A stretch of 63,693 bases of DNA, counting the filler, from Psammoneis japonica (lineage: Eukaryota): assembly GCA_008632985.1 (NCBI GenBank). It is 3 parts of 3 records of this genome, joined end to end, with 100 filler letters (N's around TTAATTAATTAA, not from the genome) between each part and the next. Parts side by side here need not be neighbours in the genome. Positions count along the whole stretch, not along the records: positions 1 to 28,450 come from QPGO01000406.1; 2 more parts are not named here. One strand, written 5' to 3'. The translations under genes and the position numbers were made by a program. Position 1 is the first letter of the stretch, and the number at the start of each line of letters is the position of its first letter. Positions 1 to 63,693 of this stretch are shown here, one piece after another. The notes under the pieces were generated by a model. It was not told the origin of the DNA. It was given only the letters and a program-made list of their open reading frames with translations, and did not search any database.

Positions 1-934
1 GTGAGGAAATGGAGCCAGAAGAAACAAGGCCTGCCCCTTGGCACACGAAGCCAAAGAAACAACAAGTGTCTTGGGGAGACGACAGAATCATTCGGTTCAA
101 CGATTTGTGCAAAGAGGTGACGAAAGACAGAGACTCAAAGGAGGGCAAGGAGTTTGAAAAGTGGCATGCGGAGATCAAGAAAAGCGAGTGCGAGAAGTCC
201 GGAGAAGCAAAGAAGAAGAAAAAGATGGCACCGACCGGCAATGCAGAGAAGGTGAAGGCAATGAACAGCCCAATGGTGGAGAGCAGCAGGGACGACAATG
301 GCAACGACGATGAGCAGGAGGAAGGCACAAAAGGCAAAACGAATGATGGAGGAGACGAGTCCGATGGAGACTTGTCCGATTGAGACGAGTCCAATGGCGA
401 CGAGTCCGATGATGATCATTGGCTTGGTTTGAGAGTGTTGCAGCAAGAAAATGTGTGCACAGTTGACACGGCACTCGGTCATTGCACTGCAGACGTAACA
501 AGGGATTGACTTGACCGATGAAATGCTTTTCTTGTTTAAAACAATGTTTGCAAAAATCAACAAACCAAGGTTTGTGCGGCAATGCAATCACGCATTGGCA
601 TGTGGCAACAAGGTGGAGGCAGAAATGGTGATGTGGATGTGGTGAAATTAGCGCACACAATTGTTGACAATTCATTGCAATGTTGGTGCACCAAACTTGC
701 AACCAGAGGTTGGCCTGACACCATGTGACAACAATGTTTTGCAATGTTTTGATGATTTGTCATCATGTGAGTCTGCCCCTTTTTACCATTTCATGCACTC
801 TGATGAGCAACACAGGCATCGAACACTGCAAGCCAGCAAGCAGGCAGAGAGGCTGTTGTTGGCAAAGAAAAATCACAGGTGTGGATGTCTTGCTTCATGG
901 GGGGATGTGGGGCACCTGCCGGCAGCTCGCAGGC

Positions 935-2052
935 ACGAAGACTGCTTTAAAAAACAAAAACATCTCACCAGATTGTGTCATCTGACTGTCCATTGCTCGC
1001 ACGACGTGAAAACTGCTTTAGAAAATGAAAACATCTCACAGGATTGTGTCATCTAACTGTCCATCGCTTGCGCATTTCACGTTGCGCAAGGTTTAGACGT
1101 GCGACGTGAAAACTGCTTTAGAAAATGAAAACATCTCACTGGATTGCGTCATCCAACTGTCCATCGCTCGCGCATTTCACGTTGCGCAAGGTTTAGATGC
1201 GCGACGTGAAAACTGCTTTAGAAAATGAAAACATCTCACTGGGTTGCGTCATCTGACTGTCCATCGCTTGTGCATTTGCACGTTGTGCAAGGTTTAGACA
1301 CGCGACGTGAAAACTGCTTTAGAAAATGAAAACATCTCACTGGATTGCGTCATTCAACTGTCCATCGCTCGTGCATTTCACGTTGCGCAAGGTTCAGATG
1401 CGCGACGTGAGAACTGCTTTAGAAAATGAAAACATCTCACTGGATTGCATCATCTGACTGTCCATCGCTCGTGCATTTCACGTTGCGCAAGGTTTAGACG
1501 CGCGACGTGAAAACTGCTTTAGAAAATGAAAACATCTCACCAGATTGCGTCATCTGACTGTCCATCGCTCATGCATTTCATGCTGCACAAGGCTTAGATG
1601 CGCGATGTGAAAACTGCTTTAGAAAATGAAAACATCTCACTGGATTGCGTCATTTGGCTGTCCATTGCTTGTGCATTTCACATTGCGCAAAGTTTGGACG
1701 CGCGACGTGAAAACTGCTTTAGAAAAATCTCACTAGATTGCGTCATCTGACTGTCCATCGCTCATGCATTTCACGTTGCGCAAGGTTTAGATGCGCGACG
1801 TGAAAACTGCTTGAGAAAATGAAAACATCTCACTAGATTGCGTCATCTGACTGTCCATCGCTCGTGCATTTGCACGTTGCGCAAGGTTTAGATGCGCGAT
1901 GTGAAAACTGCTTTAGAAAATGAAAACATCTCACCAGATTGCGTCATCTGACTGTCCATTGCTTGCGCATTTGCATGCTGAGCAAGGTTTAGATGCGCGA
2001 CGTGAAAACTGCTTTTAAAAAACAAAAACATCTCACTGGGTTGCATCATCTG
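935..2052. repeat. Tandem array, ~100-bp unit, ~10-11 copies
   Basis: Unit cgacgtgaaaactgctttagaaaatgaaaacatctcactggattgcgtcatctgactgtccatcgctcgtgcatttcacgttgcgcaaggtttagatgcg recurs at about 1002, 1102, 1202, 1303, 1403, 1503, 1603, 1703, 1796, 1896 and 1998. Confidence 0.95.
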
Positions 2053-2379
2053 AGCCTGTGGCAGGCAATCACCTTCAAATTCTATGACACGCAGGCCTCA
2101 GCGCTGTTGTGCGCACAGCTCAGTGGCAGGCACCCATGGTGCATGGGCCCTCCTGCTGGGAAATTCAGTGACGTCGTGACACATCTGTTCAACTTGCAAT
2201 GTTCGGAGATTCCCATAAAAAACCGACGGCATTCTGAGGAACGGACACGAGATTGTGCACGCACGCACGGCGCTGCAGAACACTGTAAATCGAGGATGCT
2301 GATTCCACCAGTGTGTGTGATGTGCTGTGCTGCACCCATGTTGTGCATGCGGCAGAGTGAATGATCACGCAAGACGAAC

Positions 2380-3240
2380 TTGAATTTTTTGCTGCTGCAG
2401 ACGGGACCAGCATTCATTGATGCAGATTGCGTCAGTTGCGTTCAGCGTTCAGCAACCAAACCAAAAGCCATGAAACACAAATCGGAGTTAGAGCGTCTTG
2501 CCCCATTCAACAAATCTGGAGTCGATGATCACACAGTGTTGTCCCTGAAAAACATGATGTCCGAGCGACAAACACGAGGACGCAAAACTCGATTGAATTG
2601 CGTGGAGTGGTTGTCTGCCAGCGGTGAAGACAAACATCCAAGCAAGCCAACCATTTTCATCCGTCAAGGCCCAGCACCGCGGTGGCACTCAACCGCTGCA
2701 TCCCACTTCCTCTGGCATTTTAAGATTGGAGGAGACAATTGGAAATCAAGCAAAGTTGCTGATTGGATTGCGGATGAAGGTGAGGTGGGTGATGGATGCT
2801 TTGCACCCCACCTGTGCGAGTGCTTCCTGAGTGAACATTTGCACAGCGACCGCAGGCCCAGCATCCTCCCATTGTTGTTGAGGGCCAAGGAAAATGCTGC
2901 AAGAAAAGCAATTGCCTTTGTCAACGTAAAGAAGGGGCAATGTGTCGCTCATTTCGACAGTGACAGCTCCCTCCTTGTTGTGCCAAAAGGCAAAAAGATG
3001 GCAAAGATTCTCAAACGGTCCATCAGCGAGTCCTGCAGCTCACAAAGGGGGTCTGAGCATCGCTCAAGGTTCGACTGCACAGACCCATGGAACTTGCCTC
3101 CAGGGAGACATGAGGGCGAGTGGGCCACAGCGGTGTTGGACGCAGGGAATGCATTGTTCATCCCCCAGCATTGTTTGCATGCAGCAAAGAGTGAAGATGG
3201 CACAGTTGCCATCTCCTTTCAAGTTGAGTTTGCTCCATGA
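2380..3240 (+). pseudogene. JmjC/cupin-like 2OG-Fe(II) oxygenase relic (TpA-mutated)
   Basis: HxD motif in 'AHFDSDSSLLVVPKGKK'. The distal His strand 'VLDAGNALFIPQHCLHAAKS...VAISF' fits the JmjC pattern L.PGD.LYIP..W.H.V.S. No Tyr in 286 aa. Confidence 0.65.
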
Positions 3241-5299
3241 GACAACAACCCAAGTGATTGATTTGGTTGCTTTCCAGTGTAGCTGAGCGTTCATTGTCAG
3301 CAGAGAAATTAAATTAAGAAACAAAATTGGCTCACTTTGGCATGGAGACGGCAGTGCAAAGCCACACCAAAATCTTGGGTTGGCCCTGCATGTGCCAGCT
3401 TTAGTTGACTTCCTGCTGCACTTGCACACATTGCCCCAGCCTCCACTCTAGGCCCTGCTCCAGCAGAGTGGTGGCCAGCTGGAGCAGCTGCTCCAGAGCC
3501 AGAGAGCAGCTAGAGTGGCTCTCTACTCTCTCAAGAGCAAGAGCACAGCACGGCAGTGGAGAGCAGCTGCTGCTGCTCTCTCAGCCACTCTCTGCTGCAG
3601 CACTGCGTAGGAGCAAGGCAGTCTCCCCTGGCTGCTGTGCCGGTGCCCGCAAGAAGAAATCCAGTGTGCGACGACAGCACACTGTGTTCTGTCCATCGTC
3701 AGACCGGAGCGAGACAGAAGTGACGCAGAGAGTCCAGGAGGCTGACACCGTGCCTTGACACCTTCGAACCTGGTGTCATGTCACGAGGCTCTCTGTCCAC
3801 TCACAACATGCCCACGTTGCAAGTGTCAAACATCAAAACGCCATCAAGCATCAACTGTGCCATGAGAATCAACTCATCTTCTGGCAGCGACAACGACAAC
3901 GCAGCGCATCTAGAATGTCGACTGAGAGGAGTGCAAACGCCAACATCCAAAGAGTGTCATGTTGGTGTCCATTCATCCAACAACAAGGGAGTGGTGTGCT
4001 GCAAGAGAACAATTGAAGCAACCACTGGTTTTCCCAGGGTTCCATCAGAGGACAGCATCGTGGATGATGAATTGAGTCCAGATGAACATCCACCTGACCC
4101 TGACCACCCGAGCCAACATTTCTCACATGAGAGCTCAGCCGACGCTCAAAGACATCAATTTCTGTCGGGGCCCATTTGTCAACGCATTGTCCATGAATGG
4201 GAAATGATGGGGCATGAAATCAAACTGCACAACAAAGTGCACGAAGAAATGCGCAAGCTGTTGGTTGGTGAACGGCGAAATCCAGCAGAGGTTGCCGTTT
4301 TAGATGAGGATGAAATGGAGGATGGATGCGGACACGCAGAAGAAGACATGCCAACATTTGCATGTCAGGCAATCCGCACCAAACAAGTTTGCTTTTCCGT
4401 GGATACATTGATCCGTGAAACTGCCCTTTGTCCGCACTTTCACGACAGTCATTTTCCCGAAATCAGCCCTGAAAAATGACTGCAATGCCAGTGCTGGTGT
4501 CACCGCTTGCTGCGCGCCGATTCCAAGCATGAAAGCCATCGGCTCAAGCATTGCAAGATGAGGAGGGATGCTCTAAACTTGCATTTGTAGGTGTGTTTTA
4601 CAGCAGCTCATTCTTTTGCAGTCAGCTTCAAAAACAAGCATCTGGTTTCATCAGCTGTTCCTTTGGTTGCGCCAGAATGTCGCAGGAAATGATGACCCTC
4701 CACTCTGGGCCTGGCAAATGAAAATGCAACCCCTTCCCCTGGATTTGACATCACAAATCCTGCGCACAGCTGGTTTCGTGTTGGGATGTTGTGGCAGCGA
4801 TGGTGGCTTTCCCAAGGCACTTTTTTCACTGTGCCCGGGATGGGCTTGGTTGACTAGAGCAACAGCCCTTGGGTTCACAACCTCGGCCATGGTGGCCATG
4901 GTGTGCCGGCACTGTTGGAGAGCAAGTGCGTGCCACCGACAGCTCGCTTTGTGCAGTTTTTGGCACAAAATCCACAACAACGGAAATGCAGTGTTCGCGG
5001 CCTCATTGGTCGGTGTTCTGAATGACGCAATCATGTGATGTGATTGGCTGTGAGGTGTGTCCAATCTCCATCTTTAATGCAGCAATGCACAACAATGATT
5101 GGAAACAAAAGCAGACGAGGTTCGCGGCCATCATGTGCTGCACAGGTGCATTCTGCACAAATGTCCACTGCTGCTCGTGAGTCGGTGTTCGGGAATGACG
5201 TCAATCGTGCGATGTGATTGGCTGGGAGGTGTGTCCCCTCCCATGCACACATTGGTGCCTGGAAACAAACATGTCAACAGGCTCTTGCACGGTGAAGGG

Positions 5300-7214
5300 A
5301 TGGTGCTCGCTCCATGGCGAGGTGCCACCGGCATTCAGACACCATTGTCTCAAAAAGCACAACAAGACAGAGTCATGCCCCCATTGGATTTCAAGATTGC
5401 GGATGGAAAAATGATGACTCAGGAGGTTGTTGGCTCTGTCCATGAACGGCATGGTTTGTCATCCAACGTCTTGTGCTTGGGCATGTCACACGCCTGTGTC
5501 AAGGAGCAATTGGCGGCCAGGGGTGTGTCGTGGTCTGCCATTGACATCAAGGAAGCCGGCTTGGAACAAACTGTGGAGCTGGTTTGTCGCAATGTGTTGA
5601 CAGAAATTGACGGTCGTGACTTGGCTCGGTGTCAGTCGATGGAGATCTTTGGGATGGAGGCTCGCAAGGTCTCTCTGGAAAGCGGAGCGTGCTGTGCCAA
5701 AAATCATTTGAGCGCAAATTTCAACAGAGTTTTCCTTTCTGAATAAGATCAACAAAAATTGGAGCAAGATGACTTTTCGGCAAATCATTCTGGACTGCTT
5801 TTGGATTCCTCAAGGGACTTCGGCCATGGCACACTGGCAGCGCTCATTCTTTCATGTGGCATTGCCAGGGTTTGTGCAGAGAGGGCTGTTGGAGTTTGCC
5901 TCGGCAACTCACGACAGCAATGGATTGGGAATTGGAAATGTCTGTCTGCCTTTTTGCTGTCATTGTGTCAAGCACATTGTCTCAGGTTTGAAGGTTCTTT
6001 CCAAGCACCACACGATTTTGTTTGCACGCAAATCAGAACTCGGAGAACATGCGCTCTGGGCTGGCACATCCAAGATTTGCCCAAACACCATGCAAGAAGT
6101 GCTCAGGAAGAAGTTGAGCCAGGAAGAAGTGCACTGCACATTTGCATCCAAAGATGTGAAGGGGGCCATTGAAGATGAGCATGTTGCAAAGGAGGAAGTC
6201 GTTCGTGTGCTAGAGTGTGTCGAAGACTTTGCCAATGTGAGAATGATTCGATTGAGGCCATTGCCGATTCACAGTGCAAAGCGCGGCAAGCAAAAGGTCT
6301 CAGGAAAGGTGTTTGGGATAAATGTTGGGGGATTTGAGGGTCTTAAACCGGCCAAAGAAGTCAAGCACGGGTGTCATGATGCCTGCAAATCAGACGAGTC
6401 ATTGACGGAGTCATTGACGGCTGCAACAGCTTCTCACAAGGTGTCTGATCAAGAATCTTTGGTTGGCGCATCTCCTGAGGTTTCTGATCAAGAATCTTGG
6501 ATCGACGTGTCCGATGAGAACTCTCCAAGTGGAGCGCATGGACCGCACGATAAATGCACTTCACCCAAAAAGGCGGGTCGACCTCCGAAGAAACGAAATG
6601 TTGCATTTTCGCCCATGAGGGGTTTCAAAACAACTTTGCCCTACTTTCCAGTGTGCATGATTCCATTGAAGGCATTGGCGATTCACAATCCAAAGCCCGG
6701 CAAGCACAAGGTGTCAGGCAAGGTGTTTGGGACAAATGTTGGGAGTTTTGAGGGTCTCAAGCCGGCCAAAGAAGTCAAGGACGCGTGCCATGATGCCAGC
6801 AAATCAGACAAGTCATTGACGGCTGCAACAGCTTCTCCTGAGGTGTCTGATCAAGAATCTTTGGTTGACACATCTCCTGAGGTTTCTGATCAAGAATCTT
6901 GGATCGGTGTGTCCAAATGCTCTGCACCCATCTCTGTTCGCATGTCTTTGGGTGATGACTGGCGCATGACGGAGGACAACATGACGAACATCACCACTCC
7001 CAGCATGCGGATCAGGGATGCCTTCAATGAGAACTGTCCAAGCGGAGCGCATGGGCCGCACAATGGATGCATTTCACCAAAAAAGGCAGGTCCACCTCAG
7101 GAGAAAAGAAGGGTTCCATTGTTGCCCATTCACAGTTTCAAAACAAATTTGGTCTGCCCTGGATGGCAAACCTGTCATGTGATCTGCAGCAGCAGCGGGA
7201 GTCGAAATGGCTGA
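5300..7214 (+). pseudogene. Decayed gene with possible Rossmann methyltransferase-like N-terminal domain and internally duplicated low-complexity C-terminus
   Basis: ORFs 5099-5746 and 5769-7214 join across a stop/frameshift. Motifs VLCLGMS, FRQIILD(C/Y)FW and GNV(C/Y)LPF. Segment ~6290-6620 is repeated at ~6710-7145. Confidence 0.35.
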
Positions 7215-7310
7215 AACTGTGGCACGTGATTGGCAAATTGGCAACAGCTTCATGATTCAGCAGGTGCTCTTTCTGTGTCAACTGCATGAGAAGCAATTGC
7301 GCGCATCTTC

Positions 7311-7413
7311 GTGCGATTTACACCGACGCAGAGAATGCTAAAAAAGTCTGATCACTCCCAAATTGGGAGCGATTAGATTTTTTTAGCTGTCTCTGCATCT
7401 GTGTAAATCGCAC
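7311..7413. repeat. 103-bp near-perfect palindrome (51-bp arms, 1-nt loop)
   Basis: Left arm 7311-7361 matches the reverse complement of 7363-7413 at 44 of 51 positions. Confidence 0.95.
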
Positions 7414-8329
7414 AAAACATGTGCCCTCATTCATGTGCACAGCACTGCTGCGGTGTGCAGACAGACTTTGCCACCAGCTACGTCACCTTTTGCCTGCCAC
7501 ATGCGTCATCCAGTCTGTTGAGATCTGTCAAAGCGAATCTACAAAATCTCATGTTCTTTGTGGCATGTTCAATGAACAGAAACCCCATGATTCCGTTGAT
7601 GCAGATTTTGCACCAGAACCCACACATTCGAGCGACTTCGACCGCAAATGTTGCTGTTCTCCTGCACAACAACAAAAAAAAAACAGCCATGGCAAGCGAA
7701 GACGAACATCCTGTGGTCACAATGGCCAAGGCTGTTAAAAGCAATTGCTTTCCGACTGAAGAGAAGCGCTGTCGCGACAAGTGGATCGAGTTCCTGTCAG
7801 AAGCCGGCCTTGCAGAACAATGCCTGTCTTGGTCCAATGGTTCCACGAAAAAAAAGAAAGGGTGCAGGTGCATGAAAAGAGCCTTCCATCCTGTGATCTC
7901 TCCTGAGAGCAACTCTCCAGGAGCCCCGCCCAAAAGTTTTTGGATTTGTTGTTTTCGAATGCTTCGGTGCTTTCTTCTGACAATGGAATGCTTTCAACAA
8001 TCGTCCCTCTGATCGAAAAGGGAAAACATGGTCTTTTTCTCAAAGCAAAACTGCTGGCACAAGCCGGCGTGTTCTCCTCAACAGGAAAAAACAACTGCAG
8101 CGCAAAGTGCATGTGGATTTGTCTCCCAGGCACCGAGGATGTCGTTGTTTGCCAAAATGCATTCTGCCACACATTCAACCTCAGAAGGTCATGGTGGCAA
8201 AAAAACAAGGGATTCGGCCATGGCTCAAGCTCCTGCAGCTTCTGCTGATGCCAGGGTTCTTGTTGCCGGGGCTCTTGCAGCTCCAACTCAAGCCAGCAAG
8301 CGGAGATGGTGGGAGGCAGTGACTCTCAT

Positions 8330-9600
8330 GACTCAAGCCCCTGCTCTGACCCCTGTTCCGACTCTAGCTGCTGTTCCTGAATTTACCACCAAAGCTTTTG
8401 CTTCCACCGGGGCGGAAGATGGAGTTGCAGCTGTGGCCCCGGCTCAAGCTCCCATGACTCAAGCACCTGCTCCAACTCCAGCCACTGTTGCTGAAGCTGC
8501 AACTGCAGCTGCTGCCACTGAAGCTGCTTTTACTTCTGCCGGAGCTGCTGCAGCTCCAAATGCAATGATGCAAGATGGAATTGCAGCTGCGGCCCCGGCT
8601 CAAGCTCCCACAACTCAAGCACCTGCTCCAACTCTAGCTGCTGTTGCTGAAGCTGCAACTGCAGCTGCTGCCACTGAAGCTGCCACCGACACTTTTACTT
8701 CCGCCGGAGCTGCCACAGCTCCAAATGCAATGATGGAAGATGGACTTGCAGCTGCGGCCCCGGCTCAAGCTCCCACAACTCAAGCACCTGCTCCAACTCT
8801 AGCTGCTGTTGCTGAAGCTGCAACTGACGGGCTCCAGTCCCAGGTGGGACTTTTTGTGACATTTGCCCCGTGGAATTCTGCGTGCAAGCTCTGTGGTTCG
8901 CACTCTGGCCAATGGACATGTTCATCTTCAACATAAAATGAACGGCCAAGTTTGCAGTGCATGTGTCTCTGTCCGCACTCGAAGTTTTGGACAATGCGCC
9001 TGCCCCACTCCATTCTTAAGACACTTGAGAATGGCGCAGAAGAAAAAACATTAAAAGTTGTTGAATGGATCGCCTGACAATTGCACCATAAAATGATGCA
9101 AAATTTCGCCAAAATCACATGGAAATGTACATGCGCGACACACGACGCGAATCAAAAAACTGTCGATGTCACAGTTCAGCAGTGCAAGGTCCCACCTAGA
9201 CCTGGAATGCGTCAACTGTGGCAACTGCCACTGAAGCTGCCACCGACGCTTTTGCTTCTGCCGGAGCCACCACAGCTCTAAATGCAACGACGGAAGATGG
9301 AATTGCAGCTGCAGCCCCGGCTCAAGCTCCCACAACTCAAGCTCCCACAACTCAAGCACCTGCTCCAACTCCAGCTGCTGTTGCTGAAGCTGCAACTGTG
9401 GCCACTGCCACCGAAGCTGCCACCGACACTTTTGCTTCTGCCGGAGCTGCCACAGCTCCAAACGCAACGACGGAAGATGGAATTGCAGCTGCGGCCCCGG
9501 CTCAAGCTCCCACAACTCAAGCCCCTGCTCCAACTCTAGCCACTGCCACTGAAGCTTTCACCAACGCTTTTGCTTCCGCCGGCCCGGCTGAAGCTCCTGC
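8330..9600 (+). repeat. Coding tandem repeats (Ala/Thr/Pro-rich), interrupted by MITE copy 1
   Basis: Repeated 'EDGIAAAAPAQAPTTQAPAPTLAAVAEAATAAAATEAA' units lie on both sides of the 8827-9212 insertion. Confidence 0.85.
8827..9212 (+). mobile_element. MITE-like non-autonomous DNA transposon, copy 1
   Basis: Imperfect TIRs ACGGG(C/T)TCCAGTCC..GGTGGGAC / GTCCCACCTAGACCTGGAA.GCGT. 6-bp TSD caactg at 8821-8826 and 9213-9218. Three other copies occur in the window. Confidence 0.9.
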
Positions 9601-10225
9601 AGCTTTTACAGATGCCGCTTCTGATCCACTGTGGAAAGCTCACAATCCTCAGCCTTGCTCTAAAATGGGTGGTGCGCCCATTCTTTTAGATGGAGTTAAG
9701 TGGGAAGAACTGGAGCAAAAAGGAGAGCTCCAACCCCTTCCATCACCTCCTCCAATGCTTGAATTGCAAATGCCAGCAAGCTGCAGCTGGACTTGTGATG
9801 CGACTCGTCACGTTGTGTGTGACAAATTTGGCTCCAAAGAACCGCNNNNNNNNNNNNNNNNNNNNNNNNNNNNNNNNNNNNNNNNNNNNNNNNNNNNNNN
9901 NNNNNNNNNNNNNNNNNNNNNNNNNNNNNNATCCCCTGTCAGTGGTGGAAACTTGGGATCGCAGGTTTGGGAAGGACGGAGTCCAAAGAAGATCAGTCGT
10001 TGCTCTGGTGGATCCTCCAAAATTCAGGAAAAAGTGAGAAAACGAAAGCGTTCACGACGATCAAAAAGTTGCAATGAGGTCACTGAGCTGCAAAAATTGT
10101 CACGGGAATGGACATGTCCGCGCTCTACAACAACGAATGTGACGGAAGACCTTTGGGTTGACCCTTCCTCTGTGGCTGCAGGAGCCTTTTCGAAAAGTCC
10201 AAGCAAGTGTTGATTGCCAAAGCGA

Positions 10226-10395
10226 GTTCTCACGGCAACCCAGGAAAATCAGGACGGGTCGTTGTCAGAGCACCAGTTGGCATTGACGGTCGAACCCTCT
10301 TTCATTGCTGGTTCTCACGGCAACCCAGGAAAATCAGGACGGGTCGTTGTCAGAGCACCAGTTGGCATTGACGGTCGAACCCTCTTTCATTGCTG
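10226..10395. repeat. Exact 85-bp tandem duplication
   Basis: 10226-10310 is identical to 10311-10395, and the duplication shifts the reading frame. Confidence 0.9.
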
Positions 10396-11732
10396 GTGCC
10401 GGCTGTGGCTTGTTTGTGACCTGCGCCGGGCCGCTTCAGTTGTGGCGTGCCCCAGGGCATGTTGACCTTGGGAAGTGTGGCCCACATCATGCTGAGGACA
10501 TCAAGAATCAAGTGACGATGGAGATGAAGAGTTTTGTTTTCGAGAACAAACCCAGTGAGTGGAGCTTCGAAGGTCCTCCCAGCTGCAAAGGCAAACCTGA
10601 GTGTAACTTGCATGGCAAGAGTGTGGATTCCAATGTCATGTTTGACACAACATGTGACGAGACGGGCCTCGCACATGAGATGGCGTCAAAAACTCTTCTT
10701 CCATTTGCGAATGAGATCGACAAACCTGCAGACGGAACAGACAGAACAAGTTCAAACAGGTCAAAAGGAAAAACAGGTGGGCCATTCAGTCAGCGGCTTG
10801 ACATTCAAAATGTTGAAGCTCTGCACCACGACAACGGCAGTGTGCATTGTCTTCTTCGCAAAGGGGCAACGCTGCTTGAAGGTGAAAAAACAGAACTCCT
10901 TGTTTGCTGTGGGAACGAGTGTGATGCTGTGCGGAAAATCAAGTGCTCTGTCTGCGGCAACAATGCTCTTGTCAGGCCTGGGAATTCCTTTGTAATCGCA
11001 GGGAACAGCAGTCGCAATGAAGACGGAATTGAAAACAAAGATTTGTCGTCATTGTCTTGTGAGATCACTGATGACAGTGGCGGTCTGCCAGAAGGACGTG
11101 GGTGTGTCCCTCAGCTTTGTTTGAAATGTCGAAGATGCGTGCCTGTCCGCAAGGCTTTAACAAATGAAAGGAGCGGCATGTCCTGTCAAACCATGCATCT
11201 CATCATTTCTGGGTGTCGTGAGGCAGAACTTCACACTGTTCTTGATTTTCTTGTTGGAACCCCCCCACTGCCAGCGTTTTCACAATGGAGAATGATCTGG
11301 GCGGCTCGGTGTGTTCAGTCCTGCACTGCCCAAGTGTGTTGCCGATCGACGAAAGATGGAGTTCCTTTTGAAATCGCAGAAAAGATTCGCAAGGTTTTGC
11401 AGCTCTTCCCTCGAGGACATGGCAGTCAGCATCACACCCAAGACACAGAGGTCAATGATGCTCACAGACTGCTGGGACACTGGATTCGCCTGGACGTTGG
11501 AGAAAACGGAACTCACTCCGGCATGGTGGAAGAAATCGTTTCCTCGCCAACTGCCGCTGCCATCGGAAGGATTCCACATGGATGCGGTGGTGAGCCATCG
11601 CAGTGTCAGCTGGCTAACTTGAGATGTTGGATCTCGTTCCGTGACCTGGACGATGCAGACAGAATCCTCAGTGAGCAAGAGGTTTGTGACAATTTGTTGA
11701 ACAACGTAGACAAGTTTTTCCTTCCGTTCTGA
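10305..11732 (+). pseudogene. SET-domain-like protein relic with possible C-terminal Tudor-like barrel; probably the 3' part of a long gene starting near 7689
   Basis: GAG(C)GLFVT matches SET motif I GAGYGLF. Also 'LLPFANE', and 'ELLV(CC)GNE(C)' matches the SET terminal ELxxxYG..Y once Tyr is restored. Confidence 0.6.
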
Positions 11733-12056
11733 ATTGCCCGAATGTTTGACGTTGGGGGGACTCATGACAATTGGTGCTCCTGGCACATGCAAGGTTGCTG
11801 GCTGTTTCCACAACATGCATCATTTGCACAATGCACGAATCAGTTGCAGCACATGCCAAGGCAAATTTTGAGGCAGGTTGCTCTTTAAACTGAAATGCTT
11901 CAAGTGATCCTTTTCCCATTTTGCATCTGCTTTCATCATCTCCGAGCACCAGTGGTTTGGCATGGGAGTCCACTGTCGGTTTTTGTGAGGTTTGGTCCTC
12001 GTTTTGGTCCTCATTTTCATTCCCACAATGACAACATGGTCCAGAAAGGTTTGGAG

Positions 12057-13271
12057 TCAAAGACCGACACCGACAAGGACTGTTGGTGAGCGTCCCACCG
12101 CACTGTGCTGTCCTGCTCCTCGATGGCTCTCTTGGTTCCTCTTTTTCCCTCGTGTTTCTGGACCAAGCAAGGTTTGTGCGTCAAGAACCAAAAAACAAAT
12201 TGGCCAAATGGCAGCGGGTGCACCTCTTTTGCAACACAGCAAGTGACGTCCAGCCTTGTTCATTTGACAAAAGCAATCCATCTTCGCTTGAGTCTCCTTG
12301 GTCGGCATTTCCATGTGCTTCAAAGAACACGAAGCCTCTCCAATTTCTTCTGGTGTTGTCTTTAGCTCACGACACGCCCACAAGTTGAGATCTGTGAGAT
12401 TTGGAAGCCCCAGAACCTCTTTTGGAACACGGGTCAATTGCGTGCAACCCATCAAACACAACTCTTTTAAAGATTCAAGTGACCCGATTGCAACAGGCAA
12501 CTCAATGATGTCAGCATCATCACTCAAATCCAGTCCAGTCAGGTTCACCATGCCGCTTGTGCCATTTTGAAGGAAATCATTCAAGCCTCTGCATCCACAC
12601 AGCTCAAGCATTTGCAAGTTGGAGAGGTGGCCAATCTCAAGAGGAATTTCTGACATTTTACCACAAAGTGACATGTGCAACGATTCGAGACTCATCAGCT
12701 GGGAAACTCTCGCTGGCAACGCAGTGGGGGAATCACAACATTCCAGCCGCAAGCATTTCAAATTTGGCAGTCGGAAGAGTTCATCTGGCAACTCAGTGAC
12801 TTCCGCGCAGTGTTCAATCTCCAGCTCCCCCAGGTTTGTGGGGTGCAAAATTCCATGTGGCAGTCATTTTAGCTCTGTGCACCCACACAAATGCAGCTCC
12901 GCCAAGCTCCGCAACTGTCCAATCTCATCAGGCAAATCAACAAGACTCGTGCAACAAACAAGGCGCAACACTTTGAGGCCGGTCAACCGTCCAATCTGTG
13001 GCGGCAAACGCTCAAGATGCTGGCAGGATGACAAGTCCAGTGTAGTCAGTCGGTGCAGCAAGCCTGTCTCAGGTGGTGATTCTCTCATTCTCGCCCAACG
13101 ATCTTCGCTCAAGATCAGGAAAATGTGTTTGCGCTCCATCAAAGCCTCCTCAGACAGTCCCGCTGCTCGAGCCAATGTGTTGAGGCCATGCAGGGCTTCG
13201 CCATCCTCCATGGTGCGTGATGGTGCTCTTCTTCTTTTGGGAATTGGGATGTGCTGCAACAGCTGCCGCAC
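12057..13271 (-). pseudogene. Leucine-rich-repeat protein pseudogene
   Basis: LxxLxLxxCxxLxxLPxxIG repeats in ORFs 12864-13271 and 12057-12848, separated by an in-frame TGA. C-terminal cap 'DCFCQMNKAGRHLL'. Confidence 0.85.
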
Positions 13272-14158
13272 TGTCGAAAGACAGACGGCACCAGTTCATC
13301 GAACACCACCATGGAAACCGAAAACCATCCCACATGCAGACACACCAACAAACATGATGCACGCACGACAGGCAATTGGCGAAATTTTCGTTCATTGCTG
13401 TTGGCTGCGGCATGCAGGGCTGCCGCACAGTGCGAGGCAGCATGTCAAAGCAGAAGTTTGATTGCACACGAGGTGTTTCCCCTCTCATGAACATGTCCAA
13501 CCATTGCAAGGTGCAAATTGTCTGAAATTTTGATTGGCTACGAGCGAGCGAGCTAGACCGACGCACGATGGGCAGTTGGCAAAATTTTGATTGGCTGAGA
13601 GGCATTTCCCCGCATTGTGAACATGTGCAATTGTGAAAGGTGTTGATTTGGCTGCCCCCCACGCACGCGCCCCATCCAACCATCATGCATGCACAGAGTG
13701 CCTCTGCAGCACTGTGCAGTGCTAGAGAGCAGCAGGGCCCTGCTCTGCGCAGCAGCGCTGTGGCAGCTGGCTGCTTCTAGCAGAGACCAGCAAGCAGCAG
13801 AGACTGCTCTTCTCTGCTGGCTAGAGAGAGCAGAGCTGGCTGCTCCAGCTGCCACATCAGCATCAGACCCAAGACCCACCATGAGACAAAGCAAACGAGT
13901 GCATCAATCGATCCACCACACGCTCTGAGCATGTGCACCATGAGCATGGAACCGGCTTCTGCCGTGGTCCAGGAGGCAAATGACACGCCTTTGATCTCTG
14001 TGGGGCAGGAGTCGCACTTTGACACTCTTCTCATCTGCTTTGAGATGTCTTGTCGTGAGGTGGCGGCTCCGAGTGAGCAACTTGTGCCAACGTCTGAGTG
14101 TCCCAGCAGAAACCCCCCAAAAACCAACAACACCATGCATGGGAAAAAGGTGCTCACG

Positions 14159-14545
14159 ACGGGTTCCAGTCCTGGGTGGGACTTTTTGTGACATTTGCCC
14201 CGTAGAATTCTACGTGCGAGCTCTGCAGTTAGCACTCTGGTCAATGTGTGCACTTGTCTTCGACATTAAAAAAACGGCCAAGTTTGCAGTGCATCTGTCC
14301 CTGTCCGCACTCAAAGTTTTGGATGATGCGCCTGCCCTGCGCCATTCTTAAAACACTCGAGAATGGCGCAGAAGAAAAAAACATTAAAAGTTGTTCAATG
14401 GATGGCCTGACAATTGTGCTATAAAATTGTGCAAAATTTCGCAAAAATCACGTAGAAATGCACGTGCGCGACATGCGACGCGATTCAAAAAACTGTCGAT
14501 GTCACAGTTCAGCAGTGCGAGGTCCCACCTAGACCTGGAACGTGT
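14159..14545 (+). mobile_element. MITE copy 2 (least mutated)
   Basis: Same TIRs as copy 1. Flanks ctcacg / ctcacc (5/6 TSD match). Retains the internal palindrome CGTAGAATTCTACG. Confidence 0.9.
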
Positions 14546-14707
14546 CTCACCATCGCTTGTGCCATTGCTCATCATGATAAAAAGGAGTGCCCCTTTGGGC
14601 TGAAGGCAAGAAGCAAAATGGCTCCTAAAGGTGGGTTTGGCTAGCCGACAAAGCTGAAAGTCGAGCACTGCTCTTTCAACTGCACTTGCGACGAAAAAGC
14701 CAGAAAG

Positions 14708-16027
14708 ATGCACATGGGTTGGAAAAGAAGACATGAAAAGCATGAGGAGCGTCGCACGAGGAAGAATCGGCAGAGTCATCGTAAAATCTGTCACAACCAT
14801 GCACTTGACAGCAACTGTGACAAGCCGAGCTGCGATTGCTGCAAGACCAAGGATTGCAAGGGAAAGCAGGCCAATGGGGAACGCACCTGTGTGGCGTGTC
14901 AGTCAGGAGCAAAATTGAAGGGCAACAAGTCCAAGCGAGCTAAAATTGTGAAAGGAACAATCCAGGAGGACGATTTGGTGCGGTCGCCACCGTTTCTGTT
15001 CTGGAACCCACGTGAAGGTGAAGAGGACAGGAAACTGCACACAAGGGACCAAGTGGAAGAGTCGCTGCGTGATGTTGCAAAGGTGCTGACCCCCCCCCCC
15101 AACAGAAAACCTCAACGAGACCTGGCCTTTGCTCAAGCTCAGCAAAGACAGATGCATGCCACCCGCCGCCCCTTCGCTTCAAAGCAGAGGATTTGCCTCC
15201 AGCTCATGAGCATGGGATGTTTCGAGTGTTCAGGAGACAGGACGTCACTGATCTGGAAAGGATGAAACTGCTTGGACAGTTGAAAGATGGTGGCAATGGC
15301 ATCTCTGTGAGAGAGTCATGGAGTGAAGGTGACACCCCCCCAAATTGTGCATTTCCTTGGGACGAGTGTCCTGTCTTTGAGGCCGCTCGACTTGGTGCCA
15401 CAGCTCCCGCAACAAAGAACAGGGCATTTGACGCATGCTGTTGTTGTCCGTCGCCCTGACCATCCTGACAAGTGCAACAAGGCTGACATGCAACAACAGA
15501 TTGAAAAGGAACCGGACCCAGAAAAGGTGGCTGAACTTCTGCAAGTTGTGAAGTTTCTGTTGTCCAGCAGGATCTTTCATGCTCAACGAGATGGGCAGCA
15601 ACTGGGCATCACCATCCATTCTCCTCACATTGACACCTGTGGTTCTAGTGCTCTGTTCATCCCATTGCAGGGCATCAGCTTCAATTTTGTTGCATTTTGT
15701 CATGCATCTGAACCCGAAGAGCCGGAATTTCATGACTCTGAGGATTGTCGTGCATGCCTGGATTGGAAGAGGAGTTTGGTGGATGATGAACTGAGAAAGG
15801 TTGAGGCAGCAGAATGTCTTTTCAAGAAGTTTGTCAAAGATGATAAAAGGTGCCACAATCACCATCGCATTCTCACCTTCAAGCTGGACTCAGAAGTGGA
15901 AGGTCAGGCGTTGATGTTTCCGGCTGGGGTTCATCCCCATTTCACAATCATTCCCAAACAGGAGAAACCCCGGATTCTTGGGATCCTTCATGAAAAGACA
16001 ATTAAAAACACACGGCTGACAGTCCAA
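14708..16027 (+). pseudogene. Cys-rich N-terminus plus 2OG-Fe(II) dioxygenase-like (TET/JBP-like) domain, copy 1, frameshifted
   Basis: 'SPHIDT' (HxD) and 'GQALMFPAGV(H)PHFTIIPKQEKPRILGIL(H)EK' (distal His, Arg on the last strand). The inferred ancestral stop TAA is now CAA at 16025-16027. Confidence 0.5.
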
Positions 16028-16790
16028 GAGTCCAGTCAGTGTGGGCAAGCAGATCTCCATCTTTGTTGCTGCCAGATTGTCGCCATTGCCATCATGCAAG
16101 CAGAACCATCACAGCCGCGCATGGGAGCACATCACACCTGCATCATGCATGCACCACACACAGCCGATGCCGACATCACTCTAGCCACTGGCCAGTGCCG
16201 GCAGAGTTGGGATCACACGAAGTTGCAGTGTGGTGTCATCAGCACCATGCATGTGCCATGCGGAGCTGATGCCGACTGCCAATCCAGCTGCTGGCTAGAG
16301 CAGATTCAGGATCACGCGAAGTTGCAGTGTGGTGTCATTGGTGCCACACACGTGCCATGCAGAGCTGACGCCGACCACCAATCTAGCCAGCCACCGATCA
16401 CGTGAAGTTGCAGTGTGGTGTCATTGGCATCATGCATGTGCCATGCGGAGCTGACGCCAACCGCCAATCTGGCTGGAGTGGATTTGGGATCATGCGAAGT
16501 TGCAGTGTGATGTCATCAGTGTCACACATGTGCCATGCGGAGATGACACCGACCACCAATCTAGCTGGCTGCCGATCACGCAAAGTTGCAGTGTGGTGTC
16601 ATTGGCATCACACATGCATCAGACCACATTGCACACAACAGGAGCTGATGCCGACCACTGGCACTGGAGTCGGGACAGGCATCACCCAACGCAGCTGATG
16701 CGGACCACTGCTGCTGGCCAGTGGGGACAGGCATCACCCGAAGTTGCAGTGGTGTCACTGGCATCACACATCACTCAACATGAAGTCCAC
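15421..16790 (+). repeat. Segmental duplication copy A (dioxygenase C-terminus plus ~85-99-bp tandem array at 16200-16760)
   Basis: Colinear with 18859-20340. Array unit gatcacgcgaagttgcagtgtggtgtcattggcatc...ggagctgacgccgaccaccaatctagc. Confidence 0.9.
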
Positions 16791-16857
16791 CAAAGCTCAA
16801 AGATTGATTTTGTCACTGCGACTCTACTCTCAACAGAACACCAAAGGCATCGCAAGA

Positions 16858-18606
16858 TCATGCCGCATGGACAACCTCATCCCAATCCGTTCCGCTCTTA
16901 ACTCTCAACAGAACGCCCAAGCCATTGCAAGATGTTGCCATGTTGACAACCTCCTCCCAATCCGTTTTGCTCTTGGTGACTTGCCTCAGCAAAAAGGAGC
17001 CCTTCGCCTGCATGTTTTTGTTCTCATCAAATTTTTTCATGCTTTCGATGGTCATTCGAATCAACCCCGCAGCAAACATTTCCGCCTTAAAGTCGTCATC
17101 CTTGTCCGCAAGAATTCCCAACAAATGACAAGAACTGGCACAGCATTCGCTGCGGTCACCAAAGTCTTGCATGACATTGACAATGGTGCGAAGGAGGTCT
17201 CGACAGATGACTGAAACAGTGCAGAGGCGTTCTGTGCACTCTTCACTTGCGCATGAAAGATTCGACAAAATGTCCAGACCCTTGCAGACAAACTCATGGT
17301 CGACCAGGAACTTCTCCAGTTTTTTCAGCATGAAACAAGGCGCAGCGGCTTCCATGGCCAACAGGCTGTTTTCTTCTGATTTGGTCAGTTCGTGCAGTTT
17401 TTCAGTTGCCTTTTTAACCATTGCAAAGTCGTCACTCGTGCCCAAGCCATGCCACACAAGCTGTTTGGTGCAAATTTCACTGGTTCGTGAAGCAGTGGCA
17501 TTGTTGCCCTCAGTGCTGGTGCTGCTGCAGTCAGAGTCACTGCTGCTTGGAGCAGCCTTGGCAGCAGCAGCGGCAGAGGAGGTGGTGTTGCGCCTTGAGT
17601 CTCTTCCAGCCATTGCAGCCAAGCTCTTTGAGGAGGTGGTGTTGCGCCTTGAGTCTCTTCCAGCCATTGCAGCCAAGCTCTCACGCGGAGCCTTGGCAGC
17701 CAGTTTCGCAGCCAAGCTCTTACGCGGAGCCTCGCGCAGAGCCTTGGCAGCCAGTTTCGTAGCCAAGCTCGCATCGGTCCTCTGAAAGCTCGTAACAGCC
17801 ATTGCAGCCAAGCTCTTGCGCGGAGCCTTGGCAGCCAGTTTCGCAGCCAAGCTCTCACGCAGAGCCTTGCGCGGAGCCTTGGCAGCCAAACTGGCTTGCG
17901 CAGCACTGCTGGGGTGGCCAAAGCGAGCTTTCGTGTCAGTCCTCTGAAAGCTCGTAACTTGACTGATTTGCAAAGCAGTGGCATCGTCAGAGTCGCTGCT
18001 GCTGTCGTCAGAGCCACCGGAGGAGGTGGTGTTGCGCCTTGAGTCTCTTGCAGCCATTGCAGCCAAGCTCTTGGAGGAGGTGGTGTTGCACCTTGAGTCT
18101 CTTCCAGCCATTGTAGCCAAGCTCTTGCGCAGAGCCTTGGCAGCCAGTTTTGTAGCCAAGCTCTTGCGCGGAGCCTCGCGCGGAGCCTTGGCAGCCAAAC
18201 TGGCTTGCACAGCGCTGCTGCTGTTGCTGCTGCTTGTGGAGTTGCTCCTTTTCCACGCTTTTGCATCAAACATCTTACGTGGATCGGCAGCAGTGGCAGC
18301 AGCGGCAGAGGAGCTTTTCCATGCTTTCGCAGCAAACATCTTACGTGGATCGGCAGCAGCAGCGGCAGCAGAGGAGCTGATTTTGCGCCTTGTGGCTTTC
18401 TCAGACAAGATCTTTGCTGCGCTGGTTCATGAGGCGGCAGTGTCGCTGCTGCTTGAGGAGTGGCTCCTTTTGAGGGGGCACCTTGCCGCTCCTCTCATTG
18501 CACCATCGGTGCGCAATGCAGTTGGTGGAATTGCAGGTGAGGAGTTGCCGTTGCGAACACCTTGCTCATCAGGAGGGTCATGGTTGTCGCTGTTGACGTT
18601 GCCCAT
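16858..18606 (-). pseudogene. ARM/HEAT-like repeat protein with N-terminal histone-H3-tail-like repeats
   Basis: C-terminal helical repeats ('TIVNVMQDF...SCHLLGILA', 'AGLIRMTIESMKKF..NKNMQAKGSFLL'). N-terminal 'KAPRKSLATK/AAK' repeats. In-frame TGA at 18427-18429; upstream ATG at 18606. Confidence 0.6.
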
Positions 18607-18858
18607 GGTTGACGATGCAGCTTTGTGTGCATGGGAACAGATGTTGCGGGCTCTTTTGTTGTCAATCATGCCGCACAAATTTCACGTGCATTTCTACGTG
18701 CCAGCATGTTGCAGTCGTCATGCATCCCTCATGGGCATGACTGACAGACCGCCCATTGACATGAGTGGTGACCTGAGTGAAACTCAACTCCCTGCCAGCC
18801 ACTCCACTGGTGGCTAGAGTGAGGGTGCTCCTGCTCTGCCAGCAGGTGCTCCAGCTGC

Positions 18859-20340
18859 AGGCATTTGATGCATGCTGTTGTCGTCCGTCGCCCTGACCAT
18901 CCTGACAAGGCTGACATGCAACAACAGATTGAAAAGGAACCGGAACCAGAAAAGGTGGCTGAACTTCTACAAGTTGTGAAGTTTCTGTTGTCTGGCAGGA
19001 TCTTTCATGCTCAATGAGATGGGCAGCAACTGGGCATCACCATCCATTTTCCTCACATTGACACCTGTGGCTCTAATTCTCTGTTTGTCCCATTGCAGGG
19101 CATCAGCTTCAATTTTGTTGCATTTTGTCATGCATCTGAACCCGAAGAGCCGGAATTTCATGACTCTGAGGATTGTCGTGCATGCCTGGATTGGAAGAGG
19201 AGTTTGGTGGATGATGAACTGAGAAAGGTTGAGGCAGCAGAATCTCTTTTCAAGAAGTTCATCAAAGATGACAAAAGGTGCCACAACCACCATCGCATTC
19301 TCACCTTCAAGCTGGACTCAGAAGTGGAAGGTCAGGTGTTGATGTTTCCGGCTGGGGTTCACCCCCATTTCACAATCATTCCCAAACAGGAGAAACCCCG
19401 GATTCTTGGGATCCTTCATGAAAAGACAATTAAAAACACGTGGCTGACAGTCTGAGAGTCTGGTCAGTGTGGGCAAGCAGATCTCTGTCTTTGTTGCTGC
19501 CAGATTGTCGCTGTTGCCATCATGCAAGTGGAGCCATCACAGTCATGCATGGGAGCACATCATGCCTGCATCATGCACGCACCACACACAGCCGATGCCG
19601 ACATCACTCTAGCCACCAGCCAGTGCCGGTGGAGTCGGGATCACGCGAAGTTGCGGTGTGGTGTCATTGGCGTTGTGCATGTGCCATGCGGAGCTGACGC
19701 CGACTGCCAATCTAGCTGCTGGCTAGAGCAGATTCGGGATCACGCAAAGTTGCAGTGTGGTGTCATTGGAGCCATGCACGCACCATGCAGAGCTGACGCC
19801 GACCACCAATCTAGCCAGCTGCCGATCACGCGAAGTTGCAGTGTGGTGTCATTGGCATCACACGTGCACCATGCAGAGCTGACGCCGGCCACCAATCTGG
19901 CTGGAGTGGATTTGGGATCACGCGAAGTTGCAGTGTGATGTCATCAGTGTTGTGCATGTGCCACATGGAGCTGACGCTGACCACCAATCTAGCTGGCTGC
20001 CGATCAAGCAAAGTTGCAGTGTGATGTCATCAGCATCATGCGTGCACCATGCAGAGCTGACGCCGACTGCCAATCTAGCCAGCTGGCAGATTCGGGATCA
20101 CGCAAAGTTGCAGTGTGGTGTCGTTGGCATCATGCACGCACCATGCGGAGCTGACGCCGACCACCAATCTAGCCAGCTAGCTGCCGATCACGCAAAGTTG
20201 CAGTGTGGTGTCATCAGCATCACACATGTGCCATGCGGAGCTGACGCCGACCACTGATCTAGCCAGCTGGGACAGGCACCACCCGAAGTTTGCAGCGGTG
20301 TCACTGGCATCGTGCATTGCTCAACATGAAGTCCACCAAT
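18859..20340 (+). repeat. Segmental duplication copy B (second dioxygenase fragment and longer ~85-99-bp array at 19600-20330)
   Basis: Near-identical to 15421-16790; the differences concentrate at TA/TG/CA and CG/TG sites. Confidence 0.9.
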
Positions 20341-21395
20341 TTCAACCAGTCAACTAACGCAATTTTAACTTCGCCAATGATTTCGCCAATTCCGCCATTT
20401 CACTGTCGTTCATCACCCAATTCAGATCGGGGTTAAACCTGTCGTCGTCGCCGCTGCTCTGGTCATTGCCAGCGGGATCAACAAATTGCTTCAGTGCATC
20501 GTTTTCTTGTTTGATGGACATGGTCCTGAACCGCAATGAGAAGGGGTGGGGGCCAGGGTCAGGGTTTGGGCAATGGGCAGTGGGCAAAGGCCAAAAAGAA
20601 AGGCCAAAGGGAAAGCGAAGCTAAGAAGGGAAAAGGAGACGGAAAAGGGGACAAGGAAGTGGGAAAGAGGGCCACAAATGACATCAAATGCAAATTTATT
20701 TAGCTGATTTTGTGGAAGAAAATGCAGACAAATGAACTGCAGAAAAGAAATGCAACATGAAAGATTCAAATGGAGGTTGGAGAGAGCAAGGAAGGAGCTC
20801 GAAAAGGAGCTGAAAATTCTGAAACAATTGAAGTGTCATCGTCAGTTCCAAGGGCATTGTTTGCAAGCTGGAGCTGGCTGGTGTTTCCAAACATTTGCAT
20901 GGCTGGACGGGAAAGAACCAGACCTTCATGGTGCTCTTGATTGAGTGTCTGAACTGTTGCATCATCTGGGCAAATGAAAACCTCATTGCCAGGAAACGGG
21001 CGTCGACGCTGGCATTGTCGCTGGCATTGCCAATGGCATTGTCGCTGGTGTTCAGGCACGGTGATCTGTGGTGGTCTTTGTTGGTGGCATTGCAGCTGGC
21101 AGGTGGCGCACATGATGGCGTTGACGCTGGCTCTGTGTTGAGAGTGGGACATGATGTTTGTTGTCTGAAGGTCATTGTGGCGGCGGATTGCTGCGATGAG
21201 CTGGGTTGTGGCTGCCACTGTTGGCGGCGCATGTCGCTGTGCGTGGCGTTGTCGGCAATGCATTCAAAAAGACAATGTGGTGCAGATGTCCTCACAGCAG
21301 CTCAAAAAATGGAGCAAAGATGTCTCAAAAAGAACGGTTTTGGGTTGAAGATGTGGGGGCTTCTGTGGAATTGGTTGAAGGGCGATTTTTCAAAA

Positions 21396-21766
21396 TGATT
21401 GTCAAAGGAAGACCACAGCCTGTGAGGCAAGCAAGAAGAGGCAGGAGGCATTTTTACAGTGCATGTGAAAGTGAAATGGAATGTTTTCGTTCATTGATCA
21501 AGGGATGGATGAGGAAGCAAGCTGTGGAGAAGCCGATGTTCAAGAAGCGGGCACGACTGTCTGTTGAAATGGAGCTTCATTTGACCCACTCAGGCAGTCG
21601 TGAGCCAGACTTGGACAATCTTTGCAAATTTGTGATGGACTTTGCCAATGGATTGGTTCACAATGACGACATTGATGTTGAAAAAATCTGCGCACGAAAG
21701 TTCAGCTGTGCTCCCAAGTCTGATGTTGGGAGCACCTTCTTTTTGGCGAAAAGAGCGGATCTTTAA
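21396..21766 (+). pseudogene. rusA: RusA-family Holliday junction resolvase (TpA-mutated, frame open)
   Basis: N-terminus 'IVKGRPQPVRQAR' and 'PDLDNLCKFVMDFANGLV(H)NDDIDVEKICARK' match the RusA catalytic motif PD.DN..K...D.L.G..(Y/W).DD..V. Confidence 0.8.
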
Positions 21767-21929
21767 ATTGCAGCATGCGGAGTTGAGAAGGAAAGGGCAC
21801 GTGCAAAGACAAGGTGAGAGCATCTTGCAAACTCGTTGCACATGAAAACACACAATTTGGTTTGCAAAGTCATTGTAGAAATCTGCTTTTGAGACAACAC
21901 GAAATGTGCACCGTCAGAGGTGAATGTAG

Positions 21930-22335
21930 AATTTGCCAGGGAAATGACTCACCCACAGACAAAGCAACACAGACATTTTGACACTGCCAAACAACAATTT
22001 TGTGAGCAAATGGGGAGGGAAATGAAACACCCATAGACAAACTGACACAGACGTTGCAACACCGCCAAACAAAATTTTTGTGAGCAAATGGGGAGGGAAA
22101 TGACACATCCATGGACAAACTTACACAGACATTGAGACACCGCCAAACAAAAATTTGGTGAGCATGTGGGGAGGGAAATGACACACCCACGGACAAACTA
22201 ACAAATACAAACTGACACTGCCAAACAAAAATTTTGTGATCACATGGGGAGGGAAATGACACACCCACATACAAACTAACAAAGACAAACTGACACACCC
22301 TCGGACAAAGCAACAAAGACAAACTGACACAGAAG
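21930..22335. repeat. Tandem array, ~78-bp unit, ~5 copies
   Basis: ttttgtgagcaaatggggagggaaatgacacacccat(a/g)gacaaact recurs at about 22000, 22079, 22157 and 22234. Confidence 0.85.
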
Positions 22336-22384
22336 CTGTAAGAGCTCATAACCTATTTGATGTAAAAGCTCATAACCTGTTTGG

Positions 22385-22510
22385 CACATGTGTGACATGT
22401 GCACACATGTGTGTGTGCATGCATGCACATTTTAGTGCCTGACCAAGCACCCAACCAAGTGCCTGACTAAGTGCCCAACTGAGTGCCCAACCAAGCACCT
22501 GACTGAGCAC
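22385..22510. repeat. Alternating purine-pyrimidine tract plus 12-bp minisatellite (6 units, inferred ancestor GTACCTAACTAA)
   Basis: gtgcctgaccaa gcacccaaccaa gtgcctgactaa gtgcccaactga gtgcccaaccaa gcacctgactga at 22435-22506. Confidence 0.9.
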
Positions 22511-23029
22511 ATCATGCACACTGCATTTGGGATGGGAGGGCTTGGGTTTGGGTTGTGAGGTGGCACGAAACGCTTCCGGTTGAATGACAGACCCCACCTG
22601 ATCGATGCCAAGTGGCCGCGGTTGAAGGACAGACCATGCCAAATGGGCTCGCACCCGCACCCATTTCTCGTCAACAGCCGACCTCATGGCGCGCATTTGC
22701 CAAAGCGATCAATGCAAATTTGCTCCTGTCGACGGACAGACCATGCCAAATGGGCGTGCACCCGCGCCCATTTCTCATCCTCAGTCGAGCTCAGGACAAG
22801 CCACTGCGCACATCGAATCAGCCAAGCATCATCCCCACATGTTGTGGCTGACAGCGTGGCTGCAAGCAACACCTGGAACAAGCAACTGAGTGCCAAAATC
22901 GCCACAAACCCAAAAAACAAAAAGCGGACAATGAGCATTGCGGGGCTCACAGCAATGCAGCCATTTTGAGGCTTCGATGCTCCCTGCGCACATTTTTGTG
23001 GTCAGCGCGTGTGCCCAACTGCCCAAGCT

Positions 23030-26000
23030 TCATTTTTGTTGTTTTTTGTTCCGCGGGTGGCTGCGCATTCTTTTTTTCTTTGACGAATTCGTTGGGGCGG
23101 GTGGGGGCTGTTGTGCCGCCACTCTTCCTGTCGGCGGCGTGTCCTTCTTTGGCTTGCTGGCATTCTTCATTTTTTCCTTTTCCTTTCTCTTTGACTCCAC
23201 TGCCTTCGCTCTTGCCGCCACCTTCCCCCCCCTTTTCTTGTCTGCCTCAACTCTCCTCCTCCTTGCCTGCTCCTTTCTTTCCTCCATTTCGGCCAGTGCA
23301 GCCGCCCTGCATTTCTTTGCGCCCGTTTTTGTCTCACAATCCGGAGTTGCTCCAACAACTCTGTTCCCCACATTCTTGTTTGGCGGCTCAGATGCTTTTG
23401 ACGGGGTTTTCATCTTGGCTGAAACTTTGGCAGCAGCCACAGCACTTGAGGGGTCGTCATCATCTGATGCGCCAATCTCCAATTCAGAGGATGAGGAAAC
23501 CAAATCCCTTCTCGCCCGTCTTCTCCTTGCAGCGGAGCGCGGCTCTTGCTCGACTCGACTCGGGAGGGAGCAACTGCTGTCGCTGTCGCTGCCGCTTGCA
23601 AGGGGTTCGTCGTTCGAATCTGCGCCGCTCCAAGCCACATCCATGTTTTGTTCGTCCTCTTCCACCTGTTGCTCAGGGTTTGCAGCAGATGGCTCCTCTT
23701 CATCTGCTTTGTCATTTCCTTGCCCCCCCTGTTGATGGTCGTTCTCCTCTGACACTCCGTCTCTGTCAGAAGTCGCTTTGTCATCTGGCGGCTGGCCGGT
23801 GCCCCCATCGCCCCCCTCATCTGAATGATCTTTCTTTTGTTCTTCATCTTGAGGGGGCGCGCAATCTCCGCCTTTGTCAGGGGTGTGATCTCCGTCTTTG
23901 TCGTCGTCGTCATTGTCGTTGTTGTCGCGTGTTTCACCCTCATCCTGCTCTGATGCCTCCTCCTCCTTCTCCTCTTCCTCACCCGATTGGGGTTGCCGGC
24001 TGCATCCTCGCCCACTTGTTGTGTGCTCCCATCTCTGTGCCGCAGGTCTGCCAAGGTGGTGTCGTCGTCGTCTCCCCCTTGCTGGTCCTCCACTGTGACC
24101 TCTGCTCGCGCCGCTTCGCCCTTCTTTGCCTGCTTTTTTTTCTTTTTTGCCTTCCTTTTCTCACTCTCTTCCTTCGCTCTGTCTTCCAACATCGTCTTTC
24201 TCATTTTGTCCTCGTTCTCCAGTCTTTCCTTCTTGAGTCCATTGCGCGCTGTGCCGTCGCACGCCCGCGGCACTGCCTTGCTGAAGTTCTTGTGAATCAA
24301 GTCGCGCTCGTGCTCAAATCGTTTCTTTGTCTCTTTGTCTTCATCAAAAAGAGTTTGGAAATTCCGGCAGTCGACCACCCTTGGAGATGTGCCTTGCGCT
24401 CAGTTCATCGCGTCTTTGCAGGTTTGATGGGTGGCTCCGAATGTCTGCTCCGATTCCTGCTCTTCAGGTGCAAAAGCGTCCTCCTCGTCTTGGCTGTTCA
24501 ATCCTCTGAAGTGAATCTGTTCCTTCGCATCCTTCGCTGTCAGATTTGAGTTGCTTTGCAGGTGGCAGATCGCTGTTCCAAGAGCCGCCTGTGTTTGACA
24601 GGTCCTGACGCACTCTTGTTGCAACTTCACGAAAGCCTCCTGTCGGCTGTGGTCTGCGTCCAGGGTGTTGTCCAGTGCGCCACTGACAGACTTGCGCATC
24701 TCGGAATTCTTGCTCCACTTCGCTCTCTTGCGCTTTCTTTTCACGGCAGGTTTTGCAGCAGTTTCTTTGTCGGGCTCGCCCTCATTGTCCCTTTTCCTTT
24801 TCTTGCTCTGTCTCGATTTCCCCACCACCTCAGCGAGTCTCTTGTTTGGCTCTTCCAGCCATTTCTCGAGCCTTTGGTGGCTGAGCTCGACTCTGTCTGA
24901 AACAGCCACATCGCACACATCGCTCATGCCTGCCACGCAAATCTCCCCAGTCAATTCCTTCAAGGTCAACTTGGCATGCTTTGCATTTCCTGTGTGGAAA
25001 CAATCACCAAACATGTCAGACGGGGACCGCAAAATGGATGCGTTGGTGCTCCGATCCTGCAAACAATCTGACGCACAGACAGACAACACCAAATCGGTGC
25101 AATGGCGCGTCGACTCCGCAGAGCATTGCCGGTGATGACAGACCGTGCGATGCAGAGACGACGTGGCATCGATTTCTTGGTCACACTCACCGCTGCCCTT
25201 CTCGACTGGATCGATTTGAAATTTGGGAACAAAGTCTTCGGTGGAGACTGTTTTCTGGTTTGCCTCATTGGACAAAACGTTCCCTGGCTCTTCCAGGTGT
25301 TCGATCAGAGAGAGCAGTTTGAGGCTCTTCTTCTTTGTCAACCATTCGCAAATGAGCACAGCCATCTGAGGCATGTTTGTGACTTTCTCTGGACAGTTTG
25401 TGTCGTCGCGAAACATCAATTCATGAAAGGGCTCCTCGCTCAATGCCTCCTGTTCGTCATCGTTGAGACCAGGCATTTCTTCGGGAAGCATTGCCTTGAA
25501 AAGAAATGTTTTGTGATTTTCTACACCAGCATCCAACCAACATTTGTTGACGGGGATCACATCTCCGAAGCGACAAAGTGCCTCCATTGTTGCCTTTCCG
25601 GCACAGGCCAGCAACTTTGGATGCAGGTTTTTGTCGGTTCACCTCCCTCTTCCGCACTGCACCATTTTTGTCATCGTCAAACCAAGGATGACCTCTGTTT
25701 TGATGTGGACATCAAAGACACACAGCGCGGCTTTGGGCAAACCGCTCTTGGAAACATCGGCTTCATTGAGATTTGCAAAAATTCCCTTCAAAAAGAAAAG
25801 AAAAGAAATTTGGTTGTCAGGCACATGACCAAACAATTCGCGGTTTTCACTTGTCATGTGTTCCGTTGCTCTGACACTCACCGAGCACAATTTGCCCTTT
25901 TTCGTTCCCTGCAATGTTGGGGGAAAGGAGTGATTGAGCAAATGTCAAGCACCGTTTCTCGAAGAATGAAGTCATGGCGGGCTCCCAAAGCAAGGAATTG

Positions 26001-28427
26001 TCTTGCCATGTGCCCATCATTGTCAGCGGTTTCCGCCTTCAGGAACTCCGTTGACAGGCCCATCGCCTCTCCCTGTGCGTTTTCAGCCAAATTGTTCAGC
26101 ACTGTGCAGCTGCGAAGGACTTTTCCTTCTTCTCCTTCTCCCAACTCCGTTGCAAACAAGACTCGCAATCCCTCCGGCAGGGTGGGCTCAGATTGGCGGG
26201 ATCTTCTGATGATGCGTTCCAGCCCCAGGTGGGGCTCCGTGTGACATTGGGCCCGCAGAATTCTGCGTGCGAGCTCCGCAGCACAAGAATTCAATCAATG
26301 GACACACTTGTCTTCAACGTCAAACAAACGGCCAAGTTTGTGGCACAATTGTGCCTCTCACCACTCGACGTTTTTGCAAATGCACCTGCCCCACGCGATT
26401 CTCAAGACATCGCAGAATCGTGCTGCAACAAAAAATGTCAAAAGTTTTTGGACGGATCGCTCAACAAGCACACCGCAAAATGACACAAAACATCAAAAAA
26501 TCACGTAGAATTCTGCGTGCGCGACATGCGACGAGATTCAAAAAACTGTCGATGCCACAGTTCAGCAGTGCGAGGTCCCACCCAGACCTGGAACGCGTCT
26601 GATGACTTGCTTCAGCATTTCGGCGGACTGGCTGTAAAAAACAAAATTCGTGGACAACATCATTGGCCCGGCAATGCTGGCCCTTTCTCTCGTCGGCTTT
26701 GTGCTGTTGTGCAACCCAGGACATTTCCTTTCACGCAAGGTTTGGGTCATTGCATCGGCGAACTTTCCTGCTTTGTCAACATCACCACCCAGCTTGAGGT
26801 TCCTGTTGGTGTCCTCCCTTGCCTTTTGAACCACGGCCTTTGCAGATTCGCAATTGGAAGTGAGCAGATGCTTGAGCACCACTTTCCCAAGTTTCTCGCG
26901 CGCTTCAATGTGCTTGACGCTGTCGCTGCCTTTCTCCTCCAGTTGCATCGCCTCCTCATCTGTGACCAACTTCCTGCATCGCAGCTCACCCAACATCCAT
27001 TTGTGCGTGTTCAGTTGCGCGTCGTCCTCAAAGCTTTGCCTTGAACCTGATGTGGTGTCGGCTTGGATGACCTCGCTGTGTCTTTTGCAGAGGAACAAAC
27101 TTCTTTCCCCAAACAAACCAAGCTTGATGTGCGGTTGGGATTTTTCTTCAACGCACGGTTGTTCACAGTTCAATTTTTTCCCCAACAACTCACTGAATTG
27201 CCTTGGGGGAAACATCTGCGTCAGTGCCAGGTCAACGCCCAACACGCGGCACTGTCCATCGAGGAAGGAGTTCCAAATGGCTGCAGCTGCTTGTGACATC
27301 AGCTTGCATTCCAACATGAGAACAGATTTGTTGCGTGTCGTCTTGTTCTTGTGGTGTGCGAAAGGGGCGAAATTTGCATTTTGAATGATGAAAGTTTGGC
27401 ACAAGATGTTTCGCAATCTTTTGTGCAAGGATTCAAAATCAGCCATCTTCCTCAAAGAATTGTGTTGTTGACCCAAAAGCACATGAAGTGTGCATGTCAG
27501 GAAAAGTCCCTTCTGCCGACTGTTCCAGTTGTCTTTCACATTTGTCGATTGCGCCCTTGTGCCCGCATTGTCACCCTCCATCTTGGCGTGTGTGAGCAGT
27601 GCAAACAGCCCGAGCGCGTGTTCCTTGGCAACAAAAAATGCGCCGGCATTGCTCGAACTTGGTTTGCTGTGATCACGGCAGAGCTCATGAGCCGGAAGCA
27701 CCTTTCCAAATTTTGCAGTTTGATGTGTGACCAAGTGGGGCGTCACTGTGTGCGGCACAATGTTGAATGATTTGCTGGAAAGCCCATGCGCACTCTGCAA
27801 AGTCCCCACATGGTTCTTGTCAGAGACAGGCGCAAGCGGGTTGCAATCTGGGTTGTAGATCTTTTCGTTGTTGGCATGCCTTTGGTTGACATCTGGTTGA
27901 CTGAGAGGACACATGGCTGCAACATCGCGGTTTCTTGCACAAGTCACCCCCGCGAACAGAGAGATGACCACCGGACTGACGTTTGCATTGACCCTGTTGA
28001 AGTGATCTCCCATGTCTGCCCCCTTTTCTCTGTTGTTCTTTCGTTTGTTCATCAGTTTTTCCCAATCTTCGTTGGTGAATTCCTCCAGTTTGAAGGGGAC
28101 ACCTTTCGACAGGGGACATGACGGCGGCTTCAATTTCTTGAAGCACTCGTCATCTGATTTCACATCCCCCATCGGACTCTTTGGCGCTGTTGCGTCCTTC
28201 ACGATCACTTTGCCACAAATGACCCTGAAAATGGTGTGCACCTGCTCCGCTGTCAATTCTTCATCAATCGGCGAGATTTTGTTGTGGGCTGCTGCCACAC
28301 ACCCTGGACTGCCCATCTCTTGCAACATCAAGGTTCCCACCAAATTTCCAATTGCACATTCTTCGCCGACCAGGTCTTTCATCATTTCCCTGTCATCCTC
28401 GCTGATGGCTGCGCAGAATCTCAACAC
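23030..28427 (-). pseudogene. Large decayed protein-coding region of unknown function, interrupted by MITE copy 3
   Basis: Successive protein-like minus-strand ORFs (26562-28427, 25878-26205, 24400-25614, 23410-24378, 23030-23755) with an acidic/basic low-complexity C-terminus. No family recognised. Confidence 0.5.
26212..26598 (+). mobile_element. MITE copy 3
   Basis: TIRs ATGCGTTCCAG / CTGGAACGCGT. Perfect 6-bp TSD ctgatg at 26206-26211 and 26599-26604. Confidence 0.92.
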
Positions 28428-28450
28428 CTGTTTGCTGTTGGTTGCACAAG

Positions 28451-28550
28451 NNNNNNNNNNNNNNNNNNNNNNNNNNNNNNNNNNNNNNNNNNNNTTAATT
28501 AATTAANNNNNNNNNNNNNNNNNNNNNNNNNNNNNNNNNNNNNNNNNNNN
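28451..28550. other. Assembly gap with TTAATTAATTAA linker
   Basis: N runs flank ttaattaattaa at 28495-28506; the same linker is at 56641-56652. Confidence 0.95.
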
Positions 28551-28845
28551 TCCATAAATCTCATTGACATACAATGGGACCAAACCTTCCAGACAGATTG
28601 TGAGATTATCGTTATAAATGAAACAAGAAACGGGTAAATCGGTGAAAAATTCATTGAGATATCGTAATAGCACTAACCTGTCTCGAATCGCGCAATCGAT
28701 TTTTTTGGCACACTTTGGACAAACCACAAATCCATAATTCTGATTGACACGCAACGGTTCCAAGCCTTTCAGAAAGATTGTAAAATTATCGTTTAGAATG
28801 AAACAAGAAACGTGAAAATCGGTGAAAGACTCACTGAGATATCAA
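28551..28845. repeat. Diverged direct repeat with 180-bp period
   Basis: tccataa(a/t)tct.attgaca... at 28551 and 28731; the motif aatgaaacaagaaacg..aaatcggtgaaa occurs in both. Confidence 0.8.
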
Positions 28846-29515
28846 CATGCCTACGGTGACACCGGCAGCACTCATCATTGTTCTGCTGCATGCGCTTTTT
28901 GTTGCGTGCAAAACAGTAAATTGAGCCAATTTAGATAGAGGGAACCCACCTCTCGCGCTCAACGCGCTCGCTATTTTTTTTGTGTGCGTTCAACGCCTGT
29001 GAATCCCCTCCTTTTTTCCGTTTTCCTTTTACCCGGCCACGAATATGAAAAAATTGCCGAAAAATCTGCGTCTTCGCGTCGGCGGCGGCATTTTTTTATT
29101 TTGCGGCCGGCCGCTGATGACCACCGACAACGTTGAGAGTGGAGAGTGATGATTCACTCATAGCTTTTGTCATTCGCTCTCTTTCCTAAACACCGCCAAG
29201 GCGTGCCGTTTAGACTAAAAATCAACAAAGATTAAAATCGCATTTATCAAAATTTGCCCACTACCGGTACTCCTATTCCATATTGTCACTGGTAACCTCC
29301 TTGTCACGTGGCGTGGTAGTTGTAAACGTATTAGCAGTACTGCCTTGATATGATTCGCCCAATTCTTCGTCCTAGAACTGTTATTACTGCTGCGACTGCA
29401 ATATCAAGTCAGTCCCACAATTCGATACAGCATCCGCGAAAACACCCCCAGTGAAAAACTGGTCGTGGAAGTTCCAACCGTGTACAGGGCCCCTGCCATC
29501 CCGCTTGGGGAAAGC

Positions 29516-31124
29516 TCAGCTTGTCTGATGCATCATTGTATGACCCTCCAAATCAATGGCCACTAGTCTTTCTTTCGCCTTGCCTCCATCCGAAATAAGC
29601 ACCATATTTCCTCCTCTATCCGCATCTTCATGCCGGAAACCATATTGTGTTTCCAAGGCATTGAGAATGTCACCCCAGGCAGACACGTCATCCACTCCAG
29701 CTTTTGGAACGCGACCAAGCTGCAAACCGAGGAATTTGATTCCACCCGACCAAGATTCTGACAGGAAAAGCGGCGTCGGCACAAGTTCCCCCCATGCGTC
29801 TTTCAGTTTCAGGTACGCTGAGATTTCACTGTCAAACCACTCGTAGCCGTCCTTCCCAACATCAAATTGTTTCAGCGCAACCCGTTGTGTGCGCCATGTC
29901 GCTAAATGGACAACTCCGTTGTGTCCACATCCAATGGGTTCGATTATTTTTATCTCATCAAAGGAATCTTGGGCAACACGTCATTTTCAATTGAGGCAGT
30001 GTTCATTTGGGGTCCGTTATCTGGGGTCATTTCTACTTCCTCTGATTCTTCGTCAATTGTTCCGCCAGAGCGTAGTCCGGGTGTCCTGCCTTTTGCAGGA
30101 GGGGTTGGCTTTTCTTTGCTTGTTACATTCCAGGTGATTGAGAAGGAACAAGAGGTTCATCCGATCCACACCCCAATGAATTCAGATAAGTCCAGGCACG
30201 TAAGAAGTTGTGTTGGCCAACAAAGATTGCGTCGCTAATAAAAACTCGAGCATTAGAGCCATCACCTTCAATTTTGACAAAGTATGATCGTGTGGCAGAT
30301 GACAGCGCACCATACCGTCGTCCATTCTCGACCATGTATCCAAGAAGCTGTCCGATAGGATGACATACACGTGACCACAAAGGCGTTCGGCCGGAATCCT
30401 CCGTGTATACTTTTTGATAAGAATTGTTGTAATCATGTACTATTTCTTCGGCACTCATAGGCAGTGGAAGATTGTGCGTTGACTTGAACTCAACAATCAC
30501 CGCAACATCAGCCGGACTTGGAATATAAGCAATGTCATTGTTGTCACCGTCAGTGCTTTGCTTCAGAATCAAGGCATCTGGCTTTCCGATTCCACCAACC
30601 TTGGTGATCTTCCCCATGATTCCGTTACGCACCAACGCGTACTTCAGGATGTTCACCAGAAACGTTTCTTCCTGAAGTTCATCAGTCAACGGCATTCCGG
30701 AGTTGCTGTATCTACTAGCAGTATCGAAGACATCACACCTACGATTGAGCTCTTGATGGGTTGGATTGAACGCTTCCACTTCCGTTCGAAAACTGACCCA
30801 CGACGTGATCGTTGTGGGATATCGCCGCCCTCGTCTACTTTCATTGAGCTTGGATCTCGAGCTCGTGAATTGCACTCCTAGATTAGGAGTCATGATACGC
30901 TGTTGCAACAGCATGTCCGACGTTGTTACTCTTGGGGCCTCGGCGGATGATTCGTAGTGATTTTCTACTTCCGGCAATCGTGCTTGCCATTGCTGACGTT
31001 CATTGATTTCCGCTGGCGTCAAACTATCGACAGGTAAACTATCAATTTTGCTCAAATCGAGATTGAACAGCACGCCTTGGTTCGACCGTTCGTCAAAAAA
31101 TCGGTAATAATCATCATGATTCAT
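29516..31124 (-). pseudogene. PD-(D/E)xK restriction-endonuclease-fold domain fused to a protein-kinase-like domain (Crinkler-type REase+kinase), with two frameshifts
   Basis: REase motifs 'GKPDALIL...VIVEFKS...IGQLLGYMVENGRRYGALSS'. After frameshifts near 30140 and 29960 the frame reads 'IGCGHNGVVHLATWRTQRVALKQFD...HEDADRGGNMVL...LVAIDLE' (Gly loop, VAxK, HxD..N, DxE). Confidence 0.75.
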
Positions 31125-31599
31125 AATGCTGGTAATGGTGTTTTATTGACGTTGCGTTTGATGTTTGATGTTGTTGACAATGCCTCATGCTCGATGCTCT
31201 CAGCTCGCAATACAGCATCGTGTAGTACCGTATTCAGTGTCGGTAGAATAACTCGCAATCTGAGATCTGATTGCTTGCACTCCCAACTGGGAGGTCTGTA
31301 AGTGGTACGGAAGAGGGAAAGAGAAGACTACTCCCGCGGACGGACGCGTAGGTAGCCCTGCAGTACAACACGTCTGCCCTCCACCCCAATCATTTGAACT
31401 TCATTGCTTCAGCGTCAAGCCCGCTCACTAAGCTTGCCGGGTGGTGCCACACTTACGAATCCAAAACAACATGGGTCCATCTCTTTCAACTGGAAAGCTG
31501 ATTGACAGAAGAGACAAGAAAGATCTCTTTCATAGCTTTTACTCTCTTGACACGCAGTTGATGTGAAGTGTGACGATTCAGGACAGTGCGAGTCAACAT

Positions 31600-34380
31600 C
31601 GCAGCATGAAGTCAAAAAAGGAGGTCCGAAAGACGACAAAACAAACAAATGGCTAAGCCCAGTCTTAGAGAGTTATGACAAAACTGTGAAAAAACACCAG
31701 CTTGATTCCCAGATGAAGGTGGATAGATGCAAAAATCGACACTGCTCACCGAATGGAATGTGCTGAGTGACGAAACCCCGGCCAGTCGCGCGATGCTTTG
31801 CACCTCCGACAACAGTTTGTGACATGCAGTTTGCCTTGGTCTGGATGTGGAAAATGAAGTGAAGGGTCCACCTCTTGTGAATGCATGAAATGTCTCTCAC
31901 AAACTCTGCCACCAACCTCTTTCAAAGCCAAGCATGGCAAAAAGAGGAATGGCCAGGCCACTGTCTTCCAAAATTGCGACACAGTGTTTTTTTTGGGGGC
32001 ACGGAGTCACCTCTTTCGTCTTCTGGAGGAAGAATTCAAGGCCCTCTGTGGACAAGCTGGCAATTTCCAACACTGCCTTGGAACCTTTTTCTTGTCCTGT
32101 GCAGTTGACGTGCCAGCTCAGGACACGCGTGATTGCAAAATGTTTCCTGGATTGCTCGCCAAAGAAGAAGAGCATTCATCATTTTGGAAGCTGATCTGCA
32201 ATGTAGACGAAAGTTAGAGATCTAGCAAATGAGCTGGAAAGTCTTTCTGGAGGAAGCTTGAGGAATGCCTCAATCAACTTGCAGCTGAGATGCGTTCCAG
32301 CTCCAGGTGCGGTGGGAGCTCGCAGTGCTGACGTGTGACACAAATGATTTTTGTCATCTGTCACATGTTTTGCACACACATTTCTGCGTGTGACATTCAA
32401 AAAAAACATCCAGACTCACTGTTTTGCAAATCCCCAGATGTTTCACATGCAACAAATTCATGGAAACAACAACGCGTTTGAAGAATGTAACTGGCCAAGC
32501 AAAAAAATGATGCACTTCAATCATGGACGAGTTTGTGCACTCGCAAAATTGCCTCATTTTCTGTTGGTGATCATTGACATTTTCATTGCCTCACAATTTT
32601 GCTGTGGAGCTTGCACATGGAGTTCTAAAAGGCCCAATGTCACATGGATTCCCACCTGCATCTGGAACGTGTCCTGAGCTTTTTGCAGAGGGAATGAAAG
32701 AAAAGACACAAGTCACTGTCGACGACGACAAAGTGCATCATCATGTCACACAACAAGTCAAAGGCAACAAGCCCAAGCTGGCACAATGTGCCAGGGACAA
32801 TGCAAGAAGAAGCTTTGTGATTGATGCAGCAATGCACACAGCAACTGGTGTCCCAACTGGCTTTGGTGTTCAGGGAAAGAATGACACCACAGCGACCAGT
32901 GCAAAGCGGATGCCAAGAAATGCCTCTTTGCACCCAACAATGGTGGAAGCGAGCAACGGCACCTCACAAATGTTGAGTGTGACTTTGACCACAGCAACAC
33001 CAGCTTTGAACTTGTGTTTGATGTCCTGGAGCTTGGCGGGTTGCTTGGTGCCAACACAATCAAACGCTCTGACTGGTTTCCATTTGCGTGCTGCCAGAAA
33101 TTAGGGGAAGGGGATGCACGCACTTTGGGGCCAATGGTTGGACCAAAAATTCTTCTCCAGAAATCCTGCAAAGCCACCAAGCTGAATGTGGAATTGTTTG
33201 CAAATGCCTGCAGAAATGGCAACCAAGCTGTGACAATGGCATTGTCAAGTGCTCATTCAGGCCTGCATTTGCCACCAACCGACTGCTTGTGCCACTGAGA
33301 AAAGCATCTCAATCCATCTTGCGTGCCACCGGCATTGATGTGGCTGCATTGGAATGGGTCCAACAGTGTGCAAGAGTGAGCTGCAATTGTGCACAACACA
33401 CCATTGATGTGACAAGAGGAGTCTCACATCAAAGAGCTGAGCCGCATGCGCTGCTGAATGAAAACAAGTTGCCCAAAAGGCAGATTTGGGCCCGTGTGCA
33501 AGAGCTTGGAGGAAGCAGCGGTGGAAAGGCAATCAGTCCCATCAAAAACAAACTCAAACAGCAGATTCATGCACTCACTGACAAATGCCTGCACATTTTG
33601 AAGAACAGGACGGAGGTTGCACAAGAAGCAAGACCTTGCCTGCATGGCTGCAGTGCCACAAGAAAATCAGAAGATGACATCACAGCTGCTCTCATCAACA
33701 AGGACAAGGCAGAAGGAGGACATCATTGCATGGAGCCAGTGGACAAAATGCAGCTCACACTGCATCAGAGCAACTGTTTCAATCTGCACTCCTTCCCAAG
33801 CTTGCGGGAAAGTCTCTTGAGAGCTGCCAAAGAGGTCATCATCTTGAGCCTGTGTTTGCAAAGAAGATGGCGGCAGACTCAGATGCCGGCAAAACACCAT
33901 TTCAATTGTTGTCCACACATGAGGCTGGAATGATTTGCAAGAAATGAGAGGAAGCTGTCAAGGACTCAGTTGATTTTCTTGCAACAGCAATGGCAAATGG
34001 CACAAAAATGGCAGTTGGACTGGAGATGAAGCTTTGTGCAGCTTCAAGCAGAGAACAACAGGAGCAACTGCTTTTGTTGTCAGCAGAGAACAAAACCTCA
34101 GAGGCAACATTGTCTGAGTGTTCTGTGATTGGCTTGAATGATGGAACACTCAACAATGACCATGTTCATGAAGCACACAAAGCAGTGCAGAGGCTGCACC
34201 ACAGCTGGCTGCACCTGCAACCTGGATTGCATGTTGGTCCAATTGTTGGTGGCAACAATGGAGACATCATGCGTGGGATGTTTGTCAGGTTTGATGACAG
34301 TGTCAAGAAAGCGTGCGCAAGATTCTTTGCTCTCTTTGCAAATTTGCACTGGAATGGATCTGCAACTCAGACAAAACCAA
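31600..34380 (+). mobile_element. Heavily decayed DDE DNA transposase relic (piggyBac-like, tentative)
   Basis: 'VTVDDDK' acidic motif, 'FD(HSN)...GANTIKR' resembling DRGY...GT.KR, and a C-terminal Cys cluster. TpA-depleted. Confidence 0.3.
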
Positions 34381-34385
34381 GGCAC

Positions 34386-34488
34386 TGTGGGGAAAGAACA
34401 AATGTTTTTGAGAACATGGTTGAACGTGAAGAAAGGGTGTTCCAACTCACTCATGTGTGAGACCACATTTGTGCAGATGCAACGTTCA
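34386..34488 (+). repeat. Candidate 5' LTR remnant (103 bp) of the Copia element
   Basis: Direct repeat of 42958-43060 (tgtggggaaa.aacaaatgtttttgagaacatgg...gatgcaa.gttca), ending in CA. Confidence 0.65.
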
Positions 34489-37400
34489 TGTTCCAGTGAA
34501 GTGTGGCCAGCAACTGCAAGAACTGTGCAGGAGTGTCCTTTGACTGCTGTTGTCATCACACCCATTGACACAACATCACTGGGTTTCTGCATTGCTTTCC
34601 CAACTGCTGCTTCATCAGAGCCACTTTTCTGTGCAAGCACCAACTGTCAGCCCCTGCGTGTGTTTCCATGCATGCTCTTGCACTGACATTGCCCTTTTTG
34701 GACGGTGTTTTGCTGGTCCCCCCCCCCCCCCCAACCTTTTGGCCCCTTCTGCCATTGGCACGCCCTTGTCTCTCCATGATGTGCAACAATTTTCAGTGGA
34801 GAAAACCCGGCGTCAATGCCTTGTGGTTCGCACGCTTGTTGTCTTGTTTGGCAATTTTTTGCGGATTTAGTGCAATTTCTTTTCCTCCCGCTGGCCACTC
34901 AAGTTCTTCACCTCATGTGGTGAAAGCACTGTCCCTGTCATTGCACCTGTGTGTGTTGGTTTGGATGAACCATTGGCATTGCCTGATGACTGTCCATTCG
35001 CTGCATGGACTGGCATTTCTGTGCAAGATTCAGTGTCAATTCTACGTGAGAACAATGTTTGCTTCTTCCGACGACCTTCTCATCATGTCACCAAGAAGGT
35101 CACCTGTTTCATTCTTGCAAGTCCCAAACACCCCCTTTTCTTCTTGCTGGCCTGCCAAGATCACTGTTCCGGGCAGCAAACTGCACACTTTTGTGCTGGT
35201 GCATGCAATTGTGAAATTCAGTCAGTCTTTGTTAAGACAAGATTCTCCCTCAGAAGCAAAGATTTTCTCCCAGAGTTTTCACTCACTTTGAATGCTCTGC
35301 TTGATGCAATTGTCCTTTGCTGTGGCAGTTTGGGTGCACCAAATCCTCTCTGAAGGAAAGCAATAATCTCATTCTTGTGCAATTCCTCCTTGTGACCTCT
35401 TGTCTCCAGTGTGCATTGCTGCCAAGCCGCGCATTGACCGACTGATTGCGTGAACTTCTGCCACACCCCTCGCAGGGTGCACTGGAGGTGTGGGTCAGCC
35501 GGCACCAGTGTTGCTGGGCAAAGGTGTGACTGTGCCACTTCATCAGAGCCAATTGCTTTTTAGCTGAAGAGAGACATTCTGTGAGCAACCAGGACATGTC
35601 AAGCATCAAGATTCAAGTTGAGAGTCAGGGGCAGAAGCACCCCTGCCAGTGCACAGCTGAGGAAGTTGAGCAGGCCAAGGAGGTTTGCACCCATGTCAAG
35701 ATCTCTTGCAGATCCGGTGGAGGACACTGGGTTGATGACACCACCAATGGCACCAGAGCTTTGTGTCCTGAACAACAGGCTCTTGACACTCAAGCTGGGC
35801 GTGAGGAGTGCCAGTGACAAGGTCACAGAGGCCAAAAGAATTTTGTTGCTGACCAGTGAACACAACACTGCAACATGCTCAGGCACAAGAGCACAAAACC
35901 AGCAAAGAGAACACCACAAAACACACTGTGCAAAAACACACCAGCCCCACGTAGCCCCTTTCAGGCAGGAAACCCAAGTGTCCCAAGCATCACCACGAAG
36001 TCAAGATGTTTGACCCCGCATGTGACATCACAGATTGGGATGACATTGCCAATGCATTTGCAATCACGGAGCCCATCAACGACAACCTGCAGACATTCCT
36101 TACAGAGCCTGGCCTCAGGCCAATCTTGTTGGATTTAACTGCCCAATTCTCAAACGAACACAGCATCGGCAGCATCCAACCATTTGTTGACTTCGCGCAG
36201 CTCCCATTGCTGTCTGTCCATGACATGCCAGGACACCAAGCATTCAAGAACCTTGGCAAAGATGTGGTGCACATCCGTGCACACAGAGCCCATGCCAGGG
36301 AATTCATGCATGACAAAGCTGGCGACTTTGTTGTCTCCCATTTTGATGCACCCACCTTTACACTGTGCAGGCAACGTCAACAGCGTGCAACATGAGTCCA
36401 ACTTTGCAGTGCTGGTGCCAAATGGTTTGACCCCCCAAAACCAAAACCAATTGCCATGTGTCCCCAACATGTGCCGGCACTCCCACAGCACCCCCACACC
36501 TGCCCCATCTGCAGAAGCTTCCACCCCTGCAACCACACCAGCCACTTCAATGCCAGCTGCCAAAGATGCCCCAGCTGTGGCACCACCATTGGACCCCCCA
36601 CCCACCCACTCTGCCTCCCACCAATCCAAGCCCCTGCTGCCATTGGGTGTTTCCTTTGGAGGCCTTCCCTCTGCCACTGCCATCCACCCCGATGCACGAC
36701 CACCCCACACTGCATCACCCAATGCACCACACCATGGCAACAGGGGGGATGTGCCACTGAAGACAATGCATTCTCTGCTCCTGGTCACGACAGTGCCGCA
36801 CTGTCCTGCATTGATGCTGACCACTGTTGTCACCTGTGAAATGTCCTCTCTGCAATGTCCTCTCTTGTGCCACTCCAAAGAATGTCACCATGCTGTCTGC
36901 AAATGGCACCCCATCTTGGTCAAGATTGCTTGGGATGGGAACAACATGATGTTCCCACAATTCAAATCCTTGTTTGAGGAAAATTGGATCATGCAACAGG
37001 CTGGCCACTTGACGGACCCTGACTTTCTGCAGGTGCACAAGGAACACAGTGAACAAGTCTTAGAGTTGATGCCAGACTTGCAACCCAACATCACTCTCAA
37101 CCAACTGCTGGCAGACCGTGAATGTGTGCATGGTGCCTTGGTCACTGCATGCCGCAAGGGCATTGGAAAACAATTCCTTGCACCACACAAGAAAGACAAA
37201 GATGGGTTTGAGGCATGGCATGCTTTCCTGGAGCACCACAAAGAAGAAGGCACTTCCGACTTGCTCAGATCAAACTGGGAAGACACTGTCAACATGTGGC
37301 ACTCCCAACACTGCACGGGTGAAGTGACCGCATTCATCAATGATTGCAAGATGGCCTTCACCAAAATCAACCAAATCAATGTTGAGGCTGCCATTCACCA

Positions 37401-40400
37401 AGATGCACCCACACACGCAGCATGCCAATGGGCTGACAGCACACACAAGGCATGACTGCTCACCAATCTTTGCTCCAACCTGACGCATGACATTGCAGCC
37501 CAATGCGACGCTTTGTCCTGTGGCGACACCTTGATCTGTCTTTGGAAATGGGCAAGCTGATGCAACAAGGACCACACAGAACAAAGCCGCCACCACATCA
37601 AGACCACCATGCAGGAACCACCTCATTTGGAAGACAATTTCAAGACCATCCTCTGTGACATTGTTGAAGCCCACATCAATGCTGCACAATGCACCCACAA
37701 GGGGACAGACATTCCTGATGGTTGCAACACACCAGCCGAGATCCCACAATTGACACCAGACAAGGACAAGGGTGCCATCATGCACCCATTGTGACGAGCC
37801 AGTCAAAGAACTCATTGCTGGCATTGACCACAGGACCCAGTGGGCTTGTTCCACTCTGTCAATGTGACATGTTCCGTCATCAGCAACGTGTCATCCCTCA
37901 AGGCACGCGTGCTTTTGGGACAGGCCCGAGGTGACCAACCATCACTCATCTCTGATGGCGGTGCTGACACTGGGGTGTTCAGACAAGGCAAACCCAATTG
38001 GTTTCTATGAGTCTCATGCACGTGTCAATGGTCTGGACATCACTGGCAGCATCACTGTGATGGACTCACCAGACAGATCTGTGGTGCTGCTTGCTGTGCA
38101 CGAGGGCACAGCCAACCCCACCCCATCCTTCTTGTCATTGTTGGAATGCCAGTGTCAAGAAGCAGGTTGCGTCATTGATTTGGTCCCCCATCACCACCTG
38201 AGTGCAGCCGGCCACCGTGGTGCCCAACGTTTCACCACACCCAATGGCATCATCATCCCCTTCTCAACCCATGGCATGCTCATGGCCATCCCACATCACT
38301 TGCCCTTGGATGACAAACTCCACGAGACAACTCCCATCAACATCACTGCATCTGGAGTGTGGAACCCCACAGAGCACTGTGCTGATGCCCAAGATCCTGA
38401 TCTGGGTTCAGTTGCAGCACAACTTCCATCCACTCATGCCACGTGGGGTGATGTGCCAGATTGCAGCAACCTCAAAGAGGCCACTGCAACACACATCAAG
38501 AACATTGATGATGCCGATTCCCTCCCTGCTTTGATTGGCTGTGGAGCTGACAATGACAATGACAGTGCTGTCAGCTCCAGCAGCTCCATCCCAGAACTTG
38601 TCATCCACAACAATGATGATGATGACAACACTGTTGAATCCAACATTGCCCCAGAAGATGCCTCTGTGCCCCCACTTGAGAGCCAACTGGATGGACCGGA
38701 CAACCATGGAAGTGAGGTGCAACAAGAAGATGGGAACAACCCACAGGATGACAAATGTCCATCCCCAGTCTGTGCACAAGGGACAACAGCTTTGTAGAAT
38801 CCAACAAGAGCAGACCTCTGGACTCACCTCATGAGTCAAGACAACAAGCATGCTCTGCCAATGTCACACCTCTGGATGACATCAATGATCCACCCTCACC
38901 AATGGATGAGGAGTTCCATGATTGCCTTGTCAATTTGGAAGAGGCGAGATTGCAGACCCCATCATTGGCATTGAACTCCAGTTCACAGACAAATTGCTGC
39001 TGGATCAATGAGACACGCCAACACATGATGACACTGAGACATCAGCATTGGTCCAGACCAAGCCCCAGTGCTTCTTCAATGCATTGGAACAAATGCCGAG
39101 AAGATGCAAGCGTGCATTCCACCTGACCATGGAGTGCGCACACACTGCAACCATCAAAGAATGGGGTCTTGATGAACACTTGGACTCTCTGGAGGATGAC
39201 AAACCATTTGGCAAGCACGCGCCATTTGACTCCTTTGCATGTGCCACTCAGGTGGCCCAACGCTCATTCACCAAATCCGAGTTGGATGCCCTGCATCCCA
39301 AGTTTGCATGTCGACCAAGAAAGGTTGTCAAACTGACCATGGAAGCCATGACACAACTGCAAAGTCACACTTTCATGTGCCCCTCCAGCAACATTTGAAG
39401 GCACGGCACCCACAATTGAACCACGTGAGACTGCCTTGAGGAGATGGCAGTGACTGACACCTGCTTTGCCGGTGTCAAAAGCCTCTCAGGCTGTTCATGC
39501 GGACAGGTCCATTGGGGAACATCATCCCACATGACTGGCTTCCACTCCATGAAAGAGTCCAAGCTTCCACCCACACACAAGGACTTCATGCACAAGGAAG
39601 GAGCCCCACAGATCCTCCATTGCGACAATGCCAAAGCACAAAAGTCCAAAGTTGTCACTGATCTCAATCGCAAGTTTGCAGCTGGTGACCAGTTCACAGA
39701 GCCACATCATCCACACCAAAATCCCACGGAATTGCACACCATCAAATGTCTGAAAACACATTCCCAAACAGTCATGGACAGTGCCAGTGCATCTGGCATT
39801 GCGTGGCCCAAATGCTGTGCATGCGTTGCCGCTGCACACAATGTCACCACCAATGAGACCCTGGGCTGGTCCACACCCCTCCAAACATGACATGGAGACA
39901 CCCCCAACATGTCTCCGCATTCCTCAACTTTCATTTCTGCCAGAAGCCACCACATCTGGACATGACTCTGCCATTTTCCCATGGCTGTGAACTTCCTGGG
40001 CACTGGTTGGCAAACCAAATGTTGGAGATGCCCTCACCTGCAAGATCCTCACCAATGACAACAAGCAGATCATGTCATGATCCGTTGTCCAACCCTGTGA
40101 CCCCAATCATGATTGCAAATCCATGAGTGTCATTCAACCCCATTGTGGACCCCACCTTCCTTGACAATGAAGACAAACAAGATGCCTTGGACCCCAACAC
40201 ATGCGCCATCAATGGCAGTCACATCCCCACTCTGCATTGCAGTGACAAGCACATCCCCCCATCAAAAAAGTGGACAAGGCCACATTCCTCCCTCCAAAGA
40301 AGAAGAAAAGCCACCAAGAACCCAACAGACCTTGATGCGAGTCAACCCCTTGGAGGGACAGGGGAGCGCTGATGCACCCACAAATGCACCAATGCTCCAA

Positions 40401-42365
40401 CCAGGGGGACAAAGACACCTGCTCCAGCTCCCACATCAGATGGGGCAATGGCACAGGCCACACCAGTTCCCATGACAGATGGAGCAATGGCACGGGCTCA
40501 CAAGCAGCCACCCTTGAAGCGCACATGATCTGGTTGCCAGATCAAGCCACCCAGTTGGTGCGCTCACATGACCAAGGCAGCCTTGACCACGATTCTGCCC
40601 TTGGTGACAACAGCACAGCTGGCATCACTTGGCATCACTTCTGTCTTGAACATGCACCAGGATTGCTGGTCTGGAATTCAGTGAGCTGCAAGGCCACATT
40701 CTCATCATCTGCAAAGGACTGTGTGGCCTGTGTGCCTCTGGCACCCGCTTCCATGAGAACCTGTCAGCCCGACTCCATAAACTTGGTTTTCACCCATCTG
40801 GACCTGATGCCAATTTTTGGATCAAGTGTGCCGGTGACCACTGTGAGTGTGTTGCCACCTTTGGTGACAATGTTGTGGTCTTTTCCAAACATCCCATGGC
40901 AGTTGTTGACAAATTGTGCAAGCACTGCACCCTGAAAGGCATTGGAGCCCCAGAGTGCTGCTTGGGGGGATGTGATTGACCCAAGTGACAAATGGAAGAA
41001 CAGCAGCATGCACGCTGCACCATCTGCCAAAACTTGCATTGAGAATGCTGTTTCAAAGGTTGAGGGCATGTTCAACAAAGACTTGCAATTGCAGAAAACA
41101 CCAATGTGCAAATTGTGCCATCCGGAACTCAACAAAACTCCCCCATGCAACACAGACGATGCTTCCCACTTCTGAAGCTCAATCAGAAGTGCAAACTGGG
41201 CCATCACACTCAGGCACATGGATGTCCACCATGCAACAACAACCTTGGCCAGATGCTCCATGGATCCATGGGAAGGACGTTTGACAGCTGCAAAGCGGAC
41301 ACTCGGATGCTTGAAAAAGTTCCCCAAGGCCCAATCCATTGTCGACCTGTCACATCCCAATTCACCTGACATTGACACACTTCACATGACAAACTGGCAA
41401 GAAAGGCACCCAGATGCCAAGGAAGAATTGCCTGCCGATGCACTGGAGCCCCTTGGGAAGGCCGCATCCATGGCCCCATGGGCAGATGCCAACCACGCAC
41501 AGATCAGTCACCTGTGTTGTCTTGTGCATCAACAACACCTTCATAAGATTGACCTGCAAACAACAACAAATGGTCAAAACATCCATGCACGGATCCAAAT
41601 TGGTCACAGCCCAAATGGCAGTTGAACAGATTGTTGAATGGCGTTGCAACTTGTGCATGCTGGGAGCACCTGTCCGAGGACCAGCCACAATGATGGGTGA
41701 CAATCAAGCGGTTGTCACCAGTGCAGCCATTCCAAGCAGTGTGCTTGAGGACAAGCACAACACTGTTGCCTGCCATCATGTCAAAGAAGCATGTGCAGAA
41801 GACATTGCACAATTTTGCCATGTCCCAACCAGAGACAACGTGAGCAACGTCTTAACAAAACCCCTGGCCAATGCAGTCTTCCACAAGTGCATTCACGGTG
41901 CATTGTTCCGACAACCCTCGCAGGGTGCACTGCTCACTCACTCAAAATGTGTGATCAGGAAGCTCTCTGGAGAGGGGCCATTGCAATGGCTGACCATTGA
42001 AAGTGTTGCCACTCTGATTCACACTGGCGGTGATGGTCCCTGTTGCCCACAAGGTTTTCACTGTCTGTTTGTCCAATTTCAAAATTTTGGATTCAGTTGA
42101 TGACATGGGGAAACCTGTGAATCTCACATCATGTCATGGAACTGGGGCAATCAGAAAATGTCCAAACTTGCACAAATGTGTGAAGACTCATGTTTTGGGC
42201 CTGTTGGCAGTTGGGCAATGTTTGGTGAGAGCAAGCTGAGCACAAACCATGCAGTTTCCTGCGTGATCACACTGCTCACCCATCTTGGAAGATTTGCTGC
42301 TCATTTCTCACAATTTTTTCCAGAGTCACACCACAGCAGAGATCATGGCAATCTGTTGAGCACCC

Positions 42366-42770
42366 ATGTTTAGATGCAGGCATCATGGTTTCAAGGTTGG
42401 TGACTGCGTCATCTTCGTTGAGGGCACACACAAAGGGAAAGGTTGTGGAGCCATCATTTGCTTCACTTTTAAGAGGGTGGTTGCAGAGTTAGATTTCCTG
42501 TGCAAGAACCCGACATCTGCCGTGGATCCCAAGAGCATCAAGCCAGTCAAAGATGATTCAAGCAACAATGGATCATCCATGCCAGAAGTCACTGTGAAAA
42601 AGCAGATCATCCAAGCATTCACCAAGACCCCCAAACTCGATGAGAACCCATTCCGTGCGGGCAAGATCTTGGCATTGCATCATCTCTCAGTGACCAATGA
42701 TCATGCAGAACACGTGGTTGTGGGACACATGCACTCTGCCATGACTGCTCTTTTGTCCCTGTTGGAGTGA
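42366..42770 (+). pseudogene. Extra ORF with KOW-like motif between RNase H and the 3' LTR
   Basis: 'FKVGD(C)VIFVEGT(H)KGKG(C)G' matches the KOW pattern F..GD.V.V..G.YKG..G. The stop is followed directly by a polypurine tract GGGGAG and then TG. Confidence 0.55.
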
Positions 42771-42776
42771 GGGGAG

Positions 42777-43060
42777 TGTTGGAGGGTTTTGAGCACTCCA
42801 ATTGGCCAAACTGATCAAACATGCTCAAGATGTCCCAATGACTTGCATTTGTCTTGACAGCTGCAAATGTCCCTGGCTAAATCTGTTGCCACAAGCCCGT
42901 GATCAAAGAGACAATCTGCCAATGAGATCTTCCATGAAACTGGGGAATGACATGCATTGTGGGGAAACAACAAATGTTTTTGAGAACATGGTGGAATGGG
43001 AAGAAAGGGCATTCCACCTCACTCATGTGTGAGACCACATTCGTGTGGATGCAATGTTCA
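42777..43060 (+). repeat. Candidate 3' LTR
   Basis: Begins TG right after the PPT gaggggag and ends CA; its last 103 bp match 34386-34488. Confidence 0.55.
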
Positions 43061-44039
43061 CACTTGTCCAATCCACAGAGCAACAAAATGAACTCAAAAG
43101 GAGGAAACTTGACTTTGCTCAGCCTCCATTGCTTGTGTGGATTTTTCACTGCTTCATTTCTCAGATGCAAGTGCCCAGCCCAATTTCATGATCCACAATT
43201 GTTGCAAGAAACAAATGTGACAAGAGACAACTTGCAAGAGTGTGTGGTCGATGGATGTGTTTGGCGTGCTTGGTGCAAAATGCTCACATCAAGTGCTTGA
43301 GATGCCAGAAGTCCATGTGATTCCATCAAAATCACTCAAGTGTCCAGAATGACATGCGCGGAAGATCTCAAGATGGCGTCAAGCGCATGAACAAAGTCTC
43401 CCAAAGAAAGTGGGGTGGGAGTCAAGATGATGGTGGCAAACAAATGAAATGCAAGTGGCAGATTTTTAGACACCATTGGCAGTCATGGCTCTTTCCACTT
43501 CAAAACGATCACACCATTCACCTCCATCTCAAAACAAAAAAAAGCACTCATCCAAACAACAGAAAGGAGAGTCTCTCACTCTCATGCAAGCCATCGTTGA
43601 GGGTGCAGCTGCAGCAGGCAAGAACGGAGCCGTCATGGTGAACTTGTCATTTCACACATGATCGTGGAGTTTGCTTCAGAAGGTCACGTAGAATCTGCAC
43701 ACGCCCAGCACAGGTTCACAGGTGGCCTGGCCAGGCCAGAAAAACCGCAAATCGTCTGGCCAGGCCACGTTTTTCTGGTCATGGATGTGAATGCTGCAGG
43801 CTGCACTGCAAGTGTTGCCGTTGCTGCTGAAGGATTGTTCGATCTTGACGTGTGTTGTGGAGATTCAAAGCAACAACATGATGTTGAAAATTGTGAGCTT
43901 TGAGCATTGTACTGGGTGCCAAAAGATTTGTCGTGTTCGCGGCACGGGACTGAAACAATCACAATGATTTTTGAGATTGATGAGCACTGGTCGCCTGTGC
44001 TTTAGGTAAGCTCATTACCTATTGTGTGACGTACGTACG

Positions 44040-44230
44040 ACGTCGGCGGCAGTTTTTGATTTTTTGCCGCAGCACACTGACTAACCGTAACCGTGAGAGA
44101 GCAGAGAGTGATGATTCACTCATTGCTCTCGTCATTCTTTCGCTTTTCTCAACACCACCAAGGCTTGTCGCTGTTCTAGCAAGTAGCTGTCTTAGTCTAA
44201 ATCGCTTTTTGGCTGGAAAAATCAACAAAC
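44040..44230 (+). promoter_or_regulatory. CCB1 upstream region / 5' UTR with hairpin GAGTGA-TGAT-TCACTC; diverged paralog at ~29077-29230
   Basis: Shared blocks cgtcggcggc, gagagtgatgattcactcat, aacacc.ccaaggc and aaaaatcaacaaa occur in the same order at both loci. Confidence 0.6.
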
Positions 44231-45366
44231 ATGATTGCAACACGGCGTTTGTTTGGACTCTTGCTGTTGCTCGTGTCGACCAATGTTTCTGCCTTTGTGT
44301 CACCGGCGTCGTTTGCCACGCACAACAACAACAAGCAACAATTTTCATCATCTCTCCAATTGATGGATCCCATTCACCTGTTTGATGGAGCACTCACGAC
44401 TCTAGCCGACAATGAGGCCGCCTTACCCGCTGCGGGTGAAGTTTCCTACAGCCGCGTCAGCTACTACACCGTCTTGGCCTTGTACGTCATGTCTTTCCCA
44501 GGATTGTGGTCTCAAATCAAACGCAGCACGACGGCAAAAATCAAGCGGAAAACCTACGTTAGGTGAGAAACATAATGACTGATGTGTGTACTTTCACGTT
44601 TTTTAATTGGATCTAATCATTTTCAATCTCTATCCAATACTTTGAATTGTAGTCCAGGAGAAAACGCAGAGAGTGGCAAGGATCTTCGTCAACAGGCGGG
44701 TGAAATCATGGCGTGTACGTGAAACAAAAAAGTCTGAATCAGCGCTCTTGTCTTTTTTGCGTTTTCGCCTCACTTTACTTTTCTATTTTACAAAATATTA
44801 GACATGAAGGCCAACAACTACGAGGTTGTCGAGGCTGGAGAAACCATTACCTTTCGTGGACTTGTCCAACGCAGCACGAGTCAAGCCTTTTTCTTGACTT
44901 TTTGCACCGCTCTTGGAATGGCTTCGTTGGCATTGGTGTTGCAGATTCAGTTTCAAAATTTGGGTGCGTTGCGTGAAATATAAAGTGTTGTTGTGATTAT
45001 TGATTATTTGTAGCAATTGCGCTCTCACACTTTTGTGTTGCGTGGTGTCTTGGCCTCAATCTCATAATTCATATCATCATCTTGCTCTTTCTATTCACAA
45101 CCTCAACTCATTTCACTACAGTCTTGCCGGTGATTGGCCAGCCCAATTGGTTTTACTTGGTGTTGCTTTCACCGTATGCCGGCATTTATTATTGGCAAAG
45201 CGGGGACCGTGTCGACGATGTTTCCGTTAAGCTTTCCGCCAATGACGAGGAAACCGAAAATGAAATCACCGTACAGGGTAGTGAAGAAGAAGTGGAACGC
45301 ATGTGGAGAACTTTGGAGTGGCAAGAAAAGGGCATGATCAAGGTGGAGGGTATTTTGGAAGCTTGA
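44231..45366 (+). CDS. CCB1: Cofactor assembly of complex C subunit B, CCB1 (cytochrome b6 heme ci attachment), plastid-targeted; exons 44231-44562, 44653-44714, 44802-44963, 45122-45366
   Basis: The spliced protein has SYYTVLALYVMSFPGLWSQIKRS, QQAGEIMAY, GETITFRG, FLTFCT, NWFYLVLLSPYAGIYYW and EKGMIKVEG, matching plant/algal CCB1. Three GT-AG introns keep frame. Signal peptide plus SA-F motif. Normal Tyr and TpA content. Confidence 0.93.
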
Positions 45367-45743
45367 GAACGTTTCTGGGACACGATGCGAAACAAAGAGA
45401 GCAATACAACCGGCACAGCATTCAGCAGAGCAAAAAGTTACACTAGAAAGTTGTGTTCTTTGCAATGACGTAGTTTCAGGATCGTAAGTAAGGTTAGCAC
45501 AGCAGAAAACATATAAAACAACTATTATGCGTTTACGGTATGCAGACAGACCGTGTCGGAGGGAAATCCGCGCCGCCGCCGCCCGCGCTGGGCGCTGGGA
45601 CGTGAAAACGGCATTGCATGAAACAATAACGACTCTGCAGAGACAGTAATTCAAAGAAGTTATGAAACAGACGCACTCTCTAGTATCACTCGTTACAGCT
45701 AGCTCTTTTTTGCGTTCATGCGTAAATCATAGCTGCTCTTCGC

Positions 45744-46310
45744 TTACGGAGTCGGCGAGAGCGGAAAAAAGGGAAAGGGCGTGGCAATGTGTTGTGACTT
45801 TCTCATGCGCAGCAACCGCTTTCGACGAAGCCGCTGTGGTCTCTCGGGTAACGGATGAATCCAATCAATGTCCAACAACGCGGCATGTTCATCACTACCA
45901 CACACAATGGGTGACACGACTGTAGTAGTGTTCGTCTTTTGAAAATTGGAGATGCGCGGCGTCTTGATGGGTGTCATGCTAATGAGACGGCGTTTTCGGA
46001 CCGGTGTCGTGGGAATCAAATCATCGTGAGTAAAGGAAACTTCATTGGCGGGTGACTCTGCTTGTCTAGTAGTAGTCTCATCCTCCGATAGAGTCATGCG
46101 TGACACACCGTCCATCATGAGAGCTTCGTCGTCATCATCGGATACTTGTGATGGAACAGTAGCAACGGACGTTGTTGCTGCTGCTCTTGGTGGAATGGGA
46201 GATAGTTCCAGTGGAAACATGATACAAGCAGGTACTTCGATGCTACTGCTGCTGCTACTACTCCGATCTATGCTGCGCTTCTTGCTGTTGTTGCTGGTAG
46301 TGTCGGTCAT
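45744..46310 (-). CDS. Ser/Thr-rich disordered hypothetical protein
   Basis: ATG-started 188-aa ORF in the unmutated island, with many S/T-P sites and basic clusters. No family recognised. Confidence 0.5.
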   Translation of the reverse strand: MTDTTSNNSKKRSIDRSSSSSSSIEVPACIMFPLELSPIPPRAAATTSVATVPSQVSDDDDEALMMDGVSRMTLSEDETTTRQAESPANEVSFTHDDLIPTTPVRKRRLISMTPIKTPRISNFQKTNTTTVVSPIVCGSDEHAALLDIDWIHPLPERPQRLRRKRLLRMRKSQHIATPFPFFPLSPTP

Positions 46311-46899
46311 GGTTATTGCCTTCCGATGTTAGATCGCACTCTCGAGGAGAAGCCGAATGCAAATTGTGGGCAAATTTTTGAGTGCACTCTCCGACCAACG
46401 TAGAAACTTGTACTGAAATTGACGTACGTGTCATTGGCATACTTTGCATTTAAACGGAAATGAGTGTCAAAGAAAATGAATATCTACATAAATTTGTATT
46501 CTAACAGTATAACGTATACCGTTAAAGTAATATGAGAAAGAGTGCAAAAGGGTTCTTTCTTGTCAACGCCAGTTATTTGAACGAAAACATGCCGGCGTGC
46601 ATTTGATTTTTCGCGCCATTTTTTCAATTCCAAAATCGCGCTTGCGCAAGTGCGGAATTGACGCGATTGGCCCTTTCCAAGTGACGTGTCCTTCACATGT
46701 CAACGTGTCTCGCAGAAAGGAGGAACCATAACAAGTGCACTGAAAAGAACGGTGTGACGTGGACAGAACAGAACCACAAGTCCCAGGCATGTGCACGCCA
46801 GGATGATCATGCACTTCCTTTTGTGCAAGAGCTCAAGTGCCCCCAATTGTGTGCCCGCTGCACTTCTGTGACTCTGAGAACAGATGGGGCCAATGGTGG

Positions 46900-49300
46900 C
46901 TCGTCAGCTGGCATCTTTTCCTCTGGCACCTTCAGCACACCACCCCCGCCTCTCTCTCTCTCTCTCTCTTCCTTTTTGTCAACTGTGACCCCGCCTGAAA
47001 AGCTGCAGCTCCACAGCTGCTGGGCTGGGTGCTCCTCTCTGTGGACACTTCTTCTTGTTTGGGCACAACACAATGTCCGGTCACTCCTGTGGCCTCAACG
47101 AAAAAGCTTTCATTTCTCATGCCATGTTGAACCCAAGCATTTTTGTCCAGCATGTGATGTCCTTTTGTTTCCAGTGCTGCGCCGCTGCCGCAGTGCCCGG
47201 CATGAAAGTTCCAAACATCGCGCAATGCCAAACTTTTGTCTCTTGTGTCTTTCTGTTGAGGCACTTGTTCTCTGACAGCTCTGGAGCAGCTGGTGTTTCA
47301 AACAGCTGCTGTTGTGGCGGCACTTTGAGTGCAAGATCTTTGATGTTGTGCGCGCAACAAGCTTTTGTCAATCCTCTTGCATTGGCAGTGTGTGGCGTTG
47401 GGACAAAGAGAAATGCTTGTGCTTGCTTTTGAGTCAAGTGCTCCAGGCTCTCTGTGGCTTTTGAGAAATGCCTGGACAGCACAAAACAAGCCCCTCTCAG
47501 GCACCAGTCATTTTCCCTCTCTTGCTTTGGTGTGGCATCATGTGTGAGACAAAGGGAAATGCTCGTGGTTGCTTCTGAGCTGAAGAATGTTCCAGGCTCC
47601 AATGACTGCACGGCCAGTGGAACGCAGGCTTTCTCGCAATAGTCTGCCCCTTGCTGGCTCTTTGGAACCTGAGCTTTGCATGTGAGAGAGTTGTTCAATG
47701 GCGCGACACTCAAGTGGTGGGGCAGATGCAAGAGAGAGAGAGCACTTCTCTTTGCAAAGCAATGGGGCCACAGAGATTTGGTCAATCATGCTGGTCAGTG
47801 ACCTCTCTCCATGCTCATCCATCATGTGACTTGCCGACTTGTGACAATTTGTCAATGCACTGCTCCAGAACACCTCTGCAACATTGTTCTCAAAAAGTTC
47901 TTCTGGAGTTGCCAAGAAATGGAAGTCTTTTGCCCCTGGACTGCCCCAACATGTTTGGCCAGTGAGATGGAATGATGGAAGCAGCAGCAGAAGAAGCAGC
48001 CATCTGCCATCTGCTGAGCAGACTGCTGAGCATGTCATCACAGCTCTGCCTCTGTGTCTCAGGAGCTGCCATCCCTCTGTCTCTTCTCAGCTCTGCTTTT
48101 GTGCTGATGAAGTCTTGGTGTGTTTCAAAATGTCTTTCACAAGCTTGCACAATGGATGCTTTCTCTTTGAGTTGTTGCTCAACAAGAAATTGGGGTAAAT
48201 CAGAGGCAAAATTTGCATCAGCATGTCTTTTTGCATTGGAGTGCCACCCCTTGTCATCCACAGAACTGACTCTGATTTTAGCTGGTGCCTGCCACTGCAA
48301 TTTGTGATTTTTCCCAGCCTTGTCAAAGCATGCATCCACCCCCAAACAAGGTGCAAACACACCAGGGGCAGTCAAGCACACATGCCTCATGAGCTTTGGG
48401 GTGCTGCAGCAAAAAGTGCTTTTCAAATTTCTGCACTCTGCTCTCTCATGCACAACTGTTCACATTGTTTGCAAGAGCAGCAGTGCCAGCCATGGCCAAG
48501 TGCAGCAGCATCAACAACTTTGTGAAGAGCAAAACAATGTGGGTGCAGGTGCAAATGCAGCTGCCACCACTTTGCCATTTTTGTGATGATGGCAGCCCTG
48601 CTGGGGAGGGGCTGCTGATCTTTGCACCGCTGCTGTGCTCCAGCATTTGACCCAAATCTGACACCAGCAGAAACTGCAACATTGAGGAGGAAAGGGGCCA
48701 ACAGCATGGTGCAAGTTTGTGACAGATGTGACCTTGAGTTGGCTTTGTCAGATGCAGAGATCTGATTGCTGCACGAGGAGTTTCTGTTCAAATCAGTCAT
48801 GCAAATGTGAAGGGTGCAGTCCTTTTTGCACAGAGGGACTTGTCAGAAAAGGATGAATTCTCCAATGAGGAGGAGAGGAGGCAAAAGAGGAGGAAGAAAA
48901 AGGAGAAGAGAGGGTGCTTCTGCAGCCACCATGGAAACAGAATCTGTTGTTGAGGATGAAGAGCCCGTGACTGTGGATCATTTGGAAGCAGAGCCAGAAA
49001 CAGCAGACTGATGTGTGGGTGGAGCCAGAAAGGACAACAACAGCAGCAATGCAACCTCTCTTTTAGAGTGAGAGCTTCCAAGGCAGCACAGCCAACAACA
49101 ATGCCTCAATGAGTCAATGCAAGAGCAAGAATCCTCTTCCTCAAGAAAGAAGAGAAAGAGCATCCTCATTCTTCAAGGGCTGCAACAGAGCTCACACCAT
49201 GGTCTGATTCTTCCCATGGCTCAAATGGCTGTGATGTAAAAGTCTCCGGCAAGATCACCTGCACCTCTTCCAATGACCATTTTGGTTCTCTTCAGCTGTT
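46900..49300 (-). mobile_element. Decayed transposase-like relic, possibly related to 31600-34380
   Basis: 'VSSVDDKGWH' resembles 'VTVDDDKVHH'. 'HCQCKRIDKS' near 47370 resembles a Tyr-converted Y...KGGVD motif. TpA-depleted. Confidence 0.25.
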
Positions 49301-49814
49301 TTAGATCCATTGTGATGCTTTTTTTGATGGACAGCAGCGCTCTTTTCTAAGTCCCAGCATGGCCCAGAGCATGCTTGCATCTCAAGTTTGGCAAAAAGCA
49401 AATGTGCTTCTGGTGGCTTTGAGCGGAGTTGGCATGAGAGGTGAAGGGAAGATGTCATGACGCAAAGAGCTGGCTGATGTCACTTGAGGGTTTGTCTTGT
49501 CATGCATGATCTCTGGGTCTTGGCAGGCAATGATGAGCACATGTTGACTTTCCTTGTGCCATGGGATTAAGCACCAACTCGATTGGCCACATGCGCTGCT
49601 GCTCACAACAAATCTTGTTGATTTTGTGGTTGCTGCGTTTAAGTTTTTGGACTTCCTGGTGCTGCTTTTTTGTGTCATGCCATTGTCATTGAATTCAAAG
49701 TGAATTGCTTTGACAAAAAGGCCGCAGAGCTTCACTCCTCTTCTTTCCAGTTGGGTGATGCTTTGTCATCACCTGAATTTCATCCAGGCACAGGAGCAAT
49801 TCTTTGACCACCAT

Positions 49815-50760
49815 TCAGCCCACAGAGGGCATCAGCAACTTGCTTGTTCTGAGCAGCAATTTTGACAAAAAACATGTTCTTTTTCCCGTTTGTTGACCCA
49901 TGCCAGCCCTCATCAAAATGAAGATTGGCTTTGTCTTTTCCAGCAAATCAGGATCAATGTTGAGATGGTTGATGGGTTGGCAGCACCAATCCATTGCCAA
50001 CAGAAGTTCATGAGTCCACCCCTTGATGCCAGCAACACTGACTTTTTCTCTGAGCAATGACACATGGGTTTCATAAAACATGTGGCTGCTTGTTGCCACA
50101 CCAAACCATTTCACAAAATTTTCCCATTCTCCTGCCCATCTGAAGGAAAGTGCAAAAAATCTGCAGAAGTGCTCTGCCAGCAACTGTCTTCCCTTGACCA
50201 GGTTTGTCACACAGCACATGGATCACTTGACTGTTGTGCCCCTCTCCACACAAACAAATCAAATGGCAATGAAGAGCTGGCGACAATGCTGCATCAGTGC
50301 TGTGCCTGTTGACACCAGCACCAAAACTGTCTGCACCACCTGACACTTTGCACTCCTCTGTCAATTCCTTGATTTGGTTGCACACTGTTTGCACGTCCTT
50401 GTCTTGAGCAACCAGCTTTTTGCAAGAGCATTTTGAAGTCATTTGAGGCCCCACCAACAAGCTGGTGGAAGCCTGGGTGTGTGTCAGCTTGATGGGCTGA
50501 CAGACAGATTGATGGGTGATGGACAGCCCAAGGCCTTTTAACCTGCATGCATGTGTGGCACACAGTGGAGTTGGCACCAGCCCAAGAACATCACACAAGT
50601 GTTTGTTGCGGGGCCATTTTTTGTTGGGAATGCTCTTTCCCATGCTGGAGTGAGACAGCATGTCATTGACAAAAAGTCCAGAGCTGAGTCTCAAGGTGGT
50701 TGGTGCCTCCTGTGAAAACTGGGGCCTGCCAACTTTTCTTGTCAGATCTGCAGTCAAGCC
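49815..50760 (-). pseudogene. Decayed P-loop NTPase-like gene
   Basis: Walker A-like 'VI(H)VL(C)DKPGQGKTVAGRALL' near 50180-50225. Confidence 0.35.
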
Positions 50761-52448
50761 TCCAGATGCTTGAGAATGGCACCTCAGACAGCTTCACTTT
50801 TGATGTCATTGCACTCAAACATGGGCCCACTCATGCTGTGAATGCTGTTTGGCAAGCACTGGGTGCTGGCGCCACCAGGCACTGATCTTGACAGCAAGCA
50901 AAGAGCACAGACACAGCCAGCGGGGTGCGTGCACACATGCAAACAACAAATGGCTTGACACCACCCTTGCAATGAGCCATTTCACTGGCACTTGTTGGCT
51001 TCCATTGACCCAAAGACAGGCTTGCGAAGATGGTCATCAGAGGTGACTCTCCAGCTGTTGTGCCATGGGATTGGGCCTTGCTCCAACTGAAAGACGCAAG
51101 AGAAAAGGTCAAATTGAGATGAGTCTTCAGCAGAAGATGCCTTCCAAAGCCTGGCATGGGTGAATGCATGGAAGGTGAAGAGCTGGCAAAGCTTCATGGC
51201 CAATTCATGAAATGAAATGATGGCAGCTTCAGTGGCTTTGCAGTGGGATTTACAGGCATTGTTTGCCTTGAGGGTGCACCTCAAGATGTCAAGTCTTCTT
51301 GAACAATGTGGCAAATGGTGTCAGAGGTCAGTTCAAGTTCCCTTCTTGCACCAACTGCACTTCCAACTTCACAAACAGAAACTGTGATTGCTTTTCAAAA
51401 TGTTAGCATGAAACAAAAATGTTAACATTTTGCTGCAGAGCGCACATTTCTTGTGCAGTCAAGCATTAAGCAGCATGTGCGGCGCTCGAGAGATGGAATG
51501 CATTACAGGTCGTGAAGCACGAAGCGAAATATAAGACTCTGCTTGAGGCGGACTATGCTCACCACAGTAAAAAACTTGACATCTTTGAAATGACGCTCTT
51601 TTCTGTTGTTTACACCGAGTCGATCGTTTTAGTTTACGTGCTCTTGCTAGACAAACTGCCACTTGTTGGATTTGCTGCCGTAATCACTGCTTTTCCTCGT
51701 GGACCATTGGTAGACAGACAGAGCACCTCCTCCAGGTCTCCACCATCACCACTGTGAAACTTGTTACTAGGGAGGCTGCCAGAGATTCCAACATGCTGTC
51801 TTTGTGTTTGCTTGGCTCGCCTTGTTGCTTCTTCAGGTGACGCCTGGCCAATTCTCGAGCTAGGTGTTGCAAAGTTTGTTTGTACTCTTGCCTGTATTTT
51901 TGCATAGTTGGGCATTGTTGCCCCACAGCGTAGGATTCAAGCAGATTCGTCCAAGGGCGCCTTATGAAACGGCTCCGAGTTCTTTAGAGGCGGCAAAAAT
52001 GTTGGTCGAACCATTCTCGATGCGCGGATCTCGTTCACAACACAGTTGCAAGGTTTTCGTACCGTGACGGCACAATTCGACAAGGCACCTCTCGAGTCCA
52101 TGATCGCCCCCCCCCTGTACCTCTAGATCCGGGACTGTGGTTGCGAGGTGGCTCATTCTTCATGATGCAAAAATGTCGTCCAAGGACTCAGGTCATTGGT
52201 TCTGCGCATCTACCCGCAGACACATTCAAACCTGCAGAGCTCTCGAAACAAACAAACATGCGATCGTAGATGTCACAACTTGAGTTTCTTTCGCATCATT
52301 TTTTTAAATCTCGCAGCCTTGGTCTCTTCAATGCAATGGTAGGAAAGGAGTCATTCACGAGCAACGAAAAATATCTCTTTCTTGGTCTGGTCAAATATGA
52401 GAGAGAATGCTCCACCCAAATTGCAAACTCAAAGTCTCTTTCGAATAT

Positions 52449-54342
52449 CTATTCGTCAACGAGAGTCTCAATGTCATCGAAAAGTTCCTCATTCGCGTCC
52501 CCAACAATGTGGACTTCACTGACCGACTCGTTTTCAACCTCATTAGGTTTCTGATGCATCTCGAGGTCCACGTGGTCCCCCGCTATGTGAGTTCCGCCCT
52601 CCTTTTCTCCAAGCTTTCCCCATTCCTCTGGTTCAAGTGGCCGGTCAGGATCACATGCCGTTTGCAATTCATAAATGCAATGTTCCAAGGCACGCAACGC
52701 TTTTCCCCATTCCAGTGCCGAAACGCTGCTCACTAGTAGCCCCGCAGGTCGGACAATGTCAATACACCGACCCAACGATAGTAAGGCTCCCTCCAAAACC
52801 ACATCAACCGTGGCGTCCGTCATGTTGTCGAAACAATTTTAATCCTGAACGAAAGGACGGGCTCGCATTGTACATTTCCTCCACGTGAGAAACCAGCGAT
52901 CGGCGAATGGACACCATGACTAGGTAGTTGTCTCGTTGAAAAAACTCAACCTGTTGCGAAAGAAAACGGCAATCAAAATGTCAAAGCAGTCCAGTATCTT
53001 TCAAGAGATAGCGTTACCTTCCAGGCCACAAGCTTACCTCGTTCACAACACCCTTCATGTTTACATATGATGGCCATAGTTCCTGACCCAAGAGGTAGCA
53101 GTTTCCAACGAACGCCTCCACATTGTCCTTGCTGTAGAAATAAGGATAAGTGGCATAGTGAAAGGTCCACGATGCGTCCACGATTGCATGAACACCTCTA
53201 TTCTTTTTCATAGAAACGCGCTTCCGGCTGCTGCGGCTGCTCTCGTAGTTGTCTCCATCCTCGTCATCTTCTCCGCGACATTCTTCTTGAAGCGCTTCTA
53301 TTGGTTGCAGCGACGATTGTCCCGGTGATCGGTGATGAATATCATTCAGATTGCACAAGTGGTACTCTGTTGAATAGAGCTGGACTTGAATGTTGACCTT
53401 TTGCTTCTTTTTCTCTTGATAATCTGCACCCAAAGCACTTTTCAGCCACGGGTTCAGTCGCTTGTGAATGCGTTCCTTGAGCTTGAGCAAGGTCTGCGCA
53501 TCATTTGCGCTGGTGCGATCCAAGACGATGCCTATATTGGATATATCAATACCCTGTGATTGACACAAGTGACGAAAGAATACATAGCCAGCGTCCGCAC
53601 TGCTTACATGATTGCCCTTGGCAATGCCGCCGGCAAAACATAGCAAGCATGGTTTGAGCTGCTTTCTTTCGTCCTTGTTATTATTACCAATCATGCTTTC
53701 CACGAGAGCTCGAATACGAGACGCATATTCCACAGAGATCAAGTCTCGAATGAGAGGTTTTCCAAAAACTACTGCTACACAAAACTTCTTTTCTGAGTTG
53801 TGCCGTTGTTGGATGCGATCATTGTACCCCAACAGAAAACTCATGGAGTCTTCCGCCGTCATGGCCATGCGTCCGTGATTAAACGATGTCGCACGTCGAT
53901 TCTTGGCATTTAAGCGCTGATCAATACTCTTTGTCAAGTCTCGCAACGAACCAAGGTGTTCATCTTGAATCAACGCCTTGTCTGTCTCCAACAAGAGGGG
54001 CTGACGATCTTTTTGTTGCAGAGCCTTGGCGCGAGCCGTGGCGCGAGCCAAGCGGGCACCTACGGCGGCTTGTGCTGTGGAAGTTGTGTTTTTATTAGCA
54101 GACATCTTTTTGCGCTTCCTTTTTGATCCGTTCTTGAGTTGCTGTGATGAGGTTGCCAGGCCGAGCCGAGTGTTGCGATTATTCTCCAGACTGTTCGGGC
54201 GATGATGATGCTGTGATAATCCTGAAGAATATCCATAAGCTCCTATTGATATACATAGCAGTATGAAAGCAACCATAACGTAGTACTGTCGATGACCCAT
54301 TGACAAGGCCCATTGTCTTGGCTGCCGCTCCGTCGGCATCAT
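52449..54342 (-). CDS. DUF218/YdcF-like protein with an N-terminal hydrophobic segment; exon 54342-53038, intron 53037-52951, exon 52950-52449 with one apparent frameshift near 52830
   Basis: 'VAVVFGKPL...YASRIRAL...LCFAGG...SSADAGYVF...IVLDRTSAN...LYSTEYHL' follows the DUF218 motif order. GAG|gtaagc donor and caacag| acceptor are both phase 0. Confidence 0.7.
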
Positions 54343-54518
54343 GGTTTGTTGTGCGGCTGTGCAGTGTGCAGTGTGCTGCGATGATCGTTGTGCGACGTTT
54401 GAATAAGGAAAATAAAATATTTTCAATTTTAATAAGCATTGACAATACGAGTTAAATGGCTTATTCATCTCAGGTACATGGTACATGGCAAGTCCTCAGA
54501 AATATCAACCGGAGGACA

Positions 54519-54912
54519 ATGGCGACGGACCTTGTGGAAGCGGTTCGATCCAAGGTACGTTACTACATTCCCACCAAATTCTTACCGAAAGAGTTTTGGA
54601 AGTGCTGGTATTCGTTCTTGCTGAAGTAGACGTGCTCATACAAGCTTTACTCACTGACACTGCGCCTCAATGTATGTTCTGCTGCAGTGTTTGGAAGAAT
54701 TTCAAGCGACGCATGTAGAATGCATTGACATTGGAGGAAGTTGTAGTGGTGGGGCCAAGTTGGAGCTCATTGTGGTTAGTGCTAAATTTGAAGGCATGCC
54801 ACTGTTAAAGAGACATCGTAGTGTCAATGCCGCACTCGCCGAGTACATGGATCAAATTCATGCTCTCACAATCAAGGCATGGACACCTGCGCAATACCAA
54901 AACAAGCAATGA
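54519..54912 (+). CDS. bolA: BolA-like protein; exons 54519-54554 and 54688-54912
   Basis: Spliced product MATDLVEAVRSK|CLEEFQATHVECIDIGGSCSGGAKLELIVVSAKFEGMPLLKRHRSVNAALAEYMDQIHALTIKAWTP carries the BolA signature (VVS..F.G..L..RHR.V...L....IHAL). Confidence 0.92.
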
Positions 54913-56697
54913 AAACTTGCGTAACACAAGAGCCACTGATTGCACCAGTTTGTGTAATGGCAAACTACTTCTAGAGAGTCGTGTAAAGTAAAACGAGCTG
55001 CTGCTCTCTCCCTGGTTGGTACGGCACCACAAAATTCATCGCGCCGGGGAATCCGGCCAAACCATTGGCCATAGTCATTCCTTTTTTTTTAAGACTATCC
55101 GACTGCCCTCTTCAGGCTTTCCCCGTCCTTTCCTAGTTTCGAGCATGTATCCTATTGCTCTGGGTCCTGTCTCCATCAGTCACTGCAAATGTCCATCGGC
55201 CCAACCGACGTTACCAATGACTCCATTTGCTCAAGTAAATTTCTCGTTCCAGCAAATGTCTTCTCCTGCCTTGCAGCAAACCCCAGGGCAGCCTGGCATT
55301 AGACTCGGGGCATGTCTGCTTCCCTCGGCAAAAAGGCAATCGTAGCCGCTCCCACCTTTTCGCAAGACTTTTCACCTGTGCAGCAGAGATGGGACTCCCC
55401 GTTGACAAACTCATCTTCAGGTCGGGATCTCTGCTGGTCACACACTTTGTTACAGGCATTGCAATGGTCTGGCTCGCATGGATCATCATTGCGTGCTGGA
55501 GACTTTTGCCACAGGGTTGGCTGATTTTGGTGTTCTGTTGGAAGACATCAACACAACTGTTCTTTCCCAACATTTTGAGCACATGCCGCTTTCCTTCAGG
55601 GTGTTGCCTGAACCATCACTCACTGAACAGCATGCATCCATTGTCAGCCCATCGTCTCCAAAGGTGACTTCTTTGCAAGTGTTCCTGTTCTTGCACTTCA
55701 AGTGTTCTTGTGTTGTTCTAGATTTGTGGCAAGCAGAATCTCCAGGCTTCTTGCAACAAACACCTTTTCAGGGCAGCAGCTTGGTTTGAGACTCAGAGCA
55801 CAACTTCTTTCCTTGGCAACAAAGGCAATTGCAGCTGCTGGTGCATCCAACTTTCCCAGCTTTTTGCAAGAAGGGTTTTTGCCTGTGCAAGCATCAATCC
55901 TGTGTTGCTCACCACCCACAAATCAATTGTTGGACAGGATCTCTGCTGCTGATTGCAGTGGTCTGTGTCATGATGCAGAAAGTGATGTGCATGAGTGAGA
56001 CATGGCAGAGGGTGAGCTGGCTTGACTGATGGGAATCTGGTTGGAGGCAGGTTGTAGAAATGGGGGAAAAGGCATTTGCTTGCAGAGAGCAGGCAAGAAA
56101 AGGGGGGTCATTGGCAACAGACCCTCCACAAGCCTGGCAGTCAGGTGCCTTTTTGTTGACTTGAAATTGGGGGCTCAGCCGGGCCTGGCATTGGTGTGGA
56201 AGTTGGCGATGGACTTGGAACTCCAGTCAGCTTGGCAGTAAAAAAAAAGTGACCATGCCATCATCTCACCACTGCCCACGTCAACACTGACTGCAGCAGA
56301 CCCACATTCCCCAGCACCCAAACAAAGGTGGCAGGGAGGACAATTCAAAGACTGTTGTGACACATTGTTGCATGACAATGCCCATCACACCCAGCAATTT
56401 CAAGTCAAAATGGTGCCCAACTGGGTGCTGTCAGATGGCAAATGGAGTTGCTGTGCTTCAAAAAATGGACAAGAATCCTGACCACACCACATGGTGGGAG
56501 CCACAAAAAAAAACACTGCAGAAAAACCAAAGATGTGGCTGTCTCCAGAGATAGTGCACAGAAGGAATGAGAAAAAACTTCCTGGGATGAACATCCNNNN
56601 NNNNNNNNNNNNNNNNNNNNNNNNNNNNNNNNNNNNNNNNTTAATTAATTAANNNNNNNNNNNNNNNNNNNNNNNNNNNNNNNNNNNNNNNNNNNNA

Positions 56698-57085
56698 GCA
56701 GAAGGTTCCCATCCAAGGGATGGTGTCAGTTCCAGCCGGGGGAGGTTCTCCATGTCCTCCTGAGTCAGCTCGTGTGAGTCAAAGACCAAAGCAACACCTT
56801 GCACGCGCAAATGCACCCTGATTTTCAAGTCAAGGAAAACAACAGAGTGCGCGCTGTTGGGATCAAACTGGCGAGGGGTGTCGTGGACAGTCAGCTCACT
56901 TGCTCACAGTTGGCTGGGGCACAGCAGGGTGTCAGTCATTCTTTCCCTGAAAAACACAGCCTCGTGGGCTGGCAGTGGGCGTGGCTGTCCATTGGCTGGA
57001 TCAACCCACATGGCAGCAGCCACGCAAATGGGGACATTCCTCATTGGCGCACACTCTTCGGAGCAAGGATGCACTGCAGCCCGAG
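56698..57085 (-). mobile_element. Copia protease-region fragment (same family as 60480-62843)
   Basis: Colinear with 60725-61100; 'WVDPANGQPRPLPAHEAVFFRERMTDTLLCPSQL'. Confidence 0.85.
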
Positions 57086-58548
57086 ACTTCAGGCAGTGTT
57101 GAAGAGAACGGGCACGCAGGCAGCGCATGGTGCTGAAACCAGAAGAGGAGAAGGTGGCTGGAAATGATCTCTTTCCACAGGTGAAGTTTCTCAGCCCGTC
57201 AGAATTGGCAAGCAATGGGAGCGTCTCAATGTTTGTCAAGAAACAGATTGCTGGTGGCAACATGGACACTTCAAATTGGTCAGGAACTTGGGAGGAATGG
57301 GCAAAAAAGGTGGCAAAAAGGCAAGTTGACAATCTCAGAAACANNNNNNNNNNNNNNNNNNNNNNNNNNNNNNNNNNNNNNNNNNNNNNNNNNNNNNNNN
57401 NNNNNNNNNNNNNNNNNNNNNNNNNNNNNNNNNNNNNNNNNNNNNNNNNNNNNNNNNNNNNNNNNNNNNNNNNNNNNNNNNNNNNNNNNNNNNNNNNNNN
57501 NNNNNNNNNNNNNNNNNNNNNNNNNNNNNNNNNNNNNNNNNNNNNNNNNNNNNNNNNNNNNNNNNNNNNNNNNNNNNNNNNNNNNNNNNNNNNNNNNNNN
57601 NNNNNNNNNNNNNNNNNNNNNNNNNNNNNNNNNNNNNNNNNNNNNNNNNNNNNNNNNNNNNNNNNNNNNNNNNNNNNNNNNNNNNNNNNNNNNNNNNNNN
57701 NNNNNNNNNNNNNNNNNNNNNNNNNNNNNNNNNNNNNNNNNNNNNNNNNNNNNNNNNNNNNNNNNNNNNNNNNNNNNNNNNNNNNNNNNNNNNNNNNNNN
57801 NNNNNNNNNNNNNNNNNNNNNNNNNNNNNNNNNNNNNNNNNNNNNNNNNNNNNNNNNNNNNNNNNNNNNNNNNNNNNNNNNNNNNNNNNNNNNNNNNNNN
57901 NNNNNNNNNNNNNNNNNNNNNNNNNNNNNNNNNNNNNNNNNNNNNNNNNNNNNNNNNNNNNNNNNNNNNNNNNNNNNNNNNNNNNNNNNNNNNNNNNNNN
58001 NNNNNNNNNNNNNNNNNNNNNNNNNNNNNNNNNNNNNNNNNNNNNNNNNNNNNNNNNNNNNNNNNNNNNNNNNNNNNNNNNNNNNNNNNNNNNNNNNNNN
58101 NNNNNNNNNNNNNNNNNNNNNNNNNNNNNNNNNNNNNNNNNNNNNNNNNNNNNNNNNNNNNNNNNNNNNNNNNNNNNNNNNNNNNNNNNNNNNNNNNNNN
58201 NNNNNNNNNNNNNNNNNNNNNNNNNNNNNNNNNNNNNNNNNNNNNNNNNNNNNNNNNNNNNNNNNNNNNNNNNNNNNNNNNNNNNNNNNNNNNNNNNNNN
58301 NNNNNNNNNNNNCTGAGAAAGAAAAGGAGGCTTGGATTTGAGGCCGATTCAAGCCAGCGACCTCAGGAAGCGCAAAGACTCACAACCACTCAGAACACTG
58401 CACACTGTCCTGGCGAGTGCAGGAGGTTCTCAACAACCCAAGAGGCAAAGAAGTCGCCACTCAGCCAGCTGTTGAGCCCCTTCTCCGCACACACATTCAG
58501 GCATGTGTTGTGCACAGCATCATCACACAGCATTTGTCCAACTGAGCA

Positions 58549-59600
58549 TGTCCTTTCAAGGAAAACAAGCATGTTTTCCTTGAAAAGACATGTTTGTTTT
58601 CCTTAAAAAGACATGTTTGTTTTCATTGAAAAGACATGTTTGTTTTCCTTGAAACCACATGTTCGTTTTCCTTGAAACAACACGTTTGTTTTCCTTGAAA
58701 AGACACATTTTTTTTCCTTGAAACAACACGTTTGTTTTCCTTGAAAAGACATGTTTGTTTTCCTTGAAACGACATGTTTGTTTTCCTTGAAAAGACGTGT
58801 TTGTTTTCCCTGAAAAGACACATTTGTTTTCCTTGAAAACACATGTTTGTTTTCCTTGAAACAACGTGCTTGTTTTCCTTGAAAAGACATGTTTGTTTTC
58901 CTTAAAAAGACATGTTTGTTTTCAAGACATGTTTGTTTTCCTTGAAACCACATGCTTGTTTTCCTTGAAACGACGTGTTTGTTTTCCTTGAAAAGACATG
59001 TTTGTTTTCCTTGAAATGACGTGTTTGGACGTGTTCCAGCTCTGGGTGGGACCTCGCACTGCTGAACTGTGACACAATTGTTTTTTGTCATCCGTCGCAT
59101 GTTTCGCACGCACATTTCCACGTGTTCCATTATAAAAAATTGTTCCACACTGCCTGTTTTGCGAAGCCAAAGGCTTTCTGTTATCTGCACTTGTGTCAAT
59201 GAAAATGCACTGGGCATGTTCTTTAATGTCTAAAGAATGTGCCCGGGCACACTGTAAAGAATGTGCTTCAAGTGTGGAGGAGGAGATGCGTTCGCAAAAT
59301 TGCCTCTTTTTCTGTTGGCGATCATTCATGCATGCATTGCTTGACAATTTTACTGCGGAGCTCGCACGTAGAATTCCACGGGCCCAATGTCACAAAAAGT
59401 CCCACCTGGGACTGGAACCTGTCTTTGTTTGTCTTGAAAAGACACGCTTGTTTTCTTTGGAACAACATGTTTGTTTTCTTTGAAACGACGTGTTTGTTTT
59501 CCTTTAAAAGACACGCTTGTTTTCCTTGAAAGAACATGTTTGTTTTCCTTGAATTGACATTTTTGTTGAAATGACACGTTTGTCTTTCTTAAAACAACAT
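58549..59600. repeat. 23-bp satellite (gtttgttttccttgaaaagacat)n, split by MITE copy 4
   Basis: About 20 units before and 7 units after 59029-59422. Confidence 0.95.
59029..59422 (-). mobile_element. MITE copy 4 (inverted, more diverged internally)
   Basis: Both ends are the reverse complement of copies 1-3; the TSD is degenerate (gtttgg/ctttgt). Confidence 0.85.
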
Positions 59601-60261
59601 GAGTTTGCCTTGAATTCTGCGCAAGAACGCACTGACGGAAGCAAACCAACACGATTCCATGTGCAGGAGAACAGCATCTGCACCCCACAAGAAGCTCACG
59701 CCTGTCCCCAAGTTCAGTTGGATCCATGAGACTGCAATGTGCAGCAATTTGTGGGGTTGATCCTCTCCCAGATGAAAATGTGTGACACCTCTGGAATGCT
59801 TGAGCAGCACCCGCAATTGAGCAACTCCTTTTTTGATGTCTGGTGGTCAAAACCTGCCACCGCCAAGAGCTTGCGGGCCACACAAGATGAGCTAATTTGT
59901 GTTTCAGCTGCGCCCACATTTGACAATGTGACCCACGCTGCTCTCTGTTCAGCGGCGAGCAACTGTTTGGTGAGAAAGGTCCAGCCAGGGAGAACATTGG
60001 GTCATCAAGGAGAGATGACGTGCACGGCAGCATCTCCATGGTTCCACATGATCATGTCAACAAGATCAAAGGAAAAGAGCTGTTGCTCTTGTGTCAGAGT
60101 TTCTTCAACTGAGTCCTCTGGGTGCCAATTGGAGCCAAGCATTGTCTGAGGGTTTTGTGCGGAGCACAAGCTGAGAGTTGAGTGCCAGAGCGGGACTTGA
60201 GCCTGTCTGCAAGTTTTGGCGGTGCTGCTCCATGCCTGCTTTTGCTTGGTTTGAGGTGGGG

Positions 60262-60480
60262 TGTTTGTTTTCCTTGAAAAGACACGTTTGTTTTCCTTGA
60301 AATGACACGCTTGTTTTCCCTGAAACGATGTGTTTGTTTTCTTTGAAATGACATGTTTGTTTCAATTGAAAACACATGTTTGTTTTCCTTGAAATGACAT
60401 GTTTGTTTTCCTTGAAAAGACATTTTTTTCCCCTTGAAACGACATGTTTGTTTTCCTTGAAAAGACATGTTTGTTTTCAC
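60262..60480. repeat. 23-bp satellite block
   Basis: Same unit as 58549-59600; abuts the truncated Copia integrase. Confidence 0.92.
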
Positions 60481-62843
60481 CAATCAAAGAGAGAGAGGGA
60501 AGAGATGTCGGGTGTTGAACCTGTCACCTCCTCTTCTGGGACTCGTCCTCCCATGTCTGACACACTGGTTGCAATCATGCGTCGGATGTCACATGCCCAT
60601 TTGGCGCTGTGGGACCAAAGTCGTCTGTGAGCGCCAGTCCAGTGCAGAGTCACACGGACTCTTTTCTTCAACTCACGAATGGATGCCTCGGCCAGGTTCT
60701 GCCAGGGGCTGCATGGAGTGGACACCAGCAGAAGGCTCCCATCTTGGGGGTGATGTGAGTTCCAGCCGGGGGAGGTTCTCCAGATCCTCATTTGTTGGCT
60801 CGTGTGAATCAAAGACAGAAGCAGCACCTCTTGTTTGCAGTGGCACCCTGATCTTCAAGTCAGGGAAAGCAATGGAGTGCGCGCCATTCGGATCAAACTG
60901 GCAAGGGGTGTCGTGGACAATCAGCCCATTTGCTCGCAGTTGGTTGGGGCACAGAAGGGTGTTGGTCATCTTGTCCCCAAAAAACATGGCGTCGTGGACT
61001 GGCAGCAAGCACGGTTGTCCATCAGTTGGATCAACCCACACGGCAGCAGCCGTGCAAACAGGAGTGTTTTCCATTGGCACATGCTCTTCGGAGTGGGGGT
61101 GCACCACGACAGTTCTGTCGATGTCAGAGCACATCACAAAATTGGACCCAACAGCACACGTGTCAGCGTGCAAGTCTAAATCAGTGGTGGCTTCGTCATC
61201 TGAATTTCCAGCAGATGACAAAGAGACACGCACATCCTTTGAGAATCACCCAGACAAACAAACAGTGCCAGCAGGTTTAGCGACATTTGGTTCTGTGCCT
61301 TTCAGTGCTGGCGCAACTGTTCATTCCTCATTCTGAGGTTTCTCATGTGCGCTGCATCCAAACTGGGTGCCTGCATTGGCGGCAGGTTCACCAGGCTCGT
61401 CAGAGTCTTTCGGTGCATCAGCAGGTTGAGCAGCAGGCTCGGCAACAGCCGCTTTCTTTACAGCGAGAGTTTCGGCATCGACCGACTCAGCTTCCAAGGA
61501 CACAGCAGCAGCTTTGCATTTCTTTTTGGCCTTCTTGGCATCGCGGAGCTTTTGGACTTGCTCTCGCTCGGGACCGTCAAGAGCACTCCGGTCGGAGATG
61601 CCCTTCAGAAAGTCAGAGACCTTCTTGGTCTCGGCCACCAGTTCATCAAGCTCAGACAAGTCGTTGTGAGCCTTTTGATGACGCTGAATGTGCTGGTCAA
61701 ATGCAAATCGACCCCGTCCGGTGCACTTCGCGGCAGCAATCTGTGCATGAGCACGGTTCTTTTGGGTGGTGGCGGCGGCTGATCCTTCTGCCTGCCTCTC
61801 AAGTGCAAAGAAAGCAGTGCGACCATTGCGGCTGCGATTGGAAGGTTTGACAAAAGCCCATCCGGGCCCCCCCATTGCTGACTTCTTCAGGAGATCATGC
61901 AGTTGTTGCCTGTCCTGCGCATGCTGAGCGCCCACAAGGCGGGTGGCAGCAATGAGGTCCTCGTCAATGGCAGCGCAGGTGGCAGCCAACATCTCGGCAG
62001 TGACTTCCTCATGTTCCCCAGCTGGACAGATGAGGGGAACTCCGGCGACGGTGCTGCGGTGGTGGCGCAGTTCGGTCTCCAGCAACTCTTGGAAGGTGGG
62101 CCAGTTGTGTGGGTTCTTTGGCTCCACCGCCGTTTTGGCAGCCAATTCGTCGTCCGAGTCGGCGGACTTGAATTGCTCCAGTTCCTTCAGACGTGCCGCC
62201 CATGTTCCAACAACGTCGCCAGCGAAGAGAGCAGCGGATCAACCCCACAAATTGCTGCATGCTGAGCGCCCGCAAGGCGGGTGGCAGCAATGAGGTCCTC
62301 GTCAATGGCAGCGCAGGTGGCAGCCAACATCTCGGCGGTGACTTCCTCATGTTCCCCAGCTGGACAGATGAGGGGAACTCCGGCGACGGTGCTGCGGTGG
62401 CGGCGCAGTTCGGTCTCCAGCAACTCTTGGAAGGTGGGCCAGTTGTGTGGGTTCTTGAGCTCCACGGCCGTTTTGGCAGCCAATTCGTCGTCCGAGTCAG
62501 CGGACTTGAATTGCTCCAGTTCCATTGGGCGTGCCGCCCATGTTCCAACAACATCGCCAGCGAAGAGAGCAGCAGCCGGCTGTTGGTTCTGGGCTCTGTC
62601 GCAGTCAATCCATGCATGCAGTGCCTTGAGCTTTCGATTTGCCAGGTGTGGAAAGCGGACTTGAGGGCTGGCAGCAGCACCCACGCTTTTCATGGTGCCC
62701 TTCGTCATGTCGGCAATTTCAGTCAAAGGGACCTGCTCCAGGTCCTCGACAGCAGTGAAGCCTTGACGGGCCGTGTGGGTGCGCGTCTGTGCACTGTGCC
62801 CACAACGCGCAAGACAGGCGGCAAAGGCTGCAGCAGCGGCCAT
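60480..62843 (-). mobile_element. Second Ty1/Copia (CoDi-like) relic: gag, protease and integrase C-terminus, with internal deletions and a gag duplication
   Basis: gag 'GGPGWAFVKP...FDQ(H)IQRHQKA(H)NDL..L.E.VAETKKVSDFLKGISD'; protease 'LDLHADTC'; integrase 'P(C)SPWQNLAEASIRELK...TGSTPDIS..FDW'. Segment 61919-62235 is duplicated at 62257-62573. Confidence 0.92.
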
Positions 62844-63564
62844 GGCACATCAGCAGTTGTTCGTGTTTCGATGCGTGAGCGTCCACTTGTGTGAGTGGAG
62901 GAAAGTGAGAAAAATGCATGGCTCTCATGCCGATTTGGCGGTTTCTGCTTGGCGAACCCATGAGCAGGCGGTGTTGCCCCAAGCAACAATGTCCAACAGA
63001 CATGCATTCACATGTGCAGCATCCAAACAATTTGATGATGCACTTTGATTGATGAGATGTGTGCGGTCAAATGACAGACAGCGCACAAAATCATTGCATT
63101 GTCTTTGTCACAAATGTTTGCATGTCTCAGCCGACATGTTCCATCCACATGATCTGACATTTTGTGTGATGATGTCATGTCTGACGGATCACAGCTCTGG
63201 TCTCCAAGAGCATGTTGTTCATGTCCATGAATGTTGACACACACAAAGGACTCAGCAATTGCGCGAGCAACCATGGGACCAACATGGCGCTTGCCACAAA
63301 AATCAATTGATCGCAACGATGCCGTCACACCGTTTGCAATGCCCATTCCAGGCGATGAACATCACAGCGCACTGGCTCTGACAAAGTGACAAAATGCCAC
63401 CATGATGGCTGAGAATTGGGTGCAAGACAAGACAGAGTGTTGAGCAGCATCAGCGGGTTCTAGAATTGTGAGATGTTGCGCCATTGGGGCCGCTGATCAA
63501 GCAACAGTGAACCAATCACCAACAGCACACAAACTGCCTGTGTTTGTGACAGCACATCAGCATT

Positions 63565-63693
63565 TGTTCAAAACAACATGTTTGTTTTCCTTGAAACAAC
63601 ATGTTTGTTTTTCAATGAAAAGACACGTTTGTTTTCCTTGAAAAGACACATTTGTTTTCCTTGAAATGACATGTTTGTTTTCCTTGAAACGAC
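63565..63693. repeat. 23-bp satellite block, running off the window end
   Basis: Same unit as 58549-59600. Confidence 0.9.

Follow-up and report, generated by a model that had tools for sequence, protein, structure and literature searches.

We suggest that a DNA-level process, acting in place on silenced, transposon-rich diatom chromatin, very probably converts TpA to TpG or CpA (A:T>G:C). The process is recorded in the window, by which we mean the whole 63,693 nt stretch of Psammoneis japonica DNA analysed here, three parts of assembly GCA_008632985.1 joined with filler. At the level of sequence, the direction of the change, its restriction to TpA and its action on both strands are well established. 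The one report of the signature up to now is a 2026 preprint on Bigelowiella natans, an unrelated alga.

TpA-depleted blocks and gene islands

In sliding 1-kb windows, the observed/expected ratio (o/e) of TpA is 0.00-0.27 in four blocks (positions approximate), and the three islands that separate these blocks have values of 0.36-0.69. The first-pass annotation had pointed out these low-TpA, TG/CA-rich blocks, with coordinates accurate to a few hundred bases.

1..28450, unstranded: TpA-depleted block 1, continuing past the left end of the window
28551..31400, unstranded: gene island 1, with ordinary TpA (o/e 0.4-0.65) and a CpG o/e of about 1
31700..43700, unstranded: TpA-depleted block 2, in which 28 TpA remain; CpG o/e 0.16-0.46
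43900..46740, unstranded: gene island 2, containing the CCB1 gene
46800..51200, unstranded: TpA-depleted block 3, in which 11 TpA remain; CpG o/e 0.05-0.3
51480..55220, unstranded: gene island 3, containing ORF 53017-54495 (- strand)
55400..63693, unstranded: TpA-depleted block 4, continuing past the right end of the window, with runs of N at 56597-56696 and 57344-58312

Pooled over 52,004 nt, the four blocks hold 236 TpA against 3,201.8 expected (o/e 0.07), and the three islands, pooled over 8,902 nt, hold 360 against 637.9 expected (o/e 0.56). At the islands' own o/e the blocks would hold approximately 1,807 TpA (Poisson P close to zero). The o/e of TG and CA is 1.67 and 1.64 in the blocks, compared with 1.23 and 1.25 in the islands, and that of CpG is 0.50 compared with 1.00. 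The depleted share is about 80% of the window and close to saturation, with an o/e of 0.00-0.1; the sub-block 22500-28450, with 4 TpA left and a CpG o/e of 0.7-0.9, is saturated. Block borders are sharp, 200-400 nt, with TpA per 200 nt rising from 0-1 to 5-12 in one or two bins. The conversion would proceed until TpA is nearly exhausted, and genes 200-400 nt past a domain border would be spared.

The host genes are diatom-like. In brief, the CCB1 gene (exons within 44201-45363, + strand; PF12046, E 5e-20) has three GT..AG introns, bridged by spliced contigs from run X2. ORF 53017-54495 has 129 relatives at E<=1e-5, and all matches with a full organism name are from diatoms.

The following sequences are embedded in block 1.

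925..2053, unstranded: satellite of about 100 nt, with surviving TpA mostly YTAR
10395..10409, + strand: peptide string GAGCG, within ORF 10287-11729
12060..13295, - strand: leucine-rich-repeat ORFs (LRR_14, E 5.6e-14 and 4.3e-10)
21200..21763, + strand: RusA-like ORF (PF05866, E 5e-10)

Compared with a 52%-identical relative (P0271), the RusA-like ORF keeps one of five Tyr, the others being His, His, Cys and Leu. The string GAGCG had been interpreted as an altered SET motif, GAGYG; the string is present, at most as a candidate SET motif, as ORF 10287-11729 matches no Pfam family even at E<=10 and has no usable Atlas match. The pattern had also been described as repeat-restricted. This description is not supported: the depleted blocks contain leucine-rich-repeat and RusA-like ORFs together with weak Pfam matches to JmjC and ARM, and a short repeat common to two gene islands retains TpA. 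The pattern looks domain-restricted rather than homology-triggered.

Direction of change in Copia remnants

Degraded Ty1/Copia-type elements were located in blocks 2 and 4 by tblastn.

36901..41926, + strand: degraded Ty1/Copia-type retroelement in block 2, found with intact polyproteins; RT partly missing
37988..38368, + strand: protease-like part of this element
39228..39920, + strand: integrase part
40662..41500, + strand: RT part
41477..41926, + strand: RNase H part
60480..61179, - strand: second Copia fragment in block 4, with protease and part of the integrase, including PCSPWQN

RVT_2 is present in the intact query polyproteins, and the RT ORF of the window matches it only at E 0.022. 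Peptide strings in which Tyr was thought to have become Cys or His were found at 41029-41040 (KTCI), 41116-41127 (CHPE), 41768-41779 (ACHH) and 60696-60716 on the - strand (PCSPWQN). We compared the remnants by tblastn with 142 homologues of normal Tyr content, leaving out 8 of 150 with less than 2% Tyr to avoid copies that are themselves mutated. The relevant positions in KTCI, HHA, RCS, GCL and ACH are Tyr in at least 60% of the intact homologues, which agrees with the first-pass reading; intact relatives encode Tyr here instead of Cys or His. None of the 24 conserved-Tyr columns in the Copia remnants retains Tyr (Cys 11, His 7, Phe 3, Trp 1, Pro 1, stop 1). The remaining conserved residues are kept at 313 of 455 columns, among them both of the conserved Cys columns and 7 of the 10 for His.

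Of the 479 conserved columns, 166 differ; we set aside 62 of these because the change was ambiguous or took more than one step, and classified the other 104. Polarised on the Copia sense strand, 18 A>G and 14 T>C changes lie at TpA, and 4 A>G and no T>C lie elsewhere. Hence 32 of 36 A:T>G:C changes are at TpA, an excess (32 vs 4) that bears out the proposed conversion on both strands. RIP and 5mC deamination, already held to be unable to explain the loss of TA, are ruled out as its cause, since the Tyr columns and the polarised codons both point in the opposite direction.

Mutation in place

Adjacent mismatches between paralogues were examined next. One pair is a direct one of 1.2 kb.

15423..16621, + strand: copy A, 91.6% identical to copy B
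18860..20049, + strand: copy B, differing from copy A mainly in CA/TG double mismatches

We obtained 8 non-redundant paralogue pairs from 141 self-matches, with tandem and overlapping matches excluded, and CA/TG accounts for 52 of their 96 adjacent double mismatches. The 1.2-kb pair has 23 CA/TG double mismatches vs 3.4 predicted from CpG decay in both copies. Such mismatches imply that a shared ancestral TpA was converted differently in the two copies, to TG in the first and to CA in the second or the reverse, and they are a third line of evidence for the direction TA>TG/CA. The paralogues thereby demonstrate that mutation acted in place, after duplication or integration, an argument that presupposes 50:50 outcomes and correct alignment of a repeat-rich pair. 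From one paralogue pair, we infer that TpA changes at about 160 times the background rate and about 4.5 times the rate of CpG decay.

Sequence context

Taking the ancestral composition of the blocks to be that of the gene islands, TpA survival relative to island density is 0.35 in YTAR, 0.08 in mixed contexts and 0.007 in RTAY. If the two strands are hit independently, at a rate 4.7 times as high for TAY as for TAR, the value expected in mixed contexts is 0.05. In the satellite region 900-2100, 22 of the 23 TpA listed are YTAR (TTAG, CTAG, TTAA, CTAA), the exception being CTAT at 2083. On the same assumption about composition, the product ratio YTGY+RCAR / YCAY+RTGR is 1.37 in the blocks and 1.15 in the islands, a modestly significant difference (P 0.02) in the direction that the model predicts. 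Since most survivors are YTAR and hardly any RTAY persists, we read the target as 5'-TAY-3', with each strand hit independently. This preference is well established in the blocks; it is equivalent to 5'-RTA-3' on the opposite strand, and because TpA is palindromic the context data fit RTA equally well.

CpG decay and other Copia loci

The depleted blocks have lost CpG, as 5mC deamination would predict; that process also yields TG and CA but cannot remove TpA. Conserved Arg is kept at 12 of 37 columns, with replacement by His (9), Gln (5), stop (2) and Trp (2), and polarised CpG changes comprise 33 G>A and 9 C>T. Many other Copia loci, in a set of 80 metagenomic loci, have a CpG o/e of 0.02-0.15 yet a TpA o/e of 0.7-0.95. 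As other metagenomic Copia loci with low CpG (<0.1) keep their TpA, CpG decay accompanies TpA loss but is, on this comparison, a separate process.

A TpA o/e of at most 0.2 together with TG/CA of at least 1.5 was found in 4 of the 80 loci, which are unrelated metagenomic Copia loci. Among surviving TpA, RTAY makes up 5 of 119 in these four and the half-depleted locus L007, vs 5,248 of 17,380 in the other 74; locus L066 (TpA 0.41) was excluded from both sets.

Comparison with known systems

TpA-restricted hypermutation has been described in integrated NCLDV and virophage DNA of B. natans (Mettrop et al., bioRxiv 10.64898/2026.01.13.699255). Two viral regions in the B. natans lines had acquired 231 de novo mutations, of which 230 were A>G or T>C, each of them at TpA. 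The rate was measured directly in mutation-accumulation lines and was orders of magnitude above background, with only some lines active, and ADAT2 was proposed as the enzyme. Such a system is therefore no longer undescribed in general; the earlier remark that none was known in diatoms stands, as we found no description of TpA-only hypermutation for diatoms in the literature searched.

By analogy, the process seen here is of the same kind as that in the integrated viral DNA of B. natans. In the available text, the changes in B. natans are almost exclusively A:T>G:C, occur solely at TpA with TpG or CpA as product depending on strand, and are confined to discrete stretches of foreign origin. Here the confinement is to four sharp-edged blocks with Copia remnants inside, and the claim of mobile origin does not extend to block 1. 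Low TpA with high CpA and TpG is the long-term outcome in both (0.07, with TG 1.67 and CA 1.64, in our blocks), and we count as a further likeness that TpA-poor coding sequences of B. natans are enriched for RT and DDE domains. The lineages differ, a stramenopile (diatom) here and a rhizarian there. So do the targets: in our blocks these are LTR retroelements, satellites and gene-like sequences lying among them, and in the preprint they are viruses; scans for viral contigs identified no viruses in the window. The extent is near saturation here, whereas in the preprint Rho is 0.45 in the NCLDV region and the genome contains 124 clusters at least 3 kb long. Strong CpG decay accompanies the signature here, and the words CpG, context and trinucleotide do not occur in the available preprint text. 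Our rate is inferred from sequence, whereas that of B. natans was measured.

RIP in Neurospora and other Pezizomycotina is similar in that local, saturating, dinucleotide-specific transitions kill mobile DNA in place and spare neighbouring genes. Its direction is the opposite, C>T and mainly CpA>TpA, so that RIP creates the TpA that is destroyed here. RIP depends on duplication, premeiotic timing and RID/DIM-2.

Possible agents and alternative explanations

We tentatively favour a DNA adenine deaminase as the agent, with thymine modification as its rival. The deaminase would be a polynucleotide adenine deaminase, ADAT2/TadA-like or of another deaminase fold, recruited to heterochromatin, and it would produce inosine, which pairs with C. 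This chemistry, A>I read as A>G, is that of TadA and ADAT2 and of the DNA base editors built on these deaminases. The natural tRNA substrate of TadA is U-A-C, which fits T-A-Y, yet TAT is affected here no less than TAC. We know of no requirement for a pyrimidine after A in eukaryotic ADAT2/3 substrates and of no natural chromatin-targeted DNA activity established for TadA or ADAT2.

Thymine modification is an unlikely but serious alternative. A TET/JBP-type dioxygenase would mark the T of 5'-RTA-3' in silenced DNA as 5hmU, perhaps further oxidised or glucosylated, and the modified T would mispair or be faultily repaired to give T>C. Neither outcome nor context would tell this apart from deamination of adenine on the other strand, RTA fitting as well as TAY. 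Because 5hmU itself forms a normal pair with A and has little mutagenic effect, this route would require an additional step. A precedent comes from dinoflagellates, where 5hmU is reported to stand in for T with a preference for TA and TC, to lie mostly on repeats with 5mC, and to silence transposons (PMC11572971). The diatom, B. natans and dinoflagellate lineages all belong to the Sar clade. The dinoflagellate system is, in that source, a modification rather than a reported mutation, and it also targets TpC, which is undepleted here (o/e 1.03 in blocks vs 1.09 in islands).

Error-prone repair by Pol eta at WA motifs, gene conversion biased towards GC, and selection disfavouring TpA in heterochromatin are untargeted causes. 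As a group they would fit the G+C of the blocks, about 4 points above that of the gene islands, but are very improbable. Pol eta, named as a candidate in the first-pass annotation, makes A>G at WA, a motif that includes ApA; it is disfavoured because ApA is unchanged (o/e 1.24 in blocks vs 1.21 in islands). ApT is barely reduced (0.88 vs 0.94), and one polarised A>G has a 5' A vs 18 with a 5' T. Gene conversion lacks dinucleotide specificity, and selection cannot account for independent TG and CA outcomes in dead copies.

Editing of retroelement RNA or cDNA by an ADAR-like or APOBEC-like analogue, with damaged copies then inserted, can be set aside almost entirely. Retroelements are among the targets, but the two strands are hit about equally (18 vs 14), and satellite, leucine-rich-repeat, RusA-like and inter-element DNA is equally depleted. 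Paralogous copies differ in outcome at the same ancestral site, having diverged in place, which largely refutes this explanation. ADAR prefers U before the edited A; TAG, which matches its preferred 3' G, survives best together with TAA, and ADAR-type RNA editing was rejected.

It is hardly credible that a modified heterochromatin base was systematically misread or the assembly mis-polished, even though the stretch is present in the runs of only one study, which may be the source sample: run X1 contigs over 40500-47500 (16 of 27 pieces at >=99% identity) reproduce the TG/CA calls, the elements also bear frameshifts, TGA stops and CpG decay, the signature and context rule recur in metagenome contigs of other projects with no nucleotide similarity to the window, and public protein catalogues contain Tyr-poor integrases (4 of 150 representatives). 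The X1 contigs rule out a scaffolding or polishing artefact, and X1, being perhaps the assembly's own sample, is not fully independent. With these contigs, the polarised spectrum and the intact relatives, all three checks by which the first-pass annotation could have failed came out in favour of its reading.

Biological significance

We infer a role in genome defence, in which the process would serve to inactivate mobile or foreign DNA. Diatoms and chlorarachniophytes may share a chromatin-guided enzyme system that, by deaminating the adenine of 5'-TAY-3' in nuclear DNA, erases DNA of mobile and viral origin, a proposal that we make with considerable reservation. If it is true, eukaryotes would possess a DNA adenine editor of natural origin that works as a mirror image of RIP, and the shared system may date far back in the Sar clade and may still operate during vegetative growth.

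Distribution of TpA

The window contains 625 TpA in 63.7 kb, an observed/expected ratio (o/e) of 0.16, and the spread is very uneven. Four TpA-depleted blocks are separated by three islands, numbered 1 to 3 in order, which carry host genes and ordinary TpA:

1-28450, block 1
31700-43700, block 2
46800-51200, block 3
55400-63693, block 4

The blocks (52,004 nt without N) hold 236 TpA against the 3,202 predicted from base composition (o/e 0.07), and the islands (8,902 nt) 360 against 638 expected (o/e 0.56). The depletion is real and far beyond chance, and the block coordinates and peptide strings listed in the first-pass annotation are all present in the window. The o/e values of TG and CA are 1.67 and 1.64 in the blocks versus 1.23 and 1.25 in the islands, and that of CpG is 0.50 versus 1.00. 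Other dinucleotides are nearly equal in blocks and islands: ApA (1.24 vs 1.21), TpC (1.03 vs 1.09) and ApT (0.88 vs 0.94). At the block borders TpA rises from 0-1 to 5-12 per 200 nt across one or two bins. The spacers between records, at 28451-28550 and 56597-56696, each read as 44 N, 12 bases and 44 N, and the first coincides with the end of block 1.

Only 4 TpA remain in the sub-block 22500-28450, where CpG o/e is nonetheless 0.7-0.9; in blocks 2-4 CpG o/e is 0.05-0.46. Since TAA and TAG are gone and TGA is the sole stop left, long ORFs are open in several frames and ORF length is meaningless: the blocks contain 51 ORFs of at least 200 aa, often overlapping on both strands.

Direction of change in Copia elements

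A search with the integrase ORF at 39429-39887 gave 626 representatives at E<=1e-3. Among the best 150 of these, 146 have an ordinary Tyr content (medians: Tyr 3.65%, Cys 1.4%, His 3.4%). The intact polyproteins among the relatives carry RVT_2 with an integrase-like part ahead of it, which is the Ty1/Copia order. Using intact relatives in tblastn, Copia remnants were located in blocks 2 and 4:

36901-41926, + strand, Copia remnant
60480-61179, - strand, second Copia fragment

Polarity was read from 142 homologues with at least 2% Tyr, in columns where at least 5 homologues are aligned and at least 60% of them share one residue. None of the 24 conserved Tyr columns has Tyr in the window; they hold 11 Cys, 7 His, 3 Phe and one each of Trp, Pro and stop. 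Other conserved residues were largely retained: Phe 13/16, Trp 10/11, Asn 13/14, Leu 41/52, Cys 2/2 and His 7/10. Altogether 313 of 455 non-Tyr columns are retained versus 0 of 24 for Tyr (Fisher P 3e-12). The relatives thus encode Tyr where the window has Cys or His.

The codons give the same direction. The 479 conserved columns include 166 that differ; 62 of these were dropped, and the remaining 104 are each explained by one unambiguous base change.

Polarised single-base changes in the Copia codons
Change: number
A>G at TpA: 18
T>C at TpA: 14
A>G elsewhere: 4
T>C elsewhere: 0
G>A at CpG: 33
C>T at CpG: 9
Other transitions: 5
Transversions: 21

A:T>G:C changes therefore occur at TpA in 32 cases versus 4 elsewhere, and those at TpA are roughly equal between the strands (A>G 18, T>C 14). 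The Copia proteins and codons establish the proposed direction, TA to TG or CA, and its specificity for TpA.

On the sense strand of the remnant at 36901-41926 (+), CpG decay is lopsided, with 33 G>A and 9 C>T. Its Arg CGN codons have become His or Gln in 14 cases and stop or Trp in 4, and CA (826) exceeds TG (613) across 36001-42000, in agreement with the lopsided decay. This may reflect strand-biased deamination or repair of 5mC, or may partly be a detection bias arising from codon structure.

Changes in place in diverged copies

From 141 self-matches in the window we took the 8 pairs of paralogues that are non-overlapping and non-tandem. TA/TG and TA/CA account for only 13 of their 190 single mismatches, since both copies have lost their TpA. 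The signal lies in the adjacent double mismatches, where CA stands opposite TG in 52 of 96 cases and the next type reaches 5. Either CpG or TpA may have been the ancestral state of such a doublet. The 1.2-kb pair 15423-16621 / 18860-20049 (91.6% identity) has 25 CpG intact in both copies and 26 in one, and 3.4 CA/TG doublets are predicted from these counts. We found 23, which implies that approximately 20 ancestral TpA mutated differently in the two copies once these had separated, one copy acquiring TG and its partner CA. The process thus acts in place on existing copies. Assuming 50:50 outcomes, the pair had roughly 48 ancestral TpA, with 1.86 hits per site per copy; the equally rough figures for background and CpG are 0.0117 and 0.42. 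On that assumption TpA mutated at very roughly 160 times the background rate and 4.5 times the CpG rate.

A three-base target

The 236 TpA surviving in the blocks are found in non-random contexts. Counting trinucleotides on either strand, the ratio of blocks to islands is 0.03 for TAT, 0.06 for TAC, 0.19 for TAG and 0.21 for TAA. TGA is not raised in the blocks despite the fall of TAA.

Tetranucleotide contexts of surviving block TpA relative to the islands
TTAA: 4.8-fold over-represented
CTAA/TTAG: 3.3-fold over-represented
CTAG: 3.2-fold over-represented
ATAC/GTAT: 0.11
GTAC: 0.05
ATAT: 0 remaining in blocks, 30 in islands

Context classes, without the satellite region 900-2100 (213 block TpA, 359 island TpA)
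Class: blocks, islands, survival
YTAR: 116, 58, 0.35
Mixed: 93, 201, 0.08
RTAY: 4, 100, 0.007

A model of independent hits on the two strands, with a TAY rate 4.7 times that of TAR, predicts a survival of 0.05 for the mixed class versus the 0.08 seen. The products point the same way: the ratio of YTGY+RCAR to YCAY+RTGR is 1.37 in blocks and 1.15 in islands (Fisher P 0.02), in the direction predicted. The Tyr replacements in Copia also run as the TAY model predicts, with Cys 5 and His 2 after a pyrimidine and Cys 6 and His 5 after a purine, a sample too small to count.

Survivors and products together define the target as 5'-TAY-3', if the agent acts on A, or 5'-RTA-3', if it acts on T, and the context data fit both equally. 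The thymine alternative, an agent that modifies T in the manner of 5hmU instead of deaminating A, has its basis in dinoflagellates, where 5hmU prefers TA and TC and is located on transposons, according to the portion of that paper available (PMC11572971). We consider it the rival of deamination of A in TAY, and the less likely of the two.

The satellite of approximately 100 nt at 925-2053 has a high CpG o/e (0.9-1.3) and two TpA per unit. These stand in the contexts TTAG, CTAG, TTAA or CTAA, as though TpA survived only where its context protects it.

The same signature in metagenome contigs

Four of the best 150 integrase representatives (P0148, P0171, P0208 and P0262), all from metagenome contigs, have less than 1% Tyr and 3.6-5.5% Cys, with His or Cys at the Tyr positions of the family, e.g. 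in the INVYGM stretch. These catalogue "integrases" probably derive from sequence altered by this hypermutation and then called as genes. Scanning metagenome contigs with the integrase alignment, we confirmed 139 relatives and retained 80 of them. TpA o/e is 0.08-0.20 and TG/CA o/e 1.51-1.77 in four of the 80 (L012, L061, L014 and L010), and TpA o/e is 0.38 in L007; none of the five resembles the window at the nucleotide level. Of the 119 TpA surviving in these five loci, 5 are in RTAY, versus 5,248 of 17,380 in the other 74 (P 1e-12), with L066 (TpA 0.41) excluded from both sets.

Further loci, among them L053, L077, L029, L022, L024 and L052, have a CpG o/e of 0.02-0.15 and a TpA o/e of 0.76-0.95, indicating that CpG decay driven by methylation is not accompanied by loss of TpA. 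Loss of nearly all CpG (o/e 0.02-0.15) with normal TpA was observed in many metagenomic Copia loci, these six and L011 included. Their hosts would appear to methylate transposons heavily and to be without the TpA process.

Content of the blocks

Pfam was searched with 271 stop-to-stop ORFs of at least 90 aa. At E<=0.01 no match to reverse transcriptase, integrase or RNase H was obtained in these, RVT_2 appearing only at E 0.022, and a search for longer homologous proteins with the RNase H ORF gave none. Besides the 100-nt satellite, block 1 contains ORFs with leucine-rich repeats (LRR, E 5.6e-14), weak matches to JmjC and ARM, and these two ORFs:

10287-11729, + strand, ORF with the GAGCG string, taken in the first-pass annotation for a SET motif
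21200-21763, + strand, ORF for a RusA-type Holliday-junction resolvase (PF05866, E 5e-10)

An Atlas search with the GAGCG ORF gave no usable match. The only relative found for the RusA-like ORF is P0271, a 114-aa protein from assembled contigs, at 52% identity. Of its 5 Tyr, the window keeps one, while two are replaced by His, one by Cys and one by Leu, so that the Tyr loss is also seen outside transposons. An integrated virus in block 1, as in Bigelowiella natans, is unsupported, as scans of viral contigs gave no relatives of either ORF.

The change had been described as restricted to repeats, which the data do not show. A 132-nt repeat common to islands 1 and 2 retains its TpA (3 and 2, respectively), and TpA loss looks to follow chromatin domains rather than each repeated sequence.

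The host

The island ORF at 53017-54495 (-), 493 aa, has 129 relatives at E<=1e-5, with 30-44% identity, too low for the source species to be represented in the collection searched. Among the 120 listed, eight matches are from fully named organisms, all of them diatoms: Fragilaria crotonensis, Cyclotella cryptica, Skeletonema marinoi, Stephanodiscus triporus, Cyclostephanos tholiformis, Thalassiosira sp., Cylindrotheca fusiformis and Attheya sp. We take all eight genera to be diatoms, and two are confirmed in taxonomy as Bacillariophyta. For a gene-island ORF, the Atlas led only to DUF218, at 0.87 and below the 0.9 line. Island 2 encodes CCB1 (PF12046, E 5e-20), a cytochrome b6f assembly factor, consistent with a photosynthetic host. 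The diatom relatives place the window outside B. natans, a rhizarian. Contigs over this gene from X2, a public sequencing run, skip 87-158 nt with GT..AG ends and are read as spliced transcripts.

Authenticity of the sequence

X2 and a second run, X1, come from the one public study containing the stretch. In contigs built from X1 across 40500-47500, 16 of 27 pieces are at least 99% identical to the window, including, inside the depleted Copia, a 1,053-nt piece with 5 differences and a 1,610-nt piece with 2. The TG and CA alleles are thus matched in sequencing data, with the qualification that X1 may be the assembly's own sample and so excludes only a polishing or scaffolding artefact. A platform artefact is disfavoured by the frameshifts, TGA stops and CpG decay within the same elements, and by the same signature in unrelated metagenome contigs.

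Differences of X1 from the window inside the blocks include a single site with TG/TA, two doublets with TG opposite CA, and CpG/TpG at three sites. The TA/TG and CA/TG differences (40800, 41433-41434 and 47414-47415) could be alleles mutated independently, or paralogues; they are 86-255 nt from contig ends. Being near contig ends and possibly paralogous, none of the differences carries weight as evidence of ongoing activity.

Precedent and implications

A similar process is reported in the available part of a preprint by Mettrop et al. on B. natans (bioRxiv 10.64898/2026.01.13.699255). In brief, 231 of 302 nuclear mutations in mutation-accumulation lines fell in integrated NCLDV and virophage, and 230 of these 231 were A>G or T>C changes, every one of them located at TpA. 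The rate was approximately 6e-7 per site per generation, in some lines only; the genome has TpA-poor clusters rich in CpA and TpG, and an ADAT2-like deaminase was proposed. That part of the text does not mention diatoms, CpG, context or trinucleotides. The process matches the one described here, which extends it to a diatom, whereas B. natans belongs to Rhizaria, and to retroelements, near-saturation and a three-base target.

The first-pass annotation knew of no such system in diatoms. For diatoms this stands: our literature search for TpA hypermutation of diatom transposons found only the Mettrop preprint and papers on fungal RIP, and a search for DNA adenine deaminases in genome defence gave base-editor papers only. 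A term search of Maumus et al. 2009, a study of retrotransposons in diatoms (PMC2806351), found no mention of dinucleotides, hypermutation, RIP, deamination or point mutation. The B. natans system has, as noted, been described.

For annotation, DNA without TAA/TAG stops and Tyr codons yields long false ORFs from gene finders, Pfam misses its transposon domains, and Tyr-poor pseudo-proteins are already present in public catalogues. We infer an enzyme, a signal that targets it and a role in defence. If the enzyme is a dedicated one, A:T>G:C editing of DNA would be a principle of genome defence outside fungi and animals, and its agent would be a naturally occurring editor of adenine in DNA whose target is defined by three bases. 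Diatoms are an ecologically dominant group of algae and include model species that can be transformed. With the diatom and chlorarachniophyte cases together, the question left by the preprint, namely the identity of the enzyme and what directs it to its targets, would become testable.

What the first reader, a model, noticed from the sequence alone, without database searches (positions are those of the whole stretch)
935..2052. Tandem array records independent two-strand hits at the same TpA sites
Homologous positions in sister units read cactAGattg (1731, 1831), cactGGattg (1137) or cacCAGattg (1538). A second site reads atctAact (1051), atctGact (1251) or atcCAact (1151). A third reads tttAGa, ttCAGa (1393) or tttGGa (1693). 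TA, TG and CA alleles at one site are what a TA ancestor gives when hit on either strand after amplification.
Basis: seen in the sequence. Interest (0 to 1): 0.75.

Follow-up and report, generated by a model that had tools for sequence, protein, structure and literature searches.

The report
Minisatellite recording TpA-erasing mutation
A 100-base tandem repeat in a diatom-like genome carries TA, TG and CA versions of the same positions, most likely a local trace of a mutation process that rewrites TA to TG or CA across the surrounding repeat DNA, though two of the three sites could still be old CG sites.

Summary
In detail: every allele and coordinate is as written. It is not chance. Of 17 non-CpG pyrimidine-purine sites in the unit, 4 vary at both positions, 0 at one and 13 at neither (exact P 1.3e-4).

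- **Site 3** (TTTAGA; TA 8, CA 1, TG 1 of 10 units) is a TA ancestor hit once on each strand after amplification.
- **Site 1** is probably the same, at 10 to 26 to 1.
- **Site 2** depends on the model, from 48 to 1 for TA down to 0.5 to 1.
- No outgroup copy was found.
TG plus CA alone is therefore not diagnostic.

In context, the window has TA at 0.16 of expectation and TG and CA near 1.6, with normal gene islands between erased domains. TA followed by a pyrimidine is almost gone, and every TA in the array is of the slow YTAR class.

This scan noted the same process on other DNA of this genome. The only description I found is a 2026 preprint on Bigelowiella natans.

The parts
941..2052 (+). 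100-base tandem array: 12 units (first 71 bases, last partial). The two edge units share the variant TTTAAAAAACAAAAAC where interior units read TTTAGAAAATGAAAAC.
969..2038 (.). Site 1, context C-YR-G, one dinucleotide per unit: 969 CA, 1040 AG, 1140/1240/1341/1441 TG, 1541 CA, 1641 TG, 1734 TA, 1834 TA, 1935 CA, 2037 TG (first base given).
   Evidence: A TA ancestor is favoured 10:1 to 26:1.
983..2052 (.). Site 2, context C-YR-A: 983 TG, 1054 TA, 1154 CA, 1254 TG, 1355 CA, then TG at 1455, 1555, 1655, 1748, 1848, 1949 and 2051.
   Evidence: The ancestor depends on the model.
1094..1990 (.). Site 3, TTTAGA: TA in 8 of 10 units, CA at 1395-1396, TG at 1695-1696.
   Evidence: A TA ancestor hit once on each strand after amplification.
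955..2024 (.). Fourth two-allele site (alignment column 15): TG in 9 interior units, CA in both edge units, no TA or CG allele.
   Evidence: Ancestor unresolved: log10 ratio 0.2-0.5.
600..782 (.). High-copy dispersed repeat left of the array. Summed contig depth is 4,500-10,900 per bin, against about 30 for array contigs. Its copies differ from the window by paired TG/CA changes at the same dinucleotide.
   Evidence: tables 2 and 3
806..912 (.). Left flank that, with 2061 onward, also exists elsewhere without the array. One contig of depth 96.5 joins 912 to 2061 with 22 other letters between.
   Evidence: tables 5, 5c and 8
2380..3240 (+). Open frame with weak JmjC/cupin similarity (E 2.5e-4, below the Pfam cut-off). 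It has 0 Tyr, 14 His and 10 Cys in 286 residues. Probably a TA-erased gene relic beside the array.

Best explanation
The feature is a 100-base minisatellite inside a repeat-rich, TA-erased domain of a diatom-like nuclear genome. Its units differ mainly through two strand-symmetric, dinucleotide-targeted transition processes.

1. CpG to TpG/CpA decay acts at 10 sites. Cytosine methylation is the presumed cause, but that is inferred.
2. TpA to TpG/CpA conversion acts at one certain site (site 3), one likely site (site 1) and one or two possible sites (site 2 and column 15).

The second process is the local, unsaturated trace of a domain-wide TpA-erasing hypermutation. That process has removed about 87% of the TA expected in the non-genic DNA of this window. 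It prefers A in 5'-TAY-3' over 5'-TAR-3' by about 4-5 fold in fitted intensity. Every TA in the array is of the slow YTAR class, which is why the array still shows TA, TG and CA side by side.

The chemistry is inferred, not shown. The leading idea is deamination of adenine to inosine, on either DNA strand, by a TadA/ADAT-like enzyme directed at repeated or silenced DNA.
For: **Shown in the array**
- Both-or-none variation at 4 of 17 non-CpG YR sites (P 1.3e-4).
- Site 3 has TA 8, CA 1, TG 1 of 10 units.
- Fitted rates on the unit trees: TpA 3.0-8.6, CpG 4-6, ordinary C>T 0.55 and ordinary T>C 0.3, in tree units.

**Shown in the window**
- Observed/expected is TA 0.16, CG 0.57, TG 1.59 and CA 1.58.
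- Erased domains with TA 0-0.27 alternate with islands at TA 0.33-0.68 and CG near 1.
- Budget against island composition: TA -1522, CG -949, TG +1016, CA +1357.
- RTAY survives at 7 against 467 expected, and YTAR at 119 against 305.
- In 12 duplicate pairs elsewhere in the window there are 85 CA|TG double mismatches, where homogeneous CpG decay predicts about 11 from 117 CG|CG and 102 single differences.
- An 86-base repeat family shows the same pattern at a CTAG site: TA 8, TG 2, CA 1 of 11.

**Precedent**
- In the Results and Discussion of Mettrop et al., 230 of 231 de novo mutations in the two integrated viral regions of B. natans are A>G or T>C, and the authors state that all of these fall on TpA. 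They propose an ADAT2-like deaminase.
Against: - The polarity at sites 1 and 2 rests on a simple model over unresolved trees. With a free site-specific CpG rate, site 2 gives no preference (log10 ratio -0.3).
- A TA ancestry needs four YTAR sites in one 100-base unit. Island composition predicts about 0.6 (from the counts).
- TA retention would then be very uneven: 11 of 12 and 8 of 10, against 2 of 12 and 1 of 12.
- The island baseline used for the budget and for the context fit is coding DNA and may not represent the original repeats.
- No enzyme, no methylation data and no de novo event was seen here.
Confidence: 0.7

Rival explanations
1. Sites 1 and 2, and column 15, were CpG sites. Each was deaminated on one strand in some unit lineages and on the other strand in others. 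The CG allele was then lost by unit turnover, and the TA alleles arose later by ordinary G>A or C>T transitions. On this reading only site 3 involves TpA.
For: - CpG decay is intense in this array: 9 of 10 CpG sites vary and 5 of 10 show CG+TG+CA.
- In the 86-base family CG retention runs from 10 of 12 down to 1 of 12, so complete loss is conceivable.
- With a free rate, the CG root fits site 2 as well as the TA root does.
- In unmutated island DNA, CCGG and CCGA outnumber CTAG and CTAA: 24 and 29 against 17 and 13.
Against: - No CG allele is left at any of the three sites, while every recognised CpG site keeps CG in 3 to 10 units.
- Both minority TA alleles fall in the 3 TG+CA sites and none in the 12 monomorphic TG/CA sites (about P 0.04).
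- The shared-rate likelihood favours TA by a log10 ratio of 1.5-1.7 overall.
- A new TA would arise in a domain that is actively losing TA.
Confidence: 0.22
2. The three-allele sites are coincidences of independent single-base transitions in a transition-biased array, with no dinucleotide-targeted process.
For: Sixteen of 80 non-CpG columns carry a transition, so some adjacent pairs are expected.
Against: All 8 variable positions within non-CpG YR sites form 4 complete pairs, with none single (exact P 1.3e-4; permutation 0.00096).
Confidence: 0.02
3. The direction is the reverse: a RIP-like C>T change at CpA/TpG is creating TA alleles from TG and CA.
For: TA is the minority allele at sites 1 and 2.
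Against: - TA is depleted rather than enriched: 0.16 in the window and 0.26 in the array.
- TG and CA at one site cannot both be ancestral.
- At site 3 TA is the majority and CA and TG are singletons.
- None of the 12 monomorphic TG/CA sites has gained a TA.
Confidence: 0.02
4. The variants are assembly or read errors in a collapsed repeat.
For: The window is a draft with six runs of N, and tandem arrays are hard to assemble.
Against: - X1 contigs with 0 differences span 1625-1756, 1834-1917 and 1986-2254, including TA, TG and edge-unit alleles.
- Errors would not be confined to complementary transitions at YR dinucleotides.
Confidence: 0.02

Closest known systems
TpA hypermutation of integrated giant-virus and virophage DNA in Bigelowiella natans (Mettrop et al., bioRxiv 10.64898/2026.01.13.699255; I read the abstract, Results and Discussion)
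   Same: - A:T>G:C changes confined to TpA, giving TpG or CpA according to the strand.
- Confined to particular non-host or silent regions.
- Long-term signature of low TpA with high CpA+TpG.
   Different: - There it was seen directly in mutation-accumulation lines and in viral inserts of a chlorarachniophyte. Here it is inferred from standing variation in a tandem array and from composition in a diatom-like genome.
- Erasure here is far deeper: TA observed/expected is 0-0.27 per kilobase, against Rho 0.45 for their viral region.
- Here it co-occurs with CpG loss and shows a TAY>TAR neighbour preference, which the sections I read do not report.
Repeat-induced point mutation (RIP) of Neurospora and other ascomycetes (features recalled; also named as the comparison in the preprint's Discussion)
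   Same: Strand-symmetric, dinucleotide-specific transitions that riddle repeated DNA and spare single-copy genes.
   Different: RIP changes C to T at CpA and so enriches TpA. Here TpA is destroyed and CpA/TpG enriched, which is the opposite direction and a different base.
CpG decay by deamination of 5-methylcytosine
   Same: It gives TG and CA alleles at one site through hits on either strand. This is demonstrably at work at 10 sites of this array.
   Different: It leaves CG as the third allele, not TA. It cannot explain site 3 or the loss of TA in the window.
Adenosine deaminases acting on polynucleotides (TadA/ADAT2-ADAT3, ADAR)
   Same: - A to I reads as A to G.
- The natural tRNA target A34 follows U33, and in bacterial tRNA-Arg it is followed by C (recalled).
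- A TadA-derived editor variant prefers YAC (passage in PMC13109818).
- The window shows TAC and TAT hit far more than TAA and TAG.
   Different: No deaminase gene was sought or found here, because no genome is held. Activity on genomic DNA in this organism is conjecture.

Membership tests
TpA-specific A:T>G:C hypermutation (B. natans type) | Changes fall on TpA and give TpG or CpA | tested here: met
   - Site 3: TA 8, CA 1, TG 1 of 10 units.
- Fitted TpA rate 3.0-8.6 against 0.3 for other T>C changes; this rests on few events.
- Window budget: TA -1522 with TG +1016 and CA +1357.
TpA-specific A:T>G:C hypermutation (B. natans type) | Spectrum almost exclusively A>G and T>C | tested here: not met
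   In the array CpG transitions are at least as common: 9 of 10 CpG sites vary. In the window CG loss (-949) accompanies TA loss. A second process is superimposed.
TpA-specific A:T>G:C hypermutation (B. natans type) | Confined to particular regions (foreign or repeated DNA) while ordinary genes are spared | tested here: met
   One-kilobase profile: islands at 28-32, 44-47 and 51-55 kb have TA 0.33-0.68 and CG near 1, and the rest has TA 0-0.27. An island ORF has diatom homologues and 21 Tyr in 490 residues. The ORF beside the array has 0 Tyr in 286.
TpA-specific A:T>G:C hypermutation (B. natans type) | De novo events at an elevated rate in real time | not testable with these tools
   Needs mutation-accumulation lines or pedigrees.
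CpG decay (5mC deamination) as the source of sites 1 and 2 | A CG allele is present in some copy or in an outgroup | tested here: not met
   - 0 of 12 units carry CG at site 1 or site 2.
- No outgroup was found in the window, in X1 contigs or in one metagenome scan.
- Absence of an outgroup is not proof.
RIP | C>T at CpA, leading to TpA enrichment in repeats | tested here: not met
   TA observed/expected is 0.16 in the window and 0.26 in the array.
Minisatellite / tandem repeat | Head-to-tail copies of one unit | tested here: met
   Period 100, 10.6 copies, 89% matches.

The most novel reading that the evidence does not exclude
The array is a still-running recorder of a repeat-directed adenine-deaminase-type DNA mutator in a diatom. 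The mutator would hit A in 5'-TA-3' on either strand and prefer TAY, like the U33-A34-C35 context of TadA/ADAT. It would be the same system as the one just seen in the rhizarian Bigelowiella, and so an old genome-defence mechanism of the SAR lineages that mirrors fungal RIP. The array's slow-class YTAR sites would then offer a natural clock for its activity.
Probability: 0.35. Interest if true: 0.85.

Novelty: new member of a known kind. Interest (0 to 1): 0.6.

Why it matters
A mutator that rewrites TpA in repeated DNA would be a genome-defence principle opposite in direction to RIP. In my five searches the only description I found is one 2026 preprint, in an unrelated alga.

Tandem arrays such as this one matter because they catch the process unsaturated, with ancestral TA and both products side by side. 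They also allow its rate to be compared with CpG decay in the same DNA.

The TAY-over-TAR preference seen in the window gives a concrete biochemical prediction for the responsible enzyme.

There is also a practical point. TA loss removes TAA and TAG stops, which fills such DNA with long false open reading frames. The window has 27 ORFs of 250 or more residues. None of the 30 frames I scanned reached a Pfam cut-off, and 26 had no match at all.

Tried and rejected
**Searches for an outgroup copy**
- Whole-genome search: no genome is held for this window.
- nhmmer with the unit profile over the window: nothing outside the array below E 0.02.
- Two short inverted look-alikes of part of the unit lie at 4246-4285 (70% over 40 nt) and 5019-5045 (81% over 27 nt). 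In the alignment they read TG or AT at site 1 and CA at site 2. They lie in the same erased DNA and are too weak to serve as outgroups.
- The hit at 39201-39265 (E 0.02) did not look homologous.
- One scan of metagenome contigs with a degenerate 33-letter pattern gave 0 hits.
- Run X1: within the array only two variant positions were listed (1171 and 1198), so no second array was seen. Runs X2 and X3 had nothing laid, which is no evidence either way.

**Protein outgroups for polarity**
- Pfam on 30 long frames found no transposon domain.
- The JmjC-like frame at 2380-3237 found no homologue at E <= 0.001 among 655 candidates. I therefore could not run a Tyr-to-Cys/His test against relatives.

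**Other steps that gave little**
- The 23-base arrays: my anchor recovered only 17 units. There was one CG/TG/CA site and no TA site, so they were uninformative.
It was rewritten and run.
- Taxon from the protein Atlas was ambiguous: haptophyte/chlorophyte DUF218 clusters at 0.88, and ascomycete hypothetical proteins at 0.97. One search settled it better: 9 of 120 hits bear an organism name, 8 of them diatoms and 1 truncated.
- Literature: five searches found only the B. natans preprint for TpA>TpG/CpA hypermutation. One search was a syntax error and was redone.
- The search for a TadA sequence context gave one review passage on a YAC-preferring variant. PMC10953296 used 'YAC' in another sense.
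- The preprint's supplements are closed. Its Table S2 may list flanking bases that bear on the TAY preference.

Full report
**What is there**

Positions 941-2052 hold a tandem array of a 100-base unit. Tandem Repeats Finder gives period 100, 10.6 copies and 89% matches. I cut it into 12 units. The first unit is 71 bases and lacks about 29 bases of the unit. The last is partial. Both edge units share a variant (TTTAAAAAACAAAAAC) where the ten interior units read TTTAGAAAATGAAAAC. Every string and coordinate in the finding is correct.

The allele counts are as follows:
- Site 1 (C-YR-G): TG 6, CA 3, TA 2, AG 1 of 12 units.
- Site 2 (C-YR-A): TG 9, CA 2, TA 1 of 12.
- Site 3 (TTTAGA): TA 8, CA 1, TG 1 of 10.

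**Is it more than chance?**

Yes. The unit has 17 pyrimidine-purine sites that never read CG. At 4 of them both positions carry a transition, at 0 only one does, and at 13 neither does. If the 8 variable positions were placed at random among the 34, the chance that they form 4 complete pairs is 1.3e-4. Shuffling all 16 variable columns among 80 non-CpG columns reached 4 pairs in 0.00096 of 200,000 trials. These sites therefore behave as hypermutable, strand-symmetric dinucleotides. That fits a CG or a TA ancestor and nothing else.

The array is also full of CpG decay. Of 10 CpG sites, 9 vary, and 5 carry CG, TG and CA together. TG plus CA at one site is therefore not by itself a mark of TpA. 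The third allele is what matters. It is CG at those five sites and TA at sites 1, 2 and 3.

**Context**

The window is very unusual. Observed/expected is TA 0.16, CG 0.57, TG 1.59 and CA 1.58. The 1-kb profile shows three islands (28-32, 44-47 and 51-55 kb) with TA 0.33-0.68 and CG near 1. The remainder has TA 0-0.27, often with 0-2 TA per kilobase.

One island ORF has 120 homologues. Nine of these rows bear an organism name, 8 of them diatoms and 1 truncated, and the best identity is 44%. The genome is therefore diatom-like, as earlier notes of this scan say.

Scaling island composition to the 50,433 erased bases gives TA -1522, CG -949, TG +1016 and CA +1357. Losses and gains balance, and TA accounts for about 62% of the loss.

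The loss depends on neighbours:

| Context | Left in erased DNA | Expected from islands |
|---|---|---|
| RTAY | 7 | 467 |
| YTAR | 119 | 305 |

A log-linear fit gives a per-strand intensity for A in 5'-TAN-3' of 0.40 (TAA), 0.52 (TAG), 1.64 (TAC) and 2.34 (TAT). The caveat is that the baseline is coding DNA.

The array sits in erased DNA, with flanks at TA 0.08 and 0.11. It keeps TA at 0.26-0.27 and CG at 1.28-1.33. Every TA in it, fixed or polymorphic, is of the slow YTAR class (TTTAGA twice, CTAGA, CTAAC). That would explain why conversion here is incomplete and still visible.

**Independent replicates in the window**

In 12 duplicate pairs outside the array I counted 85 sites where one copy reads TG and the other CA. 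There were 117 CG|CG sites, 102 single CG differences, 14 TA|TA sites and 37 single TA differences. With one CpG rate, the CG counts predict only about 11 such doubles.

In the 1,199-base duplication (15423-16621 against 18860-20049, 91.6% identical) there are 23 doubles, 26 single CG differences, 25 CG|CG, 3 single TA differences and 6 TA|TA.

A three-copy 390-base element shows TA as the third allele at 2 sites that hold both TG and CA, and CG at none.

An 86-base repeat family has a CTAG site reading TA 8, TG 2, CA 1 of 11. This is the same picture as site 3.

Copies of a high-copy repeat at 600-782 differ from the window by paired TG/CA changes (table 3).

**Polarity at the three sites**

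No outgroup could be found:
- no genome is held;
- there is no further copy in the window;
- one metagenome scan gave 0 hits;
- X1 contigs laid at 80% likeness list only two variant positions inside the array.

One X1 contig of depth 96.5 joins 912 to 2061 with 22 other letters between. Contigs unique to the array have depth of about 28-35. The flanks therefore seem to exist about three more times without the array. This is inferred from depth.

I then modelled each dinucleotide as a four-state chain (CG, TG, CA, TA). The tree was built from the other columns, with the root position averaged over branches. I used the maximum-likelihood tree and 100 bootstrap trees. Those trees are poorly resolved, with support of 1-44%. 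The log10 likelihood ratios for a TA root over a CG root were:

| Site | Shared rates, ML tree | Shared rates, bootstrap median | Free site-specific rate, ML tree |
|---|---|---|---|
| All three unresolved sites | 1.70 | 1.53 (range 0.04-4.90) | not run |
| Site 1 | 1.41 | 1.41 | +1.0 |
| Site 2 | 1.68 | 1.07 | -0.3 |
| Column 15 | 0.51 | 0.42 | +0.2 |
| Site 3 | not run | not run | +1.9 |

The free-rate column is the best case for a CG ancestor.

A separate argument points the same way. The two minority TA alleles both lie in the 3 sites that hold TG and CA, and none lies in the 12 monomorphic TG/CA sites. That gives about P 0.04 if they were ordinary secondary transitions.

Against the TA reading, four YTAR sites in one 100-base unit is more than island composition predicts (about 0.6). 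TA retention would also be very uneven among sites.

My estimates for a TA ancestor are: site 3 about 0.97, site 1 about 0.85, site 2 about 0.6-0.8, and column 15 open.

**Mechanism**

What is shown is two strand-symmetric, dinucleotide-specific transition processes. One acts at CpG and one at TpA, and the second matches the composition of the whole domain.

What is inferred is that the TpA process is enzymatic deamination of adenine, read as G, on either strand of repeated or silenced DNA. The only published parallel I found is the B. natans mutation-accumulation study. There, 230 of 231 de novo mutations in the two integrated viral regions were A>G or T>C. The authors state that all of these fall on TpA, and they propose an ADAT2-like deaminase (abstract, Results and Discussion read).

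The TAY preference seen here recalls the U33-A34-C35 context of the natural TadA substrate (recalled). It also recalls a YAC-preferring TadA editor variant (passage in PMC13109818).

Five searches for other descriptions found none.

**Verdict**

As a phenomenon this is a new member of the kind described in B. natans, here in a diatom-like genome and recorded in a minisatellite. This scan noted the same process in other windows of this genome. I re-tested it here on this window's own DNA.

The array adds an unsaturated view, with ancestral TA and both products together, and a within-array rate comparison with CpG decay. It does not add a decisive polarity test.

Noticed in passing
window 1-63693: TA stands at 0.16 of expectation over the whole window. 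Sharply bounded islands with normal TA and CG lie at 28-32, 44-47 and 51-55 kb. Several 1-kb bins hold no TA at all: 23-25 kb, 39-40 kb, 57-58 kb, 60-61 kb and 62-63 kb.
   Followed up: yes
window, erased DNA outside 28-32, 44-47, 51-55 kb: TA survival depends on its neighbours. RTAY is almost gone (ATAT 0, GTAT 1, ATAC 3, GTAC 3), while YTAR survives best (TTAA 40, CTAG 35, TTAG 25, CTAA 19). The fitted per-strand intensity is TAT 2.34, TAC 1.64, TAG 0.52 and TAA 0.40.
   Followed up: yes
window 15423-16621 and 18860-20049: A 1.2-kb duplication, 91.6% identical, whose commonest difference class is TG in one copy and CA in the other: 23 such sites, against 26 single CG differences and 3 single TA differences.
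   Followed up: partly
window 16211-16660 and 19639-20270: An 86-base repeat family with many TG/CA two-allele sites and one CTAG site reading TA 8, TG 2 (16470, 19898) and CA 1 (16285).
   Followed up: partly
window 8826-9213, 14158-14546, 26210-26599: A dispersed element of about 390 bases in three copies, holding 7, 10 and 1 TA. There are sixteen sites where the copies split between TG and CA.
   Followed up: partly
window 912 / 2061: An X1 contig of depth 96.5 joins 912 to 2061 with 22 other letters in place of the array. The flanks seem to be a low-copy repeat, and only this copy carries the array.
   Followed up: partly
window 600-782: A very high-copy repeat, with summed contig depth up to about 19,600 at single positions. 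Its other copies differ by paired TG/CA changes, and a few contigs imply CG or TA intermediates.
   Followed up: no
window 2380-3240 (+): A frame with weak JmjC/cupin similarity (E 2.5e-4), with no tyrosine in 286 residues but 14 His and 10 Cys. Island ORFs have 21 Tyr in 490 and 14 in 333. No homologue was found in one search.
   Followed up: partly
window, all frames: There are 27 ORFs of 250 or more residues, many overlapping on both strands. None of the 30 frames scanned reached a Pfam cut-off, and 26 had no match at all. They are most likely artefacts of the loss of TAA and TAG stops.
   Followed up: partly
window 36001-42000: Strand asymmetry in a deeply erased block: CA 826 against TG 613, TA 9, CG 97, with C>G and A>T on the + strand.
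   Followed up: no
window 30123-31121 (-): A 332-residue island ORF whose nearest Atlas clusters (score 0.97) are hypothetical proteins, mostly from ascomycetes. One cluster at 0.92 has SPOK2_N on 11% of its members. This is odd for a diatom-like genome.
   Followed up: no
window 4246-4285 and 5019-5045: Short inverted look-alikes of part of the array unit (70% over 40 nt and 81% over 27 nt). They may be relics of the sequence the unit came from.
   Followed up: partly

Follow-up and report, generated by a model that had tools for sequence, protein, structure and literature searches.

Region 2380-21766 of the analysed window, i.e., the whole stretch of 63,693 nucleotides from the Psammoneis japonica assembly, raises the question of where a crowd of decayed genes came from. 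According to the original prediction, a single large element, mobile or viral, had carried these genes as a possible anti-silencing toolkit and was inactivated by a mutator acting on TpA. The features of the region and its surroundings are listed in Table 1.

Table 1. Features recognized in the TpA-depleted part of the window.
Feature	Position	Strand	Remark
TpA-depleted island	1-28450	no strand	TA observed/expected (o/e) 0.00-0.27 in all scored 500-base bins except one
100-bp satellite	1002-2053	.	10.6 copies, 89% matches
JmjC/cupin-type 2-oxoglutarate oxygenase ORF, dead	2365-3240	+	291 aa, no Tyr
Four open frames without family match	3724-4479, 4577-5038, 5099-5746, 5712-7214	+	
Palindrome	7308-7416	.	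two 54-nt arms, 85% complementary, 1 nt apart
Ala/Thr/Pro-rich repeat frames	8013-10213	+	split by MITE insertion and N gap 9846-9930
165-bp tandem array	8416-8826	.	
389-bp MITE, copy A	8826-9214	.	6 TA, partly mutated only; very high-copy family
SET-fold gene copy, full-length, dead	10287-11732	+	481-aa frame, no Tyr
Leucine-rich-repeat (LRR) gene copy	12060-13295	-	one frame, in-frame TGA at 12864-12866
389-bp MITE, copy B	14158-14546	.	89% identical to copy A; 25-nt terminal inverted repeats; 10 TA
Candidate TET/JBP frame	14645-16200	+	three in-frame TGA; Cys-rich N-terminal part, then HxD...H...R pattern
Segmental duplicate 1	15423-16793	+	pairs with 18860-20339; includes 86-92-bp tandem array 16211-16616
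ARM-like frame	16861-18426	-	522 aa; Lys/Ala/Pro/Arg-rich tandem repeats, then weak ARM/TPR-like C-terminal part
Segmental duplicate 2	18860-20339	+	92.1% identical to duplicate 1
Tandem array	19639-20270	.	
RusA-type Holliday-junction resolvase ORF	21200-21766	+	PF05866 40.5 bits, cut-off 22.8; phrog_140 E=1.1e-9
78-bp satellite	21938-22287	.	4.5 copies

The TpA hypermutation signature of the region is real. TA was found 124 times against 1140 expected (o/e 0.11), with 1914 TG against 1190 (o/e 1.61) and 1941 CA against 1220 (o/e 1.59). CG was counted 728 times, against 1273 expected. The six frames held 850 TGA stop codons, 103 TAG and 93 TAA. Tyr made up 0-0.5% of residues in all 11 main ORFs and 3.3-4.3% in three ORFs taken from unmutated stretches. 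The depleted island is at least 28 kb long and wider than 2380-21766. Its left end runs off the window, and its right end is the N gap 28451-28550, beyond which TA o/e is 0.33-0.73. The single exceptional bin, with a TA o/e of 0.40 at 22001-22500, is that of the 78-bp satellite.

Almost every TpA has been changed into TpG or CpA, and approximately 40% of CpG into TpG/CpA as well. Tyr codons thereby became Cys or His codons, and TAA and TAG stops were erased. Because the mutator erases these two stops, the frames stay open and resemble intact intronless genes. The absence of evident introns could be upheld for the SET gene only, which aligns without a break to its homologues across residues 21-422; elsewhere it cannot be judged, as the frames were kept open by the mutator.

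The order of events can be read in part from the repeats. The segmental duplicates differ at 107 positions, 44 of which are TG-versus-CA pairs and 30 of which lie at CG sites. Since 44 of the 107 mismatches are such pairs, the mutation came after the duplication; the internal 1.4-kb duplication predates it. The two MITE insertions would be later than the rest of the contents. Except for the MITE, nothing in 1-22400 recurred within 22401-63693. Satellites between the genes were found as predicted. The palindrome that had been called long exists, but its arms reach only 54 nt.

It is very improbable that the loss of TA is a sequencing or assembly artefact, i.e., base-calling error on modified DNA. 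Such an error would suit the six N runs in the window and a perfect but suspect 85-bp tandem duplication at 10226-10395, a place at which contigs read differently. However, contigs from a public DNA run, which is possibly the assembly's own source, matched the TA-poor stretches 7069-7510, 10712-11371 and 11482-12269 with 0 differences. The loss is also restricted to sharp-edged blocks adjoining normal genes, and the same sites read TG in one duplicate and CA in the other.

The TpA changes appear to be A:T to G:C, judging from the TGY/CAC codons in Tyr columns and the TG-versus-CA pairs of the duplicates. Repeat-induced point mutation (RIP) of ascomycetes changes C:G to T:A at CpA and creates stops. 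In both systems, DNA that is duplicated or repeated bears dense transitions at a single dinucleotide, and the genes inside are killed. However, the chemistry here would be the opposite, A:T to G:C at TpA, and therefore stops are removed rather than created.

Another counterpart is known from Bigelowiella natans, where integrated DNA of giant viruses and virophages undergoes hypermutation at TpA only (Mettrop et al., bioRxiv 10.64898/2026.01.13.699255). The changes are likewise limited to TpA and lead to TpG or CpA, low TA is coupled to high TG and CA in local blocks with sharp limits, and the affected DNA is silent or foreign-looking. The present case differs in its diatom-like host, in a far deeper depletion (TA o/e 0.11 versus 0.45 for the B. 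natans insert), in the CpG decay that accompanies the TpA loss, and in affected DNA that includes host-type gene copies with no viral hallmark. Direction and rate are read here from Tyr-to-Cys/His changes only. A TpA-specific A-to-G mutator of the kind described there may have edited the segment.

The family of the SET-fold copy comprised 31 homologues, two of which are named as centric-diatom transcripts. Pfam gave no SET match to the window's ORF at E<=10 and none at E<=0.01 among 18 family members scanned, and the family's sequence profile matched no PDB sequence. The homologue P0006, whose identity to the window's ORF is 28%, was modelled from a 36-row alignment (pLDDT 87.3). Foldseek with this model returned PRDM9, MLL1 and SET7/9 at E values of 3e-5 to 1e-3 (probability 1.00), the best PDB value being 3.4e-5. 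The modelled fold confirms the SET call, although Pfam had no match, and ORF 10287-11732 is predicted to be a copy of a SET-fold gene from a diatom family unseen by Pfam. In BFVD, giant-virus SET-fold proteins matched the model about as well as the cellular ones (best E=1.7e-4). According to the model, the N-terminal approximately 200 residues of the family share the fold of SET-domain lysine methyltransferases, with PRDM9, MLL1 and SET7/9 as the closest solved folds. The family differs from them in a helical part and a small beta-barrel after the SET part, and in being unrecognized by Pfam. Its motifs resemble the GxG, N-H/E and ELxxxYG blocks, and its consensus is N-E where N-H is usual in SET domains.

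This gene copy bears out the claim of decayed, once-coding copies inactivated by the TpA mutator. In 12 of the 14 columns where at least 30% of homologues have Tyr, the window's ORF has Cys (11) or His (1), encoded by TGY/CAC codons. Cys has replaced the Tyr in the C-terminal block ELxxxYGxxY and in five further columns with Tyr in at least 70% of homologues, except that one position reads Asn. The catalytic and SAM-binding residues of the copy are not all intact, and the copy is dead.

Two informative SET neighbourhoods were obtained from foreign loci. In loci L003 and L004, which are 98-99% identical and represent one organism, a long open SET frame adjoins NUDIX, DUF6824 and G-patch genes. 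In locus L006, the homologue adjoins trypsin/EGF/PAN genes. TA o/e at the foreign SET loci was 0.65-0.94. The window's other genes were absent beside the SET homologue in both neighbourhoods. Host origin is indicated for the SET family only, by the transcripts and these two neighbourhoods.

For the JmjC-like oxygenase, the prediction held in part. The scores were below the Pfam cut-offs (JmjC_2 21.0 bits versus 22; Cupin_8 19.8 versus 27.4), but the iron triad aligned with the closest solved relative, Bacillus subtilis YxbC or putative asparaginyl hydroxylase (7zcc/1vrb, E=0.0019). AHFDS pairs with AHFDA and LHA with WHS, so that HxD and the distal His are in register. This relative is classed as a putative asparaginyl hydroxylase rather than as a histone demethylase. 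The evidence that ORF 2365-3240 encodes an FIH/YxbC-like JmjC-cupin oxygenase is weak but consistent. Folds like those of chromatin enzymes are supported for the SET protein and the JmjC-type protein at least.

The TET/JBP-like dioxygenase was described as duplicated, and only the duplication stood. For the candidate frame, neither Pfam (E<=10) nor the atlas gave a match, no homologue was found among proteins of 200-2000 aa and no PDB sequence at E<=10, and the TET/JBP identity is unsupported. Its model, built from a 2-row alignment, had a pLDDT of 28.3 and was unusable. The duplicated frame appears to carry a generic 2-oxoglutarate-oxygenase-like motif. TET/JBP genes are encoded by fungal DNA transposons (Kojima 2025, PMC12730594). 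The likeness lies in the idea of an element that carries enzymes for epigenetic marks, the candidate cargo frame here being duplicated and decayed. The difference is that no transposase was found here and the TET/JBP identity failed, and no membership is claimed.

The possible methyltransferase (MTase) fold was probably placed in the four open frames at 3724-7214. Five unassigned ORFs between 3405 and 7211 gave no Pfam match at E<=10, and the fold was not supported. Frame 5712-7214 has an internal repeat of approximately 410 bp. With its central TET/JBP and MTase calls failing, the anti-silencing toolkit could not be sustained.

Two further gene calls were confirmed by Pfam. The LRR ORF was above the cut-offs of LRR_14 (52.1 bits versus 40), LRR_4 (41.1 versus 27) and LRR_8 (30.6 versus 27), and the RusA ORF was above that of PF05866. 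The window's RusA ORF shares 49% identity with P0033, an environmental protein that is intact, and the block REPDLDNL, where the catalytic acidic residues may lie, is the same in both. The contig of this intact relative is filed under a bacterial genome bin. The ARM protein with H3-tail-like repeats was recovered only as a weak ARM match (18 bits versus cut-offs of 26-27); the histone likeness of the repeats is unsupported, as no histone was among the PDB matches at E<=10.

Copies of the genes were searched in the same sample. Contigs diverging by 4-19% from the window were found at 5416-6098, 10712-11371 and 12372-13007. Because several parts have diverged copies, the genes are not single-copy, which agrees with the original prediction. 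Summed contig depth over the genes was 2-6x exact contigs and that over the MITE was 100-2000x, depth not being true copy number. A depth of 2-6x does not suit a many-copy family.

Hallmarks of a mobile element or virus were sought directly. No transposase, recombinase, RepHel, polymerase or capsid domain was found in 103 ORFs of at least 90 aa and 120 further ORFs, and 10 window frames around RusA, at 19.9-28.4 kb, likewise yielded no domain typical of mobile elements or viruses (E<=10). From a neighbouring mutated block that contains a copia remnant, RVT_2 at E=0.022 was all that Pfam recovered. Pfam sees almost nothing in DNA as heavily mutated as this, and therefore a decayed transposase could escape notice. 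The missing hallmark genes are weak evidence against an element or virus. No inverted termini on the scale of an element were found; the long inverted pair is the local palindrome only, and the others are 24-34 nt at 71-88%. The original prediction had itself reported no transposase, capsid gene or termini, and the present result is the same, at low sensitivity. IMG/VR gave no relatives for four of five queries (SET-family, JmjC, 2-oxoglutarate-oxygenase-like and ARM); for RusA it gave two distant loci only, at 28-34% identity. No gene order shared with foreign loci was seen, the informative neighbourhoods being two for SET and one for RusA. At the one foreign RusA locus, a copia remnant was the only other thing in common with the window.

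Three origins of the region were weighed. The one to which we give somewhat better than even chances is a cluster of genes, mostly of host type, that is decayed and low in copy number and lies within a TpA-hypermutated repeat island. The region would be the middle part of a silent, repeat-rich island of at least 28 kb. The island would contain dead copies, most of them full-length, of nuclear genes of ordinary appearance (the SET, JmjC-cupin, LRR, ARM-like and RusA genes and the duplicated 2-oxoglutarate-oxygenase-like frame), with tandem arrays between them. The segment may have arisen by duplication at low copy number, as one duplicate or as a mosaic of several, and have come to lie in silenced chromatin, and its genes would never have formed one mobile unit. 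Several points count against this explanation. Host origin is indicated for the SET family only, RusA is a phage- or bacterial-type gene rather than an ordinary eukaryotic one, a decayed transposase could have escaped Pfam, and six long frames could not be assigned to anything.

That the approximately 20 kb, or the whole 28-kb island, was one large element or endogenous virus, whose SET, JmjC and 2-oxoglutarate dioxygenase cargo helped it to resist silencing until the TpA mutator killed it, is unlikely. It would agree with the integrated viral targets of the B. natans mutator, the giant-virus SET folds, the foreign-type RusA, the diverged copies in the same sample, the fungal transposons with TET/JBP genes, and a decay that could conceal hallmark genes. 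However, neither a hallmark gene nor termini were found, the TET/JBP and MTase calls are unsupported, IMG/VR relatives are lacking or distant, the neighbourhood is conserved in no foreign locus, gene depth is far from that of the MITE, and the island extends past 2380-21766. A patchwork is also improbable, in which unrelated small mobile elements and captured genes were heaped in a silent region, transposon-linked without being one unit. Examples would be a Crypton-like relic of recombinase and RusA at 21.2-21.8 kb and Helitron-borne SET or 2-oxoglutarate-oxygenase cargo elsewhere. The two MITE insertions and the copia remnant show that the window gathers mobile DNA, and the satellites between genes fit as well. 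However, neither the surroundings of RusA nor the rest of the window yielded a tyrosine recombinase or RepHel domain, the RusA and SET ORFs have no short words common to other indexed stretches, and the contig with the intact foreign RusA (L009) showed no recombinase.

The idea of a giant element equipped against silencing would be important if it held, but the present evidence does not carry it. In its boldest form, the island would be the relic of a low-copy, very large diatom element or endogenous virus with its own SET, JmjC-type and 2-oxoglutarate-dependent enzymes and RusA, silenced by the TpA mutator of its host. This is quite doubtful; if true, a new chemistry of genome defence in eukaryotes would be linked with invaders of a new class that manipulate chromatin.

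Two by-products of the analysis may be of use, namely a SET-fold family of diatoms that escapes curated profiles and a RusA-type resolvase gene in eukaryote-like DNA. There is also a practical trap, as long open frames in dead DNA pass for intact intronless genes and invite over-reading. A TpA-erasing mutator of a diatom-like genome would have targets beyond recognizable transposons, so that full-length copies of host-type genes may be destroyed too.

In the region examined (positions 2380–21766), 124 TA dinucleotides were counted against 1140 predicted from base composition, TG and CA were each approximately 1.6-fold over expectation, and the observed/expected ratio (o/e) of CG was 0.57. In 500-base bins the depleted block was larger than the region, i.e., it covered every base from 1 up to the N gap at 28451, past which the TA o/e was back at 0.33–0.73. 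Other TA-depleted blocks were found at approximately 31.5–44, 47–51.5, and 55.5–63.7 kb. The six-frame stop codons of the region were 850 TGA, 103 TAG, and 93 TAA. The change of TA to TG or CA makes no stop codon and destroys TAA and TAG, and therefore the dead DNA retains long open frames. Tyrosine made up 0–0.5% of all 11 main open frames (11/11), compared with 3.3–4.3% in three frames of unmutated stretches. The TA o/e was 0.00–0.07 in both 22500–28450 and 31500–44000, whereas the CG o/e was 0.67–0.93 in the former and 0.10–0.61 in the latter; therefore, TpA loss and CpG loss are uncoupled. An intron-containing CCB1 gene (cytochrome b6f assembly) was found in DNA of normal composition at 44201–45363, which places the window in a photosynthetic eukaryote. 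Scanning the window for Rfam families and tRNAs gave no match.

Features of the window and the evidence for each
Feature	Position	Strand	Evidence
JmjC-type oxygenase	2365–3240	+	JmjC_2, 21.0 bits (cut-off 22)
MITE copy	8826–9214		389 bp; 6 TA
SET-fold frame	10287–11732	+	HMMER relatives; fold of homologue P0006
LRR	12060–13295	-	LRR_14, 52.1 bits (cut-off 40); one frame, single TGA
MITE copy	14158–14546		389 bp; 10 TA
ARM-like frame	16861–18426	-	two 18-bit Pfam matches far below cut-offs
RusA	21200–21766	+	PF05866, 40.5 bits (cut-off 22.8); phrog_140, E = 1.1e-9
MITE copy	26210–26600		1 TA; more mutated
MITE copy	59028–59423	-	8 TA

Only the SET frame has good relatives, and from these the direction of mutation was readable. 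At 14 columns of its alignment, tyrosine was present in at least 30% of the homologues, and the window residue was Cys at 11 (TGT/TGC), His at one (CAC), Phe at one, and Asn at one. The excess of Cys over His indicates that A-to-G changes were far commoner on the plus strand than on the minus strand of this frame. Across genes, the bias between TG and CA relative to gene strand was mixed, with no consistent rule. The duplicates 15423–16793 and 18860–20339 showed 107 mismatches over 1357 aligned columns, i.e., TG against CA in 44, CG against TG or CA in 30, TA against TG or CA in four, and others in 29. By this pattern, each copy was mutated independently, after duplication. The decay by a TpA mutator, as stated in the original prediction, was thus supported by both TA counts and tyrosine columns. 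Mettrop et al. (bioRxiv 10.64898/2026.01.13.699255) describe the same pattern, i.e., A-to-G and T-to-C changes at TpA only, local and approximately 1000-fold over background, in giant-virus and virophage DNA integrated in the Bigelowiella natans genome.

The SET frame had 31 relatives in a full HMMER pass of 1.84 billion representatives (best E = 1.5e-46), with 34% identity over query residues 21–422 in one unbroken stretch. The frame had no Pfam match, and the Pfam SET model was absent from the 18 SET relatives scanned; the 19th protein of that scan, P0001, is a RusA homologue and not of the SET family. SET-like blocks were present in the family consensus. The homologue P0006 was modelled from a 36-row alignment that included the window frame (pLDDT 87.3). 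In Foldseek, its N-terminal stretch of approximately 200 residues matched the SET domains of PRDM9, MLL1, and SET7/9 with probability 1.00 and E values from 3.4e-5 upward; there were 23 matches at E ≤ 0.001, and viral SET proteins matched no better (best E = 1.7e-4). The predicted SET domain was borne out by this fold. ESM Atlas gave no usable match to the ORF, and the family profile gave a single chance match against PDB sequences (E = 0.91). In the model, the SET fold is followed at residues approximately 240–393 by helices and a small barrel of five strands; three relatives gave weak matches to Tudor and CXXC.

The SET family looks cellular. Among its members are two sequences labelled as centric-diatom transcripts (Coscinodiscus wailesii and Corethron hystrix), and no relatives were found in IMG/VR with a reduced alignment. 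In metagenome contigs, the homologue is an open frame of 1131–1314 aa. It lies beside NUDIX, DUF6824, and G-patch genes in L003 and L004, which are 98–99% identical and so represent one organism, and beside trypsin/EGF/PAN genes in L006. The TA o/e of these foreign loci was 0.65–0.94, and no other likeness to the window was found in the small sample of two informative neighbourhoods. At the 5′ end of the window frame, a perfect 85-bp tandem duplication (10226–10395) is located beside an N gap (9846–9930). In contigs of a public run, positions 10203 and 10467 are connected by a different stretch of 178 letters, and the assembly around the duplication is doubtful.

For the other domain calls, 103 stop-to-stop frames of at least 90 aa in 1–24.8 kb were scanned with Pfam at E ≤ 0.1, and 26 of these also against PHROGs. 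The RusA and LRR calls were upheld, each above its Pfam cut-off. The JmjC-like oxygenase was below the Pfam cut-off, but it aligned with the solved B. subtilis YxbC, a putative asparaginyl hydroxylase (E = 0.0019), with HxD and the distal His in register. From this alignment its product is predicted to be a cupin-type 2-oxoglutarate (2OG) oxygenase; among solved structures, the one closest to it is that of a protein hydroxylase rather than a histone demethylase. Two chromatin-type folds of the original prediction, SET and JmjC-type, are borne out, by model match and alignment, respectively. The ARM call stands as a weak one. Its frame includes tandem peptide repeats of the KAPRKSLA(A/T)KLAAKA type at 17440–18249 (-), whose likeness to the H3 tail was presumed by eye. 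This part of the call found no support, i.e., no histone was found among the PDB matches of the Lys/Ala/Pro-rich repeats at E ≤ 10. The possible MTase fold was likewise unsupported, with no methyltransferase family for any frame in 3405–7211 (Pfam, E ≤ 10). A 500-aa frame at 5712–7214 (+) has two approximately 410-bp repeats, each with a KKAGRPPKKR-type basic stretch that looks AT-hook-like by eye; no family match was found for it.

The frame at 14645–16200 (+), which is interrupted by three in-frame stops, and its partial duplicate were called TET/JBP-like, and this identity failed in all tests run. No family was found in Pfam at E ≤ 10, no usable match in ESM Atlas, no match in PDB sequences, and no homologue among proteins of 200–2000 aa. 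The structure model was unusable (pLDDT 28). By eye, the frame (the 2OG-like ORF below) retains an HxD...H...R pattern, which fits many 2OG oxygenases. The fungal elements of Kojima 2025 (PMC12730594) are the nearest published precedent for epigenetic enzymes carried by transposons. Compared with those TET/JBP transposons, no transposase was recognised in the window and the TET/JBP identity is missing, so membership is not claimed.

A single RusA relative (P0001/P0033, 49–52% identity) was found among 5.8 billion clusters. The contig that encodes P0033 (L007/L009, 10.6 kb) is filed under a Chlamydiaceae genome bin. L009 (1–10617) has a CG o/e of 0.39, a TG/CA of 1.4, an intact RusA gene, and a remnant of copia-type RNase H with a match at window 41390–42097. 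By these ratios and the copia remnant, the contig looks eukaryotic and is probably a mis-binned algal contig. Beyond RusA and the copia remnant it showed no likeness to the window, and the JmjC, 2OG-like, and SET ORFs were without a match in the genome bin. No recombinase was found beside RusA in the window or L009 (Pfam, E ≤ 10), in the L009 neighbour of RusA searched against the PDB, or in translations of 19.9–23.3 kb read by eye. Among the other indexed stretches, no counterpart sharing short words was found for the RusA and SET ORFs. In IMG/VR, the RusA homologue matched two loci (28–34% identity). The literature search gave no relevant report on RusA in diatoms or giant viruses.

The MITE, of 389–396 bp, has 25-nt terminal inverted repeats, and its most mutated copy is the one in the TA-free block. 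Copy number was assessed for the region with the contigs obtained from a single public DNA run, at a likeness of at least 80%, where depth is not copy number. In total, 3172 contigs fit the 19.4 kb, i.e., 502 at ≥99%, 790 at 95–99%, 1217 at 90–95%, and 663 below 90%. The depth of exact contigs, or unique sequence, was approximately 30. Diverged contigs, with 24–129 differences per approximately 640–680 bases, were found at 5416–6098, 10712–11371, and 12372–13007. Related copies of several region genes are clearly present in the sample. With summed contig depths of 63–196 for genes and 3,000–67,000 for the two MITE copies of the region, the gene copies are few relative to a true high-copy repeat, depth not being equal to copy number.

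The original prediction joined these genes as the anti-silencing toolkit of one giant element or virus, a reading that was not borne out and is now unlikely. No transposon or virus hallmark gene was recognisable in the island by Pfam, and no relatives of the JmjC, 2OG-like, and ARM queries were found in IMG/VR. A decayed transposase may have been missed, because a copia-type remnant at 40650–42097 (+) is nearly invisible to Pfam. In 38 of the 91 frames of at least 75 aa (plus strand, 32.5–42.8 kb) scanned in the strongly CG-depleted 31.5–44 kb block, its sole trace was RVT_2 at E = 0.022; its RNase H-like part is 33% identical to L009:8054–8569. The region is less decayed than this block (CG o/e 0.57 vs. 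approximately 0.25), and RusA and LRR are still clearly detectable. No termini were found, i.e., the sole sizeable inverted repeat of the region is a local 109-bp palindrome (7308–7416), and other pairs are of 24–34 nt at 71–88%. The MITE, two copies of which lie inside the region, is the sole part of 1–22400 that is found again further along the window, and the gene neighbourhood was shared by none of the foreign loci compared, i.e., two informative ones for SET and one for RusA.

A patchwork of smaller gene-carrying transposons is also doubtful as the origin of the region. An artefact of sequencing or assembly is very improbable; contigs of the public run, which may be the assembly's own source, reproduce three TA-poor stretches with no differences, so the TA loss is not an obvious artefact. 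The observation as a whole is partly confirmed. By a modest preference, the region would be a low-copy cluster, or else a mosaic, of dead, mostly host-type gene copies, placed in a hypermutated repeat island of this diatom genome.

What the first reader, a model, noticed from the sequence alone, without database searches (positions are those of the whole stretch)
22385..22510. Minisatellite and former (TA)n tract showing near-saturation of the mutator
Six 12-bp units have three variable dinucleotides each. Of these 18 sites, 17 are TG or CA in mixed order, one is TA and none is CG, while all other positions are invariant. The simplest ancestor is GTACCTAACTAA. The adjacent tract cacatgtgtgacatgtgcacacatgtgtgtgtgcatgcatgcacat looks like a (TA)n microsatellite turned into a TG/CA mosaic. 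One hit per site destroys the target, which explains the lack of CG.
Basis: partly seen in the sequence, partly recalled or inferred. Interest (0 to 1): 0.7.

Follow-up and report, generated by a model that had tools for sequence, protein, structure and literature searches.

The report
Simple repeats stripped of TA steps
Two tiny tandem repeats in a diatom genome have had almost every TA step rewritten, one at a time, to TG or CA, a local record of a mutation process aimed at repeat DNA that has so far been described only in one unrelated alga.

Summary
Six 12-bp units (22435-22506) have 18 variable sites (TG 9, CA 8, TA 1, CG 0). The tract (22385-22429) has 22 TG/CA steps and no TA or CG. Such a mosaic alone cannot tell TA from CG ancestry, so I tested direction. 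In 20 copia copies, at 28 columns where outgroups have Tyr, the copies read Cys 238, His 99, Tyr 156, Arg 1. LTR pairs differ mostly at TA. TA is lost about 15 times faster than CG. The neighbouring element keeps 31 of 47 CG sites, against 0 of 18 in the array. The repeats therefore record a DNA-level TpA>TpG/CpA mutator: both strands, hits not strand-coordinated, products no longer targets, sites 5'-TAY preferred. No unmutated copy of the array was found, so the exact ancestor is inferred (about 0.7). The enzyme is unknown; adenine deamination in silenced chromatin is my best guess. The same spectrum is in a 2026 Bigelowiella natans preprint. This scan noted the process many times before on other DNA of this genome.

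The parts
22385..22429 (.). TG/CA mosaic tract, (YR)5-A-(YR)17; inferred former TA-rich microsatellite
   Evidence: Paralogs on C343/C47 and C502 have the same layout with different TG/CA order and no CG or TA inside.
22433..22434 (.). Surviving TA in the slow context TTAG; the C343/C47 paralogs have CA here
   Evidence: context ranking
22435..22506 (+). 12-bp minisatellite, six units, 18 variable sites (TG 9, CA 8, TA 1, CG 0)
22468..22469 (.). The one surviving TA of the array, context CTAA, one of the slowest classes
   Evidence: residual ratio 0.25 for CTAA against 0.026 for GTAC and 0.005 for ATAT
22337..22383 (+). 24-bp duplication left of the tract keeping a cluster of TA steps (22339-22373: 5 TA); the C502 paralog has CA at some homologous sites
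21938..22331 (+). 78-bp satellite and a 34-bp duplication upstream; part of the same duplicated locus; used for a low estimate of CG retention (3 of 8)
22510..23494 (+). End of a dispersed repeat (at least 25 places in G000); internal control with CG-type sites (31 of 47 kept in this copy) and TA-type sites
21200..21766 (+). RusA-family frame inside the same TA-poor block; His or Cys at some positions where its one homolog has Tyr
   Evidence: PF05866, E 5e-10

Best explanation
The two repeats are passive recorders with no function of their own. They began as a TA-rich microsatellite and a 12-bp array with TA at its three variable sites, inside a duplicated repeat locus in a block of repeat DNA (taken to be silenced). 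A DNA-level mutator converts TpA to TpG or CpA, which is one event (A>G, equally T>C) on either strand. SHOWN: the direction is TA>TG/CA; it acts after insertion, on both strands with no strand bias; hits are independent; a hit site stops being a target; it is about 15 times faster than CpG decay in the same elements; it is about twice as fast at 5'-TAY as at 5'-TAR; genes are spared; one LTR and the leader of an element can be spared while the twin LTR is hit. INFERRED: that these particular 40 sites were TA (about 0.7 for all three array sites); that targeting follows silenced chromatin rather than sequence homology; that the chemistry is adenine deamination to hypoxanthine fixed by replication (about 0.5), by an unidentified enzyme.
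For: Direction: at 28 columns with Tyr in at least 80% of 120 outgroup proteins, 20 copia copies have Y 156, C 238, H 99, R 1, while conserved Arg is 96% kept. About 48 Arg would be expected if products stayed targets. Post-insertion: 19 LTR pairs differ by TA/CA 61, TA/TG 60, TG/CA 41, CG/TG or CG/CA 39, other 24. Rate: in element bodies 911 of 1696 TA-class and 389 of 7738 CG-class observations are mutated. Local control: the flanking element keeps 31 of 47 CG sites, the array 0 of 18 (Fisher P 5e-7). Window against the C343 paralog: 25 TG/CA differences, about 6 expected from CG decay alone (my arithmetic). Both surviving TAs in the finding are in slow contexts. Symmetric contexts give TG 111, CA 105 (P 0.73). 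Genome sample: 61 of 180 one-kb windows have TA O/E below 0.2, 110 above 0.4. The same spectrum arose de novo in B. natans mutation-accumulation lines.
Against: No unmutated copy of the array was found. The sister array has CA at site 1 in 5 of 5 units and TG at site 3 in 4 of 4, which suggests unit re-amplification after mutation or native CA/TG, so units are not fully independent trials. One column of the upstream satellite shows all four states, so a single TA does not prove TA ancestry. Pure microsatellites do not discriminate: (TA)10+ at 3 loci, (CG)10+ at 1 locus. C343 and C47 differ at 15 CG-type sites but at none of 24 remaining TAs, so the mutator was inactive or blocked there lately. 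No read-level check was obtained, and no enzyme is identified.
Confidence: 0.72

Rival explanations
1. Mixed ancestor. The mutator is real, but the array's site 2 was CG (or some sites were natively TG/CA), for example a remnant of a Pro-Thr-type coding repeat; some tract steps were native TG/CA.
For: Unrelated arrays matching the same pattern carry all four states (CG 183, CA 160, TG 111, TA 50 over 72 loci). Read by eye in one frame, the window array gives (C/H)(P/L)T(K/E), like YPTK/YPTE-type repeats among those hits. The sister array is uniform at sites 1 and 3. Mixed YR tracts with native TG/CA occur in unmutated DNA of this genome.
Against: Site 2 keeps CG in 0 of 6 window units and 0 of 5 paralog units. 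Local CG retention of 0.66 or 0.375 gives P 0.0015 or 0.06 for the six window units alone. That frame starts right after a TAG and lies between a microsatellite and a dispersed repeat; one search lists no frame of 120 aa or more across the array. None of the 72 outside hits shares flanks with the locus.
Confidence: 0.2
2. Plain CpG decay: the ancestors were a CG-bearing 12-mer and a (CG)n tract, methylated and deaminated to TG/CA.
For: CpG decay is real in this genome's repeats: CG O/E averages 0.30 in TA-poor windows, and CG-type sites vary in the flanking element. It predicts the same TG/CA mosaic.
Against: CG is kept at 31 of 47 sites next door, against 0 of 18 and 0 of 22 here. A TA at a CG site needs a second hit that was seen 0 times at 521 CG columns in 19 copia copies. 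TA loss is about 15 times faster than CG loss.
Confidence: 0.04
3. Same footprint, other chemistry: the lesion is on T (oxidation or another thymine modification at TpA that miscodes as C), or an error-prone polymerase fills gaps in silenced DNA.
For: TpA is palindromic, so A>G and T>C cannot be told apart from sequence. The deaminases found look like ordinary housekeeping types.
Against: A polymerase-eta-like process (WA motif, patches on one strand; recalled) should also hit AA and give strand-coordinated clusters. A>G at AA is 122 of 11274 against 153 of 16529 at GA, and there is no coordination at 6-2000 bp. No TET/JBP match, but the control rang nowhere, so that search is uninformative.
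Confidence: 0.35
4. Artefact: a modified base at TpA is misread by the sequencer or polymerase, and the assembly fixes a random letter.
For: No reads were laid on the locus.
Against: Contigs C343 and C47 agree at every TG/CA step over 3055 aligned bases, tract included (0 TG/CA or TA-type differences). Random miscalls would not do that. One public DNA run holds 0.54 of the sampled 31-mers of 21200-23400, but it may be the source sample, so I do not count it as independent.
Confidence: 0.04

Closest known systems
TpA hypermutation of integrated NCLDV and virophage DNA in Bigelowiella natans (Mettrop et al., bioRxiv 10.64898/2026.01.13.699255; read parts 1-3 of 5: abstract to conclusion, not methods; supplements not seen)
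   Same: A>G/T>C confined to TpA, giving TpG or CpA; regional; TpA-poor, TG/CA-rich clusters with transposon domains; enzyme unknown, A-deaminase proposed.
   Different: Here a diatom, and the targets include microsatellite, minisatellite, satellite and LTR elements. Loss runs to saturation (TA O/E 0.05 in TA-poor windows, about a third of the sample), against Rho 0.45 in the B. natans NCLDV region. The paper's main text has no mention of diatoms, tandem repeats or context. Rate per generation and intermittency were measured there, not here.
Repeat-induced point mutation (RIP) of ascomycetes (recalled; mentioned as an analogy)
   Same: Dinucleotide-specific transitions that saturate repeats on both strands and spare genes.
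   Different: Opposite polarity: RIP is C>T and makes TpA; this destroys TpA. One LTR can be spared while its twin is hit, which fits homology-triggered targeting poorly.
Methyl-CpG decay in silenced DNA (recalled)
   Same: Gives the same TG/CA mosaic, acts in the same repeats, and covaries across copies (Spearman 0.80 in element bodies).
   Different: Different ancestral site (Tyr, not Arg, at the affected codons) and about 15 times slower.
ADAR-type A-to-I editing of retroelement or viral RNA; TadA/ADAT2 tRNA A34 deaminases (recalled)
   Same: A>G with a 5' U/T neighbour. The preference for a 3' pyrimidine recalls the UAC target of TadA (recalled).
   Different: Changes fall on both strands equally, differ between the twin LTRs, and hit repeats with no RNA stage, so they are made on DNA.

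Membership tests
B. natans-type TpA hypermutation | Direction T:A to C:G | tested here: met
   Outgroup Tyr columns read C 238, H 99, Y 156, R 1
B. natans-type TpA hypermutation | Restricted to TpA | tested here: met
   911 of 1696 at TA-class sites against about 1% at AA and GA
B. natans-type TpA hypermutation | Both TpG and CpA products (both strands) | tested here: met
   TG 111, CA 105 in symmetric contexts; TG 21, CA 18 in the finding
B. natans-type TpA hypermutation | Regional: foreign or mobile DNA hit, host genes spared | tested here: met
   Bimodal TA O/E in the window and in 180 kb of genome sample
B. natans-type TpA hypermutation | De novo rate about 1000 times background; active in only some lines | not testable with these tools
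   Needs mutation-accumulation lines. 0 of 24 TAs changed between C343 and C47 is only a hint of intermittency.
B. natans-type TpA hypermutation | Same enzyme or homologous pathway | not testable with these tools
   Enzyme unknown in both organisms; an ADAT2-like exon exists in G000 (label from motifs, recalled)
Fungal RIP | C>T transitions that enrich TpA | tested here: not met
   TA O/E 0.05 in TA-poor windows; direction reversed
Fungal RIP | Both copies of a duplication targeted by homology | tested here: inconclusive
   TA in the 5' LTR only 79, in the 3' LTR only 20, at 11 sites in 19 pairs; fits chromatin targeting better but does not exclude homology plus local protection
Fungal RIP | RID/DIM-2 dependence, premeiotic timing | not tested
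   No search made
Methyl-CpG decay | Ancestral dinucleotide CG at the variable sites | tested here: not met
   0 of 18 CG against 31 of 47 next door; 0 of 14 in the paralog. Indirect, since no unmutated copy was found.
ADAR-type RNA editing of retroelements | Sense-strand-only A>G, copied into both LTRs | tested here: not met
   No strand bias; twin LTRs differ
Polymerase-eta-type WA mutagenesis | AA also hit; strand-coordinated clusters | tested here: not met
   AA at background; no coordination at 6-2000 bp. The family's features are recalled.

The most novel reading that the evidence does not exclude
Diatoms and chlorarachniophytes share an undescribed, chromatin-guided DNA adenine-editing defence. 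It deaminates A in any 5'-TA(Y) inside silenced domains, whatever the origin of the DNA (virus, transposon or plain microsatellite), is kept out of promoter-like regions in a switch-like way, and here has rewritten about a third of a genome. One of this genome's deaminases, for example the second editase-domain gene or the ADAT2-like gene, would be a natural double-stranded-DNA adenine editor.
Probability: 0.3. Interest if true: 0.88.

Novelty: new member of a known kind. Interest (0 to 1): 0.6.

Why it matters
The 126-bp feature itself does nothing, but it shows that the process also hits simple tandem repeats, not only foreign or mobile coding DNA. A second, distant lineage with the B. natans spectrum, run to saturation, suggests a widespread RIP-like defence of opposite polarity. 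The measured signature (TpA only, 3' pyrimidine preferred, independent hits, promoter end spared) gives assays for finding the enzyme, which might be a natural DNA adenine editor. In practice, LTR dating and gene prediction are misled in such genomes: TA loss inflates LTR divergence and removes TAA/TAG stops, so dead DNA keeps long open frames.

Tried and rejected
Unmutated copies: exact degenerate searches of G000 found only the window array and one sister array on C343 and C47; five other single matches were not arrays. Metagenome (69) and viral (3) matches to the unit pattern share no flanks with the locus, so they say nothing about its ancestor. Strand coordination: none in the array (10 same-state neighbours, null 7.5, P 0.16) or in 16 of the 17 tract steps (8, null 7.1, P 0.43). 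None in 19 copia copies at 6-2000 bp; the 2-5 bp bin gave 92 of 163 against 81.9 (P 0.05, one of five bins). The microsatellite census did not discriminate TA from CG ancestry. The RusA search gave only one homolog, too few for a direction test. None of 120 outgroup copia proteins shows the Tyr>Cys/His signature (at most 2 of 28 columns); they were the best-scoring intact hits of 1424, so this does not show absence in other diatoms. The TET/JBP search was uninformative. No RNA holder listed. The protein atlas gave only generic editase clusters for the second A_deamin gene. Literature: five searches found only the B. natans preprint as relevant; the other papers were seen as search listings only; most subscription papers are outside this library.

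Full report
Observation. Six 12-bp units at 22435-22506 have three variable dinucleotides each (TG 9, CA 8, TA 1, CG 0) and six invariant columns. The tract at 22385-22429 is five TG/CA steps, one A, and seventeen TG/CA steps, with no TA or CG. All six units differ from each other. Adjacent units differ at 11 of 15 site comparisons, against 39 of 276 in 69 unrelated metagenome arrays of the same pattern.

Setting. A gene in an unmutated part of the window has 105 homologs, and every species name legible among them is a diatom. The window has TA O/E 0.16 overall: mostly 0.0-0.3 in repeat blocks and mostly 0.35-0.7 in three gene islands, where CG is near 1. In 18 ten-kb stretches from large contigs (20 asked, 2 absent; not a random sample), 61 of 180 one-kb windows have TA O/E below 0.2, 110 are above 0.4 and 9 lie between. 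TA-poor windows have TA 0.05, CG 0.32, TG 1.74, CA 1.77. The finding lies in a locus (21403-23494) with paralogs on C343 and C47 and a partial one on C502. These have the same tract layout with a different TG/CA order. C343/C47 also carry a sister 12-bp array, separated from the tract by a 390-bp element with inverted ends. None has CG inside the tract or array. Flanking sites show TA directly: C343/C47 have TA at the left edge where the window and C502 have TG, and the window has TA at the right edge where C343/C47 have CA.

The logical gap. A TG/CA mosaic arises from TA (by A>G on either strand) or from CG (by C>T on either strand), and in both cases one hit removes the target. The mosaic alone does not give the direction. 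I tested it three ways.

First, proteins. I took 20 of about 145 listed copies of a copia family, chosen for long open frames and so biased to young copies, and aligned them with the best 120 of 1424 outgroup homologs. At 28 columns where outgroups have Tyr in at least 80% of rows, the copies read Tyr 156, Cys 238, His 99, Arg 1, Phe 40, Trp 20. Conserved Arg is 96% kept. If the products stayed targets, about 48 Arg would be expected among the 494 Y/C/H/R observations. This shows both the direction and the one-hit rule.

Second, LTR pairs. The 19 copies with a detectable pair differ by TA/CA 61, TA/TG 60, TG/CA 41, CG-type 39 and other 24, so the changes are made on DNA after insertion. In element bodies 911 of 1696 TA-class and 389 of 7738 CG-class observations are mutated, a rate ratio of about 15. 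This is an underestimate, because fully saturated TA columns were excluded.

Third, the local control. Stacking 23 loci of the dispersed repeat right of the array gives two site classes. The window copy keeps CG at 31 of 47 CG-class sites, against 0 of 18 in the array (P 5e-7). With the lower retention of the upstream satellite (3 of 8) the chance is 2e-4 for the array and 3e-5 for the tract. Window and C343 differ by TG/CA at 25 sites, where their CG counts (41 shared, 43 lost in one) predict about 6 (my arithmetic).

Context. Residual TA relative to unmutated DNA is lowest for ATAT (0.005) and GTAC (0.026) and highest for TTAA (0.36) and CTAA/TTAG (0.25). Read as A>G on the strand bearing the A, the relative rate is 0.57-0.58 with a 3' pyrimidine and 0.25-0.31 with a 3' purine. 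This fits the finding: a (TA)n tract is the fastest class and is fully converted, while both survivors (22433 TTAG, 22468 CTAA) are in slow classes. One survivor among 12 CTAA sites is compatible with 0.25 (P 0.16).

In the array and tract, same-state neighbours are at chance (P 0.16 and 0.43). In 19 copia copies, against within-column permutation, z is -0.14, -1.17, -1.55 and -0.44 for 6-20, 21-60, 61-200 and 201-2000 bp, and 1.69 for 2-5 bp. Symmetric contexts give TG 111 and CA 105. Hits are therefore single and independent, not processive.

Targeting. In 10 of 19 copies a 470-bp leader keeps nearly all of its 39 TA sites (1-5 hit); in the other 9, 15 or more are hit, in mixed states. At 11 LTR sites, TA survives in the 5' LTR only 79 times and in the 3' LTR only 20 times. 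TA loss and CG loss covary across copies (Spearman 0.80). I infer that the mutator follows silenced chromatin and is kept out of promoter-like DNA. No chromatin data were seen.

Enzyme. G000 holds dCMP-deaminase, TadA-like, ADAT2-like, RibD-like and other small deaminases, one deaminase fused to a 2OG oxygenase, and two editase-domain (PF02137) genes with no extra Pfam domain in the exons scanned (the finer labels are my reading of motifs, recalled). None is shown to act on DNA. Adenine deamination is my preferred chemistry because strict TpA with a 3' pyrimidine recalls tRNA A34 deaminases (recalled). Because TpA is palindromic, a thymine lesion fits equally well. A polymerase-eta-like process fits badly: AA is at background and there are no clusters.

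What stays open. No unmutated copy of the array was found. The sister array is uniform at two of three sites, so slippage after mutation or native CA/TG is possible. Arrays of this pattern elsewhere carry all four states. Pure (TA)10+ occurs at 3 loci and (CG)10+ at 1. C343 and C47 differ at 15 CG-type sites but at none of 24 remaining TAs. No reads were laid, though the agreement of C343 and C47 at every TG/CA step argues against miscalls.

Comparison and verdict. The spectrum matches that reported for integrated viral DNA of Bigelowiella natans (bioRxiv 10.64898/2026.01.13.699255; parts 1-3 of 5 read, supplements not seen), whose main text does not mention diatoms, tandem repeats or context. 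Five literature searches found no diatom report. It works like RIP but is not RIP (opposite polarity). Earlier notes of this scan describe the same process, the TAY preference and LTR sparing on other DNA of this genome. I took the paper lead from them and tested the rest here. Verdict: real; a local record of a TpA hypermutator; new member of a barely known kind; interest 0.6.

Noticed in passing
L104-L123 (copia copies from G000), alignment columns 290-760: All-or-none sparing of a 470-bp leader behind the 5' LTR: 10 of 19 copies have 1-5 of 39 TA sites hit, the other 9 have 15 or more; the edge lies near column 770-810. In one copy the 3' LTR is the spared one.
   Followed up: partly
window 22339-22373: Five surviving TAs within 35 bp directly left of the fully converted tract, mostly kept in the C343/C47 paralogs too: a possible protected footprint.
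   Followed up: no
L026 against L027 (C343, C47): Near-identical copies differ at 15 CG-type sites and 3 others but at none of 24 TAs: a hint that the TA mutator is episodic or that the survivors are shielded.
   Followed up: partly
L138:2672-4385 and L137:2935-4472: Two editase-domain (PF02137) genes; one would be expected for ADAT1 (recalled), so the second is a candidate worth testing.
   Followed up: partly
L128:313-1785 (-): One open frame joins a TadA-like zinc deaminase domain to a DIOX_N/2OG-Fe(II) oxygenase.
   Followed up: no
window 8817-9214, 14158-14542, 26210-26597, 32282-32673, 59028-59418: Copies of a roughly 390-bp element with inverted ends; the C343/C47 paralogs carry two copies within the homologous locus.
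   Followed up: partly
G000, one search list: About 145 listed copies of one copia family, many with open frames over 1000 codons; the 20 examined have lost most Tyr codons. TA loss removes TAA/TAG stops, so dead DNA looks coding.
   Followed up: partly
window 39429-39887: Present at 100% protein identity on two contigs (C70 and C408): a haplotype duplicate or redundant assembly.
   Followed up: no
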